Virus record (IMG/VR): IMGVR_UViG_3300026512_000002 | Location: 163,697-227,696 of that record | DNA: 64,000 nucleotides | Reading direction: 5' to 3' (one strand) | In this document: positions 1-64,000 of the stretch, in pieces | Layout: every line of letters starts with the position of its first letter | Position numbering within the stretch: position 1 is the stretch's first letter | Made by a program: the position numbers and the translations under genes | Notes under the pieces: model-generated | The model's input: only the letters and a program-made list of their open reading frames with translations | Database searches by the model: none | Told to the model about the DNA's origin: nothing

Positions 1-971
1 AATAGATTAATGGAATCATCTAGATCGTTATCTATTGTAGTATTATAAAACTCTAATGTCCAACCTATAGGATCGACTATTTTAGTATTATATAAATGCG
101 TACCATTTTCCATAGATGTTCTAATTCTTTTAATATCTTCTTCAATGGACATTATTTTACCTGGAGTATTGGCTTCGTTCAACATTTCAGTTACACCTAT
201 TTTAAAATCATCAACATATTCACCTAAGTTATAATTTTCTATCAATGTATCAATATCTACAAGTTTTATAGATGCCATTGTATTATGAATATCTGAGGTT
301 AACTCAACTCCTTCTTTTAAAACATTTAAAGTGTTACATGTTTCATATATAGTATATATCAAACATGTTTCATTAAAAACATCTAAAACATTATCACCTG
401 TTGTAGCAGCAGTAACAGAATACGATATATTCTCAAATAAGGATGGGTTACTTCTACGTACAAGTATTTCAGTTTTCACAGCATCTGATATATCTTCTAA
501 TGATTCAGATATGTAATCTATAGACATATCCTTCATTTCATCTAATACAACTTTTACAACTTTTTCATATATTACATCTGGAATATCCATTGCTTCGTTT
601 TTAACAAATTCATCATATTTAATAGTAGTTTGATATATTCCTTCAGCATCCGTTATATCTTCATTCATCAATTTAGAATACTTGCTAGATAATGTTTTGT
701 AAACATCTTCGCATTCTATAATAAAGTTAGTGGATTTATCTGTTGTTTTAATATATCCTTCTGATATGAGTTTTTTAAATCTACTCATAGCTACTGCTTT
801 TATATCATTGTAATAATTATCCACATACCCATCATCTAACACTAACGATTCCATGAATACATTAGTAAGTGTTCTGGTTAGAAAACTATTACTAATATTA
901 TGTATCATCTCAAATCTATTAGACACATCATGTTGTCCATATAATCCTGTCTTATTAAAAATATTGTTCAT
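1..971 (-). CDS. Acidic putative head protein, runs off the left edge (not in ORF track)
   Basis: Hand translation from ATG 971 (SD GAGGTG) gives MNNIFNKTGLYGQHDVSNRF... with no stop to base 1. It has several hydrophobic-x-x-E motifs (VFME, LISE, MLNE) and an SLFENIS...ETCLIYTIYETCNTL segment resembling neighbouring genes. Confidence 0.75.
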   Translation of the reverse strand, partial: MNNIFNKTGLYGQHDVSNRFEMIHNISNSFLTRTLTNVFMESLVLDDGYVDNYYNDIKAVAMSRFKKLISEGYIKTTDKSTNFIIECEDVYKTLSSKYSKLMNEDITDAEGIYQTTIKYDEFVKNEAMDIPDVIYEKVVKVVLDEMKDMSIDYISESLEDISDAVKTEILVRRSNPSLFENISYSVTAATTGDNVLDVFNETCLIYTIYETCNTLNVLKEGVELTSDIHNTMASIKLVDIDTLIENYNLGEYVDDFKIGVTEMLNEANTPGKIMSIEEDIKRIRTSMENGTHLYNTKIVDPIGWTLEFYNTTIDNDLDDSINL

Positions 972-989
972 TTATTCACCTCATCAATA

Positions 990-1655
990 TTATATAGTAT
1001 GAGTACTGTTATCTTTATATACAAATGTTGGTTTATCATGGGGATTATCTTCAAGCAACTCATTTAAGCCCAATGACCAATACTCAACATCGTTTCCTAT
1101 AAATGCCTTAATAGTTTCATTTATAAGATATTTATCTAAACTATTATTATATAATTCCTTAATAACAAGATTCTCATTTATATTTATTTTATATTCATTG
1201 ATTATACTTTTTTCTAATATATGTGACTTTTCTTCTAATTGTTCTAATTTTGCTTGATATTTAAGTTTATCCAACTCACTCATATTATCAGTATTTTCTA
1301 ATACGATGTTATTAGAATAATATTCGGTTAAATCGTACACATGTTTATTGATACGATCTATATCATCTGTTAAGAAAATATCTATGTTTTCATTAATATT
1401 TATATCAATATCACGCATATTGTTACTTTCTACAACATACCCTTTAACAACATCCATACATTGATTAAAACTTTCATTAAAAACGTTTGAAATGTTCATG
1501 TTTTTATTTTTCAATTTCACATATATATGTGATGGTGTTTCAGTAATATCAGATTTTATTCTTCTAACAGCCTCATATATAACGTGTGACGCTATAGCTA
1601 ATTCTAGTTTCTCAAAACTATCATTTTTAGCACTAATTATATTGATATCGTACAT
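990..1655 (-). CDS. Acidic putative head protein
   Basis: Track ORF 990-1691. The start is moved to ATG 1655 behind AGGA, because the track start lies inside a terminator. Contains FNE-S, VVE-S and AIASHVIYEAV. Confidence 0.65.
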   Translation of the reverse strand: MYDINIISAKNDSFEKLELAIASHVIYEAVRRIKSDITETPSHIYVKLKNKNMNISNVFNESFNQCMDVVKGYVVESNNMRDIDININENIDIFLTDDIDRINKHVYDLTEYYSNNIVLENTDNMSELDKLKYQAKLEQLEEKSHILEKSIINEYKININENLVIKELYNNSLDKYLINETIKAFIGNDVEYWSLGLNELLEDNPHDKPTFVYKDNSTHTI

Positions 1656-1667
1656 AATAATCCTTAT

Positions 1668-1711
1668 AAAAAAAAAGAAGGTTATACCCATTATGTTAGA
1701 TATAACCTTCT
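1668..1711 (-). terminator. Intrinsic terminator after 1738-2814
   Basis: Stem AGAAGGTTATA / TATAACCTTCT followed by a T-run on the minus strand. Confidence 0.75.
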
Positions 1712-1737
1712 AGTAGTATAAACAGGTCTATTGATTA

Positions 1738-2814
1738 CTATTTACTTTTTTTAAGAACAGATACTAAACCTTTTTTCTTTTTAGTTTCTGGTTCTTTTTT
1801 AAGTTTTGGTAATGAACTTGTTACGAGCTCACCCATTTTACTTATAGCTTTATCAGCCATTTCATTTAATTTTTTATCTTTTTTAGCTATAATTTTCTTA
1901 GCACATTTAGCAGCTTTACCATGTTTTGTTCTAGCTTTAATGGGTTCTACTGTATCATCATCACCGTCACCGTCATCATCACCGTCTCCAACATCTGCTG
2001 CTAGTTTGGCAACTTCTTCATCTAAAATATATTCATCATCATTAATACCAATTGATTCAGCCAAGTTCATAATTTGTTCATTAACAGGTACTTTATTACT
2101 AGTGTTTTCTTCTTCAATAACATTATCATCAGTAACAACTAATGTTTCAAATACATATTCCATTTCCATTTTCATATCTTTGTCGTTATCCATCGTTGGG
2201 TTATAACCCATGTTTTCAACAATATATTCACCTGTACTTTCTTCACTATTGATAGCTTCTTTAAGCCCATAAATATATTCTACGAACAATTCAAGGTTTT
2301 TACTATTACTATAGTCTTCAGTTAATGCATCTGTAAATTCTTTTAATAACTTATTATTGCTATTAAATAAACTAGCATTTTCTGTAAAAATTGTAGGTAG
2401 TTTAAAAGTATCACCTTGTGTACTCATTACAATTTCACCACCACCCATAACATTAAACATTTCATATAACACCAACTTACTTTCAGTATAAACTTTAAGT
2501 TCTTCATTGTCGTTAACATTTTCAATTAAGATACTTTCAGCAATAGTTGTATCTTTATTAATGTTTTCTTGGATTTTTTCACTTAATGCATTCAAATCTT
2601 CTTGATTCAATTCATTATCATAATCTTGTTCAGCATAATATTTCATATGCTCAATACCTGTTTCATCAATAGCAACGTTTCTGAAATAATCTTCAAATGT
2701 TTCAAATGCTTCTGTAGTAATAGTTTTACCAATTTCACCATTAACATCCTCTGTTAATAAGTTAACGTATAATACTGTAGCATTATATGCTGCTTTAGTT
2801 ATTAATCTTTCCAT
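1738..2814 (-). CDS. Acidic putative head or scaffold-like protein with basic C-terminus
   Basis: 358-aa ORF, SD AGGAG. E/D-rich body, Lys-rich tail, ESKLVLYEMF motif. Confidence 0.7.
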   Translation of the reverse strand: MERLITKAAYNATVLYVNLLTEDVNGEIGKTITTEAFETFEDYFRNVAIDETGIEHMKYYAEQDYDNELNQEDLNALSEKIQENINKDTTIAESILIENVNDNEELKVYTESKLVLYEMFNVMGGGEIVMSTQGDTFKLPTIFTENASLFNSNNKLLKEFTDALTEDYSNSKNLELFVEYIYGLKEAINSEESTGEYIVENMGYNPTMDNDKDMKMEMEYVFETLVVTDDNVIEEENTSNKVPVNEQIMNLAESIGINDDEYILDEEVAKLAADVGDGDDDGDGDDDTVEPIKARTKHGKAAKCAKKIIAKKDKKLNEMADKAISKMGELVTSSLPKLKKEPETKKKKGLVSVLKKSK

Positions 2815-2833
2815 GTCAAATCTCCTATATAAT

Positions 2834-2845
2834 TATTTAATTGTT
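2834..2845 (-). promoter_or_regulatory. Putative late promoter AACA-N6-TA
   Basis: AACAATTAAATA upstream of 2814; matches the AR9 late consensus. Confidence 0.55.
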
Positions 2846-2856
2846 AATACTTGATA

Positions 2857-3975
2857 TTATTTCAATTCACGAAGTAAATTTTCTTTAACTGTTTTTATAT
2901 CGATATTATCATTACTAATGTCATCATCGTCAGTATCACCACCTATCAATGAATCTTTTATCACATCATCTACATCATCATTAGGGTCCTTTTTCTTTTC
3001 ATCCAATACGTTTAATAATTTTTCATACTTATTGTTCATATTATCATCAATTGATGCTGTTGCAAACGTTTCGGCAATAATACTAATATTATCATCATAT
3101 TCATACTCATATGACTCAACAACACCTTTGTTTAGTATACCTTCAGCAACTCTTCTTATATTACCATAAAACTTAATATATAAACTCATAAGCTTTTTCA
3201 CTTCACCTATTATAATTGTACTAGCTAATTTATAAGCTTGTGTAGCAGCAACCATACCGTTTTGGTTTCTAGGTTTAGTTATACTACCTTTTCCAATATA
3301 TTTGAATTCAAGATTTCTATTAGCTATTTTAGTCCCAGTTGTTTTATTTTTAGCAATTAGAAATGTTTCAGCATCATTCATAATATTATCCATTTTACTA
3401 TACATTGATCTGAGCAATATAATGTCACCGTTACCATTGGTAATAGCATCAGTAATATCTTTCATATATTTGTTAGCTTTTTTAGTGGTGTAATGTTTTT
3501 TCAAATATTCTGGATCAGTTAATTTGATAAACACATTATGTCTTTTACGAATAAGACTTATATGTTTATCCGGATTAGTTGCAATTACTTTCATTTTACC
3601 ATCAATCAATATTTTAATATTATCGGCAACACTATTCTTAGCATCTTTTATATACTTATAATCTAATGACACTATTTTTTTATCTGAATTTTTTAAACCC
3701 GTAATAATTGTATTAAGATTACTCTTTAACATATTAACAGTACTTTCCAACTCACTCAATGTATCACCTAAATTTTCTTTAAGACCACCTAATAATTTTT
3801 TAAAAAACTCGATAATACTATCAATGATACCTTCATTAATAACATCATAAAGTTGGTCTAATGCAACATAATCTTCTGATAAGATTAAATCGCGTTCAAT
3901 AGCATAGTGCTCTTCCAAAAAATCGGCTATTTCTATTTCAGATTCTAAATATAAAACCCTATCTTGATCTGTCAT
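2857..3975 (-). CDS. Putative internal head protein (phiKZ internal-head-like architecture)
   Basis: Acidic leader ending VINE, then amphipathic GIIDSIIEFFKKLL and a basic helical body. An acidic C-terminal tail follows VVE-S. Confidence 0.6.
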   Translation of the reverse strand: MTDQDRVLYLESEIEIADFLEEHYAIERDLILSEDYVALDQLYDVINEGIIDSIIEFFKKLLGGLKENLGDTLSELESTVNMLKSNLNTIITGLKNSDKKIVSLDYKYIKDAKNSVADNIKILIDGKMKVIATNPDKHISLIRKRHNVFIKLTDPEYLKKHYTTKKANKYMKDITDAITNGNGDIILLRSMYSKMDNIMNDAETFLIAKNKTTGTKIANRNLEFKYIGKGSITKPRNQNGMVAATQAYKLASTIIIGEVKKLMSLYIKFYGNIRRVAEGILNKGVVESYEYEYDDNISIIAETFATASIDDNMNNKYEKLLNVLDEKKKDPNDDVDDVIKDSLIGGDTDDDDISNDNIDIKTVKENLLRELK

Positions 3976-3984
3976 ATTATACTC

Positions 3985-5094
3985 CTATATTAAAATCAAA
4001 TTATCATCAATTTTCTTTTTAACATGTACACCAGTCATATCTGTAACATCTCCAACAGCATCAGAATGTGTATCTATGTTAGGTATATCACTACCCGTTT
4101 TAATTGCAGGTACTCGTTTATCTATTTTTCTTTCAACTATTTCAGCGGTCATAATTTTATTTTCTTCAGCAATATCGTCTTCGACTTGTTTGCTTATCGT
4201 TTTCTCTTTTACTTCTAAAAATTTAGCCCATTTCTTCAATCGCTCAGTCCATTTTTTTTCTTTAAATGCAACTGAACGGTTGTATCTAGCATCAATACCA
4301 GTACTTAATGATACATAGCTAGATTTTGTAAACATTGCAACATCTTCTAAATAATCAGATACGTTTTGTTTTATATGAAAAAAAAACCATGTAACTTTTC
4401 TCAACAAATATATTGCTGTTAAAATAGCCCCACCCATAATAAGAGCAGGTGCTGCTTCGACTATGATATTACTATCGTCTATGCTGCTACTCTGATCTAT
4501 TATAACGCTTTCATCTAATATAACTAAAGATTTAATTGTTTTTTCATTCATGGTATTTAAAATCGTTTTAGCCGCTTTTAAATAAGTTTCAATAATAATA
4601 CCTCTATTGATCACACTAAAACCATTCGCTCTACGACCCACAAACTTAAACCCTGAAATATTATCATTCATTCTAATTGTTGTGCTCAATATATATCTAC
4701 TAATAAATAATATAACTATAATAATAGTTAAATATAATGTTTTAATATTTTCATTATGGAAATTACTTTTAAACATATTTTTATAAGCCAACACGCGTTT
4801 ATATAACTGTTCACCTGTATGTATCAGATCTATAGTTAATTCATCAGCAACCTTGTCATTCCCAAATGCTAAATGACGCATTATTGTAAATAAATTTCCC
4901 TCTAATCCTTCTATTTTAGTAATATCACCTTTACTATTTTCAATTTCAGAACTAGAAACATATTCAGACGATACTCTTAAATTTTTCAATACACTAGTTA
5001 GTAACCTAAGATTAGTATCATCATTATGGCTATTTTCTACAATATAATCATATAGTTTATTATCATTTACTATCTCTTTAATATTATTAATCAT
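3985..5094 (-). CDS. Virion structural protein with two hydrophobic segments
   Basis: 369-aa ORF with hydrophobic stretches TLYLTIIIVILFISRYIL and APALIMGGAILTAIYLL, the latter directly after IIVE. I recall this gene pairing with the next gene in AR9-like phages. Confidence 0.55.
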   Translation of the reverse strand: MINNIKEIVNDNKLYDYIVENSHNDDTNLRLLTSVLKNLRVSSEYVSSSEIENSKGDITKIEGLEGNLFTIMRHLAFGNDKVADELTIDLIHTGEQLYKRVLAYKNMFKSNFHNENIKTLYLTIIIVILFISRYILSTTIRMNDNISGFKFVGRRANGFSVINRGIIIETYLKAAKTILNTMNEKTIKSLVILDESVIIDQSSSIDDSNIIVEAAPALIMGGAILTAIYLLRKVTWFFFHIKQNVSDYLEDVAMFTKSSYVSLSTGIDARYNRSVAFKEKKWTERLKKWAKFLEVKEKTISKQVEDDIAEENKIMTAEIVERKIDKRVPAIKTGSDIPNIDTHSDAVGDVTDMTGVHVKKKIDDNLILI

Positions 5095-5096
5095 AT

Positions 5097-6851
5097 CTAC
5101 CTTCTACTATTCGTATAATCTATTAAACTTTTAATTATTTTATTTTGACTTGAGTCATTTTCATTTTTGATATCACTAAACATGTACGTGTCAAATGTCT
5201 TATCATCAACATCATACATGTCAACAGTTTCATTAGCTTGATCAACAATTAAAAAATTGGTAATCAATAATTTGGAAAACAACATATTTGTGTATCTACT
5301 ATTTCTAATATCTATTCCATATTTTTCATTTAGTACAAAAACATCATCAGTTGATAGAATTAAACTAGAAACAGGTAAAGTTACAGGTCTTTTAAATGTC
5401 TTACGTATAATATTATCTGAATGACCATCAAATATCTTTTTCCATAATTTAGGTATGCGACTATTTCTATCTCTAGCAATTGTTTTAATACCATTATTTA
5501 TACCTAATAAGATGTCTTTAAATAAAGATATTTCTCCAGAACTCCATTTAATAAAATTAAGTAAAACAGATTTATTTTTAACAGCATTTGCAATTTGATC
5601 AAGCATCTCAGATTGTTTAATAAAATGTGATTTGGTCTTAATGGCTAACATTTTTCGCATATTTAAGCTTTTACCATCACTAGTAGTAACTACGACTTCA
5701 AACTCAACAAGTGTTGGTTGTAACGAATTGTATTTTTTAACAACTTGATCTAATAATCTACCACCATTTTGTACAACACCTAACACTTTTGGGGTATCAC
5801 CAATATTATCAGATGTGATATCAGATATTGCTTTTTCCCAATTTTTACCATCCATATCACCTATAATATCTTCTGGTCTAGCATATTTTTTTAACAAATC
5901 TTTTTTATTAGCATAATATTGGCCTCTAATAGTGGAAGCTAGTTCTTTACCAAGTTCTTCCTTAGTGGCTAATTGTATATCTAATTTACGATTAATGTCA
6001 ACAATATCTTTTCGTATAGCATTATACCTAGCACTGTCTTGTGGTATCGAATTTAATTCATTTTGCAATATCTCTCTGTTGTGTAACATACCTTTGATAT
6101 CTCGCGATACATTATTATAGTTCTTTTTCACATCATCTATTAACTTAACAGATACATTGTTTTTATTAGTTGAATTTTTATTGTTTTCATCATTGTTGTT
6201 GTTTTCATTTCTATTATTAGCATTTCTATTATTGTTGTTGTTGTTTTCATTTCTATTATTAGCATTTCTATTATTGTTGTTGTTGTTTTCATTTCTATTA
6301 TTGTTATTTCTATTATTAGCATTTCTATTATTATTATTTCTATTATTATTATTATTATTTCTATTATTAGCATTTCTATTATTGTTATTTCTATTATTAG
6401 CATTTCTATTATTGTTATTTCCATTTCTTCTAGTAGCTTCATTTAATATAGCTAAATTTATATCATGAGACACATTCATATATTCTAGGATATATGACCA
6501 ATTTTTAATATAATGAATCGTATTAACAGATCCTTTATTTAAGTCTAATAACATTGATTCATTTTGATAAGTTAACCCAATGTGTTTTTTAATAGAGTCT
6601 TTAACATCTATCGCTTGATGCGCTGACATTATTATCTGTATATATGATACATATTCACGTTCCAAACCCTTCATTAATAAAGATGCTACATCATAATCAA
6701 TACCATCTGTAAAAATAAGTGGAAAAACAAGAGTATCTTTATTTGCCATTTGTCTAAAAGTTGGAACTTTTGACATTGGATTACCTATAATGAGTTTCTT
6801 AACCTCATCGAATGATGCGTTAGCAAATTGTACTATATCTGAAATAGCCAT
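5097..6851 (-). CDS. Jumbo-phage virion structural protein with Asn-rich insert
   Basis: The N-terminal TLVFPLIFTDGIDYDVASLLMKGLEREYVSYIQII resembles a conserved AR9-like virion protein as I recall it. Late motif upstream; LNE-A site just before the Asn-rich tract. Confidence 0.6.
   Translation of the reverse strand: MAISDIVQFANASFDEVKKLIIGNPMSKVPTFRQMANKDTLVFPLIFTDGIDYDVASLLMKGLEREYVSYIQIIMSAHQAIDVKDSIKKHIGLTYQNESMLLDLNKGSVNTIHYIKNWSYILEYMNVSHDINLAILNEATRRNGNNNNRNANNRNNNNRNANNRNNNNNNRNNNNRNANNRNNNNRNENNNNNNRNANNRNENNNNNNRNANNRNENNNNDENNKNSTNKNNVSVKLIDDVKKNYNNVSRDIKGMLHNREILQNELNSIPQDSARYNAIRKDIVDINRKLDIQLATKEELGKELASTIRGQYYANKKDLLKKYARPEDIIGDMDGKNWEKAISDITSDNIGDTPKVLGVVQNGGRLLDQVVKKYNSLQPTLVEFEVVVTTSDGKSLNMRKMLAIKTKSHFIKQSEMLDQIANAVKNKSVLLNFIKWSSGEISLFKDILLGINNGIKTIARDRNSRIPKLWKKIFDGHSDNIIRKTFKRPVTLPVSSLILSTDDVFVLNEKYGIDIRNSRYTNMLFSKLLITNFLIVDQANETVDMYDVDDKTFDTYMFSDIKNENDSSQNKIIKSLIDYTNSRR
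6180..6420 (-). repeat. Asn-rich coding repeat (NNNNRNA / NNRNE units)
   Basis: Imperfect tandem AAT/AAC/AGAAATGCT units inside 5097-6851. Confidence 0.9.
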
Positions 6852-6873
6852 ATAACCTCTATTGTATAATATT

Positions 6874-6885
6874 TATACTATTGTT
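6874..6885 (-). promoter_or_regulatory. Putative late promoter AACA-N6-TA
   Basis: AACAATAGTATA upstream of 6851. Confidence 0.55.
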
Positions 6886-6936
6886 TATAAAAAAAAATAA
6901 CAGGGATGTGTGTGTAATATTTTTAATTATCTATAG

Positions 6937-7563
6937 TTAATCCATATCTCTAACCTTATTTTTACCATAGACATATGTTAACAAATCCCACATATTTGAA
7001 GATTGTTCCCCGTTATTTTTACTACTACTTTCATTATTTTTATCGACATAACTATTAGTATAATTACTATTACTATTGTTTCTGTTGGCATTTTTTTTGT
7101 TCTTATAATTATTATTATTATTATTATTTCTCTTACCACCATTAACATAGTTATTATTAACATAATAATGATTATTTTCAATCACATAACTATCATCTCT
7201 TATCCTATTAGAGTTATTAGTTTTCTTTTTCTTATAAGGTTTCTTACCATGATAACAATTATTTTTCTTTGATTTAAAACCCTTATTAGTTTCACTAAAA
7301 CTTATGAATAACCAAATACCCTTGGTTCTCATAAGAACAACTTTCTGCATCATATAGATCTTAGAAGTTTCAATAAGTGTTCTTAGCGATTTCTTATCGA
7401 ATATTTTACCTCTAACAGTACAGTATTTATTTTTTTTTAAGTCGATATTCTTGTATTCTTGCTTAAAAGTTTTTAGAAATACTTGACTACGATCTAATAT
7501 GATAAAATTATTCTCACCACCCATATTTATGGCTGATAAAACTTTTTTATACATATTAGTCAT
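6937..7563 (-). CDS. Hypothetical basic protein with Lys/Asn-rich disordered C-terminus
   Basis: 208-aa ORF, SD GAGGAG, ATATATTAT motif upstream. Confidence 0.65.
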   Translation of the reverse strand: MTNMYKKVLSAINMGGENNFIILDRSQVFLKTFKQEYKNIDLKKNKYCTVRGKIFDKKSLRTLIETSKIYMMQKVVLMRTKGIWLFISFSETNKGFKSKKNNCYHGKKPYKKKKTNNSNRIRDDSYVIENNHYYVNNNYVNGGKRNNNNNNNYKNKKNANRNNSNSNYTNSYVDKNNESSSKNNGEQSSNMWDLLTYVYGKNKVRDMD

Positions 7564-7593
7564 AATCTCTCCTCATATTACACACACACAAAT

Positions 7594-7605
7594 ATAATAT
7601 ATTAT
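7594..7605. promoter_or_regulatory. Putative early motif, palindromic ATAATATATTAT
   Basis: Lies in the divergent intergenic gap; similar to the phiKZ early motif TATATTAC. Confidence 0.35.
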
Positions 7606-7634
7606 CGAATATATTGTTAAATAATAGTATGTAT

Positions 7635-7646
7635 AACAATGTATTA
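7635..7646 (+). promoter_or_regulatory. Putative late promoter AACA-N6-TA
   Basis: AACAATGTATTA 21 nt before ATG 7668. Confidence 0.55.
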
Positions 7647-7667
7647 AAGATAAATATAGGATTCAAT

Positions 7668-9380
7668 ATGACCGAATTTAACAATACAAACACAATTTTT
7701 AAAAAACTACAAAAAGAATCTAGTACCAATTTACAAGAATTGTTAGATAAAATAAAAGCAGGTGTTCATAAAGACAATGTTAGTACAACAAATTCCAATC
7801 TTGATTGGTTTAATAAAAGTAATAGTAATACAACTAGAGATGAGTTTGATAAAATTGTATCAGAAACATTAAATGTAACATTGAAAAGACTGATGGAACC
7901 TTCAACTCAAACATATAAAGGTGATGTTGAACATATGATATCCAAACATAACACTGATGGAATATATTTCCAAACAGCTCCGTTCACTTTTCTATATTTT
8001 GTTCCACCAGATTTAGCAGGTATTGACTACGATTATTTTTCCATAAAAAAAGAAAGGGGTTTTAATGATGTTATATCCGAAGTCTCTAAACAACAAACAG
8101 TCATAAATGCTGATGCAAATCAACAACATTATGAATTAGCCATTCTTCCAGATGAACTTAAAGGTGTAAATATAGGTTTAAGACAGATGTTGAAACAAGA
8201 TGTTGATTACTATCCTATGGCTGATCGACCGACTGGATATAATAATAAAATTTTATTTAATCGTAATACAACTATACCTATACTTAATAATTTTGCAGTA
8301 CCATCTAGTATAAATACTATCGATGGGCAAATGAGTACATTTGATTCCTCTGAAAATGTTATTCTAGTTAAACAGGTTTTGCCTAAAACAATTATAGATA
8401 GCTATGCTACAAACCAAGTAACAGTTACCTTTAACGAAATAGGTTCTGCAAAATATGGTACAGCTATGATAACGAATCTACATAAAGCGTGGATAAAATA
8501 CATGGAGTATGTGGTAAACGGTCAATTAAATCCAACAGCTAAATATACATCAGGTATCAATTATAGAATAAACGAAGAAACTAGAGCATTAGAAGTCAAT
8601 GTTGATGATGACAATGGAACAGCCCAAATAGGTAAAAGTAAAGAATATAGAAGAGCTATAAATTATTTCGGAGCATTATATTATTTTAAATTAGAACCTG
8701 ATGGTAAAACATTAGTACATTGGGGTAAATGGACAGGTTTATTTCCTACTCAAATAACATCAAGTACATTTAATAGTGAAAACGGTCATCCTAAAATACA
8801 GGTACAATACCAAAGTCAATTTTTTGAGGAAAATAATATACAAACACTTATTGAGTTCAACATGTTAAATGTTGTATATAATATCAAATTTAATAAAAAT
8901 AGTGCTAATGATGCATATAAGAAGTTGACAGAGTTTTCAGAATTAGATCGAAATATTGCCCTCATAACATATAAAGATACCCAAAAATCTAACACTATTG
9001 ATCGCAGATATCAGTTATATGTTGGTAATGAAGTTGAAGAATTATTAACAAAAATTGAACAGAGTAATGATACTGAGAAGCGTGCAAATATTTCAGAATT
9101 GGATGATAATTCCGGACACTTTTCATTAGTAACCATGGATTCTTTAGATTATCATGATGTTGATACGAAAGACATGGAGCCAGCTACTTTTGATAAAATA
9201 TTGATGAGTAAAAACAATGGTGTCGAATATGTGAAATTCACCGAAGAAGAGATGAATGCTAAAGTTTTTAGTGGTATTGATAATATTATATCTAAAATTG
9301 AAAATATTAAAGTTAATTCAGCCGATGCGGAAAAAGGTAGAAGTTTAGACAATACCAATACCGATGGTGCAACTAATTGA
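7668..9380 (+). CDS. Tail-tube-fold baseplate/tail structural protein
   Basis: TNLHKAWIKYMEYV and INYFGALYYFKLEPDGKTLVHWGKWTGLFPT resemble the jumbo-phage tube-like protein found next to the baseplate wedge. Start moved to ATG 7668 (SD AGGA, promoter motif upstream). Confidence 0.55.
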   Translation: MTEFNNTNTIFKKLQKESSTNLQELLDKIKAGVHKDNVSTTNSNLDWFNKSNSNTTRDEFDKIVSETLNVTLKRLMEPSTQTYKGDVEHMISKHNTDGIYFQTAPFTFLYFVPPDLAGIDYDYFSIKKERGFNDVISEVSKQQTVINADANQQHYELAILPDELKGVNIGLRQMLKQDVDYYPMADRPTGYNNKILFNRNTTIPILNNFAVPSSINTIDGQMSTFDSSENVILVKQVLPKTIIDSYATNQVTVTFNEIGSAKYGTAMITNLHKAWIKYMEYVVNGQLNPTAKYTSGINYRINEETRALEVNVDDDNGTAQIGKSKEYRRAINYFGALYYFKLEPDGKTLVHWGKWTGLFPTQITSSTFNSENGHPKIQVQYQSQFFEENNIQTLIEFNMLNVVYNIKFNKNSANDAYKKLTEFSELDRNIALITYKDTQKSNTIDRRYQLYVGNEVEELLTKIEQSNDTEKRANISELDDNSGHFSLVTMDSLDYHDVDTKDMEPATFDKILMSKNNGVEYVKFTEEEMNAKVFSGIDNIISKIENIKVNSADAEKGRSLDNTNTDGATN

Positions 9381-9395
9381 TTGTGAGGATAACTT

Positions 9396-12203
9396 ATGGA
9401 TAATATATTTACAGGTAAATCAACTTATGATATAGAATCATATATTTATGAACTTTCGACTAAATTTTTTAAAAACCAAGATGGTACAAATATACCTGTT
9501 AATAAATTACGTAATGGTCTATATGGTTGGTTGTCAGAAACTCAGAGTAATTTAGCTTTCAACAGTATATCTACGAAATCAGGATTATATGAGGAAAATT
9601 TTATAAACACAGCTAAATTACCTCAAACCATATACAATAATGCTATTATGTATAATTTTAATGTCAATTTAGCAGAACCGGCGATACTACCAGTTAAATT
9701 AAATATTAAATTCGTAGATATTATTAACATCAGTAGGCGTAGCGAACAAGTTTTTAGAATAAGTAATAGTACTGTATTTCAAACTAACGGTATGAATTTT
9801 AAGCTAAGATATGATATTATCATAGAATATAAATTGATAGGTTCCAATATAACTGATGGATCATTATCAGCGACATATGATAAATCTACTGAACAATTTG
9901 ACACATTTGATACATATGATAAACTAATACCTATCAATTACAACCCAGATACTGGCATGGTAACATTAGTTGTGGATCTATATCAATTGGAAAAAACTGT
10001 TACTACTTTTGAGTATATTGAACAAGATTCATTTTTAAATAAATCATTTAAAGTTAATTTTTTTGACCAATTATCTAAATTCAGAGTTTTTTATAAGGAA
10101 ACACCTTATTCCGAAAGAATTGAATTAAACACATATTTGGGTTCCGAAGAAGTTAATTTTAATCCAAATGAAAAAAAATGTAATTATGAATATAATGGCA
10201 CGAATAGTTTAAATATATTATTTGTTAGTAATACAGGATTTCGACCTAGTAATAATTCGATAATAGAAGTAGAAACATATACTACAGTAGGTTCATCAGG
10301 TAATATTAATTATAATGGGTCTCTCATACCTGTATTTGACAATAAATTTTACTATGATTTAAATATTACTACTACTCCAATAGGTGTGGGTTCTGGTGGA
10401 TTAGATAAACCATCACCAAATGAAATAAAAGCAAGACTATTAGCATGGATACAATCTAAAGGTGAAATGATAACAGATACTGATATTGATAATTATATTA
10501 AAAGTATACAATCACAATATTTGAAAAACAATAGTAAATTTACTATGACTAAAGACCAAAACGATTTATTAAGTCGTTCATATAAATCATATGTATTACT
10601 AAAAGATAACGATAATATAGTTATACCTACTACAACAGTTGATTTGTCATTAAGTTACACAATAATCGAAAGTAATGATATGGATTATTTTAAAAAATCT
10701 ATGGATGGTTCAAAAGTATTGATACCATCCGGTAGTTATATAGTTTTAAAAAAAACCGTGCAAACAAATATGGAAGGTTATGTTATAGCATATAACTATA
10801 GCGATTATACTGTCTCACAATATCCTGAAGAAAACCTTTTTAATGAAAATGATATGTTACGGGGTAGTGATAACTGGTTATCATATTATAGAAAATATCC
10901 TGACGCATATACTGTTTATAAAACACCATATGATATATTAATAGATTCCGTACCGTTTTTAAGAGCAGTGTATTATCGAACATCATTAGATGATACATAT
11001 CAAGTTAATAAATATAATATGAACCATTTATTTGGAAAAAGTTTCACAATTACTGAATTTGATATATATAGAAATTCTATGAATGGTACGGATAATGATA
11101 CTTATACATTATCATTTGAACTAAACACTAATGTTAATAAAAAATATATCAATAACAATATATTGTCTGGACCCGACAGAAACCAAATAAATGCAATAAT
11201 ATTATTTTTCACCAAAGATGATGATGGTAATAGAACATATTATGGTTTTAAAAACTGTGTGTTTGACGAATCTTCTAACGGTAATCCGTATAAATTCTAT
11301 TCCGAATTTAAAACATTGTATAAAATGGATGAATATGATTCAACATATCTAAAGTTATTTAAAATAGATAGTGAAACTTCTACAGTTGTTAGTAATACAT
11401 TACAAGAAGTTAAAGTGCCTCGTGACGTAAACATATCAATTTTAGTTAACTATGATCCAAATGATGGTAATTCTATAGAAAGCTATTTTCAACCAACTAG
11501 TGATAATCAACTACAATACGCTTCTAATACAACAGCACCGGATTTATATGATACTGCTATAGATGGTTCTGGAACAACAATAGGGTTAGTAAATATAATA
11601 AATGTTTTAGAAGTTGAGTCTGTTGAACCTGTTAAGATTTTCGTATCATTAGGCAACGTAGTATCATCAAACATAACATATACTGGTCAATCTTATGTGA
11701 TAAAGGAATTACCATTAATAACAGCTGATTATATAGAAAATGATGAACGGTTTCAATTCTTTATAAATGCAATAACTAACTATGAAAATATGTTTAAAAC
11801 AATACTATCAAGAATAGATGGTAGTAGTTCACTTAATTTAAAATATTTTAACACTTGTGGTAAATCTAGTAATTTTACAATTAATAATACTGATATAAAT
11901 ATTTCTTGTGTTATAGGTTTACGAGAACAATATACCCCAATATTAGAAAAAAATATAATTAAACACATAGTATCGTTTATGAATAACATTAATGATATTG
12001 ATATAAATAGATTTTCATTTTCTAATTTATCAACATCATTAGAAAATAATTTTCCACAAATATCAAGCGTTTTCTTAAATGATATAAACGGTCTTAGAGT
12101 ATATGAAATTGATGAAAAAAATGTTAGTGATATTCCGGAATATTTGAATATAGGATATGATTATATAAACAAAAAATTTAAAGTTAAATTAATTTTTAAA
12201 TAA
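9396..12203 (+). CDS. Baseplate wedge protein (T4 gp6-like)
   Basis: 935 aa. FINTAKLPQTIYNNA, YTTVGSSGNINY and GSGGLDKPSPNEIK motifs are typical of gp6/BaseJ-like wedges; fits the gene context. Confidence 0.65.
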   Translation: MDNIFTGKSTYDIESYIYELSTKFFKNQDGTNIPVNKLRNGLYGWLSETQSNLAFNSISTKSGLYEENFINTAKLPQTIYNNAIMYNFNVNLAEPAILPVKLNIKFVDIINISRRSEQVFRISNSTVFQTNGMNFKLRYDIIIEYKLIGSNITDGSLSATYDKSTEQFDTFDTYDKLIPINYNPDTGMVTLVVDLYQLEKTVTTFEYIEQDSFLNKSFKVNFFDQLSKFRVFYKETPYSERIELNTYLGSEEVNFNPNEKKCNYEYNGTNSLNILFVSNTGFRPSNNSIIEVETYTTVGSSGNINYNGSLIPVFDNKFYYDLNITTTPIGVGSGGLDKPSPNEIKARLLAWIQSKGEMITDTDIDNYIKSIQSQYLKNNSKFTMTKDQNDLLSRSYKSYVLLKDNDNIVIPTTTVDLSLSYTIIESNDMDYFKKSMDGSKVLIPSGSYIVLKKTVQTNMEGYVIAYNYSDYTVSQYPEENLFNENDMLRGSDNWLSYYRKYPDAYTVYKTPYDILIDSVPFLRAVYYRTSLDDTYQVNKYNMNHLFGKSFTITEFDIYRNSMNGTDNDTYTLSFELNTNVNKKYINNNILSGPDRNQINAIILFFTKDDDGNRTYYGFKNCVFDESSNGNPYKFYSEFKTLYKMDEYDSTYLKLFKIDSETSTVVSNTLQEVKVPRDVNISILVNYDPNDGNSIESYFQPTSDNQLQYASNTTAPDLYDTAIDGSGTTIGLVNIINVLEVESVEPVKIFVSLGNVVSSNITYTGQSYVIKELPLITADYIENDERFQFFINAITNYENMFKTILSRIDGSSSLNLKYFNTCGKSSNFTINNTDINISCVIGLREQYTPILEKNIIKHIVSFMNNINDIDINRFSFSNLSTSLENNFPQISSVFLNDINGLRVYEIDEKNVSDIPEYLNIGYDYINKKFKVKLIFK

Positions 12204-12205
12204 TA

Positions 12206-12217
12206 AACAATATATTA
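12206..12217 (+). promoter_or_regulatory. Putative late promoter AACA-N6-TA
   Basis: AACAATATATTA upstream of 12237. Confidence 0.55.
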
Positions 12218-12236
12218 AAAACTATAAGGTGATACT

Positions 12237-13001
12237 ATGAATAATGATATTGAACATGCAACAGATATTAAAAAAATTGATAAAGTCATATTAGACGAAC
12301 TCAATGAACAAGTATCGGAAAATTTAATAGAAGTTGTTAATATACTAGATGATATTGGGTATCTTTATGAAGAATATCAAAACAGTGTTAGTGAAAGTGA
12401 GTTTATTGATAAAACTTCTAAAAAAATCAACTCATATGGTATTAATAATAAAACATATGTTGAATTAGCTAAATATATTGAAAAAAGATATAATGATATT
12501 AGAAACCTAGATGATTTATTAATACTTGAAAAAGAACTATCGGCTTTACATAAAGCAACATTGGATGTTTTGAAACAAGTTGATGATAAAACACGTGAAA
12601 TATTAAGTAAACAAAATAAGAAAATACCTAATGCTGTTAATAAAAGTAGTATTATACAGGGTGCGTTAATAAGTGCTAGTGCTGCTATATTGAATAAAGA
12701 AAGATTAATGAAATTAGCATTGTCCACAATGAGTGGTAGTGTCGGTAGTGCATTTTTTTTATATACCTCAAGTAGAGGTATTGTGCGTAGTATGAAAGGT
12801 TTAAAAAAAATGGTCAATATAATGTCAAAAACAAATAATATACCAGATACAAGAAAATCGTTAATGCTAATTGCTAGAACATATAAACTATTAAAAAATA
12901 TAGAATCGCATACAAAAAAAAATGAAAAACCAAATATAGGTGAATATAAAAACATGGTCAATATTGATAATAATTATGAGTTTAAAAAATCAAGAGTTTA
13001 A
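12237..13001 (+). CDS. Putative virion protein: acidic leader plus hydrophobic helical hairpin
   Basis: Acidic N-terminal half, then IIQGALISASAAIL and LALSTMSGSVGSAFFLY, then a basic tail. Confidence 0.55.
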   Translation: MNNDIEHATDIKKIDKVILDELNEQVSENLIEVVNILDDIGYLYEEYQNSVSESEFIDKTSKKINSYGINNKTYVELAKYIEKRYNDIRNLDDLLILEKELSALHKATLDVLKQVDDKTREILSKQNKKIPNAVNKSSIIQGALISASAAILNKERLMKLALSTMSGSVGSAFFLYTSSRGIVRSMKGLKKMVNIMSKTNNIPDTRKSLMLIARTYKLLKNIESHTKKNEKPNIGEYKNMVNIDNNYEFKKSRV

Positions 13002-13023
13002 TAACAATTAATAGAGGTGTATA

Positions 13024-13860
13024 ATGAGTAAACAACTTTTAAATGAAAAAATGTCAAAAGGAAAAGCTTTAAAATTATATAATTCGGTAAAAACCGAATT
13101 TTGTAACATGTCCAATGATGTTGAAAAACGAACATTGCTAAATAACTTAGATAAGATTGAAAAAGCTATGACTAAAGGTTCTGCTGGGAAAATTGGTCTA
13201 GCACTAGGTTTATTAGCAGCAGCTGGTGGAGCTTATGCTGCTTACAGTGCTCATGTACATGGTTCTGATGCTGAACATGAAATGTCAGGTATACGTGATA
13301 TGGATCAAATTGAAAACCCTGTAACTGATCAACTGGAACCTGAAGCAACAGCTAAAACTGTTCCAGTTTTCAAAAATAGAGAAACTGGTAAATATTTCTT
13401 AAATCCTAAAGATTATACTATGGATAAATATAAAAAAATCAAAGCATATAGAGCTGATGGTAAGTGGGTTGGTAGAGAACAATTTGAGAAAATTTCTAAA
13501 AATCTTAAAGGTATAAATACCCAACGTGCTTTAAATAATGCTAGGATAATGAAACAAGGTATCCAATATGATCAAGCCGCAAAAAGAATTAAAGAATACA
13601 ATCAAAATAATATTATTAAGCGAGATATGTTATCTAATTTAGTTAATAAATATCATAATAAACAAAATGCTGGTATCGCTACTGGTGTAATTGGTGGTAT
13701 TATAGCTGCTGGTAGCAACTTGTTAAAAGGTGGCGATCGTACCGAAATAACTAAAGCTAAAGCAATCGTAGGTTCAATGAAAAAATATATCTCAAAAGTA
13801 AAACCAGGTAAACAAAAGTGTGCTGATTTTGATAAAAAATTTAAACATTACTTCATATAG
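13024..13860 (+). CDS. Cassette protein, copy 1 (Cys flank - hydrophobic helix - variable insert - hydrophobic helix - Cys flank)
   Basis: LYNSVKTEFCNM...GKIGLALGLLAAAGGAY ... GVIGGIIAAGSNLLKGG...KVKPGKQKCADFDKKF; leader ends in LLNE. Confidence 0.75.
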   Translation: MSKQLLNEKMSKGKALKLYNSVKTEFCNMSNDVEKRTLLNNLDKIEKAMTKGSAGKIGLALGLLAAAGGAYAAYSAHVHGSDAEHEMSGIRDMDQIENPVTDQLEPEATAKTVPVFKNRETGKYFLNPKDYTMDKYKKIKAYRADGKWVGREQFEKISKNLKGINTQRALNNARIMKQGIQYDQAAKRIKEYNQNNIIKRDMLSNLVNKYHNKQNAGIATGVIGGIIAAGSNLLKGGDRTEITKAKAIVGSMKKYISKVKPGKQKCADFDKKFKHYFI

Positions 13861-14450
13861 GAGAATATGATGATACATACACTTAGTGAAAATTCTAGTA
13901 GTAAATTATTAAACGAAGGTTTTTTTGAAAATAAAAGACTTAGGTTATATAATTCAATAAAAATAAGTTTTTGTAACATGGATACAGCTGTTGATAAACA
14001 AGTGTTAATAGACACATTGAAACAATCATCTACAGCATTAACAAAAGGTAAAGCTGGTAAAATTGCGTTAGGATTAGCTGGACTAGCGATAGGTGGTATT
14101 GGTGCATACGCTTCTTATAAAGCTGGTATGGATGTTGATTCCCTTAATAAGGATTTAGATGCAATACCGACTACCGCAAATGATGGTAGTAATAGTTTAG
14201 CTAATATGGCTAATGCTACTGCACGATCATTATATGGTAGACATGTAGCTGATGCTACAAATATAGAAAATGGTGGCAAATTGGCAATAGGTGTAGGTGC
14301 ATTACTAAGTATTGTATCCACTGTAATAAGATCTGGAAATAGTTCCGATATCAGTAGATCTAAAGCAATAATAGACACTATTATTCAATATATTTCAAAA
14401 GTAAAACCAGGTAAACAAAAGTGTGTTGAGTTTGATAAAAAATTTAAACA
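13792..14450 (+). repeat. 56-nt direct repeat pair, 13792-13847 and 14395-14450 (2 mismatches)
   Basis: TCAAAAGTAAAACCAGGTAAACAAAAGTGTG(C/T)TGA(T/G)TTTGATAAAAAATTTAAACA. Confidence 0.9.
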
Positions 14451-15630
14451 ATTTTTTATTAATGAAAGTTATAATAGTGATATCAGCAATAGTGATGATA
14501 ATGTTGTGGTAGAAATGGATGTTGTAAGTGAAGGGATATCTAATCTATTAGCCCTATATAATGATGCGTTACCAGAGTCTATCTCAGATAATATTCTTAA
14601 TGAACTATTAACAGACGCATTGTTTTTGTTCAACGAAACAGTTAATTTTGAAAATGTTAGTGAGTTTACAACACCTACATTCATAGAGGATTATGCTTTT
14701 ATGACAGAAGGTGGAGTGTTATCTGAAAACACCAAAGACACTATTACAAATACAGGTGAATTGGCAACATATAAGAAAAACATCGTATCAGCAATATTTG
14801 AAAATACTTCAGACAACGATAGTGTCGAAATCAACTCCTTTACTGTTAGTAAAATTATATTAGTGGAGATGTTAGATGGTTTAGGTTTACTACAAAACAT
14901 ATCTGAGTCTAACCCACAAATTATCACAGATACTGTGTGTAAAATGAGTTTATTAGATGAAGCTAGTAAAAGCAAACCATTCAGATTGCTCGGTTCTATT
15001 AGAAAAGAATTTTGTCATATGAAAACTACAAAAGATAAAGAAAAATTATTGAAACGACTAGATGGGTCTGTTAAAGCTTTAAGTAAAGGTAAAGCTGGTA
15101 AAATTGCTTTAGGATTAGCTGGACTAGCAGCGTTAGCAGGCGGGGCATATATGGCCTATGATGCAATGAAAAATGGTGAAAATATAAAAGATTCTGAAAA
15201 TGGGCTTTTAAGCACACTTAAGAATGCGCATACTAGAGCAGGATTTACTCAACAAGAAACATCTAATGGTAAAACTATTACTAAACATTTTTTAACTAAA
15301 ATGGGTGGTGTTGCTGAACCTACAACTAAACTTGGTTACGAGGCCAATAACCTTAGTAATAAAGCGATATCACACTTATCTGCTAATAAAGATAATATAA
15401 AGAAAGCTTTTTCGGGAGCTATAAAAGATGAAGAAAATAGAGCACTTACTGGAAAAACAATAGCGAAAGCAGGTGCTATTGTTGGACTAACATCACTGTT
15501 ATTAAAATCCGGTAATAAGAAAGATATATCTGAATCTGAAAAAGTTATCAAAAACGTAATATCTTATGTTAAGTCAGTAAAACCTGGTAAACAAGATTGT
15601 GTTGACTTTGATAAAAAATTTCTAATATAA
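13867..15630 (+). CDS. Polyprotein-like ORF: cassette copy 2, acidic spacer domain, cassette copy 3
   Basis: Two more copies of the same flanks, separated by about 175 acidic aa with many x-x-E sites. Confidence 0.75.
   Translation: MMIHTLSENSSSKLLNEGFFENKRLRLYNSIKISFCNMDTAVDKQVLIDTLKQSSTALTKGKAGKIALGLAGLAIGGIGAYASYKAGMDVDSLNKDLDAIPTTANDGSNSLANMANATARSLYGRHVADATNIENGGKLAIGVGALLSIVSTVIRSGNSSDISRSKAIIDTIIQYISKVKPGKQKCVEFDKKFKQFFINESYNSDISNSDDNVVVEMDVVSEGISNLLALYNDALPESISDNILNELLTDALFLFNETVNFENVSEFTTPTFIEDYAFMTEGGVLSENTKDTITNTGELATYKKNIVSAIFENTSDNDSVEINSFTVSKIILVEMLDGLGLLQNISESNPQIITDTVCKMSLLDEASKSKPFRLLGSIRKEFCHMKTTKDKEKLLKRLDGSVKALSKGKAGKIALGLAGLAALAGGAYMAYDAMKNGENIKDSENGLLSTLKNAHTRAGFTQQETSNGKTITKHFLTKMGGVAEPTTKLGYEANNLSNKAISHLSANKDNIKKAFSGAIKDEENRALTGKTIAKAGAIVGLTSLLLKSGNKKDISESEKVIKNVISYVKSVKPGKQDCVDFDKKFLI
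14044..15128 (+). repeat. 44-nt direct repeat pair, 14044-14087 and 15085-15128 (1 mismatch)
   Basis: AAAGGTAAAGCTGGTAAAATTGC(G/T)TTAGGATTAGCTGGACTAGC. Confidence 0.9.
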
Positions 15631-15651
15631 TATTTTATAATATTTAATAAA

Positions 15652-15704
15652 ATCGATAATAGTAGTGGATGATCATATATATGTCATCCGCTATTATTAT
15701 CGAT
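15652..15704 (+). other. 21-bp RNA stem-loop with G-U pairs
   Basis: ATCGATAATAGTAGTGGATGA pairs with TCATCCGCTATTATTATCGAT; the two non-Watson-Crick positions are G-U on the plus strand. No U-tract. Confidence 0.7.
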
Positions 15705-15731
15705 CATTACACTAATAAGATCATGTTAATT

Positions 15732-15743
15732 AACAATGGATTA
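15732..15743 (+). promoter_or_regulatory. Putative late promoter AACA-N6-TA
   Basis: AACAATGGATTA upstream of 15767. Confidence 0.55.
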
Positions 15744-15766
15744 AATAACTATTATAAGGACACATA

Positions 15767-16582
15767 ATGTATACAGAATCAAATATAGAAACATTATCTA
15801 ATACCATATTAAAAGAATCATCAATAGCTAGATCTACTTTTAATGTGTTAACACCAACTATAGATTATAAAGCACTACATAGCTATAATTCAGCTTTAGT
15901 TGAGCCTAGTCAAGGTGTTTTGGATAGAACAGTAGAAGCTATTATGCGCTTTATTGAAAATATTGTTAAAAAAATGAATAATTTATGGTTCAATAGAGCT
16001 AAATTTGTTAAAAACAATGAGCGTATAATAGTAAATGGGTATGATAAAATGATGGGTGATAGAGATGTTGTTGTTAGATTGGAACCTATAAATGTAGTGA
16101 ATCGTAAATATATAAAAGATTTACGCAATCTACGAAATCGTATCTTGAAACAAGTTGATCGTAAATTTATAGTCGGTCATAATTTACCTAGAAACTTTAA
16201 TAGTGTATCTGTAAGACGAATTGAGTTTATGGATATTATGACTAGAATCAACGAATACCCACTTTCTATAGAACCTCAAGATTGGATCGATTTCATAGAT
16301 CATATAAAAAGGTTTTATAGAAGTGATTTAGAGAATATTGAAAATGGTAAAAAAGAAATTATGTTAAGATATAAATATATTAGACATGAAGTTGAAACAG
16401 GTGAACGAACAATACTAGCTTTGCCAAAAGCTAAACAACCAACTGTTGATAAAACAGTTACACTTATAAGATCTAAATTGAGTTTAATTATGGACATTTA
16501 TAATGCTGAACTAGAAGCATTGGAACATATGTATCTTGCCATGTATAGAGCATTGAGAATATTTTATGATTATGGTAAGTGA
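15767..16582 (+). CDS. Putative internal head protein
   Basis: Leader with YTE, ILKE and LVE sites, then amphipathic GVLDRTVEAIMRFIENIVKK; long C-terminal helix. Confidence 0.55.
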   Translation: MYTESNIETLSNTILKESSIARSTFNVLTPTIDYKALHSYNSALVEPSQGVLDRTVEAIMRFIENIVKKMNNLWFNRAKFVKNNERIIVNGYDKMMGDRDVVVRLEPINVVNRKYIKDLRNLRNRILKQVDRKFIVGHNLPRNFNSVSVRRIEFMDIMTRINEYPLSIEPQDWIDFIDHIKRFYRSDLENIENGKKEIMLRYKYIRHEVETGERTILALPKAKQPTVDKTVTLIRSKLSLIMDIYNAELEALEHMYLAMYRALRIFYDYGK

Positions 16583-17560
16583 TTAATTACGTCTACCGTT
16601 TCTATTACCGTTTCTATTATTATTATTCTTATTCTTTTTTTTGGTGACACCAGCATCTGGATTTTTAGCTACAAACCCCATATTTTTTAAATTATTTTTT
16701 AAACTTGCATCAGATCTACTATAAGCACCTTCCAACTCGCGAAGTCTTGTACCAACTAATATCGTCACCTTATCCATTATACTTGCAAGTAACGATACAC
16801 TCTTTTTCAATAAAATTTTTAATTTACTAAAAAGATTTTTAGTTATTTTTGTTTTAAATATATGTGCTCTTTTAATTTTAGCTCCAGTATTTGCATTTTC
16901 TCTGCTCTGAATAACCTTGTTTCTATCAATAAATCTTTTAAGTAAATCTCTATCAGCTTGTAAACTATCTTCGATATTATCTATCCCACCATTAATATTT
17001 TTCAAATTGCCGTATATTGTAGCAACTCCTGTTATATCGTATGGTGACTTAGGAATATTGTTTATAGCAATTAATGAATTTTCTCTAAGAATTTCTTCGT
17101 ACTTTTTATAAATACTATCAATAGCTGATAACCCACTATTAGTATCACCTCCTTCAGCAATATCTAATAATTTTCTAGTGAAATCAAAAACGGTTTTTTT
17201 AAGTTTAAAAAGTTTAGTTAAACTTGTGGTGAACCTAGCATCGTTCATAAGTAAATATGTTTTATTTTTTAATGTTTCTGTTGCTTTAGCACCACTTGTA
17301 TCTTCACTAGCATATTGTATAGTATCTCCTAAAGCCGACATACGTTCACTCCACTTATCTGTACTATCTTTATTAGCTTCAATTTTTTTTAATATAGCAC
17401 CAATGAAACCAGTTATAGCAGAACCAATACCCAGTGCTAATGCACCTTCTTCTAACATTATTTCTTTTACAATATCCGCAGTATCGTCATCGAGATTACT
17501 TAATATATTTCTATCTACATATTCTTCAATTAACATATTTTTATACAATGAATCATTCAT
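16583..17560 (-). CDS. Putative internal head protein
   Basis: Track ORF 16583-17629; start probably ATG 17560 (GGGGT upstream). IMLEE-GALALGIGSAITGFIGAILKK; Asn/Arg-rich tail. Confidence 0.55.
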   Translation of the reverse strand: MNDSLYKNMLIEEYVDRNILSNLDDDTADIVKEIMLEEGALALGIGSAITGFIGAILKKIEANKDSTDKWSERMSALGDTIQYASEDTSGAKATETLKNKTYLLMNDARFTTSLTKLFKLKKTVFDFTRKLLDIAEGGDTNSGLSAIDSIYKKYEEILRENSLIAINNIPKSPYDITGVATIYGNLKNINGGIDNIEDSLQADRDLLKRFIDRNKVIQSRENANTGAKIKRAHIFKTKITKNLFSKLKILLKKSVSLLASIMDKVTILVGTRLRELEGAYSRSDASLKNNLKNMGFVAKNPDAGVTKKKNKNNNNRNGNRNGRRN

Positions 17561-17579
17561 ATCATACCCCATATTTTTA

Positions 17580-18824
17580 TTACAATCTAATAGCTGTATT
17601 ATCGATTTGTTTATTTTTATTTTTAACAACTTTAGCTATAGCATTTCTCAAATTAGCTATTGTTGGATCAGTACTATCGAGAACATATTCAACTATTTTA
17701 TTAAACCTATTATCAACTAAATCATACAAACTAGTTAATACACTGCCTTGATAACTAGATGCTTTTTGCACATAATTAACATAACTAGTTAATAACCTCG
17801 CACCAGTTTCACCTGATTCAGCTTTTTTAGTAGCATCTTTTTTATTATTAATTCTCACATTGGTAATAGCTTTATCACCAGTTTTTTTAAAAAACTTTTC
17901 TTTCGCAGCATATATCTGCCTACGCATTTCTATTGTTGATAATGTTTTATTATTTCTAATTTTCATTTCAATATCAGTTGGTAATTCAACATCATCAACA
18001 GTTTCCTGTTTCTTAGCATACTTCTTACCATGTGCTAATAACTTATCATAACCTATTTCTAAGTTTTCCATACTTTTTGGTAGCTCAGTAAAAATCTTAC
18101 TCATATTAGTATAAAATTGACTGATACGTACACCATTCAACTTGTTATATCTTGCTTTACCAATACCTGTGAATTCACTGAGAATATTTTTACCAGTAGC
18201 AACACTTTTTATAGGTGTTGTAAAATTACATAATTTTTTAGTAACAATTACCAGTTCAGCACCACTATAGTTTGTAAAGTTATTTTTATCAGTAGCTTTA
18301 GTTTTAGCTTCCGTGACTAATTTATAATTAGCTGATAATGTTTTTTTCATATCAGTTAAATTCATATCACCTATCATATATAATGGATTAGCATCATTTA
18401 ATATTTTAGAAGTTAGTTTGGACATAGTATCGTAATCATACTCTTTTAAAAACTTAATATATTCGCCACCTATTTCAGAATACACATCTTGTTTCAACAA
18501 CGAAACCTCACCTTGACTTTTTATCACTTTTAGTTGCTCAATATTATTACTTAATATTTCAGCAGTATTGGTTCTAGCAGCAGCTTTGTTAGCACCTTTA
18601 CCAAATATTGCTTTGATAGCATCAAGAATGAGTTTAAAACTATTACCCACACCGCTATCTCCAGTAATATCCCCTATAGTTTCTATCACAACATTATCTA
18701 AATATTCCTTCAGATCCTCAAATTGTTCTAACAAATTTATAATATCAGCAGATTCTTGTGTTTTTTGCTCTATAAACAATAATTCATCATTAAGCTGATC
18801 ATATAACGTATTGTACATATTCAT
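17580..18824 (-). CDS. Putative internal head protein
   Basis: Acidic leader to VVIE, then GVGNSFKLILDAIKAIFGK and a basic body. Confidence 0.55.
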   Translation of the reverse strand: MNMYNTLYDQLNDELLFIEQKTQESADIINLLEQFEDLKEYLDNVVIETIGDITGDSGVGNSFKLILDAIKAIFGKGANKAAARTNTAEILSNNIEQLKVIKSQGEVSLLKQDVYSEIGGEYIKFLKEYDYDTMSKLTSKILNDANPLYMIGDMNLTDMKKTLSANYKLVTEAKTKATDKNNFTNYSGAELVIVTKKLCNFTTPIKSVATGKNILSEFTGIGKARYNKLNGVRISQFYTNMSKIFTELPKSMENLEIGYDKLLAHGKKYAKKQETVDDVELPTDIEMKIRNNKTLSTIEMRRQIYAAKEKFFKKTGDKAITNVRINNKKDATKKAESGETGARLLTSYVNYVQKASSYQGSVLTSLYDLVDNRFNKIVEYVLDSTDPTIANLRNAIAKVVKNKNKQIDNTAIRL

Positions 18825-18833
18825 ACCACACCC

Positions 18834-19691
18834 CTATTTTGAATCTTCGGCAATAACATTATCCTTTTTCATTTCCTTAGTTTTAAAAGATTTAGCTGTT
18901 TCAAACAATTTTACATATTCCATAGCTATAGCAATCGCAACAGTATCAATAGTCTTGGAAACAATAAATATTGATTTTAAAAACAATATAACCTGTTTCA
19001 CCAACTTATTTACATCTGGTAAATGCTCATTACTACTTATATCCATGTTTTTTAACATAGGTATATTTTTATGTATACTAGAAATAAAATCATTCATATC
19101 ATTAACACTGTCACCTAGACCATTAGTAATATCTACTAACGTAATAACATATTTTCTCAATTCTGAGGATTTATCGATAACTTTATTAGTTACACTACAT
19201 ATATTACCAACATGCTTAGAAATCTCTTTGGTTGATAATTTCTTTTTATCATTAAGTAGTTCTTTAATAATATCAGTATATTTGTCAACATCAGTGTTTT
19301 TCAATGCATCAAGAGTAATATTTTTTACAAACTTATCCAGTGATTCTGTTAGATCGGAAGCGACTTTTAATAAATCATCTAATCTATCGATATTAACAAT
19401 TAATGTATCCTTGTCCATCTTTTTTAATCCCAATATAATATTACTTTTATTAGTTTTGATAAACTTACATTTCTGTTCAAATTTACTATATTCTTCACCA
19501 CTATCTTTAAAAGTTTTTTTAATGTCATTAAACACTTTTTCAATACCTGATAAGAAACTTCTAAATAATGCTGGTGATACGCTTTCAAGAGTGACATTTT
19601 CAAGCAACATTACCCTATTAACATTAGTAGTGTATGTGTTGGCCAATCTTTGTAATTCTAAAATACTTTCATCAAATATAAAATTATGCAT
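18834..19691 (-). CDS. Putative internal head protein
   Basis: Leader with IFDE, MLLE and VTLE sites, then ALFRSFLSGIEKVF; late motif upstream. Confidence 0.55.
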   Translation of the reverse strand: MHNFIFDESILELQRLANTYTTNVNRVMLLENVTLESVSPALFRSFLSGIEKVFNDIKKTFKDSGEEYSKFEQKCKFIKTNKSNIILGLKKMDKDTLIVNIDRLDDLLKVASDLTESLDKFVKNITLDALKNTDVDKYTDIIKELLNDKKKLSTKEISKHVGNICSVTNKVIDKSSELRKYVITLVDITNGLGDSVNDMNDFISSIHKNIPMLKNMDISSNEHLPDVNKLVKQVILFLKSIFIVSKTIDTVAIAIAMEYVKLFETAKSFKTKEMKKDNVIAEDSK

Positions 19692-19718
19692 TTTATGTTC
19701 TCCTTAAACCTATTAATT

Positions 19719-19730
19719 TAATATATTGTT
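19719..19730 (-). promoter_or_regulatory. Putative late promoter AACA-N6-TA
   Basis: AACAATATATTA upstream of 19691. Confidence 0.55.
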
Positions 19731-19754
19731 AAACTTAAAAAAAATGAAACTATG

Positions 19755-19793
19755 ATATATTATAAACTAAACTTGTTTTCATTAATATATTAT
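19755..19793 (+). promoter_or_regulatory. Two ATATATTAT putative early motifs (19755-19763, 19785-19793)
   Basis: At the head of the non-structural gene block. Confidence 0.4.
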
Positions 19794-19857
19794 GATAATG
19801 TGTCTCAAATTAATCTTATCCCATATTGATAAGATTAAACAACTAATAGGAGGAATT

Positions 19858-20181
19858 ATGATTGATCGAGCATTAGTCAAACATCATGCTAGTGATGCTA
19901 TTTTATTCAACATTGAACATTTTGAATCTTATATCGGATATTTACAATATAAGGATAAATGTATGATTATACCAATTACCATTGACGAATTTAAGAAACA
20001 ACTGTGCGACTATAATGATGATTGCGGTTTATTAAAATTTAACAATTTAGAAGAACTAAAAAAAAGCGATATGTTTTTACATCAAAATAAATCGGATCAG
20101 TATTATATAGATACGATGTTTGCTCGTAGTAGTATATATGATATATTTATAGATAAAGGTACTATACTCATACATAAGTAA
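19858..20181 (+). CDS. Hypothetical protein
   Basis: Track ORF 19792-20181; ATG 19858 follows AGGAGG. Confidence 0.65.
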   Translation: MIDRALVKHHASDAILFNIEHFESYIGYLQYKDKCMIIPITIDEFKKQLCDYNDDCGLLKFNNLEELKKSDMFLHQNKSDQYYIDTMFARSSIYDIFIDKGTILIHK

Positions 20182-20289
20182 ATTATCTTTCAACAAAATG
20201 TGTTATAAGATAATAGTTGAGTATATTATAACAAACATTAAATTACATAGTAAATATTATCTAAATTAACATATTGTGAAGGAGATTCT

Positions 20290-21402
20290 ATGTTATTAAA
20301 AAAATTATATTTAGCGAGACAAACCCGATATGATACATTGCTGGACATATCTAATAAATATATTAACAATATAATTGGAGACGAGATAAACATTCTTATT
20401 GATATGAATAGTGTGTTTAACACTATATGGCAACCAAGCATTGTTACTAAATTTGAAGATGATGATAGTCCGGATAATGTAGACCCATATGGTTTAAGTT
20501 TAGCGATTTTAAATTTCATTGCACATTATCGTAATTTTTTCTGGACAAGATATCGAAAACATACAAATATATATCTGTATGATAATATGGTACCAGATAA
20601 ATGGATAATGGATATGTATGGTGATGATTTTAAAAAAAATTTCTATATACACCGAATAGGTGGTGATGGAGTTGTTATATTAGCACAAAATTATTATAAA
20701 AAAAACATAAGTATAGTAAGAGATATAATAACACATGTCCCGTCAGCATATTATGTAAATATGAATGGTATAGATGAATTACTTTTCCCATATATGTTTA
20801 TGAGAGATATAAATCAATCAGAAACACCTACAATTATAATCAGTAATAGGCAACTAACTTTAATTAACAGGTACTACTTTAAAAACATATCGGTATTATC
20901 ATGTAAAAAAGAAAAATCCATATTAGCACATGATTATAAAACAACAACAATGATGATGTTAAATAAGAACAAAGTACCTAACAAAATGGCTATTGAATAT
21001 ATAGAGTTGTATATACCATTTATATATGGTTTAGCTGGTTACGAATCTTTTAATATAAAAAATAAAGTAGGTATGCGTGAAAGTAAAGCTATCAAAATGA
21101 TAGCTAACGCTATCGATAAAGAAATATTACCAGAATATAAAACATCTATTAGTGAGGTTGCTAAAACATTATATACTAACAAAATAGTTACATTAGATGA
21201 TTTAAAACTACTATATAATAATTTAAACATATTGTTATACAATAATCTATATTTTAAAAGATTTAGTATACAAAAAATAAAATCTTTTAAAGACAAACTA
21301 ATAGATATCAGCGATGATCAAATATTAATAGATGCTAATTATAGATATTATAATAGTTTATTAAAAGTTGATCAACTTTTAAAAACAAAACAATACAATT
21401 AG
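20290..21402 (+). CDS. 5'-3' exonuclease / PIN-like protein of jumbo phages
   Basis: INILIDMNSVF...ILNFIAHYRNFF and IIISNRQL resemble a FEN/RNase H-like fold, with some acidic catalytic positions altered. Recalled, not searched. Confidence 0.45.
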   Translation: MLLKKLYLARQTRYDTLLDISNKYINNIIGDEINILIDMNSVFNTIWQPSIVTKFEDDDSPDNVDPYGLSLAILNFIAHYRNFFWTRYRKHTNIYLYDNMVPDKWIMDMYGDDFKKNFYIHRIGGDGVVILAQNYYKKNISIVRDIITHVPSAYYVNMNGIDELLFPYMFMRDINQSETPTIIISNRQLTLINRYYFKNISVLSCKKEKSILAHDYKTTTMMMLNKNKVPNKMAIEYIELYIPFIYGLAGYESFNIKNKVGMRESKAIKMIANAIDKEILPEYKTSISEVAKTLYTNKIVTLDDLKLLYNNLNILLYNNLYFKRFSIQKIKSFKDKLIDISDDQILIDANYRYYNSLLKVDQLLKTKQYN

Positions 21403-21410
21403 AGGTTAAT

Positions 21411-22448
21411 ATGAGATATAAACAAACATTTGAAGAGTTCTATTTTTTAAAAAACAATGATGATTATCTTATTAAAAAAACGGAACATGGTTATCTTGAT
21501 CAACAAAACCCATATCATATGGAAGGTAGTGTATACAATCACATTAAAATGGTTTATGACGAAATGTCTAAATTAACAGATGATGAAACATTATTAAAAG
21601 CAGCCATACTACATGATATTGGAAAATATGTGTGTAGAAAAGAAGATCATGTAAAAAAACGAGTTTATTTTAGAGGACATCCCGGTGTTTCAGCATATAT
21701 GAGTTTGAATTACGCTGATGATTTCAACAAAGAAATATTATTCAAATTAGCAGCATTACATTCAATATTGTTCAAGTATCCAAACACTGAAGTGATAACA
21801 CAATCGTTTTCAAAAGATTTTTGGAATAAATTAAGATTACTAATAAAAGCAGATGTTATAGGTCGTATATCATCACAAAATAGTTCAAAGAATGATATAT
21901 TAGGGTTGTTGAAAACAAATGTAATTACCGATCCAAAGCCCAAACCAGTAGATAAGAATAAACCAACTTTAACATTGTTAATAGGTCCACCGGGTGCTGG
22001 TAAAAGCTCATATATTAAGAATACTCTTAAAGATCATAATAGTAGTATTATTTCAAGAGATGATGCTGTTATGGAAATTGCTGGTACGGATAACTATACA
22101 GATGCTTTTAACATACTGTCCAAAACAAATAAACAACGATTAGTTGATGAACATATAGATCGGAAAATGTCCAAATATGTGAAATCGGAAGCATCTATAA
22201 TCATAGATATGACAAATATGACATATGGGTCTAGAAAGAGATGGGTTAGTCAAACTAAAGGTGATTACAATATAAAGTACACTATGTTCCTAACAAAATT
22301 TAATGACATAATGTTGCGTAATGTGACTCGTTCAGATAAAACGTTACCAATAGAAGCTCTTATCAGCTTTATGAGTAGATTCCAATATCCGTTACTATAT
22401 AATGAAAATTATAATACTATAGAACATGTTGCGAATTACAATAGTTAA
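21411..22448 (+). CDS. HD-domain phosphohydrolase fused to a P-loop polynucleotide-kinase-like (AAA_33) domain
   Basis: HMEGSVYNH...AAILHDIGK...GHPGVSA, then LIGPPGAGKSS, ISRDD and IIDMTN. Confidence 0.85.
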   Translation: MRYKQTFEEFYFLKNNDDYLIKKTEHGYLDQQNPYHMEGSVYNHIKMVYDEMSKLTDDETLLKAAILHDIGKYVCRKEDHVKKRVYFRGHPGVSAYMSLNYADDFNKEILFKLAALHSILFKYPNTEVITQSFSKDFWNKLRLLIKADVIGRISSQNSSKNDILGLLKTNVITDPKPKPVDKNKPTLTLLIGPPGAGKSSYIKNTLKDHNSSIISRDDAVMEIAGTDNYTDAFNILSKTNKQRLVDEHIDRKMSKYVKSEASIIIDMTNMTYGSRKRWVSQTKGDYNIKYTMFLTKFNDIMLRNVTRSDKTLPIEALISFMSRFQYPLLYNENYNTIEHVANYNS

Positions 22449-22449
22449 A

Positions 22450-22828
22450 ATATTATAAAAAGGAGAATATTATGAAAAATTATTCAGATAGTATATTAAA
22501 TGTGTTAAAAAAATATGAATCTAAAATGACAAGAGATGATTATGAAAATTTCAAACATGAGATTGAAATAATTACAAATAACATGGACAAAGTAATGACA
22601 ATGGTGAATATAGTTCCTTCTAAAAAATGTATCGAATTAATTGAAGATGAATTGTATCCAGTATATATTGATAGCGAAGATGGTGGAGGTTGTAATCTAT
22701 ATGATTCAAATGAGGTATATGATGTGTTAGATAAACATAAATTGTTAACAAATAGACCGTCATACCAAAATTTAGCCAATACTGATTTATGTCAAATTAT
22801 ATTATAAAAAGGAGAATATTATGAAAAA
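22450..22828 (+). repeat. Identical 30-nt RBS/start repeat at 22450-22479 and 22799-22828
   Basis: ATATTATAAAAAGGAGAATATTATGAAAAA begins both 22472 and 22821. Confidence 0.9.
22472..22807 (+). CDS. Hypothetical protein
   Basis: 111-aa ORF with strong SD. Confidence 0.7.
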   Translation: MKNYSDSILNVLKKYESKMTRDDYENFKHEIEIITNNMDKVMTMVNIVPSKKCIELIEDELYPVYIDSEDGGGCNLYDSNEVYDVLDKHKLLTNRPSYQNLANTDLCQIIL

Positions 22829-23945
22829 AGATTTAGAAAACATAAACGATTATATTGAAACATTATATGATTTAAAAGATTCAACATATGATGTACTTAA
22901 AAAACAAATAAACATAATCGATAATGAAATTCATAAATTAACTAAACTACAATCAAACAGTGTGTCTAATGACAATATATTGACACTGAGACAAACAATG
23001 CTAAAAGATCCAACCTTAGATTTATACTATGATGATTTTAGGGGTATTGATGACACTCTACATATTAGATGTAAACCAGGTGTTTGGGAATGGTTATTAG
23101 CTAATAAAATAAACTATCCCAAAATAACCCAAGAACTTGATGATTCAGAATGGAGTGGTGGTGAAAAATTCATTGAAATACCAGAAGCTTATGAAGAGGT
23201 AAACTTTACTCAACATGAGGATATGGTTAGAAATATAATATATTTATTAAAACAATCAGGATACTGGTATGATGATATTGCGATACGTTTTGAAGATGGT
23301 GATTTCTATCCAGGTCAGAATACGAATGGTTGTTTAGGATTACCGACAATCGCTTGTAATGATGAATTATTTAATGATATAATGAACGACACTAGAATCG
23401 TAGACGATTTAACAAATTTGTTAAACGATTATGGTTATAGATATGAAACAGAAGAGGATGAATTAAACTTAGTACTAAAACCATTATATAAACATATACC
23501 ATACAAATTATCACTAACATATATTGATAGTAACAATGTGCCAGTTGAAATACCGGATGCTTATGATGTATTAAAAGATTTTACACTTAAACGTTCATTC
23601 ATAGATAAGTTAAATAAAGAATATGATATTAAATATGATTTACCATTAGAGTATAATTCACATGTTATTGATAACAGTTATACCACCACCCATAAGCTTT
23701 CAGATGAAATAACACGCTTAGAATATTATTTTATCCCTAGCACTATTAATGAGGAACATGAGGAGTATGAGGACACACATATTATATCAATACCTATAAC
23801 ATGTGGTGATAAGACATATAATGTAAATGTTGATTTTTGTTGTGTTGAATATGATGATTATCGGGAATATGTGTGGTCAAGTATATATAATTGGGGACAT
23901 GAATTTTTAAAAACTAAACAATTAAAAGTTATCAATTTAGCATAA
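22821..23945 (+). CDS. Highly acidic (D/E/Y-rich) hypothetical protein
   Basis: 374-aa ORF with strong SD. Confidence 0.75.
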   Translation: MKKDLENINDYIETLYDLKDSTYDVLKKQINIIDNEIHKLTKLQSNSVSNDNILTLRQTMLKDPTLDLYYDDFRGIDDTLHIRCKPGVWEWLLANKINYPKITQELDDSEWSGGEKFIEIPEAYEEVNFTQHEDMVRNIIYLLKQSGYWYDDIAIRFEDGDFYPGQNTNGCLGLPTIACNDELFNDIMNDTRIVDDLTNLLNDYGYRYETEEDELNLVLKPLYKHIPYKLSLTYIDSNNVPVEIPDAYDVLKDFTLKRSFIDKLNKEYDIKYDLPLEYNSHVIDNSYTTTHKLSDEITRLEYYFIPSTINEEHEEYEDTHIISIPITCGDKTYNVNVDFCCVEYDDYREYVWSSIYNWGHEFLKTKQLKVINLA

Positions 23946-23946
23946 T

Positions 23947-23992
23947 ATGATAAAGTGTATATGTTGTGTATAAACATATACACTTTTATCAT
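23947..23992. other. Intergenic stem-loop (about 19-bp arms)
   Basis: ATGATAAAGTGTATATGTT ... AACATATACACTTTTATCAT with a one-base bulge. Confidence 0.65.
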
Positions 23993-24032
23993 ACAATAGG
24001 AGCACTATGTTAAATGTTAAAGTAGGTATTAT

Positions 24033-25220
24033 ATGAATATACGTATCATAGTTTTCACAAACAATAGCAATGGTTACATTATATCTAAAACATCCAATAT
24101 CGTAAAAATAAGTGATGGTGAAGATATTTACCATAAATGGCACGATTATATATCACATACAATATTTGAAGATATTGAAGATATTTATAAAATGTTTATT
24201 AAATTGGGTGTCAATGAGTTGAAATTTACAGAATTTAATAAAGAAACATTATTATATGATAATGATGAAGAGTTTCCACCTGATATAGAAATTTATGTTA
24301 ATTTCACAAGCACTACGCTGGTAGGTATATTTGCTATTAATAATAATAATAAAATCACTGTGAAAGCTAACAATATGTTTGTTATTACCAAAAATGACCA
24401 ATACAGCTATACCTTATATAATAATAGTAATAAAACCGTTACTGTAAAAAAACAAGTATTGTTAAAAGATAAATTCAACACACTTATTCTAAGTGGTAAA
24501 ATATCTGGATTCATTATAGATGGTCGAAAGTTAAAAGATTTTTTAGGATATAGAAAAGATTTTAGTACTTGGATAAAAAACATTATATCAAAGTACCAAC
24601 TTATTGAAAACACTGATTTTATCAAAGCTCCCCAAAAAAGGGGAGCTTCAAAAACAGGGCAAGTTAGAATAGAATATACGCTAACATCTAAAATAGCTCA
24701 AAAAATATCTATTAAAGCAAATACTGATATTGGTGATAAATTGGCAGATTATTTATATGATTTAGGACATGAACAGATATCTAAAAAAACATATACTTTA
24801 CCACGAACATATTCAGAAGCATTAAGAGAATTAGCAGATACAACAGACGCTTTAATGTTAGCAAAACAAAAAATAATGAACGATGAACCTAAATTACAAT
24901 ACCATGACACTGTTTTAAATAGTCCGAATCTGTTTACAACAACGCAGATTGCATTAGAAATAGGTATGACAGCTAATGCTCTACATAAATTTCTACATGA
25001 AAAACATGTTATATATCGACAAGGTAAAGTATGGATATTATATAAGGAACATTTAGAAACAAGGATTGGTGGTATGGCTACATATGTATATGTTGATAAA
25101 AGTTCTAATACTAAACATACTCGATTACAATTAAAATGGACACAGAAAGGTAGAAAGTTTATACATGGTTTAATTAAAGATTGTGAAAATAAAAAACTAC
25201 TTACTACTTATAGGAGTTAG
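24033..25220 (+). CDS. Antirepressor-like protein: unknown N-domain + AntA/AntB + KilAC (ANT)
   Basis: IDGRKLKDFLG...DFSTWIK...IENTDF (AntA); LPRTYSEALRELAD...TTTQIA...WTQKGRKFI (KilAC). Confidence 0.8.
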   Translation: MNIRIIVFTNNSNGYIISKTSNIVKISDGEDIYHKWHDYISHTIFEDIEDIYKMFIKLGVNELKFTEFNKETLLYDNDEEFPPDIEIYVNFTSTTLVGIFAINNNNKITVKANNMFVITKNDQYSYTLYNNSNKTVTVKKQVLLKDKFNTLILSGKISGFIIDGRKLKDFLGYRKDFSTWIKNIISKYQLIENTDFIKAPQKRGASKTGQVRIEYTLTSKIAQKISIKANTDIGDKLADYLYDLGHEQISKKTYTLPRTYSEALRELADTTDALMLAKQKIMNDEPKLQYHDTVLNSPNLFTTTQIALEIGMTANALHKFLHEKHVIYRQGKVWILYKEHLETRIGGMATYVYVDKSSNTKHTRLQLKWTQKGRKFIHGLIKDCENKKLLTTYRS

Positions 25221-25224
25221 AATT

Positions 25225-25437
25225 ATGAATACGAATATTGACGACATGAAAGTTTGGTCGGTTTTTGCTGATAATTTTGAAGTAAATTCATATATATTAA
25301 CAAAACATAACGCTGAGAAAATGTTATGTGAATTAAAAATAGATCCCCAGTATAGTGGTATGGATTTATATATATACCCATTATATTATGATGGAGCCGA
25401 CACGATATCATATAATGAACAACCATATTGTAAATGA
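25225..25437 (+). CDS. Small hypothetical protein
   Basis: Track ORF 25183-25437; ATG 25225 follows AGGAG. Confidence 0.6.
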   Translation: MNTNIDDMKVWSVFADNFEVNSYILTKHNAEKMLCELKIDPQYSGMDLYIYPLYYDGADTISYNEQPYCK

Positions 25438-25445
25438 GGTAAACA

Positions 25446-25670
25446 ATGGTAAAATTATTTAACACACCATTTGGTGAAATATTTGTAATTGAAATGGGGG
25501 TTAGGGAGAATGGTAAATATACTGTTTATGGATTGGAAATATTACGTGAAGGATATGAACCATTTACAGTATATGAGAAAATTGATTTAGAGGCAATGGT
25601 TGCTGAAGACCTACCTCCGTTGATAAAAAAGTATAGTAATTGGAGGATGTTTGATGGTTTCAATTTTTAA
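25446..25670 (+). CDS. Small hypothetical protein
   Basis: 74 aa, SD GAGGT. Confidence 0.65.
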   Translation: MVKLFNTPFGEIFVIEMGVRENGKYTVYGLEILREGYEPFTVYEKIDLEAMVAEDLPPLIKKYSNWRMFDGFNF

Positions 25671-25705
25671 CCAAATATTTATCGATGAATTACCAAAGAG
25701 GATTT

Positions 25706-26323
25706 ATGAAAATTTTAAATAACTACATTGCAATAGAAGGCATTGATGGCGCTGGTACAACAACACAGGTCTTAAAATTAGAAGAATTGATAAAGAAAGA
25801 TGATGATATAGATTATATTGTTACCAATGAACCTGCTAATTCTAATATAACCAAACTAATCCGTCATAAATTAAATAGCGGGTACGCTATTAAGCATCAA
25901 TATGAATTAGCATTATTATTTGCTGCTGATAGATTAGAACATCATCATAGAACAATTATTCCAGCTATTGAAAGTAACAAATTGATAATAAGTGATAGAT
26001 CGATTATGTCGTCATATGTTTACCAATCAGTATTCACAAACGATCTTACATGGATCAAATCAATAAATAAATATGCTATTATGCCAAATATCATCATATA
26101 TTTGGACATAGATGCTGAGATAGCAATGAAAAGAATGCTAGGTAGAAATAAATTGGATTCTTATGAAAAAATTGATTTACTGGTTAAATATAGAAAGACA
26201 TATATAGATCTTATAGATAAAATGAAAAATGATACAAACATTTTAATATTAGATGGTACTTTACCAGTAGATGATATCACTACAAAAATATATAATATTA
26301 TATATAATAAAAATAGACATTGA
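25706..26323 (+). CDS. tmk: Thymidylate kinase
   Basis: YIAIEGIDGAGTTTQ (P-loop variant), TNEP, LLFAADR, IISDR; start ATG 25706 after GAGG. Confidence 0.92.
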   Translation: MKILNNYIAIEGIDGAGTTTQVLKLEELIKKDDDIDYIVTNEPANSNITKLIRHKLNSGYAIKHQYELALLFAADRLEHHHRTIIPAIESNKLIISDRSIMSSYVYQSVFTNDLTWIKSINKYAIMPNIIIYLDIDAEIAMKRMLGRNKLDSYEKIDLLVKYRKTYIDLIDKMKNDTNILILDGTLPVDDITTKIYNIIYNKNRH

Positions 26324-26348
26324 CAAGTAATTAAATGTAGGAGTGTTT

Positions 26349-26972
26349 ATGAAAATTATTAAACAACATGTTACAATATTAAAAGACAATATTGATGAAA
26401 GTGACGAGGATTTAAAAAAAAGAATTTATTTGAAATTAGAAAAAATTGCTAGAAACGCATATGCTAGTGAACATAAAAATCCAAATAATAATTTATCTAT
26501 AACAATAGATTTTTTAAAAAAAATCATGAGAAAAAAACATTTAGGTATATTAGAACATGTTCAGGTGTCATTTGAAATTGTTGCAAACAGAGCAATATTA
26601 AATGAATTAGTTAGACATAGAATGGCTAGTTATGTTCAGAACTCTACTAGATATATAAGATATAATGATGATATTGAATTTATTGAACCATACGGATTTG
26701 TTGAAAATAGTGTTGAGTACAATATATGGCTTAAAGCATGTAGACAGTCAGAACATGCATATCATAAACTACTTAATAATGGTATCAATCCAGGTAATGC
26801 TAGAGATGTGTTAAACTTATCATTAGCTTCAAAAATCATAGTTACAATGAATTTACGTTCATGGTTACATTACCTAGAACTTAGATTAGCCAAGACAGCT
26901 CACCCACAAATTAGAACAATATCTAATGAAATAAGTGAAATATTACATGGAATGTTACCTATAATATTTTAA
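26349..26972 (+). CDS. thyX: FAD-dependent thymidylate synthase
   Basis: H.GILEHVQVSF, ELVRHRMASYVQNSTRY (RHRx7S), VTMNLRSW.HYLELR...AHPQIR. Confidence 0.95.
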   Translation: MKIIKQHVTILKDNIDESDEDLKKRIYLKLEKIARNAYASEHKNPNNNLSITIDFLKKIMRKKHLGILEHVQVSFEIVANRAILNELVRHRMASYVQNSTRYIRYNDDIEFIEPYGFVENSVEYNIWLKACRQSEHAYHKLLNNGINPGNARDVLNLSLASKIIVTMNLRSWLHYLELRLAKTAHPQIRTISNEISEILHGMLPIIF

Positions 26973-26981
26973 AAGGACATT

Positions 26982-27152
26982 ATGAATAATAAAAAATTAT
27001 TTAAAATGATAGACACCAATATGGTTATATGTAATAAATGTGGTACTAAAAATAAAGGCTATGCAACAATAACAAGAAAAAATAAATTAGGTCATATAGT
27101 ATACTATAACGGTTATTGGTGTAAAAATTGCGGCAAAGAATCATTTAAGTGA
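26982..27152 (+). CDS. 56-aa zinc-ribbon protein (not in track)
   Basis: MNNKKLFKMIDTNMVICNKCG...YWCKNCGKESFK; SD AAGGA; two CxxC motifs. Confidence 0.7.
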   Translation: MNNKKLFKMIDTNMVICNKCGTKNKGYATITRKNKLGHIVYYNGYWCKNCGKESFK

Positions 27153-27174
27153 AATATTATCAAAATGTAGTGAT

Positions 27175-27209
27175 AATAGGGTTAATGAACATTAACCCTA
27201 TTTTTTTTT
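27175..27209 (+). terminator. Intrinsic terminator between convergent genes
   Basis: AATAGGGTTAATG / CATTAACCCTATT followed by a T-run. Confidence 0.85.
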
Positions 27210-27297
27210 AGAGATTTATATACAAATATGTAGTTTAGTATTATCGGTTTCAATTGTGTGATTATTGATAATTTTATATGATAAATCGGATTAGATA

Positions 27298-27486
27298 TTA
27301 TAACCTATGAGAAATGTTATCAACACCTGTTTTAACAATTCTTCCAATTGGTTTATCACTAGTGTTGTTTAATGCTACATAAGCTATGGATGCACCTCTA
27401 TCTGTATTAATGGTTAAAAGTATACCTTTTTCACCTGTATCTTTTAATATAACAGGTATGTTGATTGTTGTATTCATATCAATCAC
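27298..27486 (-). CDS. Small hypothetical protein
   Basis: 62 aa, SD AGGAG, 4-nt overlap with the upstream stop. Confidence 0.6.
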   Translation of the reverse strand: MIDMNTTINIPVILKDTGEKGILLTINTDRGASIAYVALNNTSDKPIGRIVKTGVDNISHRL

Positions 27487-28208
27487 TCCTTAACATTGTT
27501 TAATGTAGTGTTCGTCTCATAATTTTTTATTATTATTTCATACTCTTTAAGTTTAAAGTCACATATAATATTTTGATTATTAAATATTGACTTAATTTTA
27601 TTCAGAACATGTATAGTATTCTTATCTAAATCTGTAGTGTCGGGTACTGTGATTATTGTAACATTATCATATTCTGGATTATCAGTGTATGACACGTTAA
27701 TATCTTTATTAGTAGCAGCGATTGTTAAAATAGCTATATTATACTCATCACACATTATAGAATTTTTTAATATCTTGTTAGCACGTCTAATTTTATCATC
27801 ATATGATAAACTATTTAATATATCAATATATCTCGATTCAAGAAAATTAACAATATCATCATATACCGGAAATCCGAATCTATATAATCTTTCAGTATGA
27901 GCCATAATCATATCAACACCTTCCACATATATTGTATGTAATGTATTTATTTCATCGATAAGCTTGGACACACGTTTATTAAAATTATCAATATCAATAT
28001 TTTTTAAACTGTCAATATATATTAATGATAGTAATTCAGCATATTTATCAATATCAACATAATCATATTGTTCTATTATATCGAGATCGTTTTTATACGT
28101 ACGCCTCATGCTACTTATTAATATTGTTTCTCGATATATAACAAAAGTTAATATTACCCCAATTACTATAGTGGTTATACTAATAATTAAATAAGTTAAA
28201 AATGTCAT
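27483..28208 (-). CDS. Membrane-anchored hypothetical protein
   Basis: N-terminal hydrophobic FLTYLIISITTIVIGVILTFVIY. Confidence 0.7.
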   Translation of the reverse strand: MTFLTYLIISITTIVIGVILTFVIYRETILISSMRRTYKNDLDIIEQYDYVDIDKYAELLSLIYIDSLKNIDIDNFNKRVSKLIDEINTLHTIYVEGVDMIMAHTERLYRFGFPVYDDIVNFLESRYIDILNSLSYDDKIRRANKILKNSIMCDEYNIAILTIAATNKDINVSYTDNPEYDNVTIITVPDTTDLDKNTIHVLNKIKSIFNNQNIICDFKLKEYEIIIKNYETNTTLNNVKE

Positions 28209-28322
28209 ATTACCCCAAATAAAAACAGTATAATCCTAACATATTCTTTAGAAATGTTCAAGTGTTACTAAAAATATAAATATATATTAATATAGTACAT
28301 ATAATATTTAAAGGAGGCTTAT

Positions 28323-28832
28323 ATGAGTTTTATTAAAAAGTATTGCGGTAGTTTTAAAAACTGTATCATACTCATTGTTTTAACAATTGTTGTTTTTATA
28401 TTTATCAACAATTATTATTCAAACGATACTATTAGTGCGTCTTTACATTTAAAACAATCTAATAGTATAACATCAAAATATGGTTTCAGAAAACACCCTA
28501 TTACTGGAAAATGGACTAAACACAATGGTGTGGATATATCTATGCCGATTAACACCAAATTACCTTCAATAGCAGATGGTGTTGTTGTAATTTCTAAACG
28601 TTGGGGAGGATATGGTAATATGATTGCTATTAGACCAAGCAACAAGAAAGTTCTTATCATGTATGGACATTGTAATAAGTTATTGAAAAAGACTGGTGAT
28701 GTAGTGAAACGTGGTGACATTATAGCGTTATCAGGTAACAGTGGTTTATCAACTGGTCCACATTTACATTTTGAAATCAGATATAATGGTAAACCAATAG
28801 ACCCAACAGCATTATTAGTCTATGATAAATAA
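28323..28832 (+). CDS. M23 family peptidoglycan endopeptidase with N-terminal signal anchor
   Basis: HNGVD (HxxxD), GYGN, YGH, GNSGLSTGPHLHFEIR (HxH); hydrophobic segment near the N-terminus. Confidence 0.92.
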   Translation: MSFIKKYCGSFKNCIILIVLTIVVFIFINNYYSNDTISASLHLKQSNSITSKYGFRKHPITGKWTKHNGVDISMPINTKLPSIADGVVVISKRWGGYGNMIAIRPSNKKVLIMYGHCNKLLKKTGDVVKRGDIIALSGNSGLSTGPHLHFEIRYNGKPIDPTALLVYDK

Positions 28833-28846
28833 ATATTGTCAAATTT

Positions 28847-28878
28847 AAGGTGTGATGTAATTCACACCTTTTTTTTTT
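28847..28878 (+). terminator. Intrinsic terminator
   Basis: AAGGTGTGA / TCACACCTT followed by a T-run. Confidence 0.85.
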
Positions 28879-28906
28879 CTAATAAGAAGGTGGTTTTATA
28901 CATTTC

Positions 28907-28918
28907 AACAATATTATA
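28907..28918 (+). promoter_or_regulatory. Putative late promoter AACA-N6-TA
   Basis: AACAATATTATA upstream of the portal gene. Confidence 0.55.
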
Positions 28919-28940
28919 ATTAAACATAGTGAGGGTGACA

Positions 28941-31430
28941 ATGGTTGCTAAAAAACACAGTAGTATGAAATTCAATAAAAAAATGATAAATGAACTAGAA
29001 CGTAATCAAACTATAATAGATAAAGCATTAGACCAACACGACAATTTACTTAAACGTAAAGAAGTTAATATCAATATAGTTGATGATATTTTAAGCGATA
29101 TAAAAACCGAACTGTCTAATGGTAACCATGATGTTGGTATTGTTGAATTAACAGGTCGTTTAGATATTGTTAGAGAACGTAAAACCGTTGCAAGATTTCA
29201 AAAAAAAATTAACGGTATTAAAAATATGTTAAATAAAGAAGAAAATGTATCATTAGCAAATACATTATATATGTTAGAAACAGATAGGTTTAAAAAATAT
29301 ATCGACTATCATAAAATTGTGAAACTTTTACCAAATATGGATGAGAACGTTGAAACATATTTGGATAATATAATGTCTCCTGATGACTATACTAAACAAT
29401 CGTTAAACCTAGAATATAACATACCTGATATCAATAAAGATCATAAGAATAGTGTTATGAAAAAATTAAAAACATTAAAAACAACTTATGATATTGATAA
29501 ACTTGTAAAAGGTACTATAAAGAATGCTTTAGAATTGGGCGATGGTTTTATAATGATTAAACCTATCGGTGTTGGATTATCCGATGCTTACAACAGTGTT
29601 GCTAAAAACATGGTTGTTACAACAGAAAAACTATCCGATAAAATGATAGAATTAGAAAATGCTAATGTTAACATAGATATGAATAGAGTTTTTAATGAAA
29701 CCAACACACTATATAAAGAAAATGATATACTGACAGATGATCGAAAACTATTATCAGAAATAAACACACTTATAATAGAACATAATAAAAATATCGATAA
29801 AAGTAATAATATTAATAATAATAAATTTAGCACATTATCCGAATCTAAAAACAATCCTAAAAAACATAAAATATCTCAAAAAGACATAGCTTCTCTTATG
29901 AATAAAGTTATCAAGGATAGTGTTGTTGTCACAGATGACACATCCACACTTTTACAGGATATGAATACCATTGTTAGTGAACGTAATAAAAGAAATAAAA
30001 ATGTTGACACCCTAGATCTAAACACTAAATATGATTCAATATATGGTGGTAATTATAAAGCTGCACGTAAATTAGCTAATTTTAAAAACATTAATGGTTC
30101 TGTAGTTAGAAGACTTGAGCCTAATAATGTTATAAAAATAGAAGTTGAAAATATATGTTATGGTTATTATTACATTGAAAGTAAAACAGGATCATTAAAT
30201 AATCGTATAGATACCGCTAGTATGGGTTTAGGTCCAAACGAATATAGCGACACAGGTGGAAGTGGACTACTGTCTACAATAGACGGTAATAGCCGTCAAA
30301 ATACACTATTGCTTTTACGTAAAAACAAACTAATACATAAGTTATTTGCTGAAAAATTAGTGCATAATATAAATGATCGGTTTATAAAAAAAAATCCAGA
30401 ATTTAAAAACATTATATACAACATGTTAGAACAACATGATATTCTCAATCATTCCGAATATGTACGTATCACATATTTACCTCCTAATGAAGTTGTACAT
30501 TTTAAAGTAGGTGATAATACTTATGGTAGATCAATATTTGAAAATGTATTATTTTTAGCAAAAATATATTTAGCAACATTATTATCTACCCTTATGAGCA
30601 AATTGCTACGAGGACAAGATCATAGATTGTTTTATGTTGATATAGGATTAGATGGTGCACCTAGAGAAGAAGTTGATGCTGCAGTTAGAAATATAACTCA
30701 ACGTGAAGTTAAGAATATGGGTATGCAAGATATCGATACTATTCTCCATGTAGTATCTCAATTTGAAGATAGTATTATACCAACATACGATGGTGAAAAA
30801 CCATTGGAAATTGATGTGTTGCCTAAAATGGATATTGATATTAATAATGAATTTTTAGAATTGTTAAATAAATTGATTCAAGCTGGTATAGGTGTACCAA
30901 CATCTTTTATACAATCTTTAGAAGAAGTTGAATTAGCTAAAGGTTTATCAATGGTTCATGAAAAATTCTTAATACGAGTTGTTAATCAACAATCCGAATA
31001 TCAATCCGCAACAAACCAATTAATTAGGATATTGTATTATAATGAATATTTGTTAAATAATAAAAACGCAGAAAACAACGATATTGATATATCACAAATT
31101 AAGTTAGTGTTCCCATCACCTACAACTCTACGATATACAAATATGATGGATCAATTAAATAACGCTAAAAATATTGTTGATGAAATAATTTCTACTATGT
31201 TTGATGAAAGTGGTAATATGTATGGTGATACCCCAAATGATAACAACTTATTAACAGAAACTAAAACCCAGATGAGAATAAAATTGATGGCCAAATATGC
31301 ACCATCTATAGATTGGGAAGAATTAGAAGAAATGAAACATAATTTAATGATATCGTTAAAAAAAGATGAAAATCAATATGGTGATGGTGAAAATAATGTA
31401 TCGACAACAAACACCACATCAACAACATAA
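28941..31430 (+). CDS. Portal protein (jumbo-phage type)
   Basis: YLDNIMSPDD, ALELGDGFIMI, YGRSIFENVLF, RLFYVDIGLD, IGVP and FPSPTTL match my recall of T4 gp20 / phiKZ-type portals. Start is ATG 28941 or GTG 28929. Confidence 0.75.
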   Translation: MVAKKHSSMKFNKKMINELERNQTIIDKALDQHDNLLKRKEVNINIVDDILSDIKTELSNGNHDVGIVELTGRLDIVRERKTVARFQKKINGIKNMLNKEENVSLANTLYMLETDRFKKYIDYHKIVKLLPNMDENVETYLDNIMSPDDYTKQSLNLEYNIPDINKDHKNSVMKKLKTLKTTYDIDKLVKGTIKNALELGDGFIMIKPIGVGLSDAYNSVAKNMVVTTEKLSDKMIELENANVNIDMNRVFNETNTLYKENDILTDDRKLLSEINTLIIEHNKNIDKSNNINNNKFSTLSESKNNPKKHKISQKDIASLMNKVIKDSVVVTDDTSTLLQDMNTIVSERNKRNKNVDTLDLNTKYDSIYGGNYKAARKLANFKNINGSVVRRLEPNNVIKIEVENICYGYYYIESKTGSLNNRIDTASMGLGPNEYSDTGGSGLLSTIDGNSRQNTLLLLRKNKLIHKLFAEKLVHNINDRFIKKNPEFKNIIYNMLEQHDILNHSEYVRITYLPPNEVVHFKVGDNTYGRSIFENVLFLAKIYLATLLSTLMSKLLRGQDHRLFYVDIGLDGAPREEVDAAVRNITQREVKNMGMQDIDTILHVVSQFEDSIIPTYDGEKPLEIDVLPKMDIDINNEFLELLNKLIQAGIGVPTSFIQSLEEVELAKGLSMVHEKFLIRVVNQQSEYQSATNQLIRILYYNEYLLNNKNAENNDIDISQIKLVFPSPTTLRYTNMMDQLNNAKNIVDEIISTMFDESGNMYGDTPNDNNLLTETKTQMRIKLMAKYAPSIDWEELEEMKHNLMISLKKDENQYGDGENNVSTTNTTSTT

Positions 31431-31446
31431 TATAATGGAGGTTTAA

Positions 31447-31797
31447 ATGACATCAGCTCAAGTACAACACCTATTGAGTAAACATAGTGCCGATCCTGAT
31501 AAATTGGTTTTAGACAATAGTTCTACTATTGATGCTAACAAGTTCACATTGGTATGGGATCATAGTAATGAAATATTATCACTTATAGAAAAAGATACTG
31601 GTACAGCATGGTCTCTACCAGTAGGAGAACGGACACCTGCCTTATATGGTAATTGGATATACAGTCCTAGACATGGTCATCTTGGAAAACCAGGTACTGG
31701 TGGTGGGGAATATCTATACACTTATGATGAAGTACCATACGGTATAATACAGCATATGACATGGTACCACACATACGCTGACTTAACTTCTATATAA
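31447..31797 (+). CDS. Hypothetical protein
   Basis: 116 aa, SD GGAGG. Confidence 0.7.
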   Translation: MTSAQVQHLLSKHSADPDKLVLDNSSTIDANKFTLVWDHSNEILSLIEKDTGTAWSLPVGERTPALYGNWIYSPRHGHLGKPGTGGGEYLYTYDEVPYGIIQHMTWYHTYADLTSI

Positions 31798-31809
31798 TAA
31801 GAGGAATTG

Positions 31810-33006
31810 ATGAGTAATGTTATAATGAATGATATGTATCCATACATAACAAAAAATCTTGATAAAACAAGTAACAGGGATAAAATTAGAACTATTATCA
31901 TGGAATTTATAGATGACAATAGCGATGCTCTAATGAGCAGTGCTGTATTGGATAAGGTTTATATAACGGACTCATTAAGAAAAAAATTTTATGATATTAT
32001 GGATGTTGATCCTAAAAAAGTACATACTATGATAACCAATATACCTCTCATAACAGAATCGTGGAAAGCTTTAAAAAAAAATGATTTAGCATTTGTAATG
32101 TTATGTAATATCATATATTACCATAGAAATAACTATACTACAGATTTACGTGTAATGAACCTATTCTTGGGCATGCATGCTTATGCTATATATGTTTTAG
32201 AATTATTTAGGTATATACAGTATGAAACAATGATATATACCGTCAATAATCTATCTAATAAACATGATTTAAAAAAATATGGTACAGTATTTAATGTTAT
32301 AAATAAAAAAGTGCAAGTAATATACGATACATATAAAGATACATTAAGAGATGATGATGATGAGTTATTAATAAAATATGTTGGTAATACCAATACTAGA
32401 TTTAGGCAATGGGTTAAAGGTTTGATGTTAGAATATAAAAAAAATAAAGATTCTGGTAAATATTTTAACACTGAAACAGATAATTATGAAGAAGATGATT
32501 ATAAAGAAACATCCAATATGTCTATGGGTATATCTAGAATCGTTGAAAAAACAACAACTAATTTTTTTACAAAATCTGTTGATATGAAAGCACTTGATTT
32601 AGCTGCTAGGTTAACAAAAATTTCCAAATCCACGTTGTTTTCAACATTAAAAGATATTAAAGATACAACATATCACCCTCCAAAAAAACAAATAAGACCA
32701 TATGATCATGAATCACATATTGAGCTTTTAAAAAAATTAGTTGGAGACATATTAACAATATTCATAGTTGTTGATAAAAACGATATTAAAAACATTAAAA
32801 GTATGTCATTTATTAATAGTATATTGTTAATATATGGTAGATCTAATACAATTGACGCGCATTCAATAGAGATAAAAAATATATTGGATGAGTTATTAAT
32901 TAGACACAATGATAAATATTCTAAAACAAACCGTGTTGCTACCAAAATCAATTGGAGAAAGGCGATTTTTATATATTACGGTATCCTAATTCAAAAATAT
33001 TCATAA
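31810..33006 (+). CDS. Helical jumbo-phage protein downstream of portal, function unknown
   Basis: About 398 aa, SD GAGG; resembles a family I recall from AR9-like genomes. Confidence 0.6.
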   Translation: MSNVIMNDMYPYITKNLDKTSNRDKIRTIIMEFIDDNSDALMSSAVLDKVYITDSLRKKFYDIMDVDPKKVHTMITNIPLITESWKALKKNDLAFVMLCNIIYYHRNNYTTDLRVMNLFLGMHAYAIYVLELFRYIQYETMIYTVNNLSNKHDLKKYGTVFNVINKKVQVIYDTYKDTLRDDDDELLIKYVGNTNTRFRQWVKGLMLEYKKNKDSGKYFNTETDNYEEDDYKETSNMSMGISRIVEKTTTNFFTKSVDMKALDLAARLTKISKSTLFSTLKDIKDTTYHPPKKQIRPYDHESHIELLKKLVGDILTIFIVVDKNDIKNIKSMSFINSILLIYGRSNTIDAHSIEIKNILDELLIRHNDKYSKTNRVATKINWRKAIFIYYGILIQKYS

Positions 33007-33069
33007 ATTAATTTAATTTTTAAAAACATATTAACCTAATAGTAAAAAGATCTAATATTGGAGGTTGAT

Positions 33070-33171
33070 ATGGGAAATGCTACATTAACATTTAAAAAAA
33101 CAATACTATTTATACTAGGTATTGTCACATTGTCGCCTATATTAATAATATGGGCTATTGTCAAAAAATGA
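33070..33171 (+). CDS. 33-aa single-TM peptide (not in track)
   Basis: MGNATLTFKKTILFILGIVTLSPILIIWAIVKK; SD GGAGGT; followed by a terminator. Confidence 0.6.
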   Translation: MGNATLTFKKTILFILGIVTLSPILIIWAIVKK

Positions 33172-33174
33172 TTT

Positions 33175-33218
33175 AAAAGCGAACGCATGTATGTGTATAT
33201 GTGTTCGCTTTTTTTTTT
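33175..33218 (+). terminator. Intrinsic terminator
   Basis: AAAAGCGAACGCAT / ATGTGTTCGCTTTT followed by a T-run. Confidence 0.85.
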
Positions 33219-33244
33219 AATTTAATACCGAATATCCTATACAG

Positions 33245-33256
33245 AACAATATAATA
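33245..33256 (+). promoter_or_regulatory. Putative late promoter AACA-N6-TA
   Basis: AACAATATAATA upstream of 33287. Confidence 0.5.
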
Positions 33257-33286
33257 ATATTATCACCATATTTAAAGGAGTTATAA

Positions 33287-33751
33287 ATGAATGAAAAAGC
33301 AAGCAATCCAATTAGTAAATTAGATGAATCTGATTATCAAATATTATTGGAATTGGAATCATTAAAGAATAAATTTTTTAGTGTTATGAATAGAAAAATG
33401 TTAGTGGAAAAATTAGCAGATATTATTGATAGTGTAGATGGTTTAAATTTTAATAGTAAACGAGATAAAAAAAGAATCAATGTTAATAAACCTAGGTATA
33501 TCCTTAATATATCAGATGAGTTGTTAAATATGAAAAAACATAATTTTGATGATATGATGTATGAAAAAATATCTAAAGTCTATACTAATTGGTTATCAGA
33601 AGCTAGTGTTGGTAACAAAGACATCTCAGATATATTTTCTAAAATAAGAGAAAAATATGGCGACATTATAAGTTCACATATGATAAACACTACAATAGCA
33701 TATCACAGAAATATAAAAGATAAAAAACTGATAGTAACATATTTTATTTAG
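33287..33751 (+). CDS. Hypothetical late protein
   Basis: 154 aa, SD AAGGAG. Confidence 0.7.
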   Translation: MNEKASNPISKLDESDYQILLELESLKNKFFSVMNRKMLVEKLADIIDSVDGLNFNSKRDKKRINVNKPRYILNISDELLNMKKHNFDDMMYEKISKVYTNWLSEASVGNKDISDIFSKIREKYGDIISSHMINTTIAYHRNIKDKKLIVTYFI

Positions 33752-35495
33752 ACATACCACTACTAAGACTACTTCCTAGTAATTTTTCTGCTAAATTACC
33801 AAATTGATTACTCACAGTACTGATAACATTATCTTTACTCACATAATCAGACCATTTTTGTCTATTACCACTGCCTCTCCAACTAAAATTATCAACAGTA
33901 TCATGTGAAACAAGTCCTACCATATTAACTAAATATAGTGCTAATGCTCCATTTTCCGATATTTCAGATATATCATCAGTCATACTTATTGTTGGAAATA
34001 TATCATTAATTGTTAACGTAACATGTATAGCTAACGGTAACCCATCAACAGACCATGTGCTTTTAGAACCTTTATGCCATGATATATTTGATATATAACC
34101 CATATCGCACACAAAATTACCAGGTATCTCAGCCCTAACTATAAACGGTTCTTGATATGCGTTAAATACGCTACCTCTACGAGGCAAAGCCATACACATT
34201 AACATTATGAGTGGGAAAAATACATTTTCATATATACTATGTGGATCACCATATGGGCTAACAAAATTAAAATCTATATTATAAGTTTTACTATGATGAG
34301 TATTAGACCATATTAAAGCCATATTGATTTGTTCACCCAATGTTGTAGAAGCAGCTGTTACAGATCCCATCATTTTTGCTCTATTAACTAAATTCATCAA
34401 CGATGTCTTAACACTACTAAATGTAGCTGCACCAAGACCAACGTTACCAACAGTATTAGCATCATTTTGCCTATTAGCCATAGACGATTGATTCTGTATA
34501 CTAGCATTACTATTTTCAATATAGCTAGTACTTATATTATCCCTAGCTTCAGCAGCAGCATCGGCATAGAACAAAAAACCATATGATTGCCCAACTGCAT
34601 CTTTACGTCTTTTTTTGGACTCATTATAAACTGAGGATACTTTATCTACAGTAGTATTGTTAGCACTATCTTTCAAAGCTGTTAATAATTGTTCTTTATA
34701 TTGGTTTTCTATTTTGTTGGATTTATTTTTAAGCTCATTTATTTTTTTAAGAAGCTCTTTTTTATACTCACTATAATATGCGCTTACTCGTCCATCGCTT
34801 GTATTACTACAACTTGCATCTCCATCATCGCCAACCTTACAGTTTGATGTACTTAACAATTCTGAAATAGCACCAATTCGCTCATCAGAATTAAAATTAT
34901 TAAGATATCTATCTATTTCGTAATTTACTGCCTTAATCGCTTTAACCTTAGCACTCATGGTAGAAGTATCTGTATCTTCCGTAACAGATTTGCGCATATT
35001 ACTATTAGCACGATCAGATAGTGATGATAATAAACTAGTAGCATCTTTATTAGCCTTTATTATGTTACTAGAAAACGTCTGATCCAACAACCATTCTTCA
35101 CCAAATTTACCTGGTGGAGCAGTTCCCATTTTATCATAACGTAACATAGAACTATATGTGAAATAATGCATGGCTTTAACATATGTGAAATACTCCGATA
35201 CTCGTTCATTAAATTTAGCATTACGACCATCGAACACGACTCCAGGTAAAACATTAGCAACTTTTTTAATAAATTGTGATACAACACCCGAAGTGGTCAT
35301 TTCACCAGGTACTAAATGTAGTAAGGAGAAATTGCTACCAACAGTTTTATTATATGTAGTATGCAGCATATCTATCATAGGGTTGTATTCATATGGTGCA
35401 CCAAAAACTTTAGTACTATATCTACTATAATTACTATCACGTGTAATTAAATTAAACCTACTTTTAACATTCTTTTTAACATCACTCACACACAC
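33744..35495 (-). CDS. Baseplate tube-initiator / hub-like protein (T4 gp48/gp54-like)
   Basis: YNIDFNFVSPYGD...LMCMALPR...PFIVRAEIPG..CDMGYISNI...DGLPLAIHVTLTINDIFP; next to the tape measure; GTG start after GGAGG. Confidence 0.6.
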   Translation of the reverse strand: MCVSDVKKNVKSRFNLITRDSNYSRYSTKVFGAPYEYNPMIDMLHTTYNKTVGSNFSLLHLVPGEMTTSGVVSQFIKKVANVLPGVVFDGRNAKFNERVSEYFTYVKAMHYFTYSSMLRYDKMGTAPPGKFGEEWLLDQTFSSNIIKANKDATSLLSSLSDRANSNMRKSVTEDTDTSTMSAKVKAIKAVNYEIDRYLNNFNSDERIGAISELLSTSNCKVGDDGDASCSNTSDGRVSAYYSEYKKELLKKINELKNKSNKIENQYKEQLLTALKDSANNTTVDKVSSVYNESKKRRKDAVGQSYGFLFYADAAAEARDNISTSYIENSNASIQNQSSMANRQNDANTVGNVGLGAATFSSVKTSLMNLVNRAKMMGSVTAASTTLGEQINMALIWSNTHHSKTYNIDFNFVSPYGDPHSIYENVFFPLIMLMCMALPRRGSVFNAYQEPFIVRAEIPGNFVCDMGYISNISWHKGSKSTWSVDGLPLAIHVTLTINDIFPTISMTDDISEISENGALALYLVNMVGLVSHDTVDNFSWRGSGNRQKWSDYVSKDNVISTVSNQFGNLAEKLLGSSLSSGMSK

Positions 35496-35500
35496 CTCCT

Positions 35501-38500
35501 TTATAATATATTATACTTCTCATTATTGTTATTAACAATCATGTTATTTAATTGATACATTATTGAACTCACATCCATACCATTATTGTTATTATTCTGT
35601 CCTCTACCAATATTTCGACTATTAGCGCTATGTAATATAGCTTCTATAATTTTCAAATTAGTGGTTGTTATAGTACCGTTTATATTTTTGAGTAATTTTT
35701 CAATAGTGTTCTCATTATTGTTTTTAGCATCACTGTTTTCAACAACAAGATTATTATTATTATCATTTTTCATATATATTAAATTGAGAATTTTAACAAT
35801 TTTATTTAATACACCAAGCATAATATTATCATCAGATGTATTTGGTATATATTTATCATTATTGTTATTATACTTATGACTGTTATAACTTATTTCTATA
35901 TCGCTAGCATCTCCTTTTTGAAAAGTTTCAACATTTCGCTTCTTTTTGTTTGAACTAACCAATGCTCCATTTTCATTATCTTTACTAGGATCATATTTTT
36001 CACCAGTTTCACTATATGTGTTAGCATCCTTTTTCAATAGTTTTGAAGCATCTTTTTCTAAAGCAGCCATTTTTTTTTCAGATAACTTTTTCTTCCCATT
36101 ATTTTTAATAGGTTCATCAATATCCTTAGATATTCTATCAGTTATAACAGTACCTTTTTTATCATTATCAGTAGGTTTAATTTTATGTTTACTGTGGAAT
36201 ATATTATACAATGCCAGTTCTTTATTATTGTCAGGTTTTGTAAAAAAATCATGTCTTATTTGACCATAACCTTCATCTCCAGCATGTTTAGCATACTTAG
36301 CTAGTTCTGTGTGCCATTCTTCAAAATAAGATTTATTAGATGGTTGATGTAACCTTGAAAGAGGTCTAAATAAACCATGTTTTTTAAATAATCCTAATTT
36401 ATCAGCAATTATTAAATCGACACCATTGGCATCTACAGCATACCCAACATTATGAGCCGAATTACCAGGCACGGCTGCTCTAGGATTAGGAACTTTATGA
36501 TATTTCCTTATATAATCATTCATGTCTTTATATGATAATTTATCACCTGGTTTTAGATTAAAGGCGAGTCTAGCCTGTTTCTCTATATCTCTATATCCTG
36601 AATTTACATGTATTTTACGACCCGTTAAATTATAGTAATCACTAGCCATTTCTAAAAACGGTTTTCGTAATTCAGGATTAACTTTTTCAAAACTAGCAAT
36701 ATTACCATCTATAGGTAATTCATTTTGTAATAAACCATATTTGTGTTTTTTAATTTGATTCCATTGGCCATCACTATTTTGTCTAAAACCAAAATTCTCG
36801 GTCAATTGAGTCGAATATTTATTATAATCTTTAGTTGATAAATCCGCAGCCCTGGTAATATTAACTTTTTCAACTTTACCAGTTTTTTTATTTTTAATAT
36901 TTTTAGTTACATAGTTACCATTTTTATCTTTCACAGCAACTCTTTTATTTAACAATGTTAGCAATTGTTTATTATTTAAATTTTTAGAAACATCTCTATC
37001 GCTAGAATAATTATTAGAATCAATATTATTTCCACCAGATATTTTTTTGAGAATGTTATCAAATTTTGTAAAAACAGTATTTGTTGTCGAAGCATTATAT
37101 TGCATCATTTTACCATCATTATCACGTATATTGGTAGTATATGTATGTGATTTGACATGTTCACGTTTAATATCTTCTAACAACTCTGCACGTGTTGGTA
37201 ATTTTATTTTCATTATAGTATCTATTTCAGCATTGAGACTATCTATATTTGCAATAGTAACTTTATCAATTTTTCTAAAATAATTGCTAATACGTTTTCT
37301 CACTTTAAGTATGCGCTTTAAACTGAGTTCAATAAGAGTATCCCATTTATCAATAACATTTATTATATCTTTATCAGGAAAATCTTTGTTTAATTTAGCA
37401 ATATATGTTGTAAACGCATTTATATTAGTAGCATATATATTAATTCTACTTTCAGCTAGTGTAAGATCTGTTCTTTTATTAGCTACACCATATGTATCTA
37501 TTTTAAATTGCTCATCATCATATATATCTTTTGGTTTAGTAACTGCTTCTTTTTTTGTATCCTCAACTTTCTTTTTAGAAACAGAAGATTTTTTTTCTTT
37601 TTTAATTTTTTTTACATGACCATTTATCAACATAGGTTTAAAATCATATGTTTTAGCATCTTCTTTTTTTTCAGGTATAAAACTTTTGATATATTCCAAA
37701 CCTTTAGTAAACCATGTTTTATGAGTTTTCTTATATTCTACTACTAACTCTTTTCTAAAATTATCTACCCAATCAACATCTATGACTTCTCGCCTATATT
37801 TTTCAACAATACCTATTGATACTGTTTCAGCATCATCAATAAATAATGTTTCACTATTATAATCTTTAACCAATTTATTTTCATAATCAATTAATTTCTC
37901 AATATATTTTTCAGCTAACTTAACACCTTCAACCTTATACCAATTATCATCATTCAACTTCAATAATTCCAACTCATCTGTAAAACGATCAATATAATTA
38001 GTAACAATGTCTATATATGTTTCCATTATTTTCTTAGATAATTTATCAACAACTGCTCTATTTGTATCCCAATGTTGTTTATTATATTTATCAACAGCAC
38101 GTTCTAAATCACGATATATTTTCTTAGAAGTGACATTATTTCCTAAAACATTTTCTTTCATAGCATTTATAACTTCATCAGTAGCAGCAATATCTGTTTT
38201 GATTTTCTTTTCTTTATCTTTAACGGTATTTGTTACAAATTTAATATTAATCTTAGAAGGATCTTTATATTTATCTATAAACTTATCTATCTCAACATAC
38301 GATTCCCGTAAATTATAAATATTTGTAGTATTTTTTAATGTATCCAAGTATTTTTTTGCTTCATTAATAATATTCATATATGTATTATATTTATCCCACA
38401 TTTTAACTAGAACAGTTTCTTTATTCATAACATTTAACAATATATCAGAATATTTTGATATCATATTACGTAATATTGCACCATAAATATCGATTTGTTT

Positions 38501-41500
38501 ATCAATACTTATTTTATCAATAAAGTCATGATCACCACGTGTTGTTTTATTAATTTTTTTCAATTTTTCATATTCATTATCATATTCATTAGTTTCCTCA
38601 TAATCTAATTTTCGATAACTATTACTCATATCTGTTAGTTTATTTTTAATATTATCTACCCATAAAACATTATCATTATATATATCACAATCTTTTTCAA
38701 CTCTAATAAATAATTTTTTTATATTATTAATAGTTTCATCAGTAATAGATTTATCTGGCATTTTATAATACTCTAACATTTTTTCAATATATGATTCATA
38801 TAAACGTTTCTTTTCTAATTTTTTAATACTAGTATTAGATATATTTTCCATATTTTTAGATATTTTATCACCTACTATTCTAATATACGAACTAAGTTGA
38901 ATTTTAAGTCGTTTAATAAGATCTAATCTCATTTGTAAAGTTAACCCACCTTTAATGTAATTTTCGCTATTAGATATTTTTTCAATAGCAACTTTATTAT
39001 CTAAAACATTTTCAACAGTCTCTTTTTTAGGAATAATTTTATCAAACGATAATATACTACTTATTTTATTTTTAACTATAAGCCGTCTTTGATATATTTT
39101 CAGAAGCTCATATGGATCTTGTAAACTATCAATTTTTTTAAAAATAGCTGGTAGTTTTAATTTCTGCAACATAGCATCAAGTTTTTTCGTAGCAGCTAGT
39201 CTTTTAATTATTTTTTCTCGACCATAATCATTTCTCATACTATATACATTATTTACTTCTGATATAACATCCATAAAGTTAACTTTATTAAGGATATCGA
39301 TAATATCACCATAACTATCTTGTATCATGGACAATAATCTATTATTATTATCAACATCAGCGACATTGGTACTATTAGATATTTTGTTCTTAATATCAGT
39401 TAAAATATTATTATAACTGTCTTTATATAAATATATTTTTTTAGCTGAGATAACTAATTTTTTTCTAATACTTAATATTAAATCCGAAGACATCATGGTT
39501 AACCTTACTTCATCTTCTGAAGCACCTACAGCACTATTGTAGTATTTAAGATTCTTATTCTCTTCTTTAGTTAACACACTATTATCTTTCAATATATTTT
39601 TAACAATATCGGCCTTCTTATATTTACCAAAATCTTCGACATATTTTTTAATAAATTCGTCAAAATCTACTAATTGAATATCTCTAAATTTATTAACAAT
39701 ATTTATATATTCAGATGTCGTAATTTTATCAGAATATGTCAATCTCACAATATCATTATATAATTTTAATAACATATTATATGCTGATCGCAAACTTTCT
39801 AAAATATCATTTTTATTTTCGGCACCAATCTCTTTAATATTAATCAGTTTACTAATATTTTTTTTCAATGACAATAATTTACTTTCAACCATTACTTTAA
39901 ATTTCTTAAGCTTAGTTTTTAATTCAACAGATACATTATCTTGTAATTGAACCAACTTTTCTTTATCATCAGCATTTTTACTATTTTTAAGTTCCACTAT
40001 TTCATTATCAGTATTCTTTAATTTAGATAAACCATCTGATATAAATTTATTAATATCTTTAACACTCGATTTTGTATATGTTGCTACGTTCGCATATGTT
40101 TCTTTTAATATATTTGTAATTGAAGTATTAAGTAATTTCTTATATATGCGCCTAGCATTATTCATAACACTATCTGATATTTTTTTTAAACCTTTAATTT
40201 TAACAAGTTCTATTTTTCTAATATCTAATTCGGAAACATACGCTGTTAAACGCGATATCATTTCCCTACCTTCAGAGGTACCTGATTTCACTTTCATAGA
40301 TTTTATTTTATTTTTAACATAAGTGATTTTATCATCAATATCCCTTATACCTTGTTCAATTTCTGCTTTATACTTACTTGTTTTAATATCAACTAATTCT
40401 TTAACACTTGAAACTGCTTCTTTAACACTAATTAAATCTATATTTCTGACATCTTTTACAAATTTTTTTAAATCTAAACCACCAATATCTTTAGCTTTGT
40501 TTAATATTTCACTTGTTTTATTTTTAAGCAACATTGATACTTCTTTAATATATTCTTTCACACTATTATTGGTTAATGATTTATCTGTTAAAGAATTTTC
40601 CAATTTATCTAAAAGTATTTTGGATTCATTTATTACATTCTGTATAAAATTACGATAGACATTAGGTTTTCCTGTAGAACTATTATATGTTGAAGTCAAA
40701 GCAGTTATATAATTACGAACTTTCACTATCAATAACGCTATCTTATTTAAAGCATCAGAAGTGATACCACCACCACTCATTATTGTTTTAGATATTTCTG
40801 ACAATTTTTTATAGTCACCTCTACGATACATTTCTATAGCTTGCTCAGATTTAGCAAAAGCATTCAAACCTTTCATGTTTAAAAAAATATCAGATCTATT
40901 AACAACTTTTTCAGCTAAATGTGGTGTAAATGTTCTTCCGTTCAAAACATCTTCTAGCTCTTTAACAATTTTTTCACCACGTTTAGCACCATCTAAATCC
41001 TTCATTTTAATTAAACCAGATATTTTTTCTTCCATTAAACTAATTTGATACTTTATTAAATACATATATGATGATCGTAGCCTTAACGCATATTTACGTT
41101 GTTTCAAAGACCCATCGTCAGCTTCTGCAAAATTTTTAAAATCGGAAGCAATAGAAACTCTAGTAGCTATTTCAGTATTTGCTCTACGATCTATTAAACT
41201 ACCTTTTTTATCTCTCATATATAATAGATTATTTATCTTAGTAAAAGTTTTTTTAACACTAACACCTAATTCATTAGCACCGGTTTTAGCATACTTACCC
41301 CATAATATAATGAATATATTATATAAACTCCAACCTTCTTCAGCTTTACGGTGAACACTATCACTTTTTTCACCATCTAGTTCACCAAAATAAAATTTAG
41401 CATTATCAACCATATTACTAATAACACCATCACCACTCCTAACTTTTTTATAATCATCAATATTATTTACAAAATATTTTTTATCTTTTTTAGGAAACAA

Positions 41501-44500
41501 CGCTGGTAACAACACTGTTGTTATAAATGTTGGTAGCTTCATACCTGTTTTTCTTTTTTCTTCAAATAACATAGACCATTTACTAAAGTCTCTAGTAAAC
41601 ATAACTATTTGTTTTTCATTAATTGCAAAATAATTCATATAGTTATTTCGTTGATTTGTAGTGAACCACTTCTTATCCATAGACATTAACATGGTTTCAA
41701 ATTCATTTTTCATATTTATCGCTTCATCGGCATCTATCTCACGACCAGCAAATTTATCTAATTTAACAGAAGTATATGAAGCAATTTTAGTAGCCTCATA
41801 TCCGCTACCATATTGACCTTCAATATTTTTGAAAATAGATATGTATTTATACGGATTTGATTTTTTCTTTAATATTTTAACATCTCTAATAAATTTGTGA
41901 ATACCCTTTTTGGTTTCAGCATCTCTTATTTTAGCAAACTCATAAGCACCAAAACCAACATATCCTGCAGCAGCAAACCATCTTACACCAGGTATTGTCA
42001 TACCTATGGATAATGCTGTTCTAATACCATCTGACTTAGCTTGTTCACCTCTTTTTTCAGACAAGGATTGGATTTGTAAATCTAATTCATCTACCAACAT
42101 AGGTCTCAAACTAGGATGCTTAGCAGCAGCTACTAACATATTGAACAATTCCGGTTGTTCAGCATATTCTTTTTTCAACGCACCTATATTATAACTATGT
42201 ATATTACTTATATAATTCTTAGTTTTACTCAACTTATCTATTAATCTTGTGGTAAGTGACCATCTTTTATAACCCTTATACATACCATATAATGCTAAAC
42301 CAACACCGGCCCATCTTAAAGCCACTTTTAAACCAGCACCACTTTTAAAACCAGTCACAACACCTGATAAAGTGTTTTTAAAACCAATAAACATCTTACC
42401 TATTCTAGCACTAGTACTGGTTTTTGCAACACCCAATCCAGCTTTAATCTTACGATATAATAGTACCTGAGAAGCGAAACCCGCAACTGAAGCAACATTG
42501 TCAACAATACCTGAATCATCTGTAGAATTATTATTAGATAATGATTTGATTTTGTTTGATCCGGATATAACACCATATCTATTTTTTGATTTACCAATAC
42601 TAGTTTTACCATTAGTGTTATCAGTAAAATCATCATTATATTTAGATTTATTAATAGCATTGCGAGCGGCATCAATATCATTTTTAGCTTTTATTTTAGC
42701 TGATTCTTCTTTCTTTTCTCTTTCTTTTTCTTTTAAGTCTTCTCGTTTAATATTATCATTCACAAGTTTATTATCATTGGCCACCTGTGCTTCACTAGTA
42801 CCTGTTATAACTGCTTTAATTTCCTCTAATTTATCAGTAATCTTATTTGTATTCTTATTATCATTAGATACAATGTCTAATTTTCCATCTTTTGAAAAAA
42901 ATGCACTATTTTTGTCATCACCAGCAACATTTTTCTTATACCATTCCTCAGCTTTCTGCTCATTTTTACGTATACCTGTAAGACTAAACGCCCAATACCT
43001 TTTTTTACTAGCCATAACATCTAATTTTTCTTTAAACGCCTTCCACTCTTTTACAGTAAAAAAAGAATTTTTCTCACCATACAGTTTTTTACCTTCCGGT
43101 AACTTTCTGTTATAATCTTCTAATTCGGCACCAGTTATCTTACCCAATTTAGCTAAACGTAAAGCCTTCTGTTCAAAACTAACTTTATCATGAGCATTTA
43201 TTCTTTTAAATAAAGTTGCTGCTCCACCAGCAGTACCAGTAACTACACCAGCAACCTTACCTAGACCTCTCAATATTGTTGATATCCAACCGCCGACACC
43301 TCTATGTCTCATCATATTTTTTTCAACATGTTCAGCATGTTTATAAACTTCAACATATCCTTGATAACCTATATTACCAATTATTTTATCACGGATCTGT
43401 GGTTCTAACAAATTAACTCGTGTAAGCAACCCAGCACTAATACGTTTCTTTAACCAATAAACATCCCAACTATCTTTCCATAAATGTTTAAAATATATAC
43501 GCATTCTATCTGTTAAACGTTCACCAATTTCCCTATTATCTAATTTATATAATGCTTCATATAATGATTTGGATTTATCTCTCGATTCCGCCTTAGCAGC
43601 AATATCATATACTCTCCGTAGCCTAATACTGCCAATAGCACCCCCACCAAATGTATCTGTTAATTCGGCTTTTATGTCAGAGTTTTGTAATTTTGATAAT
43701 GTTAACTCACCACGCTCTGCCATCTTCATATATTTTTTAAATTCTTTACGAGCAGCTCTAGCATCAAAAAAATGTAATTTATTCCAATATAACCCACTCG
43801 ATTTATCATTTCTATTAATCTTTTTCTTTTTATTAATAGCTTTCCACATATTGTCACGATCTTTCTTTATCTTAATAGTTGCTGCTAATCTTCTTAATTT
43901 TTCAAAACCATCCTCACCAAATGATTGTATTAGCGACAACCTAACATCTTTTTTATTAAAATCGTCTTCAACCATAAAACCGGTCTTTATCTTACGAATA
44001 GCAAAACGCCAATGAACTTTATCCAAAGCATATTTACCAACCTTATATGCTAAAAATAACGGTGGTGCTGTTACAGCAACAGCTGTTTTACCAACCGGTA
44101 TCAATACTTTCTTTAATGTTAACGCATCTTCTTTAGATATAGCAACACGCATATATCCATCGTAGTAACTCTTACCTTTTTTAGGACCAAATGTTTCTAA
44201 TATATGTTTTTTATTTTTTATCAAATATGCTGGTGTTATAAATCCACTTTTAACACCAGCCCATAATTTAAGATGTAATTTTTTAACATCTATATATTTA
44301 TCTATTTCCTCATCAGCAATACCTACTAAATCAGATGTTAAACTTTTATTAGCATACTTAGTTTCACCACTTTCAACCTGTTTCTTTAAATCAACAGCTC
44401 GATCATACAATTTTTCATATTTTTTCTCACCAAATTTCTTAGATAAATATGATTTACTTTTTTTAAGGGTCTCGACTCTTATTCTACCACTATCAACAAA

Positions 44501-47500
44501 ATTAGATATTATATTATAACTCCTATCATTGAAGAAATCTTTAGCACTATCACTATATTTGGCCATAAACTGTTCGTACACAGTATCAGTTTTTTGTTGT
44601 AATGTTGCAATACCACTATCTATTTTACCAATCTTCATATTTATAAATTTGCTGATATTATCAGGATTAGAAATATTTTTAGCCACATATTCAGCAACCT
44701 TTTTATCTGTTAACCCAATAACAGGAACATCTTTTATAAATTTTGCAATAAGTTTCTTAAGCTTATCTTTATCAGATATTATTTCATCAACAGTATTTTG
44801 TGGTAATGTTAATTTTTCAATAACATATTGATGAAAAATAGGATCGTTCACTAGCTCACGTTTACGAATCTCAACACCACTACTTGTTTTAGTATACAAT
44901 CTTTTCCCAAATAATCCTTTTTCCAACAACATTGGTTTATCTATAAAATCAGCATCATACTTAACAGATCCAACTGTTTTACCAACTGTGGTATTGTCAT
45001 CTCTATCACGCTTACCAGACATGTGAACGGTAGCTTCATATGAGTTTTTACTATTAATATTATCTGATATGGCAGAAGCCATGTTTGTAAAAGCTTGATA
45101 AATTTCAATATTTTTCTCATCTCTATCACCAAAAGTATTATTGAGTATATCAGCAACTTTACCAGGTTCCATCATTATTTCATTAAGAATACCTAAACCT
45201 AACTCTTTAGTAACACCTTCTGGTAATACAAATTCCCCATCCCTTATACCAATGATACCAGTATCACCCTCTGGAACTTCAACATCTTGTACTATTCTTT
45301 TATTCTTTTTCGCAACATGCTTGTTAAATAAACCTCCAAGAAAATATCCATCCGGTTTAAGCATTTTAGCTTCAGTAACTAAACCACCTTTACTATGACC
45401 TATTAAGCTAAAATCACCCTGCTTCTCCATATCTTTTATCATTTCATCATTAGTTGTTTTGGAATCATCTTCTTCTATGTCAATGTTAATAGCACCTGTT
45501 AAATTACTAACATCTCTTTCAGCATCTCGGCTATCTTTCTTATTCTCCTCTATATCTCTTCGCGTTTTTAGCTCGGCTACATACAGTTGTTTTTTATACT
45601 CATCTCTTTCTAAATCGTTAATATTTCCAATTAATTTTTTAAGATAACTATTTAATACTGTTAGCGAAGCATCATCAATATCGGTTAAATTGGCTCCTTC
45701 AGTAGCTCCTTTACCTAAAATCGTTTCAAACAAATTGGATAAACTATATGTGTTAACATCATCTAATTTATTAGCTCCTCTATATAGCATACTTGTTAGA
45801 AAATCACTATTTTCCTCACCATTCTTCACATAACGATCTCTACCTTTCCTAAAATTAGCTTTTACTAATAATTTTTTAACCTGTTCCTCTGTTAATGTTT
45901 TATTAACAGATAACCAATCTAATAATTTAGTTTTAATTTTTTTAAATGTTGGTTTATAACCACCATTTACTAAATCTATCATAGGTTGTGAATCTGATAT
46001 TAATTCCTTTATATATGGCGTTATTAAACCACCATGATCTTTAGCATATGCACGTATACTATCACTATATATATTATTTTTACCACTTGTAAAAGCTTTC
46101 AAAACATCTGTATCAATACTTAACTTAGTTAATAGAGCTGAATAACCTTCATCCGTTAATATAGTATTTACAGCCACTTGTGATATAACATCTTTATCAA
46201 CATTTTCAAATTTATTAACATTTAAATCACTAATACTTGCCTGTAGACTTTCAAACACATCATTTTTACGAAGATTATTCCCTTCAACATCTACTATATT
46301 GGTTATAAGCTTAAACACAGCTTCACCGACATCTCCTAAACCCTCTAAACGTCTAGCTTTAACAGCCAATTCAGCTAACAATCCCCTATGATTACCAGCA
46401 TATTTATTGAAATCTATAGATTGTAATACTTTCATAGCTTGAGCTATATGATTATCTAATTTTATACGCTCAGTTTCCTTTTGAGATGCTAAGTTTTTTT
46501 GTTTTGCAAGATATTGATTTTTCCTATTATAATATACTTCGCCATTTTCATCTATAATATCTTCATCATATAATTGATTTTTAAACTTTTCTTCAAGAGT
46601 TTTTTCCATATCTGTTTTAATCTTAGCATATATGTTACTTAACTCTTCATTGTTTTTAAAGACTTCAACGCTTTTAACATGTTCAACATTAAATAGCTTA
46701 TCTTCCATTTCTTTTCTAGTTACTAAAACACCGCCATTATCATAATCTACAATCTGTTCTCTACCTTCACTGAGTTCAACTCCTTTAATTTTAGCATATT
46801 TGGATCGTTCAGCATCTCTTGGTATACCAGCTATAAGTATATCTCGCATATCATCTTTTAATAAATGATATACTGTTTCATTAACATTTAGTATTTTTGA
46901 TAGATATGATGGTATAGATGTTACCAGTGCTTTACGACTAACCCCATCCCAAGCAACTTTACCTTTAGTATAACTACCAGCCACATCTTTCATAGTTACA
47001 TTATATTCAGGATCTTCCATATCCCCAAATAATTCACCTAGCATACGTAACATAGGATTCTTAGCTGTGGAAAAACTAGACATTGTAGAACTTAGACGTT
47101 TATTAAATGATGCAAAACTAGAATTAAATTCACCCATAGCTTTTTTAATATTTGTTGGTATTATATTAGGTAACAACATTGATGATAAGAATGGCATAGC
47201 ACCCTTCTGACCAAATTCAGCTAATAATCTGCCACCAACACCATTTTGGAACTCTTCATATTTATTACGCAATGCATCGCCCATTGATAATTTTTCTTTA
47301 TGCAAATCACCATATGGAGTATCACCGTTACTAGACGTATATGAACCACTAGCTGTTACAGTCTCATTACCACGGCTCTGTATACCGCTCATTGTCTGAC
47401 CTAAAGCAGCTAATAATTCTACAGTTTTACTTTGAAAAGCATATGTTCTAGAATGAAACTGTTGAATTTGATTTCTTTGAAAATCAACCATTTTAACTTG

Positions 47501-48055
47501 AGCGGAATAAACCATACTCAAACTTTTAACAATATCTTTAGTACTAGACAATGTTGCTAATGTACTATACTTGATAGCACCTATATCTGGTTCATTACCA
47601 CCTTGAGTAGCAATATTTACATTAGCAACAGCACCCCGACTAGCTGGTGATACTTCTGGAACACTAGATTCTTCTGTGGGAATAGATTCATCCCCTGAAT
47701 AACCACCAAATGATGCCATTTCATCAACACCATATTCTTCATCATATTCCTGATTTTCACCAAATTGGATTAAGTTACCGGTTGAAATATCACTTATTGT
47801 TTTTTTCAGACCTCGTTTTATCTGATCATCCCAAATATTATGTTTAGCAATTGTACTTATATCTCTAAATGCTAGCATTAAATCAGCTATACCACCAGAA
47901 CCTGGATTTGTCACACCTTTCACAATACCGTTAACAGATTCAAAGAAATCTGGCATAGTATCTTTTACAGCAGCTTTTCCCAATCTACCAGTATTACCTA
48001 AACCATGTTTTATCTGGTCTTCCCAGAACGAAGTATTCACACCTTTAATCATCAT
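35501..48055 (-). CDS. Tape measure protein (4184 aa) with C-terminal M15 peptidase
   Basis: Very long helical Lys-rich ORF; KGKVAWDGVSRKALVTSIPSYLSKI resembles AR9-like TMPs; central Gly/Ala hydrophobic segments; late motif upstream. Confidence 0.75.
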   Translation of the reverse strand: MMIKGVNTSFWEDQIKHGLGNTGRLGKAAVKDTMPDFFESVNGIVKGVTNPGSGGIADLMLAFRDISTIAKHNIWDDQIKRGLKKTISDISTGNLIQFGENQEYDEEYGVDEMASFGGYSGDESIPTEESSVPEVSPASRGAVANVNIATQGGNEPDIGAIKYSTLATLSSTKDIVKSLSMVYSAQVKMVDFQRNQIQQFHSRTYAFQSKTVELLAALGQTMSGIQSRGNETVTASGSYTSSNGDTPYGDLHKEKLSMGDALRNKYEEFQNGVGGRLLAEFGQKGAMPFLSSMLLPNIIPTNIKKAMGEFNSSFASFNKRLSSTMSSFSTAKNPMLRMLGELFGDMEDPEYNVTMKDVAGSYTKGKVAWDGVSRKALVTSIPSYLSKILNVNETVYHLLKDDMRDILIAGIPRDAERSKYAKIKGVELSEGREQIVDYDNGGVLVTRKEMEDKLFNVEHVKSVEVFKNNEELSNIYAKIKTDMEKTLEEKFKNQLYDEDIIDENGEVYYNRKNQYLAKQKNLASQKETERIKLDNHIAQAMKVLQSIDFNKYAGNHRGLLAELAVKARRLEGLGDVGEAVFKLITNIVDVEGNNLRKNDVFESLQASISDLNVNKFENVDKDVISQVAVNTILTDEGYSALLTKLSIDTDVLKAFTSGKNNIYSDSIRAYAKDHGGLITPYIKELISDSQPMIDLVNGGYKPTFKKIKTKLLDWLSVNKTLTEEQVKKLLVKANFRKGRDRYVKNGEENSDFLTSMLYRGANKLDDVNTYSLSNLFETILGKGATEGANLTDIDDASLTVLNSYLKKLIGNINDLERDEYKKQLYVAELKTRRDIEENKKDSRDAERDVSNLTGAINIDIEEDDSKTTNDEMIKDMEKQGDFSLIGHSKGGLVTEAKMLKPDGYFLGGLFNKHVAKKNKRIVQDVEVPEGDTGIIGIRDGEFVLPEGVTKELGLGILNEIMMEPGKVADILNNTFGDRDEKNIEIYQAFTNMASAISDNINSKNSYEATVHMSGKRDRDDNTTVGKTVGSVKYDADFIDKPMLLEKGLFGKRLYTKTSSGVEIRKRELVNDPIFHQYVIEKLTLPQNTVDEIISDKDKLKKLIAKFIKDVPVIGLTDKKVAEYVAKNISNPDNISKFINMKIGKIDSGIATLQQKTDTVYEQFMAKYSDSAKDFFNDRSYNIISNFVDSGRIRVETLKKSKSYLSKKFGEKKYEKLYDRAVDLKKQVESGETKYANKSLTSDLVGIADEEIDKYIDVKKLHLKLWAGVKSGFITPAYLIKNKKHILETFGPKKGKSYYDGYMRVAISKEDALTLKKVLIPVGKTAVAVTAPPLFLAYKVGKYALDKVHWRFAIRKIKTGFMVEDDFNKKDVRLSLIQSFGEDGFEKLRRLAATIKIKKDRDNMWKAINKKKKINRNDKSSGLYWNKLHFFDARAARKEFKKYMKMAERGELTLSKLQNSDIKAELTDTFGGGAIGSIRLRRVYDIAAKAESRDKSKSLYEALYKLDNREIGERLTDRMRIYFKHLWKDSWDVYWLKKRISAGLLTRVNLLEPQIRDKIIGNIGYQGYVEVYKHAEHVEKNMMRHRGVGGWISTILRGLGKVAGVVTGTAGGAATLFKRINAHDKVSFEQKALRLAKLGKITGAELEDYNRKLPEGKKLYGEKNSFFTVKEWKAFKEKLDVMASKKRYWAFSLTGIRKNEQKAEEWYKKNVAGDDKNSAFFSKDGKLDIVSNDNKNTNKITDKLEEIKAVITGTSEAQVANDNKLVNDNIKREDLKEKEREKKEESAKIKAKNDIDAARNAINKSKYNDDFTDNTNGKTSIGKSKNRYGVISGSNKIKSLSNNNSTDDSGIVDNVASVAGFASQVLLYRKIKAGLGVAKTSTSARIGKMFIGFKNTLSGVVTGFKSGAGLKVALRWAGVGLALYGMYKGYKRWSLTTRLIDKLSKTKNYISNIHSYNIGALKKEYAEQPELFNMLVAAAKHPSLRPMLVDELDLQIQSLSEKRGEQAKSDGIRTALSIGMTIPGVRWFAAAGYVGFGAYEFAKIRDAETKKGIHKFIRDVKILKKKSNPYKYISIFKNIEGQYGSGYEATKIASYTSVKLDKFAGREIDADEAINMKNEFETMLMSMDKKWFTTNQRNNYMNYFAINEKQIVMFTRDFSKWSMLFEEKRKTGMKLPTFITTVLLPALFPKKDKKYFVNNIDDYKKVRSGDGVISNMVDNAKFYFGELDGEKSDSVHRKAEEGWSLYNIFIILWGKYAKTGANELGVSVKKTFTKINNLLYMRDKKGSLIDRRANTEIATRVSIASDFKNFAEADDGSLKQRKYALRLRSSYMYLIKYQISLMEEKISGLIKMKDLDGAKRGEKIVKELEDVLNGRTFTPHLAEKVVNRSDIFLNMKGLNAFAKSEQAIEMYRRGDYKKLSEISKTIMSGGGITSDALNKIALLIVKVRNYITALTSTYNSSTGKPNVYRNFIQNVINESKILLDKLENSLTDKSLTNNSVKEYIKEVSMLLKNKTSEILNKAKDIGGLDLKKFVKDVRNIDLISVKEAVSSVKELVDIKTSKYKAEIEQGIRDIDDKITYVKNKIKSMKVKSGTSEGREMISRLTAYVSELDIRKIELVKIKGLKKISDSVMNNARRIYKKLLNTSITNILKETYANVATYTKSSVKDINKFISDGLSKLKNTDNEIVELKNSKNADDKEKLVQLQDNVSVELKTKLKKFKVMVESKLLSLKKNISKLINIKEIGAENKNDILESLRSAYNMLLKLYNDIVRLTYSDKITTSEYINIVNKFRDIQLVDFDEFIKKYVEDFGKYKKADIVKNILKDNSVLTKEENKNLKYYNSAVGASEDEVRLTMMSSDLILSIRKKLVISAKKIYLYKDSYNNILTDIKNKISNSTNVADVDNNNRLLSMIQDSYGDIIDILNKVNFMDVISEVNNVYSMRNDYGREKIIKRLAATKKLDAMLQKLKLPAIFKKIDSLQDPYELLKIYQRRLIVKNKISSILSFDKIIPKKETVENVLDNKVAIEKISNSENYIKGGLTLQMRLDLIKRLKIQLSSYIRIVGDKISKNMENISNTSIKKLEKKRLYESYIEKMLEYYKMPDKSITDETINNIKKLFIRVEKDCDIYNDNVLWVDNIKNKLTDMSNSYRKLDYEETNEYDNEYEKLKKINKTTRGDHDFIDKISIDKQIDIYGAILRNMISKYSDILLNVMNKETVLVKMWDKYNTYMNIINEAKKYLDTLKNTTNIYNLRESYVEIDKFIDKYKDPSKINIKFVTNTVKDKEKKIKTDIAATDEVINAMKENVLGNNVTSKKIYRDLERAVDKYNKQHWDTNRAVVDKLSKKIMETYIDIVTNYIDRFTDELELLKLNDDNWYKVEGVKLAEKYIEKLIDYENKLVKDYNSETLFIDDAETVSIGIVEKYRREVIDVDWVDNFRKELVVEYKKTHKTWFTKGLEYIKSFIPEKKEDAKTYDFKPMLINGHVKKIKKEKKSSVSKKKVEDTKKEAVTKPKDIYDDEQFKIDTYGVANKRTDLTLAESRINIYATNINAFTTYIAKLNKDFPDKDIINVIDKWDTLIELSLKRILKVRKRISNYFRKIDKVTIANIDSLNAEIDTIMKIKLPTRAELLEDIKREHVKSHTYTTNIRDNDGKMMQYNASTTNTVFTKFDNILKKISGGNNIDSNNYSSDRDVSKNLNNKQLLTLLNKRVAVKDKNGNYVTKNIKNKKTGKVEKVNITRAADLSTKDYNKYSTQLTENFGFRQNSDGQWNQIKKHKYGLLQNELPIDGNIASFEKVNPELRKPFLEMASDYYNLTGRKIHVNSGYRDIEKQARLAFNLKPGDKLSYKDMNDYIRKYHKVPNPRAAVPGNSAHNVGYAVDANGVDLIIADKLGLFKKHGLFRPLSRLHQPSNKSYFEEWHTELAKYAKHAGDEGYGQIRHDFFTKPDNNKELALYNIFHSKHKIKPTDNDKKGTVITDRISKDIDEPIKNNGKKKLSEKKMAALEKDASKLLKKDANTYSETGEKYDPSKDNENGALVSSNKKKRNVETFQKGDASDIEISYNSHKYNNNNDKYIPNTSDDNIMLGVLNKIVKILNLIYMKNDNNNNLVVENSDAKNNNENTIEKLLKNINGTITTTNLKIIEAILHSANSRNIGRGQNNNNNGMDVSSIMYQLNNMIVNNNNEKYNIL
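36300..36690 (-). other. Peptidase M15 (VanY-like Zn D,D-peptidase) domain inside the TMP
   Basis: VNSGYRD..KQ, PGNSAHNVGYAVD (SxHxxGxAxD), EEWH. Confidence 0.85.
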
Positions 48056-48072
48056 TATACCATATTAATGTT

Positions 48073-48084
48073 TAATGTATTGTT
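48073..48084 (-). promoter_or_regulatory. Putative late promoter AACA-N6-TA
   Basis: AACAATACATTA upstream of the TMP gene. Confidence 0.55.
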
Positions 48085-48111
48085 ATCCGATATTTTATGA
48101 TTTTTTTTTCT

Positions 48112-48150
48112 AAAAAAAAAAGGTTGTTAATTATCATAACAACCTTTTTT
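48112..48150. terminator. Bidirectional intrinsic terminator
   Basis: A-run, AGGTTGTTA / TAACAACCT, T-run. Confidence 0.85.
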
Positions 48151-48177
48151 ATAAAATAACTATATATTATATGTGTG

Positions 48178-48747
48178 CTATTTAAGCTTCCACAATAATC
48201 CTTTTTTAGACAATTCCAATATAGCATGAGCATCTATTATATCACTTATACCTTTAGATGAAATTATTTTATCTTCACCATCAACCATAATGTTCTTATA
48301 TAATCCATACTTTTCACATAGCATATATATCCATTTTCTAAAATTAATGTCACTATTATTAAACATACTAGCTTTACCAGCATTACCTTTTCCTGTAAAC
48401 AATTTTTTAATAATAGTAGGTGGTTCAATTAATTGTATTTTGTCCCTATATATATATTTAATAGCACCAGTGAATTCATGCGTTTGTATACTACTATTTG
48501 AATGCGAACTAAATGAGTAACCCTCAAACATCATTATATCGAAATCATATCTATCTAATATATTTTTCAATTCATCCAAATATTCAAAATAGTACTTATT
48601 TTTAGTATTTATAGTATATATATTGGGCTCATTTTCAAGTTTCAATATTTTAGCAGTATTATTCAACACTATATAATCTACACCATTTGGAACTTCAATA
48701 GCAATAGCACTATTACGAAGAGCTATATCTAATCCTATAGAAATCAT
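48178..48747 (-). CDS. RuvC-like Holliday junction resolvase
   Basis: SIGLDIAL, MFEGYSF, PPTIIKKLFTGKGNAGK, DIIDAHAI. Confidence 0.85.
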   Translation of the reverse strand: MISIGLDIALRNSAIAIEVPNGVDYIVLNNTAKILKLENEPNIYTINTKNKYYFEYLDELKNILDRYDFDIMMFEGYSFSSHSNSSIQTHEFTGAIKYIYRDKIQLIEPPTIIKKLFTGKGNAGKASMFNNSDINFRKWIYMLCEKYGLYKNIMVDGEDKIISSKGISDIIDAHAILELSKKGLLWKLK

Positions 48748-49073
48748 TTAACCTCCAACAGTTTATCGTTTTCCTTAACATATAATTTGTTATGTTTAAT
48801 ATCATGTAGAACAGTTTTACCTTCTTTTAAATACATGTGAGTTTTTCGCAATATATTATAATCATATACTTCTAACTCAATAACACTCCTAATAAGTTTT
48901 AACCCATTTAATTTAGCAAAATCTTTCTTATTTTCCAATCTACGCAACTCTTTTTTACCATCATTTATTTTTTTTTGCAATTTACGAATATTCATTCTAT
49001 ATTCAGATATTTCACTAGAATACTTTTCCAACAATTGACTCAATTCATTAATTTTATCATTATTATTTTCCAT
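48744..49073 (-). CDS. Hypothetical protein with N-terminal coiled coil
   Basis: 109 aa, overlapping both neighbours. Confidence 0.65.
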   Translation of the reverse strand: MENNNDKINELSQLLEKYSSEISEYRMNIRKLQKKINDGKKELRRLENKKDFAKLNGLKLIRSVIELEVYDYNILRKTHMYLKEGKTVLHDIKHNKLYVKENDKLLEVK

Positions 49074-50925
49074 CTAAACCCTCATTTAATAAAACTTTAT
49101 CAATAACACTACATATTTCCGAAATATTAGGTAAACCCATATACTCGTTACCAAGATTTATATAATCTCCAGATATAATTGCCTCAGTGAAATTAGCACC
49201 AATATTTAAAACAATATCATTTTCATCTACTTTCATAATAATGTTTTGCCTTAATAAGGAATCGCTAACACCATGTGTCTTATATTTTTTAACAATTTCT
49301 ATAGACCCAATAAGATTACCAACATCAATAAAGAATGCAACAATATTAGATGGGTACTGTGAAGATAAATCAGCATCTGAAACATTATCAAAAATCTTAC
49401 TAGATCTAAAATAATCCATCAATAGTACACCGACATTATCCAACCTTTTAGGATTCGCAACAAATCCACCTTTAAGAATTGTTTTAAAATCATCGTCAAT
49501 ATCACTTGCTACACTAGAAGTGTTAACATTATCCTCAGTATCGCTATCAAATAAATGTCTGTTATTGGATAATATATAACCAACACTTTCATAAAATATT
49601 CTAACCATATTTGGCAATGTGGTTGTTTTTTTCATAACTTTTTCAGGTCTAGTTCCACTGATATCTGATAAAAGGAACAATGTCTCTAAATGACTTTTAA
49701 GCTTCTCAATACGATAACACAATATTGTATCATGAACATTATATTTTATAAAATTAATATGCTCTTTATACCACGCATTAGTAACATTAACACCATCTCC
49801 AAAAGTATCTTTAACATCATCTAAATAAACTTGAGATATATGATCTAATTTATAACTAACCTCTTGCTTATTCCTAGTCATTTCAGCAAACACATATTGT
49901 TGGTCCAAATATACTGTGTGTCCGGGTATTTTAAAATAATGATCTTTATTTATTGGTTTAAACCCATTAGACTTTTTATAAAGTATTGGGCTTTTCACAA
50001 CATTGCGTAACGATGGTTCGATAACAATATCGTTTACCTTTTTATCAAAATGATATATAGTAAATCTTTTCTCTTTACGACTCGGCAACAGCTCACCTCT
50101 ACCCAATAATTGTTGTATTCTAGAAAGAATATATGGCATATCGTAATCGTTACTATTCCATCCAACAACATAATCAAACATGTTAACATGTATTATGTTG
50201 AAAAATTTTTTCAACAACTTTAACTCACTATTAAATGGTAATATATTGACAGACTCTATATTAGTTAATTTCTTTTCCCTTTTAAATATCTCTATCTCAA
50301 TAGATTTTCTAAATTCAACATCTGTCGCTATTCGTAAAGAATCTTCGATATCCGGATATGTTAAAACTAAAACTACAATTTTATTATTACAATGTATAGA
50401 TATAGCGTTTATTCTACCAGCAGCCTTTATAGGGTCTACTTTTCCAACAACTTCATTTTCAATATCATAATACATTATGTTTAATAAATCAGCATCAATT
50501 GATGTTTCATATTTATTTTTAAAAATTTTACGATAAAAATCCTCAATGTTAATATCACTACCATGTATATTTGGATTATCAGCTATTACCTTTTTAAACC
50601 CAGATCTTTTTTTATTAGCAACTAGTTTGTTATATATGTCAATAGTTCCTGTGTTGCGAGCTATATCCACATATAATTTATCATATTCGCACACATGCAC
50701 GGTGGTATGGTTAGCTGGTATTTCCTTAACAGGTATCTTTATCTTGTAATTGTCTTTTGTTAAATAGTATTTAAATTTAGGTTTTTCAATAATTCGTATC
50801 TCTTTACTATTATCATCATATTTCACAGACATTATCATTTTACTAACATTTTTATTACCATAACCTCTATCATAAAATGTGTTTATAATAGAAGCTCCAA
50901 CGTTATTATTATTATTATTAATCAT
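49063..50925 (-). CDS. Family B DNA polymerase, exonuclease plus motif A half
   Basis: YYDIENE (ExoI), VGWNSNDYDMPYI (ExoII), YNVHD (ExoIII), DLSSQYPS (motif A); no motif B or C. Start ATG 50925 after GAGG. Confidence 0.85.
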   Translation of the reverse strand: MINNNNNNVGASIINTFYDRGYGNKNVSKMIMSVKYDDNSKEIRIIEKPKFKYYLTKDNYKIKIPVKEIPANHTTVHVCEYDKLYVDIARNTGTIDIYNKLVANKKRSGFKKVIADNPNIHGSDINIEDFYRKIFKNKYETSIDADLLNIMYYDIENEVVGKVDPIKAAGRINAISIHCNNKIVVLVLTYPDIEDSLRIATDVEFRKSIEIEIFKREKKLTNIESVNILPFNSELKLLKKFFNIIHVNMFDYVVGWNSNDYDMPYILSRIQQLLGRGELLPSRKEKRFTIYHFDKKVNDIVIEPSLRNVVKSPILYKKSNGFKPINKDHYFKIPGHTVYLDQQYVFAEMTRNKQEVSYKLDHISQVYLDDVKDTFGDGVNVTNAWYKEHINFIKYNVHDTILCYRIEKLKSHLETLFLLSDISGTRPEKVMKKTTTLPNMVRIFYESVGYILSNNRHLFDSDTEDNVNTSSVASDIDDDFKTILKGGFVANPKRLDNVGVLLMDYFRSSKIFDNVSDADLSSQYPSNIVAFFIDVGNLIGSIEIVKKYKTHGVSDSLLRQNIIMKVDENDIVLNIGANFTEAIISGDYINLGNEYMGLPNISEICSVIDKVLLNEGLDGK

Positions 50926-50936
50926 ATTTCCTCTTA

Positions 50937-52847
50937 TCAAACTTCGATGATGTTAGTAAGTTGGTTAACATTGTTAACTTGAACAACTTCGATACCCATA
51001 GACATTATAATTTTAGTAAAATGTGACATTACTTTATCTGTAGCTTTCTGAGTATCAATAAATGGTCTAACCCATTCTGGTGTAATGGAACATGTTCTAG
51101 GTATAGCAATATATTCAAAACCATATGTAGATAAATGTTCATTATCAAATATTGTTTCAGTTATCACCTTTTTAATATTATCGGGTAATTCTGATTTATT
51201 AAATATTTCTAATTTTTTCATATTAGCAACAATCTTATATATTCGAACCGAATCACCAAATTCAATCCTATCATTATCATCACAAATAGCATTCCATACT
51301 ATAGAACCTTTAACAACAGCTTGAGTATAAGGATTAACATATTCCGCTAAACCTTTAAGCGTTGCATTGGAAGCATATTTTAATGAACCACCCATAATAT
51401 CTTCAACGATCTTATTTTTAATAGATAAAATTTTCTGCAACACTAATGGGACATCAATAACTTCTGGAAGTAGAATATAATTATTGATTATAGAACTTAT
51501 TTCTTCTGTAACACCCACATTAACAGCAGATTTTTTAAAACTCATACCTTTAATATCAATATTCGGTTTAGCTAACAATTTACCTTCTCTTGATGAGATT
51601 AAAGATATATAATTCTTTTTATTTTCCGTCATAATTATTCTATCAATAACAAATTCGTTTTTCATATTTATATAATGTCTATAATCACTAGGAACATTCA
51701 TCGTTTCCGTTAATGTGTATAATAATTTAGACAAATATTTAGACACAATATATATTAACGATCCTAATATACTATATCTACCACCAACATCTTTATTTTC
51801 ATAAGGCTTATAAATCTGATAATACATGTTAAGATATACGAAAACACTATCAGTATCAGTGTGAACTATATTTCTTTTAAGCAGAATTTCATTGGCTAAC
51901 TCATATCTATTTCTTTTAAAACTATATGATACAACATACCGATCTATTAATTTCCATAACATCTCCAATGATTTAAGCGCTGGAGATTCTTCTTTTTTAA
52001 TAAATTTATTAACTTCACTAATATCGTCTTTAAGAATATTTATTATAAGTTTATTAATAGCACTCAATTTTATAAATTCATAAAAATTGTTCCTATAATA
52101 CAAATTTATTAACTGTGTATTGCTTAAAGATCTTATAAGATCTTCAACTTTATAAAACAATTCACTATCACCTCTATATGCTAGTTTAAAATGTTCTATA
52201 ACTCTATCATATGTAATATTAGAAATTTCATCATTATTCATAAATGTTAATATCTTCTCATCAGCTATAGAGTACTTGTTAATATAGATAATTATATCTG
52301 TAAATGACATATATAATATATTGCCAAACATGCTTTCAATACCGATAATAACCGTTGTAATAACAGTTTGTCCAGTCATCGTTACAGCATTGGCTATTGT
52401 AAAATCATTTAAAACAGAACCTCGTAAACCTAAAACACCATAATATGAGTTAGTAAATTCTTTCCACACTCTCTGCAAACCATCATATTTCTTATATAAC
52501 CTGTCATTTTCATCATACTGGAACATAGTTTTCTTATATTTCTTACGAGAATTCATAAAAAACAATATTAGTTTAGCTGCTAGATTATCTATATTAGAAT
52601 CAAATAGCGCACCATTACCTGTGATAACAGGTTTTTTCTCAACCAACATATTAAATATACTTAACACATCAGTATTAGTGTACCTATGTCGATATTCATT
52701 AACTATTCTAGCATTCATTGGTTTTAAATGTTTATTATATTCGTTAAGACATATTTTCAACAACTTCTTATTATCAACATCCGGATATAACGGTAGTAGT
52801 TGATTATACATAGTCTCTATGTATTTCTTTTTAAAATGATCCTTCAT
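50937..52847 (-). CDS. Family B DNA polymerase, motif B/C half
   Basis: WKEFTNSYYGVLG (motif B), HTDTDSVF (motif C), KKNYISL. Start ATG 52847 after GAGG. Confidence 0.85.
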   Translation of the reverse strand: MKDHFKKKYIETMYNQLLPLYPDVDNKKLLKICLNEYNKHLKPMNARIVNEYRHRYTNTDVLSIFNMLVEKKPVITGNGALFDSNIDNLAAKLILFFMNSRKKYKKTMFQYDENDRLYKKYDGLQRVWKEFTNSYYGVLGLRGSVLNDFTIANAVTMTGQTVITTVIIGIESMFGNILYMSFTDIIIYINKYSIADEKILTFMNNDEISNITYDRVIEHFKLAYRGDSELFYKVEDLIRSLSNTQLINLYYRNNFYEFIKLSAINKLIINILKDDISEVNKFIKKEESPALKSLEMLWKLIDRYVVSYSFKRNRYELANEILLKRNIVHTDTDSVFVYLNMYYQIYKPYENKDVGGRYSILGSLIYIVSKYLSKLLYTLTETMNVPSDYRHYINMKNEFVIDRIIMTENKKNYISLISSREGKLLAKPNIDIKGMSFKKSAVNVGVTEEISSIINNYILLPEVIDVPLVLQKILSIKNKIVEDIMGGSLKYASNATLKGLAEYVNPYTQAVVKGSIVWNAICDDNDRIEFGDSVRIYKIVANMKKLEIFNKSELPDNIKKVITETIFDNEHLSTYGFEYIAIPRTCSITPEWVRPFIDTQKATDKVMSHFTKIIMSMGIEVVQVNNVNQLTNIIEV

Positions 52848-52874
52848 ACTGAACCTCATTAGATATCCGGTATA

Positions 52875-52883
52875 ATAATATAT
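52875..52883 (-). promoter_or_regulatory. Putative early motif ATATATTAT
   Basis: Upstream of the polymerase operon. Confidence 0.4.
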
Positions 52884-52912
52884 ATGTAACAAAAAAACAA
52901 GTTTTTTTTTCA

Positions 52913-55900
52913 CTAAAATTCTAATAACAATTCAGTAATATCTTTTCTTAACATATCTCGTTCAACGCCTGTTCTGGGCATCTTAAAATCAAATTTGACA
53001 AAATCAGTAGTATCGTTATAAAACAATACATCTATAAAATATGTTATTACGAAATCAATATCGACTATTCCTGATAAAAATAGATCACGCAACCATTTAA
53101 CAATATCTCCAAAAATCTCAGCTATTTTATTCTGGCAACTAGAACATAGTTTTATATCGCCAGGCATATCAGCAGCCCTAACCAATGCGTTAAAATCAAA
53201 TGAATCAACTTCTAATTTACTACAAATTTTACCAATATCGTTATTTATAGCATCCTTAATCTTAGTTTTATACTGCTCGCCTTTTTTCTTAATAGCATCA
53301 TACTTTACACTAGTTTCGATTTTTTCTTTTGACCAATCTATACTATCATCAGTTTTTTTTGTAATTTTTTTACGCAATCCACTTGGTTTGAAATGATTAG
53401 TTGTATCATATGCTTTTTTTCTCAATGCAGTAATACCACTATCACCACCACTACTATTTTTTTTTGGTGGTCTTTTAGGACGTATTTTATTCTCATATTC
53501 CTCATCATATTCAGAACCCAATATTGAATGACCATTCAAACTTTCACTATATCCACTATCATATGATGTACTGTATATAGATCCATTACTTTTACCAACT
53601 TTAGATTGGGTATATAATAAATCCGAACTTTTCTTTTTATATTTTTTTAAAACATCCTCTATTTGATCAATCATGCTGACTTTTTTAGCATAATCATCTA
53701 GATCATTACGAGTATCTGTTACAAATTTTTTGGTAAACTCAATCATCTTCATTGCTTTTTTATCGCTTTTAGGCCTTTTAAATTCTAAACAACGTGGGCA
53801 AAAAAACCACAATGAGTTACGTTTAGCCTCATCATATGTTGCATAAACATTATCCCTATTCACCACTACAGATATTAACGGTACAGTGGGTATATATGGT
53901 GGTTGATAAGCAGATATTGATGGTACTGGGTTTATTAGAACTTTAGCATCCACACCACCTGTTAGTAGTTCACCTTCAATACTAGCCCAATTAGAACCCA
54001 CCATTTTACCAGTTGATGAACTATCATATTCTATACTTGTCAATATACCCCTATTTATTACATTAACAGGTGATTTGCCCAATCTGGTGGTAACCCATAC
54101 ATCATCACCTACATGCATATTGATAGCAGTGCTATTAATAACTTTTATAGTATAATCCAATACTATTGATTTAGATCTTTTATCAATAACATATTGTTTT
54201 TTAGGTACAAGTCTGAGTTTAGGGTATTTTTTAGTAATAATATCTGCCAATACATTATTAAACAAACCATTATTATATATGTGATGGAATTTAACATAAA
54301 CCCCATTATTATCAGAAGTTTTGTTAGTATTCTCAATATTCTGATATTCAATATTTACAGTGACGACATCATCGTTTATATTAACATTCTTACACCGAAC
54401 ACCATCTATTTCTATACCAAGTAACATATCTTTTAAACTACCAAACACACTATCAACATATTCAGTAACCTTAGTTTCATATTTTGATGATGATAAATAC
54501 AACCAATTCTGTTTTATTTTAATACCATATTGTTTCAAATTATCATATATTTCTTTTTTATCAATATTTAATGTTACTAAAGTATTTACATCACCGTTAT
54601 TATCATTATAAAGATTAATATCTAAAATATTATAGGAATCAGATATAAACCATGTACCAACACTTCTTCTCATTAACTTATCTTTAACCATAGCAGTATC
54701 TATACTTGGTGCAGGTGTACTCAAATCACCATACATGGTTTCAATAATAGGTGCTATTGTAAAGATATATTTACCACTAAATTTTAATTCTGATTTATCA
54801 AAACTTATAGGCAATTCACCATATACTGTTTCACCCATATAACTATACACCATTTCCTTAATAGGATAATATCGTTCTATAACAAAATTATCATTATTTT
54901 TAGCACATCTAATTACAACAAAAGCACCTATTAATCTAAATGATCTATCAGAATTAACTTTTAATATGAAATCATGTACCTCATCATCAATAAAATATCT
55001 CTTTTCCGATAAATTTTTATCAACATTTTTTAATTTATCTATAGCTCGTTCAGCAAACTCAGTTTCTATTTTAAATATTTTAGGCTTTAATAACGGATTA
55101 TATGCAGCATATGTCATATGGGTATATTGCGAGGTATTTTTATTTTTTACACCAATATCTAACGTATATACATCATTAGTTGTCTTATCAAATTTCACAT
55201 CGTTTAAATAAATCTTGTTTGTATTATCACAGTTTTTATCATATGTTTGTATTTTATTCCTATCACGATATGTGTTTATCGTAACATGATAATCATTAAC
55301 ACCACCACTTAATTTCAAATATGGCAAATCCGTTGAAATCTCCAACCATGGTTCCCCAACTCTACCACTATTTATGTCCGAACACAATATTGCTTCACTA
55401 ATAACAATATCTTCAGTTTCATCTATGAATGATAAACTAATACTAAATACATTACCACCATTTTTAAGCTGCGATTTCAAAACCTTAACACTAAATAACA
55501 TTTCATATTCACCATCACTATTCGTTGCTCCTAATTGTGATCGCAATTCATCACCGCTTATAACATTAACAGGTTCATGTTGTGTAAATAAATTAGTATG
55601 AACCATTGTAATATTAAGGATGTTTTTTATCAGTTTCATATCATTGGTCTTAACAACACCATGTAACACAGTATAAACATCTGTTGATATTGCTGGAATT
55701 ATTACAACAAGTCCTCCAGAATTGGATGTCAGTGTCATTATTTGATCAACTATAACTTTACCACTAGTCACCAATTTAACATCGTTAGGATCGAAATTAC
55801 CATCAATAAAATCAAGATATTTACCATATACTGATTTAATAACATTTTCCCTTTTATATGTTCTATAATATGTTGAAAAAGAATTTATTGTCTTATATTG

Positions 55901-56788
55901 ATCTATGGTATATTTGATATTAACAGTATCGTCATCAACAGTGTTAGCAGAAATATGATATTTACCATCATTAATATCATCACCATATTTATCCAATAAT
56001 ACTTGCATAGCTCTTTTTATAAAATCATCTGTATTTTCACCAGACAACCTCTTAACATCCAAATTTCGTTTCACTTTAAATTGAAATGCTCCAAATTTTA
56101 CACTATCGCCAGCAACTTCACTAGGGTTAAATAGATCGCTAACATACCCATAGCATCTAGGACAAACCATATCCGAAGGAACATCACTACTCCTCATAAA
56201 TGTTTGTCTACATATTACACATTTATTACCACTACCAGCATATGCTTCAGCATCAGTTTTAGTTAGAAAAACACGACTAGTTGGTAACGTTTGCTTAATA
56301 ACAGAGTTGCCGGATTTAATAGCAACCACCACATTACTGGTAAAAGCACTTTTAAAATCCTCAATACGTATACCTGATAAATCCCTACCGATAATAAAGC
56401 CCAATGCTTTAAAATCTATTAAGTTAAATACAAAATCCAACATATTATCAGCATATGCTTTAAATGGTATAACCCCGGTTATTTTAGAAGTTTTATTTAT
56501 AGCATCTGTAACAGGTTTTAATTTATTCATCATTTTATCAAATTTATCATTTATACCATATCTATCATCAGCTTTTTCAGCTAACCATGAGTTAACATCA
56601 AAGGCATTAACTTGTTCAACGATTCTACCATATGATGTAATCGCGCCATTAATAACGTCTATCACAGCAGGATATGCCGGTAAACCAGGTATAGTTGTTA
56701 AGATAGACATCACAGGTGATTGTATGCCTAATAAATAACTTTTTTTAACCATACGATTATACACAACATACACTTCGCTACCAATCAT
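52913..56788 (-). CDS. Large multidomain late protein with Cys clusters
   Basis: About 1290 aa; CVIC...CPRC, CPRC and C..CSSC clusters; late motif upstream; start ATG 56788 or GTG 56818. Confidence 0.7.
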   Translation of the reverse strand: MIGSEVYVVYNRMVKKSYLLGIQSPVMSILTTIPGLPAYPAVIDVINGAITSYGRIVEQVNAFDVNSWLAEKADDRYGINDKFDKMMNKLKPVTDAINKTSKITGVIPFKAYADNMLDFVFNLIDFKALGFIIGRDLSGIRIEDFKSAFTSNVVVAIKSGNSVIKQTLPTSRVFLTKTDAEAYAGSGNKCVICRQTFMRSSDVPSDMVCPRCYGYVSDLFNPSEVAGDSVKFGAFQFKVKRNLDVKRLSGENTDDFIKRAMQVLLDKYGDDINDGKYHISANTVDDDTVNIKYTIDQYKTINSFSTYYRTYKRENVIKSVYGKYLDFIDGNFDPNDVKLVTSGKVIVDQIMTLTSNSGGLVVIIPAISTDVYTVLHGVVKTNDMKLIKNILNITMVHTNLFTQHEPVNVISGDELRSQLGATNSDGEYEMLFSVKVLKSQLKNGGNVFSISLSFIDETEDIVISEAILCSDINSGRVGEPWLEISTDLPYLKLSGGVNDYHVTINTYRDRNKIQTYDKNCDNTNKIYLNDVKFDKTTNDVYTLDIGVKNKNTSQYTHMTYAAYNPLLKPKIFKIETEFAERAIDKLKNVDKNLSEKRYFIDDEVHDFILKVNSDRSFRLIGAFVVIRCAKNNDNFVIERYYPIKEMVYSYMGETVYGELPISFDKSELKFSGKYIFTIAPIIETMYGDLSTPAPSIDTAMVKDKLMRRSVGTWFISDSYNILDINLYNDNNGDVNTLVTLNIDKKEIYDNLKQYGIKIKQNWLYLSSSKYETKVTEYVDSVFGSLKDMLLGIEIDGVRCKNVNINDDVVTVNIEYQNIENTNKTSDNNGVYVKFHHIYNNGLFNNVLADIITKKYPKLRLVPKKQYVIDKRSKSIVLDYTIKVINSTAINMHVGDDVWVTTRLGKSPVNVINRGILTSIEYDSSSTGKMVGSNWASIEGELLTGGVDAKVLINPVPSISAYQPPYIPTVPLISVVVNRDNVYATYDEAKRNSLWFFCPRCLEFKRPKSDKKAMKMIEFTKKFVTDTRNDLDDYAKKVSMIDQIEDVLKKYKKKSSDLLYTQSKVGKSNGSIYSTSYDSGYSESLNGHSILGSEYDEEYENKIRPKRPPKKNSSGGDSGITALRKKAYDTTNHFKPSGLRKKITKKTDDSIDWSKEKIETSVKYDAIKKKGEQYKTKIKDAINNDIGKICSKLEVDSFDFNALVRAADMPGDIKLCSSCQNKIAEIFGDIVKWLRDLFLSGIVDIDFVITYFIDVLFYNDTTDFVKFDFKMPRTGVERDMLRKDITELLLEF

Positions 56789-56824
56789 TAAATTATACAA
56801 AGGACCTCCAAACAACACATTTAT

Positions 56825-56836
56825 TATAAACTTGTT
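56825..56836 (-). promoter_or_regulatory. Putative late promoter AACA-N6-TA
   Basis: AACAAGTTTATA. Confidence 0.5.
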
Positions 56837-56848
56837 GCATTTAACATT

Positions 56849-56884
56849 AAAAAAAAAATAGGTGTCTAATCACCTATTTTTTTT
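56849..56884. terminator. Bidirectional intrinsic terminator
   Basis: A-run, TAGGTG / CACCTA, T-run. Confidence 0.8.
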
Positions 56885-56909
56885 AATGTTATACTAGAAC
56901 TAATAATAT

Positions 56910-57539
56910 TTATAAAATATTATTAACAGTATTGTTTAATACAACATTTTTTCCAAATTTACACAATAATGTCGCATCGAGTATTTCCTCGATAACATAT
57001 TTTGATAAATCCAATACAATTCTAACATTATTTTTAAAATGTGAAGTTTCTAAATATTCGTAAATATTACTATTATCAACATCCATTGGAACCAATATAT
57101 TGCCTACTTTGGAATGTTTACCATCATGATATAGTTTTAGTTTAAGAATAGATGGTTGAGTAGTTCTAACACCAACATCATTAATATTAATAAGTGAATT
57201 ATTATTATTATTAACTGGTCCCAATATTAAAGATTTGGCCATACTCATAGCATCTAGCGAGACATCCCATATATTATGGTATGCTAGTGGCAGTATAGTT
57301 ATAATTTCATTATTCATCATATCATACACTATAACATAAAAACTATCATCTTTCATAGAATAGAACAATGAGTGTCGTTTTTTACCATTGTCGCCTAATG
57401 GTAAAATTTTATCTTCCATCAAAATCATTTCAATATCAGATATATCTAAGCCAGTTCTTTCTGACAATCTTTGAATAGCATGTCGTGTCAGCTTATACAT
57501 AGCAGCATCTCCTGAATTACCAATCACATGTTTCTCCAT
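56910..57539 (-). CDS. Early protein with DUF4258/RelE-like (BECR) N-terminal domain
   Basis: YKLTRHAIQRLSER...YVIVYD..NNEIITILP; SD GGAGG. Confidence 0.5.
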   Translation of the reverse strand: MEKHVIGNSGDAAMYKLTRHAIQRLSERTGLDISDIEMILMEDKILPLGDNGKKRHSLFYSMKDDSFYVIVYDMMNNEIITILPLAYHNIWDVSLDAMSMAKSLILGPVNNNNNSLININDVGVRTTQPSILKLKLYHDGKHSKVGNILVPMDVDNSNIYEYLETSHFKNNVRIVLDLSKYVIEEILDATLLCKFGKNVVLNNTVNNIL

Positions 57540-57578
57540 ATAAAACCTCCTTAAAAAAATAAATATAATATCAATATC

Positions 57579-57587
57579 ATAATATAT
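57579..57587 (-). promoter_or_regulatory. Putative early motif ATATATTAT
   Basis: Upstream of 57539. Confidence 0.4.
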
Positions 57588-57795
57588 ATATCAAAGTAAT
57601 ATAAGTATTGAGCGATATATGAGTTAATATGCTATAATAATAGTAATATACAAAAACTCTTTCTTCAATAACACCCTTATCTACCAATAATATGTACTAT
57701 CTTTCACATTTCACTTCAAACCAATTTTTCCTGATGAAATAAAGAGTAGATATAAGGTTATTTTTATAATAGCTTTTTTTATAATAATAAGAAAT

Positions 57796-57807
57796 AACAT
57801 ATTTATA
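57796..57807 (+). promoter_or_regulatory. Putative late promoter AACA-N6-TA
   Basis: AACATATTTATA upstream of 57830. Confidence 0.45.
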
Positions 57808-57829
57808 ATAATTGATGAGGTTATATAAT

Positions 57830-58165
57830 ATGGATATTATACGTAAAAGACTTGAACTAAATAAAATCATGGACGACATAGCATTTGAATTAAATGAAGA
57901 ATTCTCAATATTGATGGAAGATGACATCGAAAATGATCCAATCATATTAAATATATTGGATTATGGTTTGATTACCGAAAACAGTATCGAGATGGAAAAT
58001 CTTGAACTTGAAACAAATGACAGTGTGACCAATGATGCCAATAATATAGTCTTTAAAAAAATACCTAAATATAAATTAGGTAATAGTAAGAGAAAAAAAG
58101 AGGATTACAAACTTGTAGATCCAGAAAAGTTGAAATCAATGAAAAATATATTAAACGAAGAATAG
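57830..58165 (+). CDS. Small protein, acidic N-half and basic C-half (possible head protein)
   Basis: ATG 57830 after GAGG; ELNE, LME and ITE sites. Confidence 0.65.
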   Translation: MDIIRKRLELNKIMDDIAFELNEEFSILMEDDIENDPIILNILDYGLITENSIEMENLELETNDSVTNDANNIVFKKIPKYKLGNSKRKKEDYKLVDPEKLKSMKNILNEE

Positions 58166-58187
58166 TATTTATTAAAGGAGGTTTACT

Positions 58188-58724
58188 ATGAGCAAAGCTA
58201 GCGTTTACAAATGTGTTCTACCAAAAACAGGTTTTATACCAATTCTAAGAGTATATGGTCCACTAGATCAACCATTCATATGTACAAAAATGCAATATGA
58301 GAAATTATTGGCTATGGGTTATCCTATTACAATAGTTGATAACGATCCTAAACTTAAACTAAGAAAAGAATTAGGTTTAACAATACCTAAAGATATTAAT
58401 ACTACTACATCACCAGTAAATAATGTTGAAACTAAAATTACTTCTACTGAAAAAACTAAACTAAATCAAACAAATGAAACTGAAAAAACTAAACTAAATC
58501 AAACAAATGAAACTGAAAAAACTAAACTAAATCAAACAAATGAAACTGAAAAAACTAAAACTGTTGAAAAAACACCATATGATGATTTAAAACCATACGG
58601 TGTCGGAAAATTACGCAGATTAACCTTAGCTCAATTGAAAGAATTGTCTAAAATTGAAAATTTGGAAGAACGCGACACTAAAGCTAAAAATATTGAACAA
58701 ATTTTAGATAAATATAAAAAATAA
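58188..58724 (+). CDS. Protein with 11-aa repeat linker and C-terminal HeH / Rho-N-like domain
   Basis: GFIPILRVYGPLDQP N-domain; LRRLTLAQLKELSK...TKAKNIEQIL C-domain. Confidence 0.6.
   Translation: MSKASVYKCVLPKTGFIPILRVYGPLDQPFICTKMQYEKLLAMGYPITIVDNDPKLKLRKELGLTIPKDINTTTSPVNNVETKITSTEKTKLNQTNETEKTKLNQTNETEKTKLNQTNETEKTKTVEKTPYDDLKPYGVGKLRRLTLAQLKELSKIENLEERDTKAKNIEQILDKYKK
58446..58559 (+). repeat. 33-nt tandem repeat, 3 copies plus a partial (TEKTKLNQTNE)
   Basis: ACTGAAAAAACTAAACTAAATCAAACAAATGAA, identical copies. Confidence 0.95.
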
Positions 58725-58744
58725 TTTATAAATAGGGGATTGTT

Positions 58745-58876
58745 ATGTTAAATATAGACGATTTATGTTATCTAAATGTTTGTGATTATACTACTGATAT
58801 TGAGGAATATTTTATCAATGAAATAGGATTCAAAAATACACAAGAATTGGTAAATAACATTAAATATGAAGAATAA
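58745..58876 (+). CDS. 43-aa acidic peptide (not in track)
   Basis: MLNIDDLCYLNVCDYTTDIEEYF...KYEE; AGGGGA upstream. Confidence 0.5.
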   Translation: MLNIDDLCYLNVCDYTTDIEEYFINEIGFKNTQELVNNIKYEE

Positions 58877-58913
58877 ACATTTATTATTTAACATATATTC
58901 TAGTGGTAATAAA

Positions 58914-59396
58914 ATGGAATCAAATAATAATAATAATAAAGATATATTTAAAGACATTGTCGATTTAGATGAGTTATTCGGAGAAAGCATCGATGCTTAT
59001 ACAAATGAACTGAAAATATCAGAAGAATTATACAATGAAGTTAAAAAACATTATGACAAAGTTATGACGGAATCCGTATCCAAATATATTGATTATACTG
59101 ATGGTGGAAAAGAAAAGACTAGAGAAAATCCAAGAGCTTTTGCAACACAACAATTAACCAACCTAGTTAGTCTACGAAGCCATATTGGTTCTACTATAAA
59201 GGATAGGTTTAACATTCAAAAAGAAAAAGCTGTATTAACAATACGTTTACAACAAATTATTGGTGGTGATATAGAAAGCGATGATAGTACAATTATAAAC
59301 CAACTTGTTTTAAGACTAAGTGATAACCCAATTAATAAAAAAGAGACTAAAACTGAAATAGATATAGATCTTATAAAAAAGAAAATAGATGGTTAA
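58914..59396 (+). CDS. Hypothetical protein
   Basis: Track ORF 58866-59396; ATG 58914 preferred because it avoids overlap with the small ORF. Confidence 0.6.
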   Translation: MESNNNNNKDIFKDIVDLDELFGESIDAYTNELKISEELYNEVKKHYDKVMTESVSKYIDYTDGGKEKTRENPRAFATQQLTNLVSLRSHIGSTIKDRFNIQKEKAVLTIRLQQIIGGDIESDDSTIINQLVLRLSDNPINKKETKTEIDIDLIKKKIDG

Positions 59397-59839
59397 ATAG
59401 TTATATAACTATCATATAACCCAGTACCATATATATCGCTATCCCTATTTTTCAAATTATCCATAAATATTAATATAGCTGTTTTATCCAAATAAAACAC
59501 ATCATCCATAGTAAACATAGCAGGATCATACACATTGTTAAGTTTCATTAAGAAATACCCTAACACATACGTCTTATATTTATAATATGAATAATGATGT
59601 GGTTTCATTTTAAACTTGTTAGGTAGTTTCTCAACAGATGCCATGTTTTTATACAAATTTATATGTTTAGATAGAAAATCATCTAATGTGATAACACTAC
59701 CGTCATCCATAACATAGTCCACCATAATCCTTCGAGTTGATAATATATTATTTTTATCATTCATAATCTCGTCCATAACATGTAAACCATCATTATTGTA
59801 TTGAGATAAATCCATAACTATATGAGATTTCAACATCAT
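59393..59839 (-). CDS. Baseplate gp53-like (LysM-related) protein
   Basis: FKMKPHHYSYYKYKTYVLGYFLMKLNN resembles the gp53 'P..LS...YG...L...I...N' pattern; in an operon with the spike. Confidence 0.5.
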   Translation of the reverse strand: MMLKSHIVMDLSQYNNDGLHVMDEIMNDKNNILSTRRIMVDYVMDDGSVITLDDFLSKHINLYKNMASVEKLPNKFKMKPHHYSYYKYKTYVLGYFLMKLNNVYDPAMFTMDDVFYLDKTAILIFMDNLKNRDSDIYGTGLYDSYITI

Positions 59840-60468
59840 TAACTCCTATTACTCAACCTTCTATTAAAATTAGTAAACGACCTTTCAAAAGCAACTCTAT
59901 CAAAATATGTTGATTTAACTATATTAAACATACTATCATCTAATTTAGGATTTAGATAATTAATTATTTCATCAATGTATAATATATCATCAACACCTAA
60001 ATGCCTAGAATATTTTAACCTATTGAATAATGGTACAATTAGTCTAAAGTTCAATATGTCCCAAAGTCTAGATTCAGGTCTCTCAAATGTCATATTTTCA
60101 GCTATAGCTATAACTATACTATCATTATACTCAAACGGTATAATATCATTGTTTATCATATCATATATAAATGGACTAACAACATATTCTGGCGCACCTA
60201 TAGTTATTTGAAAATCATTACCAACTTGTTCTATTAAATAATGATATGGTATGCCAGTTATCCTATTAGCAGCCATATCTTCTTTTTTAACTTCTTTTTC
60301 ATAATAATACTCCCATATTGGCGCGGTTAACTGTGATGATCCAAATATGATATTATTATTAATAGGGTAACCTTTTCTTATAAAATTAGGTAGCTGAGAC
60401 AATATTATCTTTTTTGTTGTTTTTCTAGCAAAAAATCTAATTTCTTTATCTAATATATATGTTGACAT
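59839..60468 (-). CDS. Amidase_2-fold protein, probably catalytically degenerate
   Basis: KKIILSQL (normally IxxHH), IPYHYLIE, NDSIVIAI. Confidence 0.5.
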   Translation of the reverse strand: MSTYILDKEIRFFARKTTKKIILSQLPNFIRKGYPINNNIIFGSSQLTAPIWEYYYEKEVKKEDMAANRITGIPYHYLIEQVGNDFQITIGAPEYVVSPFIYDMINNDIIPFEYNDSIVIAIAENMTFERPESRLWDILNFRLIVPLFNRLKYSRHLGVDDILYIDEIINYLNPKLDDSMFNIVKSTYFDRVAFERSFTNFNRRLSNRS

Positions 60469-60477
60469 TTATAACTC

Positions 60478-62571
60478 CTATCTAGTAGTAACATTAGTTG
60501 ATTGAGCCAAAGTATCTACCAATTGTACTACTGGAACACCTGTTGGTCCAGCAGAAGTTGGATGAACATGGGTTTTTATTAAATTTAATAAATATGATCC
60601 AGATAACACTTTTTTATAAGCACTAGAACCACCTAAGTTAATATCATTAGATTTAATATTAACAGAACCTACTGCTTTAAAATTAAGATCAGTAGCCGAC
60701 ATATCTATTGTATCATCAGCCTTAATATTTATATTATCACCTTTTATATGTATGTCTCTAGCTTCCAAATACATTTCGCCATCTTTAGAAATTATTTTTA
60801 TAGTCCCTGTTTTTGATTTAACATTAAACACCCCATCAGGTATACGTATATCAACCACACCATCCATATCACTAGACATTTTCAAACCTACAACTTCATC
60901 ACCACCATCATATGCACCTAAACTTACATTCAATACACCATACACGTCTTCATCATAATATTCTAACACATTGGTATATGCTCCCATACTTGCTTTATAC
61001 GCACCGTTTATAGCAGAATCTTTCACACTGTGTAACCCGACATATGCTTTATCTAGAGTCGTTTCTGATACAAACTCTAGCCCTCTTGTACTCGTAGCTC
61101 CCATATATCTAGCTTCATTAGTATCCAAATAATTTGGATCTTTATACACGGTATACCAATTAGTTTTCACAATTTCATTACTTTTATCAATAGTGCTAAT
61201 TTTGGTAATTTCACCAGTATTGGTTTTAATGGTACTTGTAGCATTAAGTACACTATCATCTATTTTAAACGATCTATATATCTTATCAATAACACTATCA
61301 TCATCAACCTGACTTCTATCTATTAAAATACTAGATATGACTTTATCATCTTGCATGTCCATATTTTCAACAGTGTTTACACTATATTTCCTATCATCAC
61401 CCATATTAGTAAAATTAATGTTGTTTTTTATATGAGCACCACTATAATCTAATAATATTTCATTATTTTTAACAGTTTTATATTTTTCACTTAAAGTGTT
61501 TGTCACATTAGTTGTGTTGTTAAATAATACATCAGCTAATTTAAGCACCTGTTTATAACTAGTACCTCTAGTTTTTTTATTATCTTGAGTAAACTTTTTC
61601 TCAATAGTTTCAATATTATAATCAGAGCCCATGTTAACAGAAGTGGTGTTATTAGCCATTATTTTGTCATTATCTTTATACATGGCGTTATTCATGAGAT
61701 CAATAGAACCTCTACTAATATTTTTCTTTTCAGAAACATTACTTACGGTATATTCGTCTAGCTTATATGTAATAGTTGTATCATCGGATATATTGTCATC
61801 ATGAACAACAGTATTTTTATTATAATTAAATGCATCCATACTATTAACTAGTGTCAAATATTCAGTCCCATGTTCACTATTATTATAATTTTTACCAACA
61901 TTTAAAACCATACTAGATTCAGTATTACCAGCATTTATTTTCATTTCACCAGAATATCTACTGTCATATCGTTTCACATAAACTTCAAAACTACTATGGT
62001 TGTCTATAGAAGACATAGCAGGACTCACATTTTCTTGATTAGGGCTCCTAAAATGTAATTCAGACCCATTGTCAAATATTATGAAAAAATGTCTTTTATC
62101 ATTAGATGTGTTAACACCAACAATATCTCTATTCCAAAATTCTGTTATTTTTAACATATGCTTTTTATAAACATTATAAAAATCTATTTTATCCTCTAAA
62201 TCAAGATTAACGCCTGGTATACTTTCACCTGATTCTGGTAAACTAAATCCAGGTAAATAATAACATTTTTGTTTATCACCATTCAAAAAAAATACAATGG
62301 TATAACTTCCCAAACTTGGGGTATTATACGTCCCACCTGTGCTATTAAATATATTTGTAGCATAAACACCATTGTCATAATAATTAGCTGGTATAGCTAA
62401 TATCATTTTACTTTCTATATTTTTAGAACCACTACCTATGGTAATATTATTGTCTGTAGCTATATTAGCATCATAACCCATAAGATCTGACACATGTACA
62501 CCAATAATACCAGATAATTGAGAATCGGATACATTTACAACTTTAGCTCTATAAAAACCTACCAAATCCAT
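60478..62571 (-). CDS. Baseplate central spike (gp5/VgrG/gpV-like)
   Basis: OB-fold start FYRAKVVNVSD..LSGIIGV...PSLGS.TIVFFLNGD; C-terminal beta-strand repeats; HVH apex (THVHPTSAGPTG). Start ATG 62571 after GAGGAGG. Confidence 0.8.
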   Translation of the reverse strand: MDLVGFYRAKVVNVSDSQLSGIIGVHVSDLMGYDANIATDNNITIGSGSKNIESKMILAIPANYYDNGVYATNIFNSTGGTYNTPSLGSYTIVFFLNGDKQKCYYLPGFSLPESGESIPGVNLDLEDKIDFYNVYKKHMLKITEFWNRDIVGVNTSNDKRHFFIIFDNGSELHFRSPNQENVSPAMSSIDNHSSFEVYVKRYDSRYSGEMKINAGNTESSMVLNVGKNYNNSEHGTEYLTLVNSMDAFNYNKNTVVHDDNISDDTTITYKLDEYTVSNVSEKKNISRGSIDLMNNAMYKDNDKIMANNTTSVNMGSDYNIETIEKKFTQDNKKTRGTSYKQVLKLADVLFNNTTNVTNTLSEKYKTVKNNEILLDYSGAHIKNNINFTNMGDDRKYSVNTVENMDMQDDKVISSILIDRSQVDDDSVIDKIYRSFKIDDSVLNATSTIKTNTGEITKISTIDKSNEIVKTNWYTVYKDPNYLDTNEARYMGATSTRGLEFVSETTLDKAYVGLHSVKDSAINGAYKASMGAYTNVLEYYDEDVYGVLNVSLGAYDGGDEVVGLKMSSDMDGVVDIRIPDGVFNVKSKTGTIKIISKDGEMYLEARDIHIKGDNINIKADDTIDMSATDLNFKAVGSVNIKSNDINLGGSSAYKKVLSGSYLLNLIKTHVHPTSAGPTGVPVVQLVDTLAQSTNVTTR

Positions 62572-62586
62572 AACAACCTCCTCGAT

Positions 62587-62598
62587 TATACTGTTGTT
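62587..62598 (-). promoter_or_regulatory. Putative late promoter AACA-N6-TA
   Basis: AACAACAGTATA upstream of the spike gene. Confidence 0.55.
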
Positions 62599-62663
62599 GA
62601 AGCCAAGGTTTTTAAAAAAAAAGTGTATGCGAATATATTTATACACATACACTTTCATTTATG

Positions 62664-62831
62664 TTAGTTTAAATAAGACATTATCATATACACAAACATA
62701 TATGATATAAATGTTATACTGCCAAATATAACCCAGTCTTTTAAAAAGCTTATAACAATACTTTTTTTGCTACGTTTGTACACTGAGTATTTAAACCCAT
62801 TTGTTTTTTTTAAATCTTTTAGTGTTTTCAT
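62664..62831 (-). CDS. 55-aa protein, basic N-half and C-terminal TM (not in track)
   Basis: MKTLKDLKKTNGFKYSVYKRSKKSIVISFLKDWVIFGSITFISYMFVYMIMSYLN; SD GGAGGT. Confidence 0.7.
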   Translation of the reverse strand: MKTLKDLKKTNGFKYSVYKRSKKSIVISFLKDWVIFGSITFISYMFVYMIMSYLN

Positions 62832-62866
62832 ATATACCTCCACACATATAAATCTTAATTGTAATC

Positions 62867-62875
62867 ATAATATAT
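62867..62875 (-). promoter_or_regulatory. Putative early motif ATATATTAT
   Basis: Upstream of 62831. Confidence 0.4.
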
Positions 62876-62968
62876 ATTTAAAACACATATAAAATTTTAA
62901 TATTTTTTTTTATAAAATGAGATATGTTATCCTGATACATTTGTACCCTCACATATGAAAACTTCTTT

Positions 62969-63379
62969 TTAAAATAAATCATCATATAATTTAAGAATTT
63001 TACCAATTTCAACATTATACATATCTAATAATTTATAGTATTCGAACACTGCTAATGTTATAAACTGTTCATCACCAGTGTTTTTATAAACATCAATATC
63101 GAAAACTATATTTATTAACATTTTAGGTATATTGTAATCCAATTTATCTAATTTAACAATATTGTTAATATAGTTAACTTTATTACATTTAATAATGTTT
63201 AATAAACCATGTCCAATATCAACGATTCTACCAATATCACTATAATTACTCTTTATAAAATATGTGCAATCAATAATAGGTTTATAGTATATTTCGCCTC
63301 TATTGACATTATCCGAACATATTTGACTGGTAAAAAATGTTTCCATTTTATTCTTATCAAAAAACTGTTTCCCTAACAT
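62969..63379 (-). CDS. Hypothetical protein
   Basis: 136 aa, SD GGAG. Confidence 0.65.
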   Translation of the reverse strand: MLGKQFFDKNKMETFFTSQICSDNVNRGEIYYKPIIDCTYFIKSNYSDIGRIVDIGHGLLNIIKCNKVNYINNIVKLDKLDYNIPKMLINIVFDIDVYKNTGDEQFITLAVFEYYKLLDMYNVEIGKILKLYDDLF

Positions 63380-63392
63380 ATGCTACTCCACA

Positions 63393-64000
63393 TTACTCAC
63401 TTAGCAATTTATATATCATCCCAGCTTGACTTTTCACTAATTCCAACATCTCTGCATTTTTACATTTTTTAGTATCACTATTTGTAACTTTAAAATCAAT
63501 ATCACCATCATTATAATTCAATAATTCACAAACTAAATCATAGATATCGTTTCTATTAATAAATTTTATAAGATTTTGCATCTTTTTAGTTTTCTCAGTT
63601 AATGTTTTATGTGACATTTCACCTTCTATGTAAACATCTCCTTTAATAATAACCTTAACGCTAGCCTGTTCTTCAACTTCTTTAACAGGTTCAACTTCTT
63701 TAACAACTTTAACAGGTTCAACTTCTTTAACAGGTTCAACTTCTTTAACAACTTTAACAGGTTCAACTTCTTTAACAGGTTCAACTTCTTTAACAGGTTC
63801 AACTTCTTTAACAACTTTAACAGGTTCAACTTCTTTAACAACTTTAACAGGTTCAACTTCTTTAACAGGTTCAACTTCTTTAACAGGTTCAACTTCTTTA
63901 ACAACTTTAATAGGTTCGACTTCTTTAACAGGTTCAACTTCTTTAACAACTTTAATAGGTTCGACTTCTTTAACAGGTTCAACTTCTTTAACAACTTTAA
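63393..64000 (-). CDS. Protein with long KEVEPV/KVV repeat region; start lies beyond the right edge
   Basis: The frame starting at 63998 reads KVVKEVEPVKEVEPI...KEVEEQASVKVIIKGDVYIEGE-MSHK with no stop, joining track ORF 63393-63617. Confidence 0.85.
   Translation of the reverse strand, partial: KVVKEVEPVKEVEPIKVVKEVEPVKEVEPIKVVKEVEPVKEVEPVKEVEPVKVVKEVEPVKVVKEVEPVKEVEPVKEVEPVKVVKEVEPVKEVEPVKVVKEVEPVKEVEEQASVKVIIKGDVYIEGEMSHKTLTEKTKKMQNLIKFINRNDIYDLVCELLNYNDGDIDFKVTNSDTKKCKNAEMLELVKSQAGMIYKLLSE
63673..64000 (-). repeat. Tandem array of 18-nt (AAAGAAGTTGAACCTGTT) and 9-nt (AAAGTTGTT) units
   Basis: Directly visible; a few copies carry GTC or ATT variants. Confidence 0.95.

What the first reader, a model, noticed from the sequence alone, without database searches (positions are those of the whole stretch)
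2834..62598. AR9-type late promoter motif in a phage that encodes its own dTMP pathway
SEEN: AACA-N6-TA lies shortly upstream of 12 structural or presumed late genes (2834, 6874, 7635, 12206, 15732, 19719, 28907, 33245, 48073, 56825, 57796, 62587). Eleven of the twelve read AACAA-N5-TA. SEEN: intact thyX and tmk genes. ESTABLISHED: the AR9 non-virion RNAP recognises this consensus in the template strand and depends on deoxyuridines there, because AR9 DNA contains U. INFERENCE: this relative probably has T-DNA yet keeps the motif, so its specificity subunit may read T, or uracil may be placed locally.
Basis: partly seen in the sequence, partly recalled or inferred. Interest (0 to 1): 0.6.

Follow-up and report, generated by a model that had tools for sequence, protein, structure and literature searches.

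The report
AR9-type late promoters, thymine-DNA phage
An uncultivated giant phage related to Bacillus phage AR9 keeps AR9's unusual late-promoter motif and its own five-subunit RNA polymerase, but its genes point to normal thymine DNA rather than uracil DNA, and the one polymerase residue known to reject thymine is naturally changed, making it a natural test case for how a viral polymerase reads DNA chemistry.

Summary
All 12 reported sites exist. The loose pattern AACA-N6-TA is not enriched in the window overall (126 vs 120 expected). It is strongly enriched where it matters: 42 of 203 genes carry it 13-46 nt before the start codon, against 8.2±2.7 in shuffles (z=12). It precedes homologues of AR9 virion genes and no replication or transcription genes.

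The window belongs to a 227.7-kb IMG/VR phage (89% complete) that is a distant AR9 relative. It encodes all five non-virion RNA polymerase subunits, including a gp226 homologue outside the window.

thyX and tmk are intact, although Tmk's P-loop lysine is a threonine. The genome also has a canonical dUTPase and lacks the PF00383 deaminase. Six complete cultured relatives show the reverse: deaminase present, no ThyX, no dUTPase. Thymine DNA is therefore likely but unproven.

In AR9, gp226 Val206 excludes thymine at -10. Here and in the nearest relative it is Asn; all six cultured relatives keep Val. Across about 150 family representatives the position varies (Val in only 83), while the AACA motif persists in related fragments.

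Verdict: real late promoters, and a new variant of a known system. The T-reading mechanism is inferred, not shown.

The parts
2834..2845 (-). Late-promoter motif AACAATTAAATA. Predicted TSS at 2834. It lies 31 nt before the start of gene 1738-2814 (-).
6874..6885 (-). Late-promoter motif AACAATAGTATA, 34 nt before gene 5097-6851 (-). That gene is a homologue of the AR9 g214 minor virion protein.
7635..7646 (+). Late-promoter motif AACAATGTATTA, 33 nt before ATG 7668 of gene 7668-9380 (+). That gene is a homologue of the AR9 g213 virion protein; 9396-12203 (g212 homologue) follows in the same operon.
12206..12217 (+). Late-promoter motif AACAATATATTA, 31 nt before gene 12237-13001 (+).
15732..15743 (+). 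Late-promoter motif AACAATGGATTA, 35 nt before gene 15767-16582 (+).
19719..19730 (-). Late-promoter motif AACAATATATTA, 39 nt before ATG 19691 of gene 18834-19691 (-).
28907..28918 (+). Late-promoter motif AACAATATTATA, 34 nt before the portal gene (28941-31430 +). That gene is a homologue of the AR9 g128 portal vertex protein.
33245..33256 (+). Late-promoter motif AACAATATAATA, 42 nt before gene 33287-33751 (+).
48073..48084 (-). Late-promoter motif AACAATACATTA, 29 nt before the 4184-aa gene 35501-48055 (-). That gene has weak similarity to the AR9 g204 tape measure protein.
56825..56836 (-). Late-promoter motif AACAAGTTTATA, 18-36 nt before gene 52913-56818 (-), depending on the start chosen. 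The gene is about 1300 aa and has no family match.
57796..57807 (+). Late-promoter motif AACATATTTATA, the one site that is not AACAA. It lies 34 nt before ATG 57830 of gene 57830-58165 (+).
62587..62598 (-). Late-promoter motif AACAACAGTATA, 27 nt before ATG 62571 of gene 60478-62571 (-), with a GAGGAGG Shine-Dalgarno sequence between.
31421..31432 (+). It overlaps the end of the portal gene. Weaker candidates of the same kind are at 20234 (+) and 21384 (+).
26343..26972 (+). thyX, the flavin-dependent thymidylate synthase. The ORF is intact and the RHRMASYVQNSTR catalytic motif is present.
   Evidence: TIGR02170 122.6 bits, cut-off 87.9
25685..26323 (+). tmk homologue. The ORF is intact and passes the dTMP-kinase equivalog model. 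However, its Walker-A lysine is threonine (codon ACA at 25757-25759).

Best explanation
The AACA-N6-TA sites are late promoters of the phage's own AR9-type non-virion RNA polymerase, with transcription starting at the final A. The genome encodes all four split beta/beta' subunits and a gp226-like sigma-like subunit, all outside the window. As in AR9, the enzyme probably reads the -11..-8 element in the template strand. Unlike AR9, this phage most probably has thymine DNA: it encodes dUTPase, ThyX and a Tmk-like protein, and it lacks the dCTP-deaminase-type enzyme that supplies dUTP in uracil-DNA relatives. Its polymerase must therefore accept T at template positions -11 and -10, where AR9's enzyme demands U. 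The natural replacement of gp226 Val206 by Asn195 in this phage and its closest relative is the leading candidate for part of that adaptation.

Shown: motif enrichment, position and gene-class bias; homology of all five subunits; the nucleotide-gene complement; the substitution.

Inferred: TSS position, template-strand reading, DNA chemistry, and any causal role of Asn195.
For: - Motif: 42 of 203 genes vs 8.2±2.7 in shuffles, controls flat. The peak lies 30-34 nt before start codons and mirrors AR9's own peak under the same pipeline.
- Gene class: the motif precedes 11 of 21 homologues of AR9 virion or structural genes and 0 of 15 replication or transcription homologues (Fisher p=7e-4).
- Consensus: it is identical to the published AR9 late consensus AACA-N6-TA/G (PMC5312081).
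- Kinship: 49 proteins hit AR9, including nvRNAP betaN (38% identity), betaC, beta'N, beta'C and gp226. A gp226-homologue profile hits PDB 7S01 chain A at E=5.8e-37 over residues 34-440.
- dUTPase (genome 7902-8528): it scores 146.8 bits on the 'dut' model (cut-off 102.55) and only 40 bits on the dCTP-deaminase model. All five dUTPase motifs are present.
- ThyX is intact.
- Contrast with relatives: AR9, BpSp, Machias, SA1, phiR1-37 and LPJP1 all have a PF00383 deaminase and none has ThyX or dUTPase. AR9, BpSp, Machias and SA1 also lack Tmk and ThyA; those two families were not searched in phiR1-37 and LPJP1. This genome has no PF00383.
- Biochemistry: that deaminase is the dUTP-supplying Dcd in PBS1 and phiR1-37 (PMC12697855).
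- Val206: it sits 3.9 Å from C5 of the -10 uracil, and V206G accepts T (PMC9209446). Here and in P0002 the residue is Asn. W208, Y210 and betaN R363 are kept, and the six cultured relatives keep Val.
Against:
- The contig is about 89% complete, so a deaminase or a UDG inhibitor could lie in the missing part.
- The T-type gene set rests on one genome.
- Tmk lacks its P-loop lysine.
- Asn retains a C-beta, so relief of the clash is not self-evident.
- AR9's discrimination at -11 comes from the DNA backbone conformation, not from residue 206.
- Position 206 is variable in the wider family (Val 83, then Lys, Thr, Ile, Gly, Ala, Pro, Arg, Asn and others among 157 sequences). A close relative (P0016) has Val, so Asn could be neutral drift.
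- The AF2 model of the subunit was too poor to inspect the pocket (pLDDT 49.7).
Confidence: 0.62

Rival explanations
1. The phage still has uracil DNA, like AR9. On this reading dUTPase and ThyX are acquired accessory genes, are used only at a particular stage, or are inactive. The U-DNA enzymes lie in the missing ~11% of the genome or are too diverged to detect, and the AACA promoters work exactly as in AR9.
For: - The contig is 89% complete.
- AR9's own dTMP phosphatase is invisible to Pfam NT5C, so divergent enzymes can be missed.
- Tmk's Walker-A Lys is lost.
- An HD-domain protein exists at 21411-22448, and an HD hydrolase serves as the dTMP phosphatase in roseophage DSS3_VP1 (PMC12697855).
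Against: - A dUTPase with all five catalytic motifs would destroy the dUTP pool that U-DNA synthesis needs. None of six complete cultured relatives has a dUTPase or ThyX, and all have the deaminase.
- AR9's UGI, Dcd, Dtm and g210 give no tblastn hit at E<=0.1.
- The HD protein is fused to a polynucleotide-kinase-like P-loop domain and looks Pnkp-like.
- The U-specific Val is replaced.
Confidence: 0.12
2. The DNA carries neither plain T nor U at these positions. Instead it carries another pyrimidine modification, for example a post-replicative thymidine hypermodification, and residue 206 (Asn) is tuned to that group.
For: - Position 206 takes many different residues across the family, which would fit several different C5 chemistries.
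- Many window genes have no known family.
Against: - There is no ThyA-type dUMP hydroxymethylase (PF00303 absent).
- No modification enzyme was recognised.
- The ThyX, dUTPase and Tmk set is the ordinary dTTP route.
Confidence: 0.08
3. The motif is not an nvRNAP promoter. It could be a host sigma-factor promoter, an RNA-processing site or a translational element that happens to resemble the AR9 consensus.
For: - The regions are AT-rich.
- Some sites contain TATAAT-like strings.
- No TSS data exist.
Against: - The invariant core is AACA, not a -10 hexamer.
- Spacing, orientation and late-gene bias equal those of AR9 under the same analysis.
- The motif is also enriched in five related contigs that carry gp226-family genes.
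- The complete nvRNAP is encoded.
Confidence: 0.04
4. Uracil is placed locally at promoters in otherwise thymine DNA.
For: None was found.
Against: - No known mechanism puts dU opposite A at chosen sites.
- Cytosine deamination would need C, not T, in the sequenced template strand.
- The encoded dUTPase works against dU incorporation.
Confidence: 0.02

Closest known systems
Bacillus phage AR9 / PBS1 late promoters and five-subunit non-virion RNAP (gp105, gp089, gp270, gp154, gp226)
   Same: - The same consensus AACA-N6-TA/G sits a short distance before late genes.
- The same split beta/beta' subunits and a gp226-like subunit are encoded.
- An AR9-like AT-rich early motif (TATATATTAT) stands before replication and polymerase genes.
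- W208, Y210 and betaN R363 of the -10 pocket are conserved.
   Different: - Protein identity is only 22-50%.
- gp226 Val206 is Asn, and betaN K375 is Gln.
- The nucleotide genes are reversed: dUTPase, ThyX and Tmk-like are present; Dcd, Dtm and UGI were not found.
- Leaders are slightly shorter (peak 30-34 nt vs 35-45 nt).
- A is preferred at +2.
AR9 gp226 V206G mutant (Fraser et al. 2022, PMC9209446)
   Same: It is a change at the same residue of the 2.1bis helix, one that experimentally lets the enzyme use T at -10.
   Different: - Here the change is natural and is to Asn, not Gly. Gly does occur naturally in six other family representatives.
- The effect of Asn is untested.
- V206G was tested for tolerance at -10; whether it relieves the T exclusion at -11 was not seen in the sections read.
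phiKZ non-virion RNAP (gp68 sigma-like subunit, TATG late promoter)
   Same: It is a T-DNA jumbo phage with a homologous five-subunit polymerase.
   Different: phiKZ reads TATG at the start site in the non-template strand, through the beta-like subunit (PMC12809450). There is no AACA element, and gp68 was not detected by sequence searches started from this protein.
Uracil-DNA jumbo phages phiR1-37, Staphylococcus S6-like (Machias, SA1), Listeria LPJP1, Bacillus BpSp
   Same: They carry gp226-family subunits and two multisubunit RNAPs.
   Different: All keep Val206 and a PF00383 deaminase, and all lack ThyX and dUTPase.

Membership tests
AR9-type nvRNAP late promoter | Consensus AACA-N6-T(A/G) on the coding strand | tested here: met
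   The 12 listed sites are present and there are about 42 genome-wide. A is used at the last base in 57 of 63 sites.
AR9-type nvRNAP late promoter | Located a short, fixed distance upstream of late (virion) genes, co-oriented, and absent from early genes | tested here: met
   The peak lies 30-34 nt before starts. The motif precedes 11 of 21 structural homologues and 0 of 15 replication or transcription homologues, p=7e-4.
AR9-type nvRNAP late promoter | Transcription starts at the last base of the motif | not testable with these tools
AR9-type nvRNAP late promoter | Recognition needs deoxyuridine at template positions -11 and -10 | not testable with these tools
   Gene content argues that the DNA has T. 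If so, this defining feature is not met and the element is a T-compatible variant.
gp226 family (sigma-like nvRNAP specificity subunit) | Full-length sequence homology to AR9 gp226 | tested here: met
   BLASTP gives E=3e-19 over 314 aa. The profile against PDB 7S01_A gives E=5.8e-37 over residues 34-440.
gp226 family (sigma-like nvRNAP specificity subunit) | 2.1bis helix residues I/M207, W208 and Y210 that hold -10U and stack on -9G | tested here: met
   The residues are M196, W197 and Y199.
gp226 family (sigma-like nvRNAP specificity subunit) | Val206, described as absolutely conserved in U-DNA phages and the determinant of U over T at -10 | tested here: not met
   The residue is Asn195 here and Asn in P0002. 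Val is kept in AR9, BpSp, Machias, SA1, phiR1-37 and LPJP1.
dU-DNA phage (PBS1 / phiR1-37 type biosynthesis) | Phage dCTP deaminase of the CDA fold (PF00383) supplying dUTP | tested here: not met
   There is no PF00383 match in the 227.7-kb record, while all six cultured relatives have one. Caveat: the record is 89% complete.
dU-DNA phage (PBS1 / phiR1-37 type biosynthesis) | Enzyme removing dT nucleotides (Dtm or Dtt) and a UDG inhibitor | tested here: inconclusive
   AR9 g151, g104 (UGI) and g210 give no tblastn hit at E<=0.1. These proteins diverge fast, and Pfam NT5C misses even AR9's own enzyme.
dU-DNA phage (PBS1 / phiR1-37 type biosynthesis) | No phage dUTPase or thymidylate synthase | tested here: not met
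   A canonical dUTPase and ThyX are both present.
AR9-like jumbo phages with two multisubunit RNAPs | Shared core genes, including virion and non-virion RNAP subunits, major capsid, sheath, portal and terminase | tested here: met
   49 proteins hit AR9 at E<=1e-4, including vRNAP homologues of g078, g145 and g264.

The most novel reading that the evidence does not exclude
The template-strand AACA promoter mechanism is not tied to uracil DNA. On this reading, in a large and mostly uncultivated family of gp226-like subunits (441 clusters), residue 206 is an evolutionary switch that tracks the C5 chemistry of the genome's pyrimidine. Val would mean U-DNA; Asn, Gly, Lys, Thr and others would mean T or other modifications. 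Genome base chemistry could then be predicted from this one residue, and this phage would be the first recognisable T-DNA member.
Probability: 0.25. Interest if true: 0.75.

Novelty: new variant of a known kind. Interest (0 to 1): 0.62.

Why it matters
AR9's non-virion polymerase is the textbook case of a promoter read in the template strand that depends on uracil. The literature treats the AACA mechanism as uracil-specific, and treats T-DNA relatives such as phiKZ as using a different mechanism. A relative that keeps the AACA promoters and the same five-subunit enzyme, carries a thymine-type nucleotide gene set, and has a natural change at the U/T-discriminating residue gives a direct system to test. 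The test is to express five genes, transcribe T and U templates, and swap one residue. It would address how a sigma-like factor senses a single methyl group and in which order U-DNA and its polymerase co-evolved. The size and variability of the family also suggest that the 'absolutely conserved valine' reflects sampling of only a few cultured phages.

Tried and rejected
- **Whole-window enrichment.** The loose pattern shows none, so a positional test was needed.
- **Structure.** The AF2 model of the gp226 homologue from a 4-sequence alignment was poor (mean pLDDT 49.7; residues 182-399 below 50). I ran no pocket analysis and no fold search.
- **betaN K375.** This is the second -10 pocket contact. 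It is Gln here but Asn in U-DNA Staphylococcus phages, so it does not discriminate.
- **Comparative test in relatives.** IMG/VR and metagenome scans gave only short relatives: L024 11 kb, L025 17 kb, G001 33 kb, L040, L041. Three IMG/VR fragments with non-Val subunits (G002 Met, G003 and G004 Lys; 20-36% complete) hold none of PF00383, PF02511, PF00692 or PF00303, which is uninformative. Flank look-ups for P0019 and P0171 (both Asn-type) were also uninformative.
- **Closest ThyX relative.** P0006 (51% identity) sits in an unrelated DNA-polymerase-A phage fragment. It therefore says nothing about the sister phage.
- **Pfam NT5C** fails to detect even AR9's dTMP phosphatase, so it is useless as a marker.
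- **Window gene annotation.** PHROGs and Pfam gave no hits for 20 window proteins next to the promoters.
- **Failed alignment queries.** Alignments A1 and A5 were too diverse for the search for related loci.
- **'Local uracil'** was rejected for lack of any mechanism.

Full report
**What the window is.** The 64-kb window is the last 64 kb of a 227,696-bp linear IMG/VR phage record (JGI Ga0256842_1000004). CheckV estimates it at 89% complete and its GC content is about 27%. It has no near relative in the phage collection at the DNA level. A tblastn of my 204 ORF calls against AR9 (KU878088, fetched) gave 49 proteins with hits at 22-50% identity. These include:
- major capsid, sheath, portal, terminase and prohead protease;
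- three virion-RNAP pieces;
- all four split beta/beta' subunits of the non-virion RNAP: betaN at genome 160623-162179, betaC at 117705-119681, beta'N at 96930-98258 and beta'C at 149684-151519;
- a homologue of the promoter-specificity subunit gp226 at genome 140084-141529 (-), 481 aa.

The gp226 homologue matches AR9 gp226 at E=3e-19. A profile of it and two relatives matches PDB 7S01 chain A at E=5.8e-37 over residues 34-440. All five polymerase genes lie outside the window. The phage is therefore a distant member of the AR9 group.

**Checking the observation.** All twelve sites are present on the stated strands. Eleven read AACAA-N5-TA. The loose pattern is not over-represented in the window as a whole (126 vs 120.4±11.3), so a raw count proves nothing. 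Position does.
- Each site lies 27-42 nt before a co-oriented start codon with a Shine-Dalgarno sequence.
- Genome-wide, 42 of 203 genes have AACA-N6-TA within -46..-13, against 8.2±2.7 (maximum 19) in 1000 dinucleotide-preserving shuffles of those segments (z=12.4).
- The stricter AACAAT-N4-TA gives 18 genes against 1.4.
- The reverse-complement and reversed patterns are at or below expectation.
- AACAAT-N4-TA is about seven times denser in intergenic than in coding DNA.
- The identical pipeline on AR9, whose late promoters were mapped by dRNA-seq and primer extension, gives the same picture: a sharp peak at 35-45 nt in AR9 and at 30-34 nt here.

The published AR9 late consensus is AACA-N6-TA/G with the last base as the start site (PMC5312081). 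In this genome the motif stands before 11 of 21 homologues of AR9 virion or structural genes. It stands before none of 15 homologues of replication or transcription genes (Fisher p=7e-4). Several of those early-type genes instead carry TATATATTAT, the core of AR9's early consensus AAATATATATTAT-N6-G. Related contigs that carry gp226-family genes also show the motif before their genes. I take the sites to be late promoters of the phage's own polymerase.

**thyX, tmk and DNA chemistry.**
- thyX (26343-26972) passes the Pfam and TIGR02170 cut-offs and keeps the RHRxxSxxxxSxR motif.
- tmk (25685-26323) passes the dTMP-kinase equivalog. Its Walker-A lysine is threonine: GIDGAGTTT against GIDGSGKTT in a solved Tmk, with codon ACA at 25757-25759. 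By itself it is weak evidence.
- Outside the window, at genome 7902-8528, there is a trimeric dUTPase. It scores 146.8 bits on 'dut' (cut-off 102.55) and 40 bits on the dCTP-deaminase model. All five dUTPase motifs are present, including the C-terminal RGGGFGSTG.
- The genome has no PF00383 deaminase and no ThyA.

Six complete cultured phages with a gp226-family gene (AR9, BpSp, Machias, SA1, phiR1-37 and LPJP1) show the reverse. Every one has the PF00383 deaminase and none has ThyX or dUTPase. AR9, BpSp, Machias and SA1 also lack Tmk and ThyA; those two families were not searched in phiR1-37 and LPJP1. That deaminase is the dCTP deaminase that supplies dUTP in PBS1 and phiR1-37, and a nucleotidase-like protein (the AR9 g151 type) is the dTMP phosphatase (PMC12697855). 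AR9's UGI, Dcd, Dtm and g210 give no hit here even at E<=0.1. A catalytically complete dUTPase works directly against bulk dU incorporation. I put thymine DNA at roughly 0.8, with three caveats: 11% of the genome is missing, this is a single genome, and nothing was measured.

**The specificity subunit.** The AR9 structure paper makes four relevant points (PMC9209446).
- The -10 uracil sits in a pocket formed by the gp226 2.1bis helix and betaN.
- Its C5 atom is 3.9 Å from C-beta of Val206, and V206G makes the enzyme accept T at -10.
- The -11 uracil is discriminated by the DNA backbone, and position -8 tolerates T.
- The valine is 'absolutely conserved' in homologues from U-DNA phages.

In pairwise and multiple alignments the AR9 segment Y-S-D-V-V206-I-W-T-Y corresponds here to G-N-N-T-N195-M-W-E-Y. 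W208, Y210 and I/M207 are kept and Val206 is Asn. The closest relative (P0002, 46% identity) also has Asn. AR9, BpSp, Machias, SA1, phiR1-37, LPJP1 and several uncultivated relatives have Val. BetaN R363 is conserved. K375 is Gln here but Asn in the Staphylococcus phages, so it does not discriminate.

**How singular is the substitution?** A profile search of 1.84 billion cluster representatives found 441 family members, 135 of them at E<=1e-30. I ran this costly search because any claim about the substitution's rarity depends on how many relatives exist. In an alignment of 157 sequences the block T-x-Y-S-D-K-x-[IM]-W is well kept, with W in 151 of 157. The 206 column is variable: Val 83, Lys 11, Thr 11, Ile 9, Gly 6, Ala 5, Pro 5, Arg 5, Asn 4, and others. 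On a FastTree the residue changes repeatedly, including within this phage's own subclade, which reads Ile, Val, Lys, Asn, Val, Asn, Asn. So the valine is conserved among cultured U-DNA phages but not in the family at large. This weakens 'Asn is a unique adaptation'. It raises a broader possibility: the residue may track DNA chemistry. AACA-N6-T[AG] remains enriched before genes in fragments whose subunit has Met, Lys or Val at this position (14 vs 3.3, 6 vs 2.8, 14 vs 3.0 and 7 vs 1.4). Residue 206 therefore does not change the core sequence that is read. That fits a role in sensing the C5 substituent rather than base identity. I could not test the association with nucleotide genes. The accessible fragments are 6-36% complete and hold none of the marker genes, and the long contigs (267 kb, 353 kb) are outside what the tools let me read.

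**Mechanism proposed.** Early genes, including the polymerase subunits, would be transcribed from TATATATTAT-type promoters by the injected virion RNAP. The five-subunit non-virion enzyme would then initiate at the A of AACA-N6-TA, giving leaders of about 20-24 nt. It would read 3'-TTGT-5' in the template strand through the gp226-like subunit and betaN. Because the DNA is probably thymine DNA, the -10 and -11 pockets must accommodate a 5-methyl group. Asn195 is the leading candidate for the -10 pocket, but Asn keeps a C-beta and the -11 solution is unknown.
- Shown: the sequence features, homologies and gene complement.
- Inferred: TSS, strand read, DNA chemistry and the residue's role.

**Comparison and novelty.** The element works like, and by sequence is, an AR9 late promoter. 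The polymerase is a member of the AR9 nvRNAP family. [quoted passage not shown] In the papers I could search, no AR9-type phage with thymine DNA or a natural residue-206 variant is described. I rate this a new variant of a known kind.

**Scores.**
- Real late promoters: about 0.9.
- Thymine DNA: about 0.8.
- Asn195 as a functional adaptation: about 0.35.
- The combined explanation as worded: 0.62.
- Interest: 0.62.

Noticed in passing
window 25757-25759 (within tmk 25685-26323): The invariant Walker-A lysine of thymidylate kinase is threonine (GIDGAGTTT, codon ACA), one base away from AAA. The rest of the protein scores as a dTMP-kinase equivalog. It may be a weakened kinase, a pseudo-kinase, a nucleotide-binding protein or an assembly error.
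   Followed up: partly
window 52875 (-), 57579 (-), 62867 (-), 19784 (+), 7594/7596; genome 117667 (+): TATATATTAT/AATATATTAT, the core of AR9's early (virion RNAP) promoter consensus, stands 37-74 nt before several genes. These include the DNA polymerase catalytic subunit, nvRNAP betaC, the head of the + strand cluster that runs on through tmk and thyX, and several small genes. The early promoter type appears to be conserved too.
   Followed up: partly
genome 7902-8528 (+), outside the window (window coordinate about -155800): A canonical trimeric dUTPase with a ~70-aa N-terminal extension. It is absent from all six complete cultured relatives examined.
   Followed up: yes
gp226 family, column of AR9 Val206 (alignment of P0001-P0161): The gp226-like subunit family is far larger than the literature suggests: 441 clusters at 50% identity. 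The 'absolutely conserved' valine is present in only 83 of 157 aligned members. Gly, the engineered T-tolerant change, occurs naturally in six.
   Followed up: partly
window 35501-48055 (-): A single 4184-aa ORF with only a weak local match to the AR9 tape measure protein g204. It has its own late promoter at 48073.
   Followed up: no
window 21411-22448 (+): A fusion of an HD phosphohydrolase domain with an AAA_33/polynucleotide-kinase-like P-loop domain (Pnkp-like). It lies in the same + strand gene cluster as tmk and thyX. An HD hydrolase is the dTMP phosphatase of one U-DNA roseophage, so its substrate would be worth testing.
   Followed up: partly
window 24033-25220 (+) and 28323-28832 (+): An AntA/KilAC antirepressor-domain protein and an M23 peptidase. 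These are among the few window proteins with any Pfam match.
   Followed up: no
window 990-19691 and 52913-62571: Twenty proteins next to the late promoters, some over 1000 aa, have no PHROGs or Pfam match at all. The structural module is very poorly represented in the reference families.
   Followed up: partly
genome 68244-68305 and 69066-69127 (outside the window): Two identical ~50-nt copies of an early-type promoter region (aaaaaagttaaaTATATATTATacgtgtatatagcaatatcgc...). Each lies 60 nt before a ~200-aa gene, which suggests a recent tandem duplication of an early gene cassette.
   Followed up: no
whole genome vs AR9: No tblastn hit to AR9's ribonucleotide reductase genes (g222-g224), which sit next to gp226 and the deaminase in AR9. 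The nucleotide-metabolism module near gp226 is absent or replaced here. This was not checked with family models.
   Followed up: no

What the first reader, a model, noticed from the sequence alone, without database searches (positions are those of the whole stretch)
13792..15128. Cassette flanks are mosaic, suggesting recombination or gene conversion between copies
SEEN: copy 2 shares its C-flank with copy 1 (56 nt, 2 mismatches; 13792-13847 vs 14395-14450). It shares its N-flank with copy 3 (44 nt, 1 mismatch; 14044-14087 vs 15085-15128). The copy 1 N-flank and copy 3 C-flank are clearly more diverged, including at synonymous sites. INFERENCE: simple serial duplication would not easily give this reciprocal pattern; recent exchange at the flanks would, and would provide a way to shuffle inserts.
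Basis: partly seen in the sequence, partly recalled or inferred. Interest (0 to 1): 0.65.

Follow-up and report, generated by a model that had tools for sequence, protein, structure and literature searches.

The report
Patchy gene conversion between phage paralogues
Three old, neighbouring copies of an orphan helical protein module in an uncultured jumbo phage share two short stretches of near-identical DNA. Recent short-tract exchange between adjacent copies is the likeliest cause; that process is well known, and nothing here shows a cassette-shuffling system.

Summary

**The locus.** It lies in a 227.7-kb, 27% GC jumbo-phage contig from a hydrothermal-vent metagenome, distantly like phage AR9. 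It holds three tandem units of an orphan all-helical module. Each unit has a conserved N flank, a variable insert and a conserved C flank. Copy 1 is its own gene. Copies 2 and 3 are fused through an acidic linker into one 587-aa ORF.

**The evidence for exchange.**
- Outside the two cores, synonymous sites are saturated.
- Inside the cores, the named pairs use the same codon more often than codon bias predicts: 16/16 against 10.5 expected, and 13/15 against 7.5 expected.
- Simulations that keep the proteins and redraw the codons give P = 0.0006 and 0.003 (jointly 0 of 5,000).
- Copy 1 encodes the same N motif with chance-level codon matching, which argues against a nucleotide-level constraint there.

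**Best reading.** Short-tract gene conversion between adjacent paralogues at their most conserved motifs.

**Not supported.**
- Insert shuffling. No silent donor copies, site-specific recombinase, reverse transcriptase, relatives or visible variants were found.

Protein function remains unknown. Interest is modest.

The parts
13024..13860 (+). ORF1 = copy 1 (278 aa): N flank, 138-aa insert, C flank. A ribosome-binding-site-like AGAGGTG lies upstream.
13867..15630 (+). ORF2 (587 aa as listed). The 586-aa product in the protein libraries (P0003, sequence not checked against the window) matches a start at the second ATG, 13870. It is copy 2 + acidic linker X + copy 3 in one frame.
13867..14460 (+). 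Copy 2 unit (198 aa). It ends with the same C-terminal motif as copy 1 but has no stop codon.
14461..14943 (+). Linker X, about 161 aa, acidic (29 D+E against 5 K+R). It has 0 stops in frame against 9 and 29 in the other frames, so it is coding. It has no homologues.
14944..15630 (+). Copy 3 unit. It keeps an in-frame ATG AGT that aligns with copy 1's start (M-S..L-L-x-E).
13174..13214 (+). N core of copy 1 (motif K-G-x-A-G-K-I, start of the first Gly/Ala-rich hydrophobic helix). It encodes the same motif as copies 2 and 3, but codon matching is at chance level.
14044..14087 (+). N core of copy 2, near-identical to copy 3's (exact runs of 23 and 20 nt).
15085..15128 (+). N core of copy 3. It lies 1041 nt (347 codons) from copy 2's, in the same codon phase.
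13792..13847 (+). C core of copy 1 (motif S-K-V-K-P-G-K-Q-K-C..F-D-K-K-F), including a 31-nt exact repeat at 13792-13822.
14395..14450 (+). C core of copy 2. It lies 603 nt (201 codons) from copy 1's, in the same codon phase. The 31-mer unitig here has depth 40, twice that of its neighbours.
15571..15621 (+). C core of copy 3. It is 82% identical to copy 2's, and the differences are mostly replacements.
14452..14457 (+). T6 run at the end of copy 2. The frame reached by one extra T reads K-Q-F-F-Y, stop, stop, then a cluster of stops. That would end copy 2 at the same length as copy 1's C terminus.
15652..15704 (.). Inverted repeat (21-nt arms, 90% complementary, 11-nt loop) just after ORF2's stop. 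It is a likely end-of-operon hairpin (inferred).
   Evidence: I5

Best explanation
The locus holds three tandem, anciently diverged copies of an orphan, all-helical protein module. The copies share 35-43% amino-acid identity and their silent sites are saturated. Each copy has about 75 conserved N-terminal residues, a variable insert of 48-138 aa and about 60 conserved C-terminal residues, with two Gly/Ala-rich hydrophobic helices bracketing the insert.

Two short tracts (about 45-64 nt) were recently homogenised by non-reciprocal homologous exchange between physically adjacent copies. This could be short-tract gene conversion or template switching during replication or repair. Copy 1 exchanged with copy 2 in the C core, and copy 2 with copy 3 in the N core. 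The tracts sit on the most conserved protein motifs, where enough nucleotide homology survives to start pairing. Copy 2 looks mosaic simply because it is the middle copy and has exchanged once with each neighbour.

- **Shown:** the identities, the saturation elsewhere, the codon-level excess, the restriction to adjacent pairs, and the same codon phase of the repeats.
- **Inferred:** the mechanism of exchange, its recency, and that unequal crossing-over at these in-phase repeats would give in-frame chimeras and copy-number changes.
- **Not shown:** any exchange of inserts, and the protein's function. The function may be membrane- or virion-associated, judged only from the hydrophobic helices and the position downstream of virion genes.
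For: - **Identities.** Exact as stated. Self-BLAST gives E 6e-21 and 1e-13.
- **Baseline outside the cores.** Identical residues use the same codon 54 times against about 58 expected, summed. That is saturation.
- **Inside the cores.** Copies 1-2 in the C core: 16/16 same codon against 10.5 expected (P 0.0006). Copies 2-3 in the N core: 13/15 against 7.5 expected (P 0.003).
- **Whole-flank simulations.** Proteins kept, codons redrawn: P 0.0006 and 0.003, and both together in 0 of 5,000 runs. Results hold with local codon usage and with within-copy synonymous shuffling.
- **Internal control.** Copy 1 encodes the N motif (10 of 14 residues the same) with only chance-level codon matching, 5/10 against 4.9 expected. 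A nucleotide-level constraint on that motif is therefore unlikely.
- **Adjacent pairs only.** The non-adjacent pair 1-3 shows no excess (longest run 24 nt, P 0.30).
- **3SEQ-like test.** P 0.02-0.03 with copy 2 as the child.
- **Same phase.** Repeat spacings are 603 and 1041 nt, both multiples of three.
- **Not an assembly artefact.** Independent k=31 unitigs of the source run reproduce the sequence with 0 differences. The shared 31-mer node has depth 40, twice 20.
- **Other patches in the same genome.** Similar short near-identical patches occur inside other diverged repeats, for example 72 nt at 97% inside a 592-aa fibre-like ORF.
Against: - Only three sequences and no outgroup or relative, so the direction and timing of exchange cannot be established.
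- Few truly free silent sites are involved. The N core has 5 variable silent sites at residues conserved in all three copies. The C core is rich in K, F and D codons that match often by chance.
- In the C core, copy 3 also shows some codon excess (12/13, P 0.02 uncorrected). Some nucleotide-level or codon-context constraint there cannot be excluded.
- The 3SEQ-like test is only marginal.
- No RecA, RecT or RusA gene was found on the 89%-complete contig. There are only sub-threshold P-loop hits. The recombination machinery is therefore unknown and may be the host's.
- No population variation is visible, but only contigs of one run were available.
Confidence: 0.6

Rival explanations
1. Purifying selection on the two most conserved protein motifs, plus the strong A/T codon bias of a 27% GC genome, gives the nucleotide identity with no exchange. 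The 'mosaic' is copy-specific protein divergence: copy 1 in the N core and copy 3 in the C core.
For: - The tracts coincide with the most conserved residues.
- Codon bias is strong: K, F, D and Y match 73-79% of the time by chance.
- Copy 3's C-core differences are nearly all replacements.
- Three sequences give a star tree, so the sharing pattern alone is uninformative.
Against: - Simulations that keep the proteins and apply the codon bias rarely reach the observed runs: P 0.0006 and 0.003, jointly 0 of 5,000.
- Codon matching elsewhere in the flanks is at expectation.
- Copy 1 encodes the N motif with different codons.
Confidence: 0.15
2. A nucleotide-level function overlaps the coding sequence in the cores, such as an RNA structure, a regulatory site or a recombination or packaging signal. 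That function holds the silent sites constant.
For: In the C core all three pairs show more codon identity than expected: 16/16, 12/13 and 11/13. Copy 1's C core lies 20 nt upstream of the next gene's start.
Against: - Copy 2's C core is not followed by a gene start, yet it is the near-identical one.
- The N core is not conserved at silent sites in copy 1.
- Neither core matches elsewhere in the genome beyond the three copies.
- No RNA fold or Rfam search was run on the cores, so this rival was not tested directly.
Confidence: 0.1
3. Copy 2 arose as a chimera in one event. A tandem duplication, with one breakpoint before copy 1's C core and the other after copy 3's N core, would create a middle gene with copy 3's N flank and copy 1's C flank.
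Against: - A duplication would leave the whole duplicated segment equally similar. Here similarity collapses to about 56% nt, with chance-level codon matching, immediately outside the 45-64-nt tracts.
- The stretch between C core and N core is 196 nt in one case and 634 nt in the other, and they are unrelated.
- An old chimera would not explain silent-site identity today.
Confidence: 0.05
4. The conserved cores are the working handles of a diversification system. Frequent unequal or reciprocal recombination at them reshuffles inserts and copy number in the phage population.
For: - The repeats are direct, in phase and up to 31 nt exact, so crossovers would give in-frame chimeras.
- Conserved motifs flanking hypervariable segments are known recombination points in T-even tail-fibre adhesins (PMC3157838).
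Against: - No chimeric or deleted variant is visible, and the depth of copy 2's unitig equals that of its flanks: 21 against 19.8 and 20.2.
- The inserts share no similarity with each other or with anything else in the genome.
- No donor cassettes, recombinase or reverse transcriptase were found.
- No relatives are available to show swapped inserts.
Confidence: 0.1

Closest known systems
Intragenomic gene conversion (concerted or patchy evolution) between duplicated bacterial and phage genes, for example tufA/tufB in Salmonella (from my own knowledge, not tested here)
   Same: Non-allelic copies in one genome carry tracts of near-identity, silent sites included, against a diverged background. 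The tracts are short and sit in the most conserved parts.
   Different: Here the tracts are very short (45-64 nt) and the copies are otherwise saturated. The genes are orphan phage genes, and no orthologues are available for the classic paralogue-versus-orthologue test.
Motif-mediated recombination in T-even tail-fibre adhesins (gp37/gp38: conserved glycine-rich motifs between hypervariable segments; Tetart 1996/1998 as cited in PMC3157838)
   Same: Conserved short motifs flank variable segments. [quoted passage not shown] The setting is a phage structural-gene neighbourhood.
   Different: Those exchanges are documented between different phages and alter a known receptor-binding protein. Here the exchange is between tandem copies in one genome, the protein is helical with no tail-fibre similarity, and no swapped insert has been seen.
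Programmed cassette variation (Neisseria pilE/pilS, Borrelia vlsE; from my own knowledge)
   Same: Conserved flanks around variable cassettes, with gene conversion as the mechanism.
   Different: Those systems have one expression site plus many silent donor cassettes. Here all three copies lie in open reading frames of one operon, and no silent copies exist in the genome.
Tandem paralogue arrays next to virion genes in jumbo phages of the AR9/PBS1 group (from my own knowledge for the general pattern)
   Same: The locus lies just downstream of homologues of AR9 g213 and g212 in a virion-gene neighbourhood of a distantly AR9-like jumbo phage.
   Different: AR9 has an unrelated gene (g211) at this position. 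The module has no homologue in any library searched.

Membership tests
Intragenomic gene conversion between paralogues | Two or more homologous copies in the same genome | tested here: met
   Three units, found only at this locus
Intragenomic gene conversion between paralogues | A tract whose identity, silent sites included, exceeds the background divergence of the copies | tested here: met
   16/16 and 13/15 same codons against 10.5 and 7.5 expected. Simulations give P 0.0006 and 0.003. The background is at expectation.
Intragenomic gene conversion between paralogues | A change of nearest relative along the alignment (breakpoints) | tested here: inconclusive
   The 3SEQ-like walk gives P 0.02-0.03. 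With three sequences and no outgroup there is no topology to contradict.
Intragenomic gene conversion between paralogues | Paralogues within a genome more alike than orthologues between genomes | not testable with these tools
   No relative in the phage records, IMG/VR, JGI metagenomes or the protein libraries of 1.84 and 5.8 billion entries
Expression-site / silent-cassette antigenic variation (pilE/pilS, vlsE type) | A reservoir of promoterless, partial donor cassettes | tested here: not met
   tblastn of every flank and insert against the whole contig finds only the three copies
Site-specific shufflon or invertase systems | Inverted recombination sites plus a serine or tyrosine recombinase | tested here: not met
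   The repeats are direct. No Resolvase or Phage_integrase match on the contig. The contig is 89% complete.
Diversity-generating retroelement | A reverse transcriptase plus a template/variable repeat pair differing mainly at adenines | tested here: not met
   No RVT_1 match. The inserts are unrelated in sequence and length.
T-even gp37/gp38-type adhesin with motif-mediated shuffling | Homology to tail-fibre or adhesin proteins | tested here: not met
   No PHROG or Pfam tail-fibre hit. The model is all-helical and no fold match rises above noise.
T-even gp37/gp38-type adhesin with motif-mediated shuffling | Documented chimeras with swapped variable segments | not testable with these tools
   No relatives. 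Only contigs of one run were available.
Pfam DUF1206 | A match above the gathering score in the family's transmembrane-pair domain | tested here: inconclusive
   One stretch in copy 3 only (ORF2 aa 397-434) scores 28.1 bits against a cut-off of 26.2 and covers 38 of 70 profile positions. ORF1 (copy 1) gave no Pfam family and the copy 2 part of ORF2 gave no DUF1206 stretch. The match is probably compositional (a Gly/Ala-rich helix).

The most novel reading that the evidence does not exclude
The in-phase conserved cores are used as recombination handles that reshuffle variable inserts and copy number of an orphan membrane- or virion-associated protein family in a vent jumbo-phage population. This would be a tandem, donor-less cassette system working by homologous exchange, comparable in effect to motif-mediated adhesin shuffling in T-even phages but in an unrelated helical protein.
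Probability: 0.1. Interest if true: 0.6.

Novelty: new member of a known kind. Interest (0 to 1): 0.3.

Why it matters
If the reading is right, this is a clean small example of patchy gene conversion in an uncultured jumbo phage. Otherwise saturated tandem paralogues stay connected only at their most conserved motifs. It shows how to separate exchange from codon bias when no relatives exist, and it predicts in-frame chimeras and copy-number variants that long reads could detect. It does not open a new kind of system, because gene conversion between duplicates and motif-mediated recombination in phage genes are both established. The protein family itself is new: there are no homologues among 1.84 billion cluster representatives. 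Its function is unknown, so the biological payoff is limited for now.

Tried and rejected
- **Homologue searches (all empty or self-only).**
  - PHROGs and Pfam on both ORFs.
  - tblastn against 50,697 phage records.
  - Peptide-pattern scan of IMG/VR.
  - Word search of 5.8 billion proteins with copy 1 and with linker X.
  - Profile search of 1.84 billion representatives. It returned only the two ORFs plus three weak Gly/Ala-rich helix hits.
  - ESM Atlas search by sequence features.
  - A degenerate DNA pattern for the C motif in IMG/VR and in JGI metagenomes. Only the source contig, Ga0256842_1000004, matched.
- **Synteny with AR9.** The gene at the equivalent position (g211) is unrelated.
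- **Neighbouring ORFs as hidden paralogues.** hhalign probability under 1% for all.
- **Structure.**
  - The 587-aa protein folded alone gave pLDDT 39.
  - Copy 2 with the 3-row alignment gave pLDDT 63 and pTM 0.61, with the flank helices at 71-91.
  - Foldseek against PDB and BFVD, the Atlas shape search and VIA-align wide gave nothing above helical-bundle noise (best Z 6.6).
- **Reads.** Only one public run holds the stretch, it is probably the source, and it is kept as contigs. It shows no variant and no joint. This is no evidence of absence.
- **Single chimeric tandem duplication.** Rejected, because similarity does not extend beyond the tracts.
- **Assembly artefact.** Rejected as unlikely, since independent unitigs agree and the repeat node has double depth.
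- **DGR, shufflon and silent-cassette models.** Rejected.
- **Recombinase genes on the contig.** No RecA, RecT or RusA; only sub-threshold P-loop hits.
- **Literature.** A search for phage paralogue gene conversion gave nothing specific.
- **Operators' rules.** No alternative genetic code was needed.
Full report
**Where the window lies.** The window is the right-hand 64 kb of a 227,696-bp virus record. CheckV rates the record 89% complete. It is JGI contig Ga0256842_1000004. The only public run that holds the stretch is a hydrothermal-vent metagenome, which is probably its source. The DNA is 25-32% GC. The 935-aa ORF just upstream (9396-12203) is about 27% identical over 98% of its length to g212 of Bacillus jumbo phage AR9/PBS1. 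It also matches Listeria, Staphylococcus and Yersinia jumbo phages. ORF 7614-9380 matches a virion structural protein family. So this is an uncultured, distantly AR9-like jumbo phage, and the locus lies at the edge of a virion-gene block. In AR9 the equivalent position holds an unrelated gene, g211.

**Anatomy of the locus.**
- ORF1 (13024-13860, 278 aa) is copy 1.
- ORF2 (13867-15630, 587 aa) contains three parts in one frame: copy 2 (aa 1-198), an acidic linker X (about 161 aa, 29 D+E against 5 K+R) and copy 3. A 586-aa product in the protein libraries (P0003; its sequence was not checked against the window) matches a start at the second ATG, 13870.
- Each unit has a conserved N flank of about 75 aa. 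It carries an F-C-x-M motif and then K-G-x-A-G-K-I, which leads into a Gly/Ala-rich hydrophobic helix.
- After the N flank comes a variable insert of 138, 48 or 86 aa.
- The conserved C flank of about 60 aa starts at a second hydrophobic helix, which is weaker in copy 3. It ends in Y-I-S-K-V-K-P-G-K-Q-x-C-x-x-F-D-K-K-F.
- The copies are 35-43% identical in protein sequence.
- Copy 3 keeps an in-frame ATG AGT that aligns with copy 1's start.
- X has no stop in frame against 9 and 29 in the other frames, so it is coding.
- A 21-nt-arm hairpin follows ORF2's stop.
- The three units are the only ones in the genome, and the inserts match nothing else in it.

**The observation.** Both identities are exactly as reported: 56 nt with 2 mismatches and 44 nt with 1 mismatch. 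In a self-BLAST of the genome they extend to 64 nt at 95% and 57 nt at 91% (E 6e-21 and 1e-13). They are among the strongest repeats outside the genome's tandem arrays.

**Is it more than protein conservation plus codon bias?** This is the key question, for two reasons.
- The tracts lie on the most conserved motifs.
- Three sequences form a star tree. 'Copy 2 equals copy 3' means only that copy 1 changed, and 'copy 1 equals copy 2' means only that copy 3 changed. Differing protein constraints could produce that pattern with no recombination. Only neutral sites can discriminate.

I built a codon alignment and took codon usage from 143 long ORFs of the genome.

| Region | Pair | Same codon / identical residues | Expected | P |
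|---|---|---|---|---|
| Flanks outside the cores | all pairs summed | 54 | about 58 | saturated |
| C core | 1-2 | 16/16 | 10.5 | 0.0006 |
| N core | 2-3 | 13/15 | 7.5 | 0.003 |
| N core | 1-2 | 5/10 | 4.9 | chance level |
| N core | 1-3 | 5/10 | 4.9 | chance level |
| C core | 2-3 | 12/13 | 8.4 | 0.02 |
| C core | 1-3 | 11/13 | 8.8 | 0.14 |

To correct for having picked the windows after seeing them, I simulated the whole flanks with the proteins fixed and the codons redrawn.
- The longest run with at most 2 mismatches averages 26.8 nt for pair 1-2 and 24.7 nt for pair 2-3. The observed runs are 56 and 45 nt, P = 0.0006 and 0.003. Both together occurred in 0 of 5,000 runs.
- The non-adjacent pair 1-3 is ordinary (24 nt, P 0.30).
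- Local codon usage and within-copy synonymous shuffles give the same answer.
- A 3SEQ-like walk over informative sites is only marginal, P 0.02-0.03. Site counts were 69 for 1=2, 61 for 2=3 and 50 for 1=3.

- Copy 1 encodes the N motif with different codons. This argues against a DNA- or RNA-level constraint on that motif.
- Copy 3's C core is not diverged at silent sites. Its differences from copies 1 and 2 are replacements, so the C-flank 'mosaic' rests on protein changes plus the perfect codon identity of pair 1-2.

**Alternative origins.**
- *One chimeric tandem duplication.* Breakpoints before copy 1's C core and after copy 3's N core would yield exactly this pattern. But the whole duplicated segment should then be similar. 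Instead, similarity falls to about 56% nt and chance-level codon matching directly outside the tracts. The stretches between the cores (196 and 634 nt) are unrelated.
- *Assembly artefact.* This is unlikely. k=31 unitigs built independently from the run reproduce the sequence with no differences. They break precisely at the 31-nt exact repeat (13792-13822 = 14395-14425). That node has depth 40 against about 20 for the three neighbouring unitigs, as expected for a true two-copy repeat.
- *Programmed systems.* The repeats are direct, and the contig has no serine or tyrosine recombinase and no reverse transcriptase. It has no silent donor cassettes either.

**Most likely mechanism.** The best reading is short-tract, non-reciprocal homologous exchange between adjacent copies at the only places where enough homology survives. 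This could be gene conversion or template switching. The middle copy has exchanged once with each neighbour. This step is inferred. No RecA, RecT or RusA gene was found on the contig, only sub-threshold P-loop matches, so the machinery may be the host's or unrecognised.

The repeats are in the same codon phase: their spacings are 603 and 1041 nt. Unequal crossing-over would therefore give in-frame chimeras and copy-number changes. That is a prediction, not an observation.

The one run available is held only as contigs. It shows equal depth across copy 2's unitig (21) and its flanks (19.8 and 20.2), with no variant and no joint. That neither supports nor excludes rare recombinants.

Other diverged repeats in the same genome also carry short near-identical patches. 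Examples are 72 nt at 97% inside a 592-aa fibre-like ORF, and 60 nt at 93% in a repeat protein. Patchy homogenisation may therefore be a general habit of this genome.

**What the protein is.** The function is unknown.
- No family, sequence or fold match stands above noise.
- The Pfam DUF1206 hit (28.1 bits against a cut-off of 26.2) covers one hydrophobic helix of copy 3 only and is probably compositional.
- AlphaFold2 on copy 2 with the three-row alignment gives an all-helical model (pLDDT 63, pTM 0.61). The N- and C-flank helices are confident (71-91) and the insert is not.
- There are two moderately hydrophobic Gly/Ala-rich helices per unit (Kyte-Doolittle 1.4-1.75) and one conserved cysteine in each flank. 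The locus also sits next to virion genes. These features are compatible with a membrane-inserting or virion-internal protein whose two flanks pack together. This is conjecture.

**Comparison with known systems.** Mechanistically this is ordinary intragenomic gene conversion between duplicates. The nearest phage analogy is recombination within or near conserved motifs that flank hypervariable segments in T-even tail-fibre adhesins (PMC3157838). Membership of that family fails, because there is no adhesin homology. The pilE/pilS type, the shufflon type and the DGR type also fail on defining features tested here.

**Verdict.**
- Recent exchange at the flanks is the best explanation (confidence about 0.6).
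- The claim that this shuffles inserts is untested and currently unsupported.
- Novelty lies only in the orphan protein family and the setting, so interest is modest.

**Operators' rules.** No alternative genetic code was used.

Noticed in passing
window 14431-14530 (T6 run at 14452-14457): ORF2 looks like a gene fusion. In the frame reached by one extra T, copy 2 would end K-Q-F-F-Y, stop, at the same length as copy 1, followed by a cluster of stop codons. Either a real 1-nt change fused copy 2 to X and copy 3, or there is a homopolymer-length error or variation. The unitigs of the source run agree with T6.
   Followed up: partly
window 14926-14949: Copy 3 keeps an in-frame ATG AGT aligned with copy 1's start, and the upstream bases resemble copy 1's ribosome-binding region in decayed form. 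This suggests copy 3 was once a separate gene.
   Followed up: partly
protein P0006 (478 aa, metagenomic): A weak hit of the family profile. The protein consists of four tandem repeats, each with A-G-K-I-G-V-G-V-G-G-A-A-A-L-G-G-A-G-Y-G-L-Y, close to the N-core helix motif of copy 1. This may be a distant relative or convergence on a glycine-zipper helix.
   Followed up: no
G000:C1 26398-26469 vs 26971-27042 (outside the window): A 72-nt direct repeat at 97% identity, 573 nt apart, inside a 592-aa fibre-like ORF (25847-27625). Both copies encode the same T-A-S-N-G-L-T-K-T-G-N-D-I-Q-L-G-G-T-L-T-G segment. This is another short homogenised patch in a diverged internal repeat.
   Followed up: partly
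G000:C1 102048-102584 (- strand, outside the window): A 178-aa ORF made of repeats of about 24 aa (L-S-D-E-A-E-Q-K-L-L-T-T-P-K-L-V-E-K-Y-I). It contains a 60-nt patch at 93% identity between non-adjacent repeats.
   Followed up: no
G000:C1 1-1950, 68300-68930, 104750-108210; window 63669-64000: Large tandem-repeat arrays: periods of about 60 nt near the left end and about 72 nt at 104.7-108.2 kb. A further array of about 45 nt period runs into the right end of the contig. The contig may therefore end inside a repeat rather than at a true genome end.
   Followed up: no
G000:C1 28674-28970 and 115164-115460 (outside the window): A perfect 297-nt inverted repeat 86 kb apart, with a further 163-nt match at 88% nearby.
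   Followed up: no
window 35501-48055 (- strand): A 4184-aa ORF with an endolysin-like stretch near its C terminus (aa 3785-3931, phrog_2649, E 2e-6). It is a candidate giant virion or tail protein with a lytic domain.
   Followed up: no
window 49063-50940 and 50937-52913 (- strand): DNA polymerase matches are split over two adjacent, overlapping ORFs of 625 and 658 aa. This is a split polymerase gene or a frameshift.
   Followed up: no
window 58446-58559: A perfect tandem repeat with a 33-nt period (an 81-nt self-match at offset 33) inside or near ORF 58188-58724.
   Followed up: no
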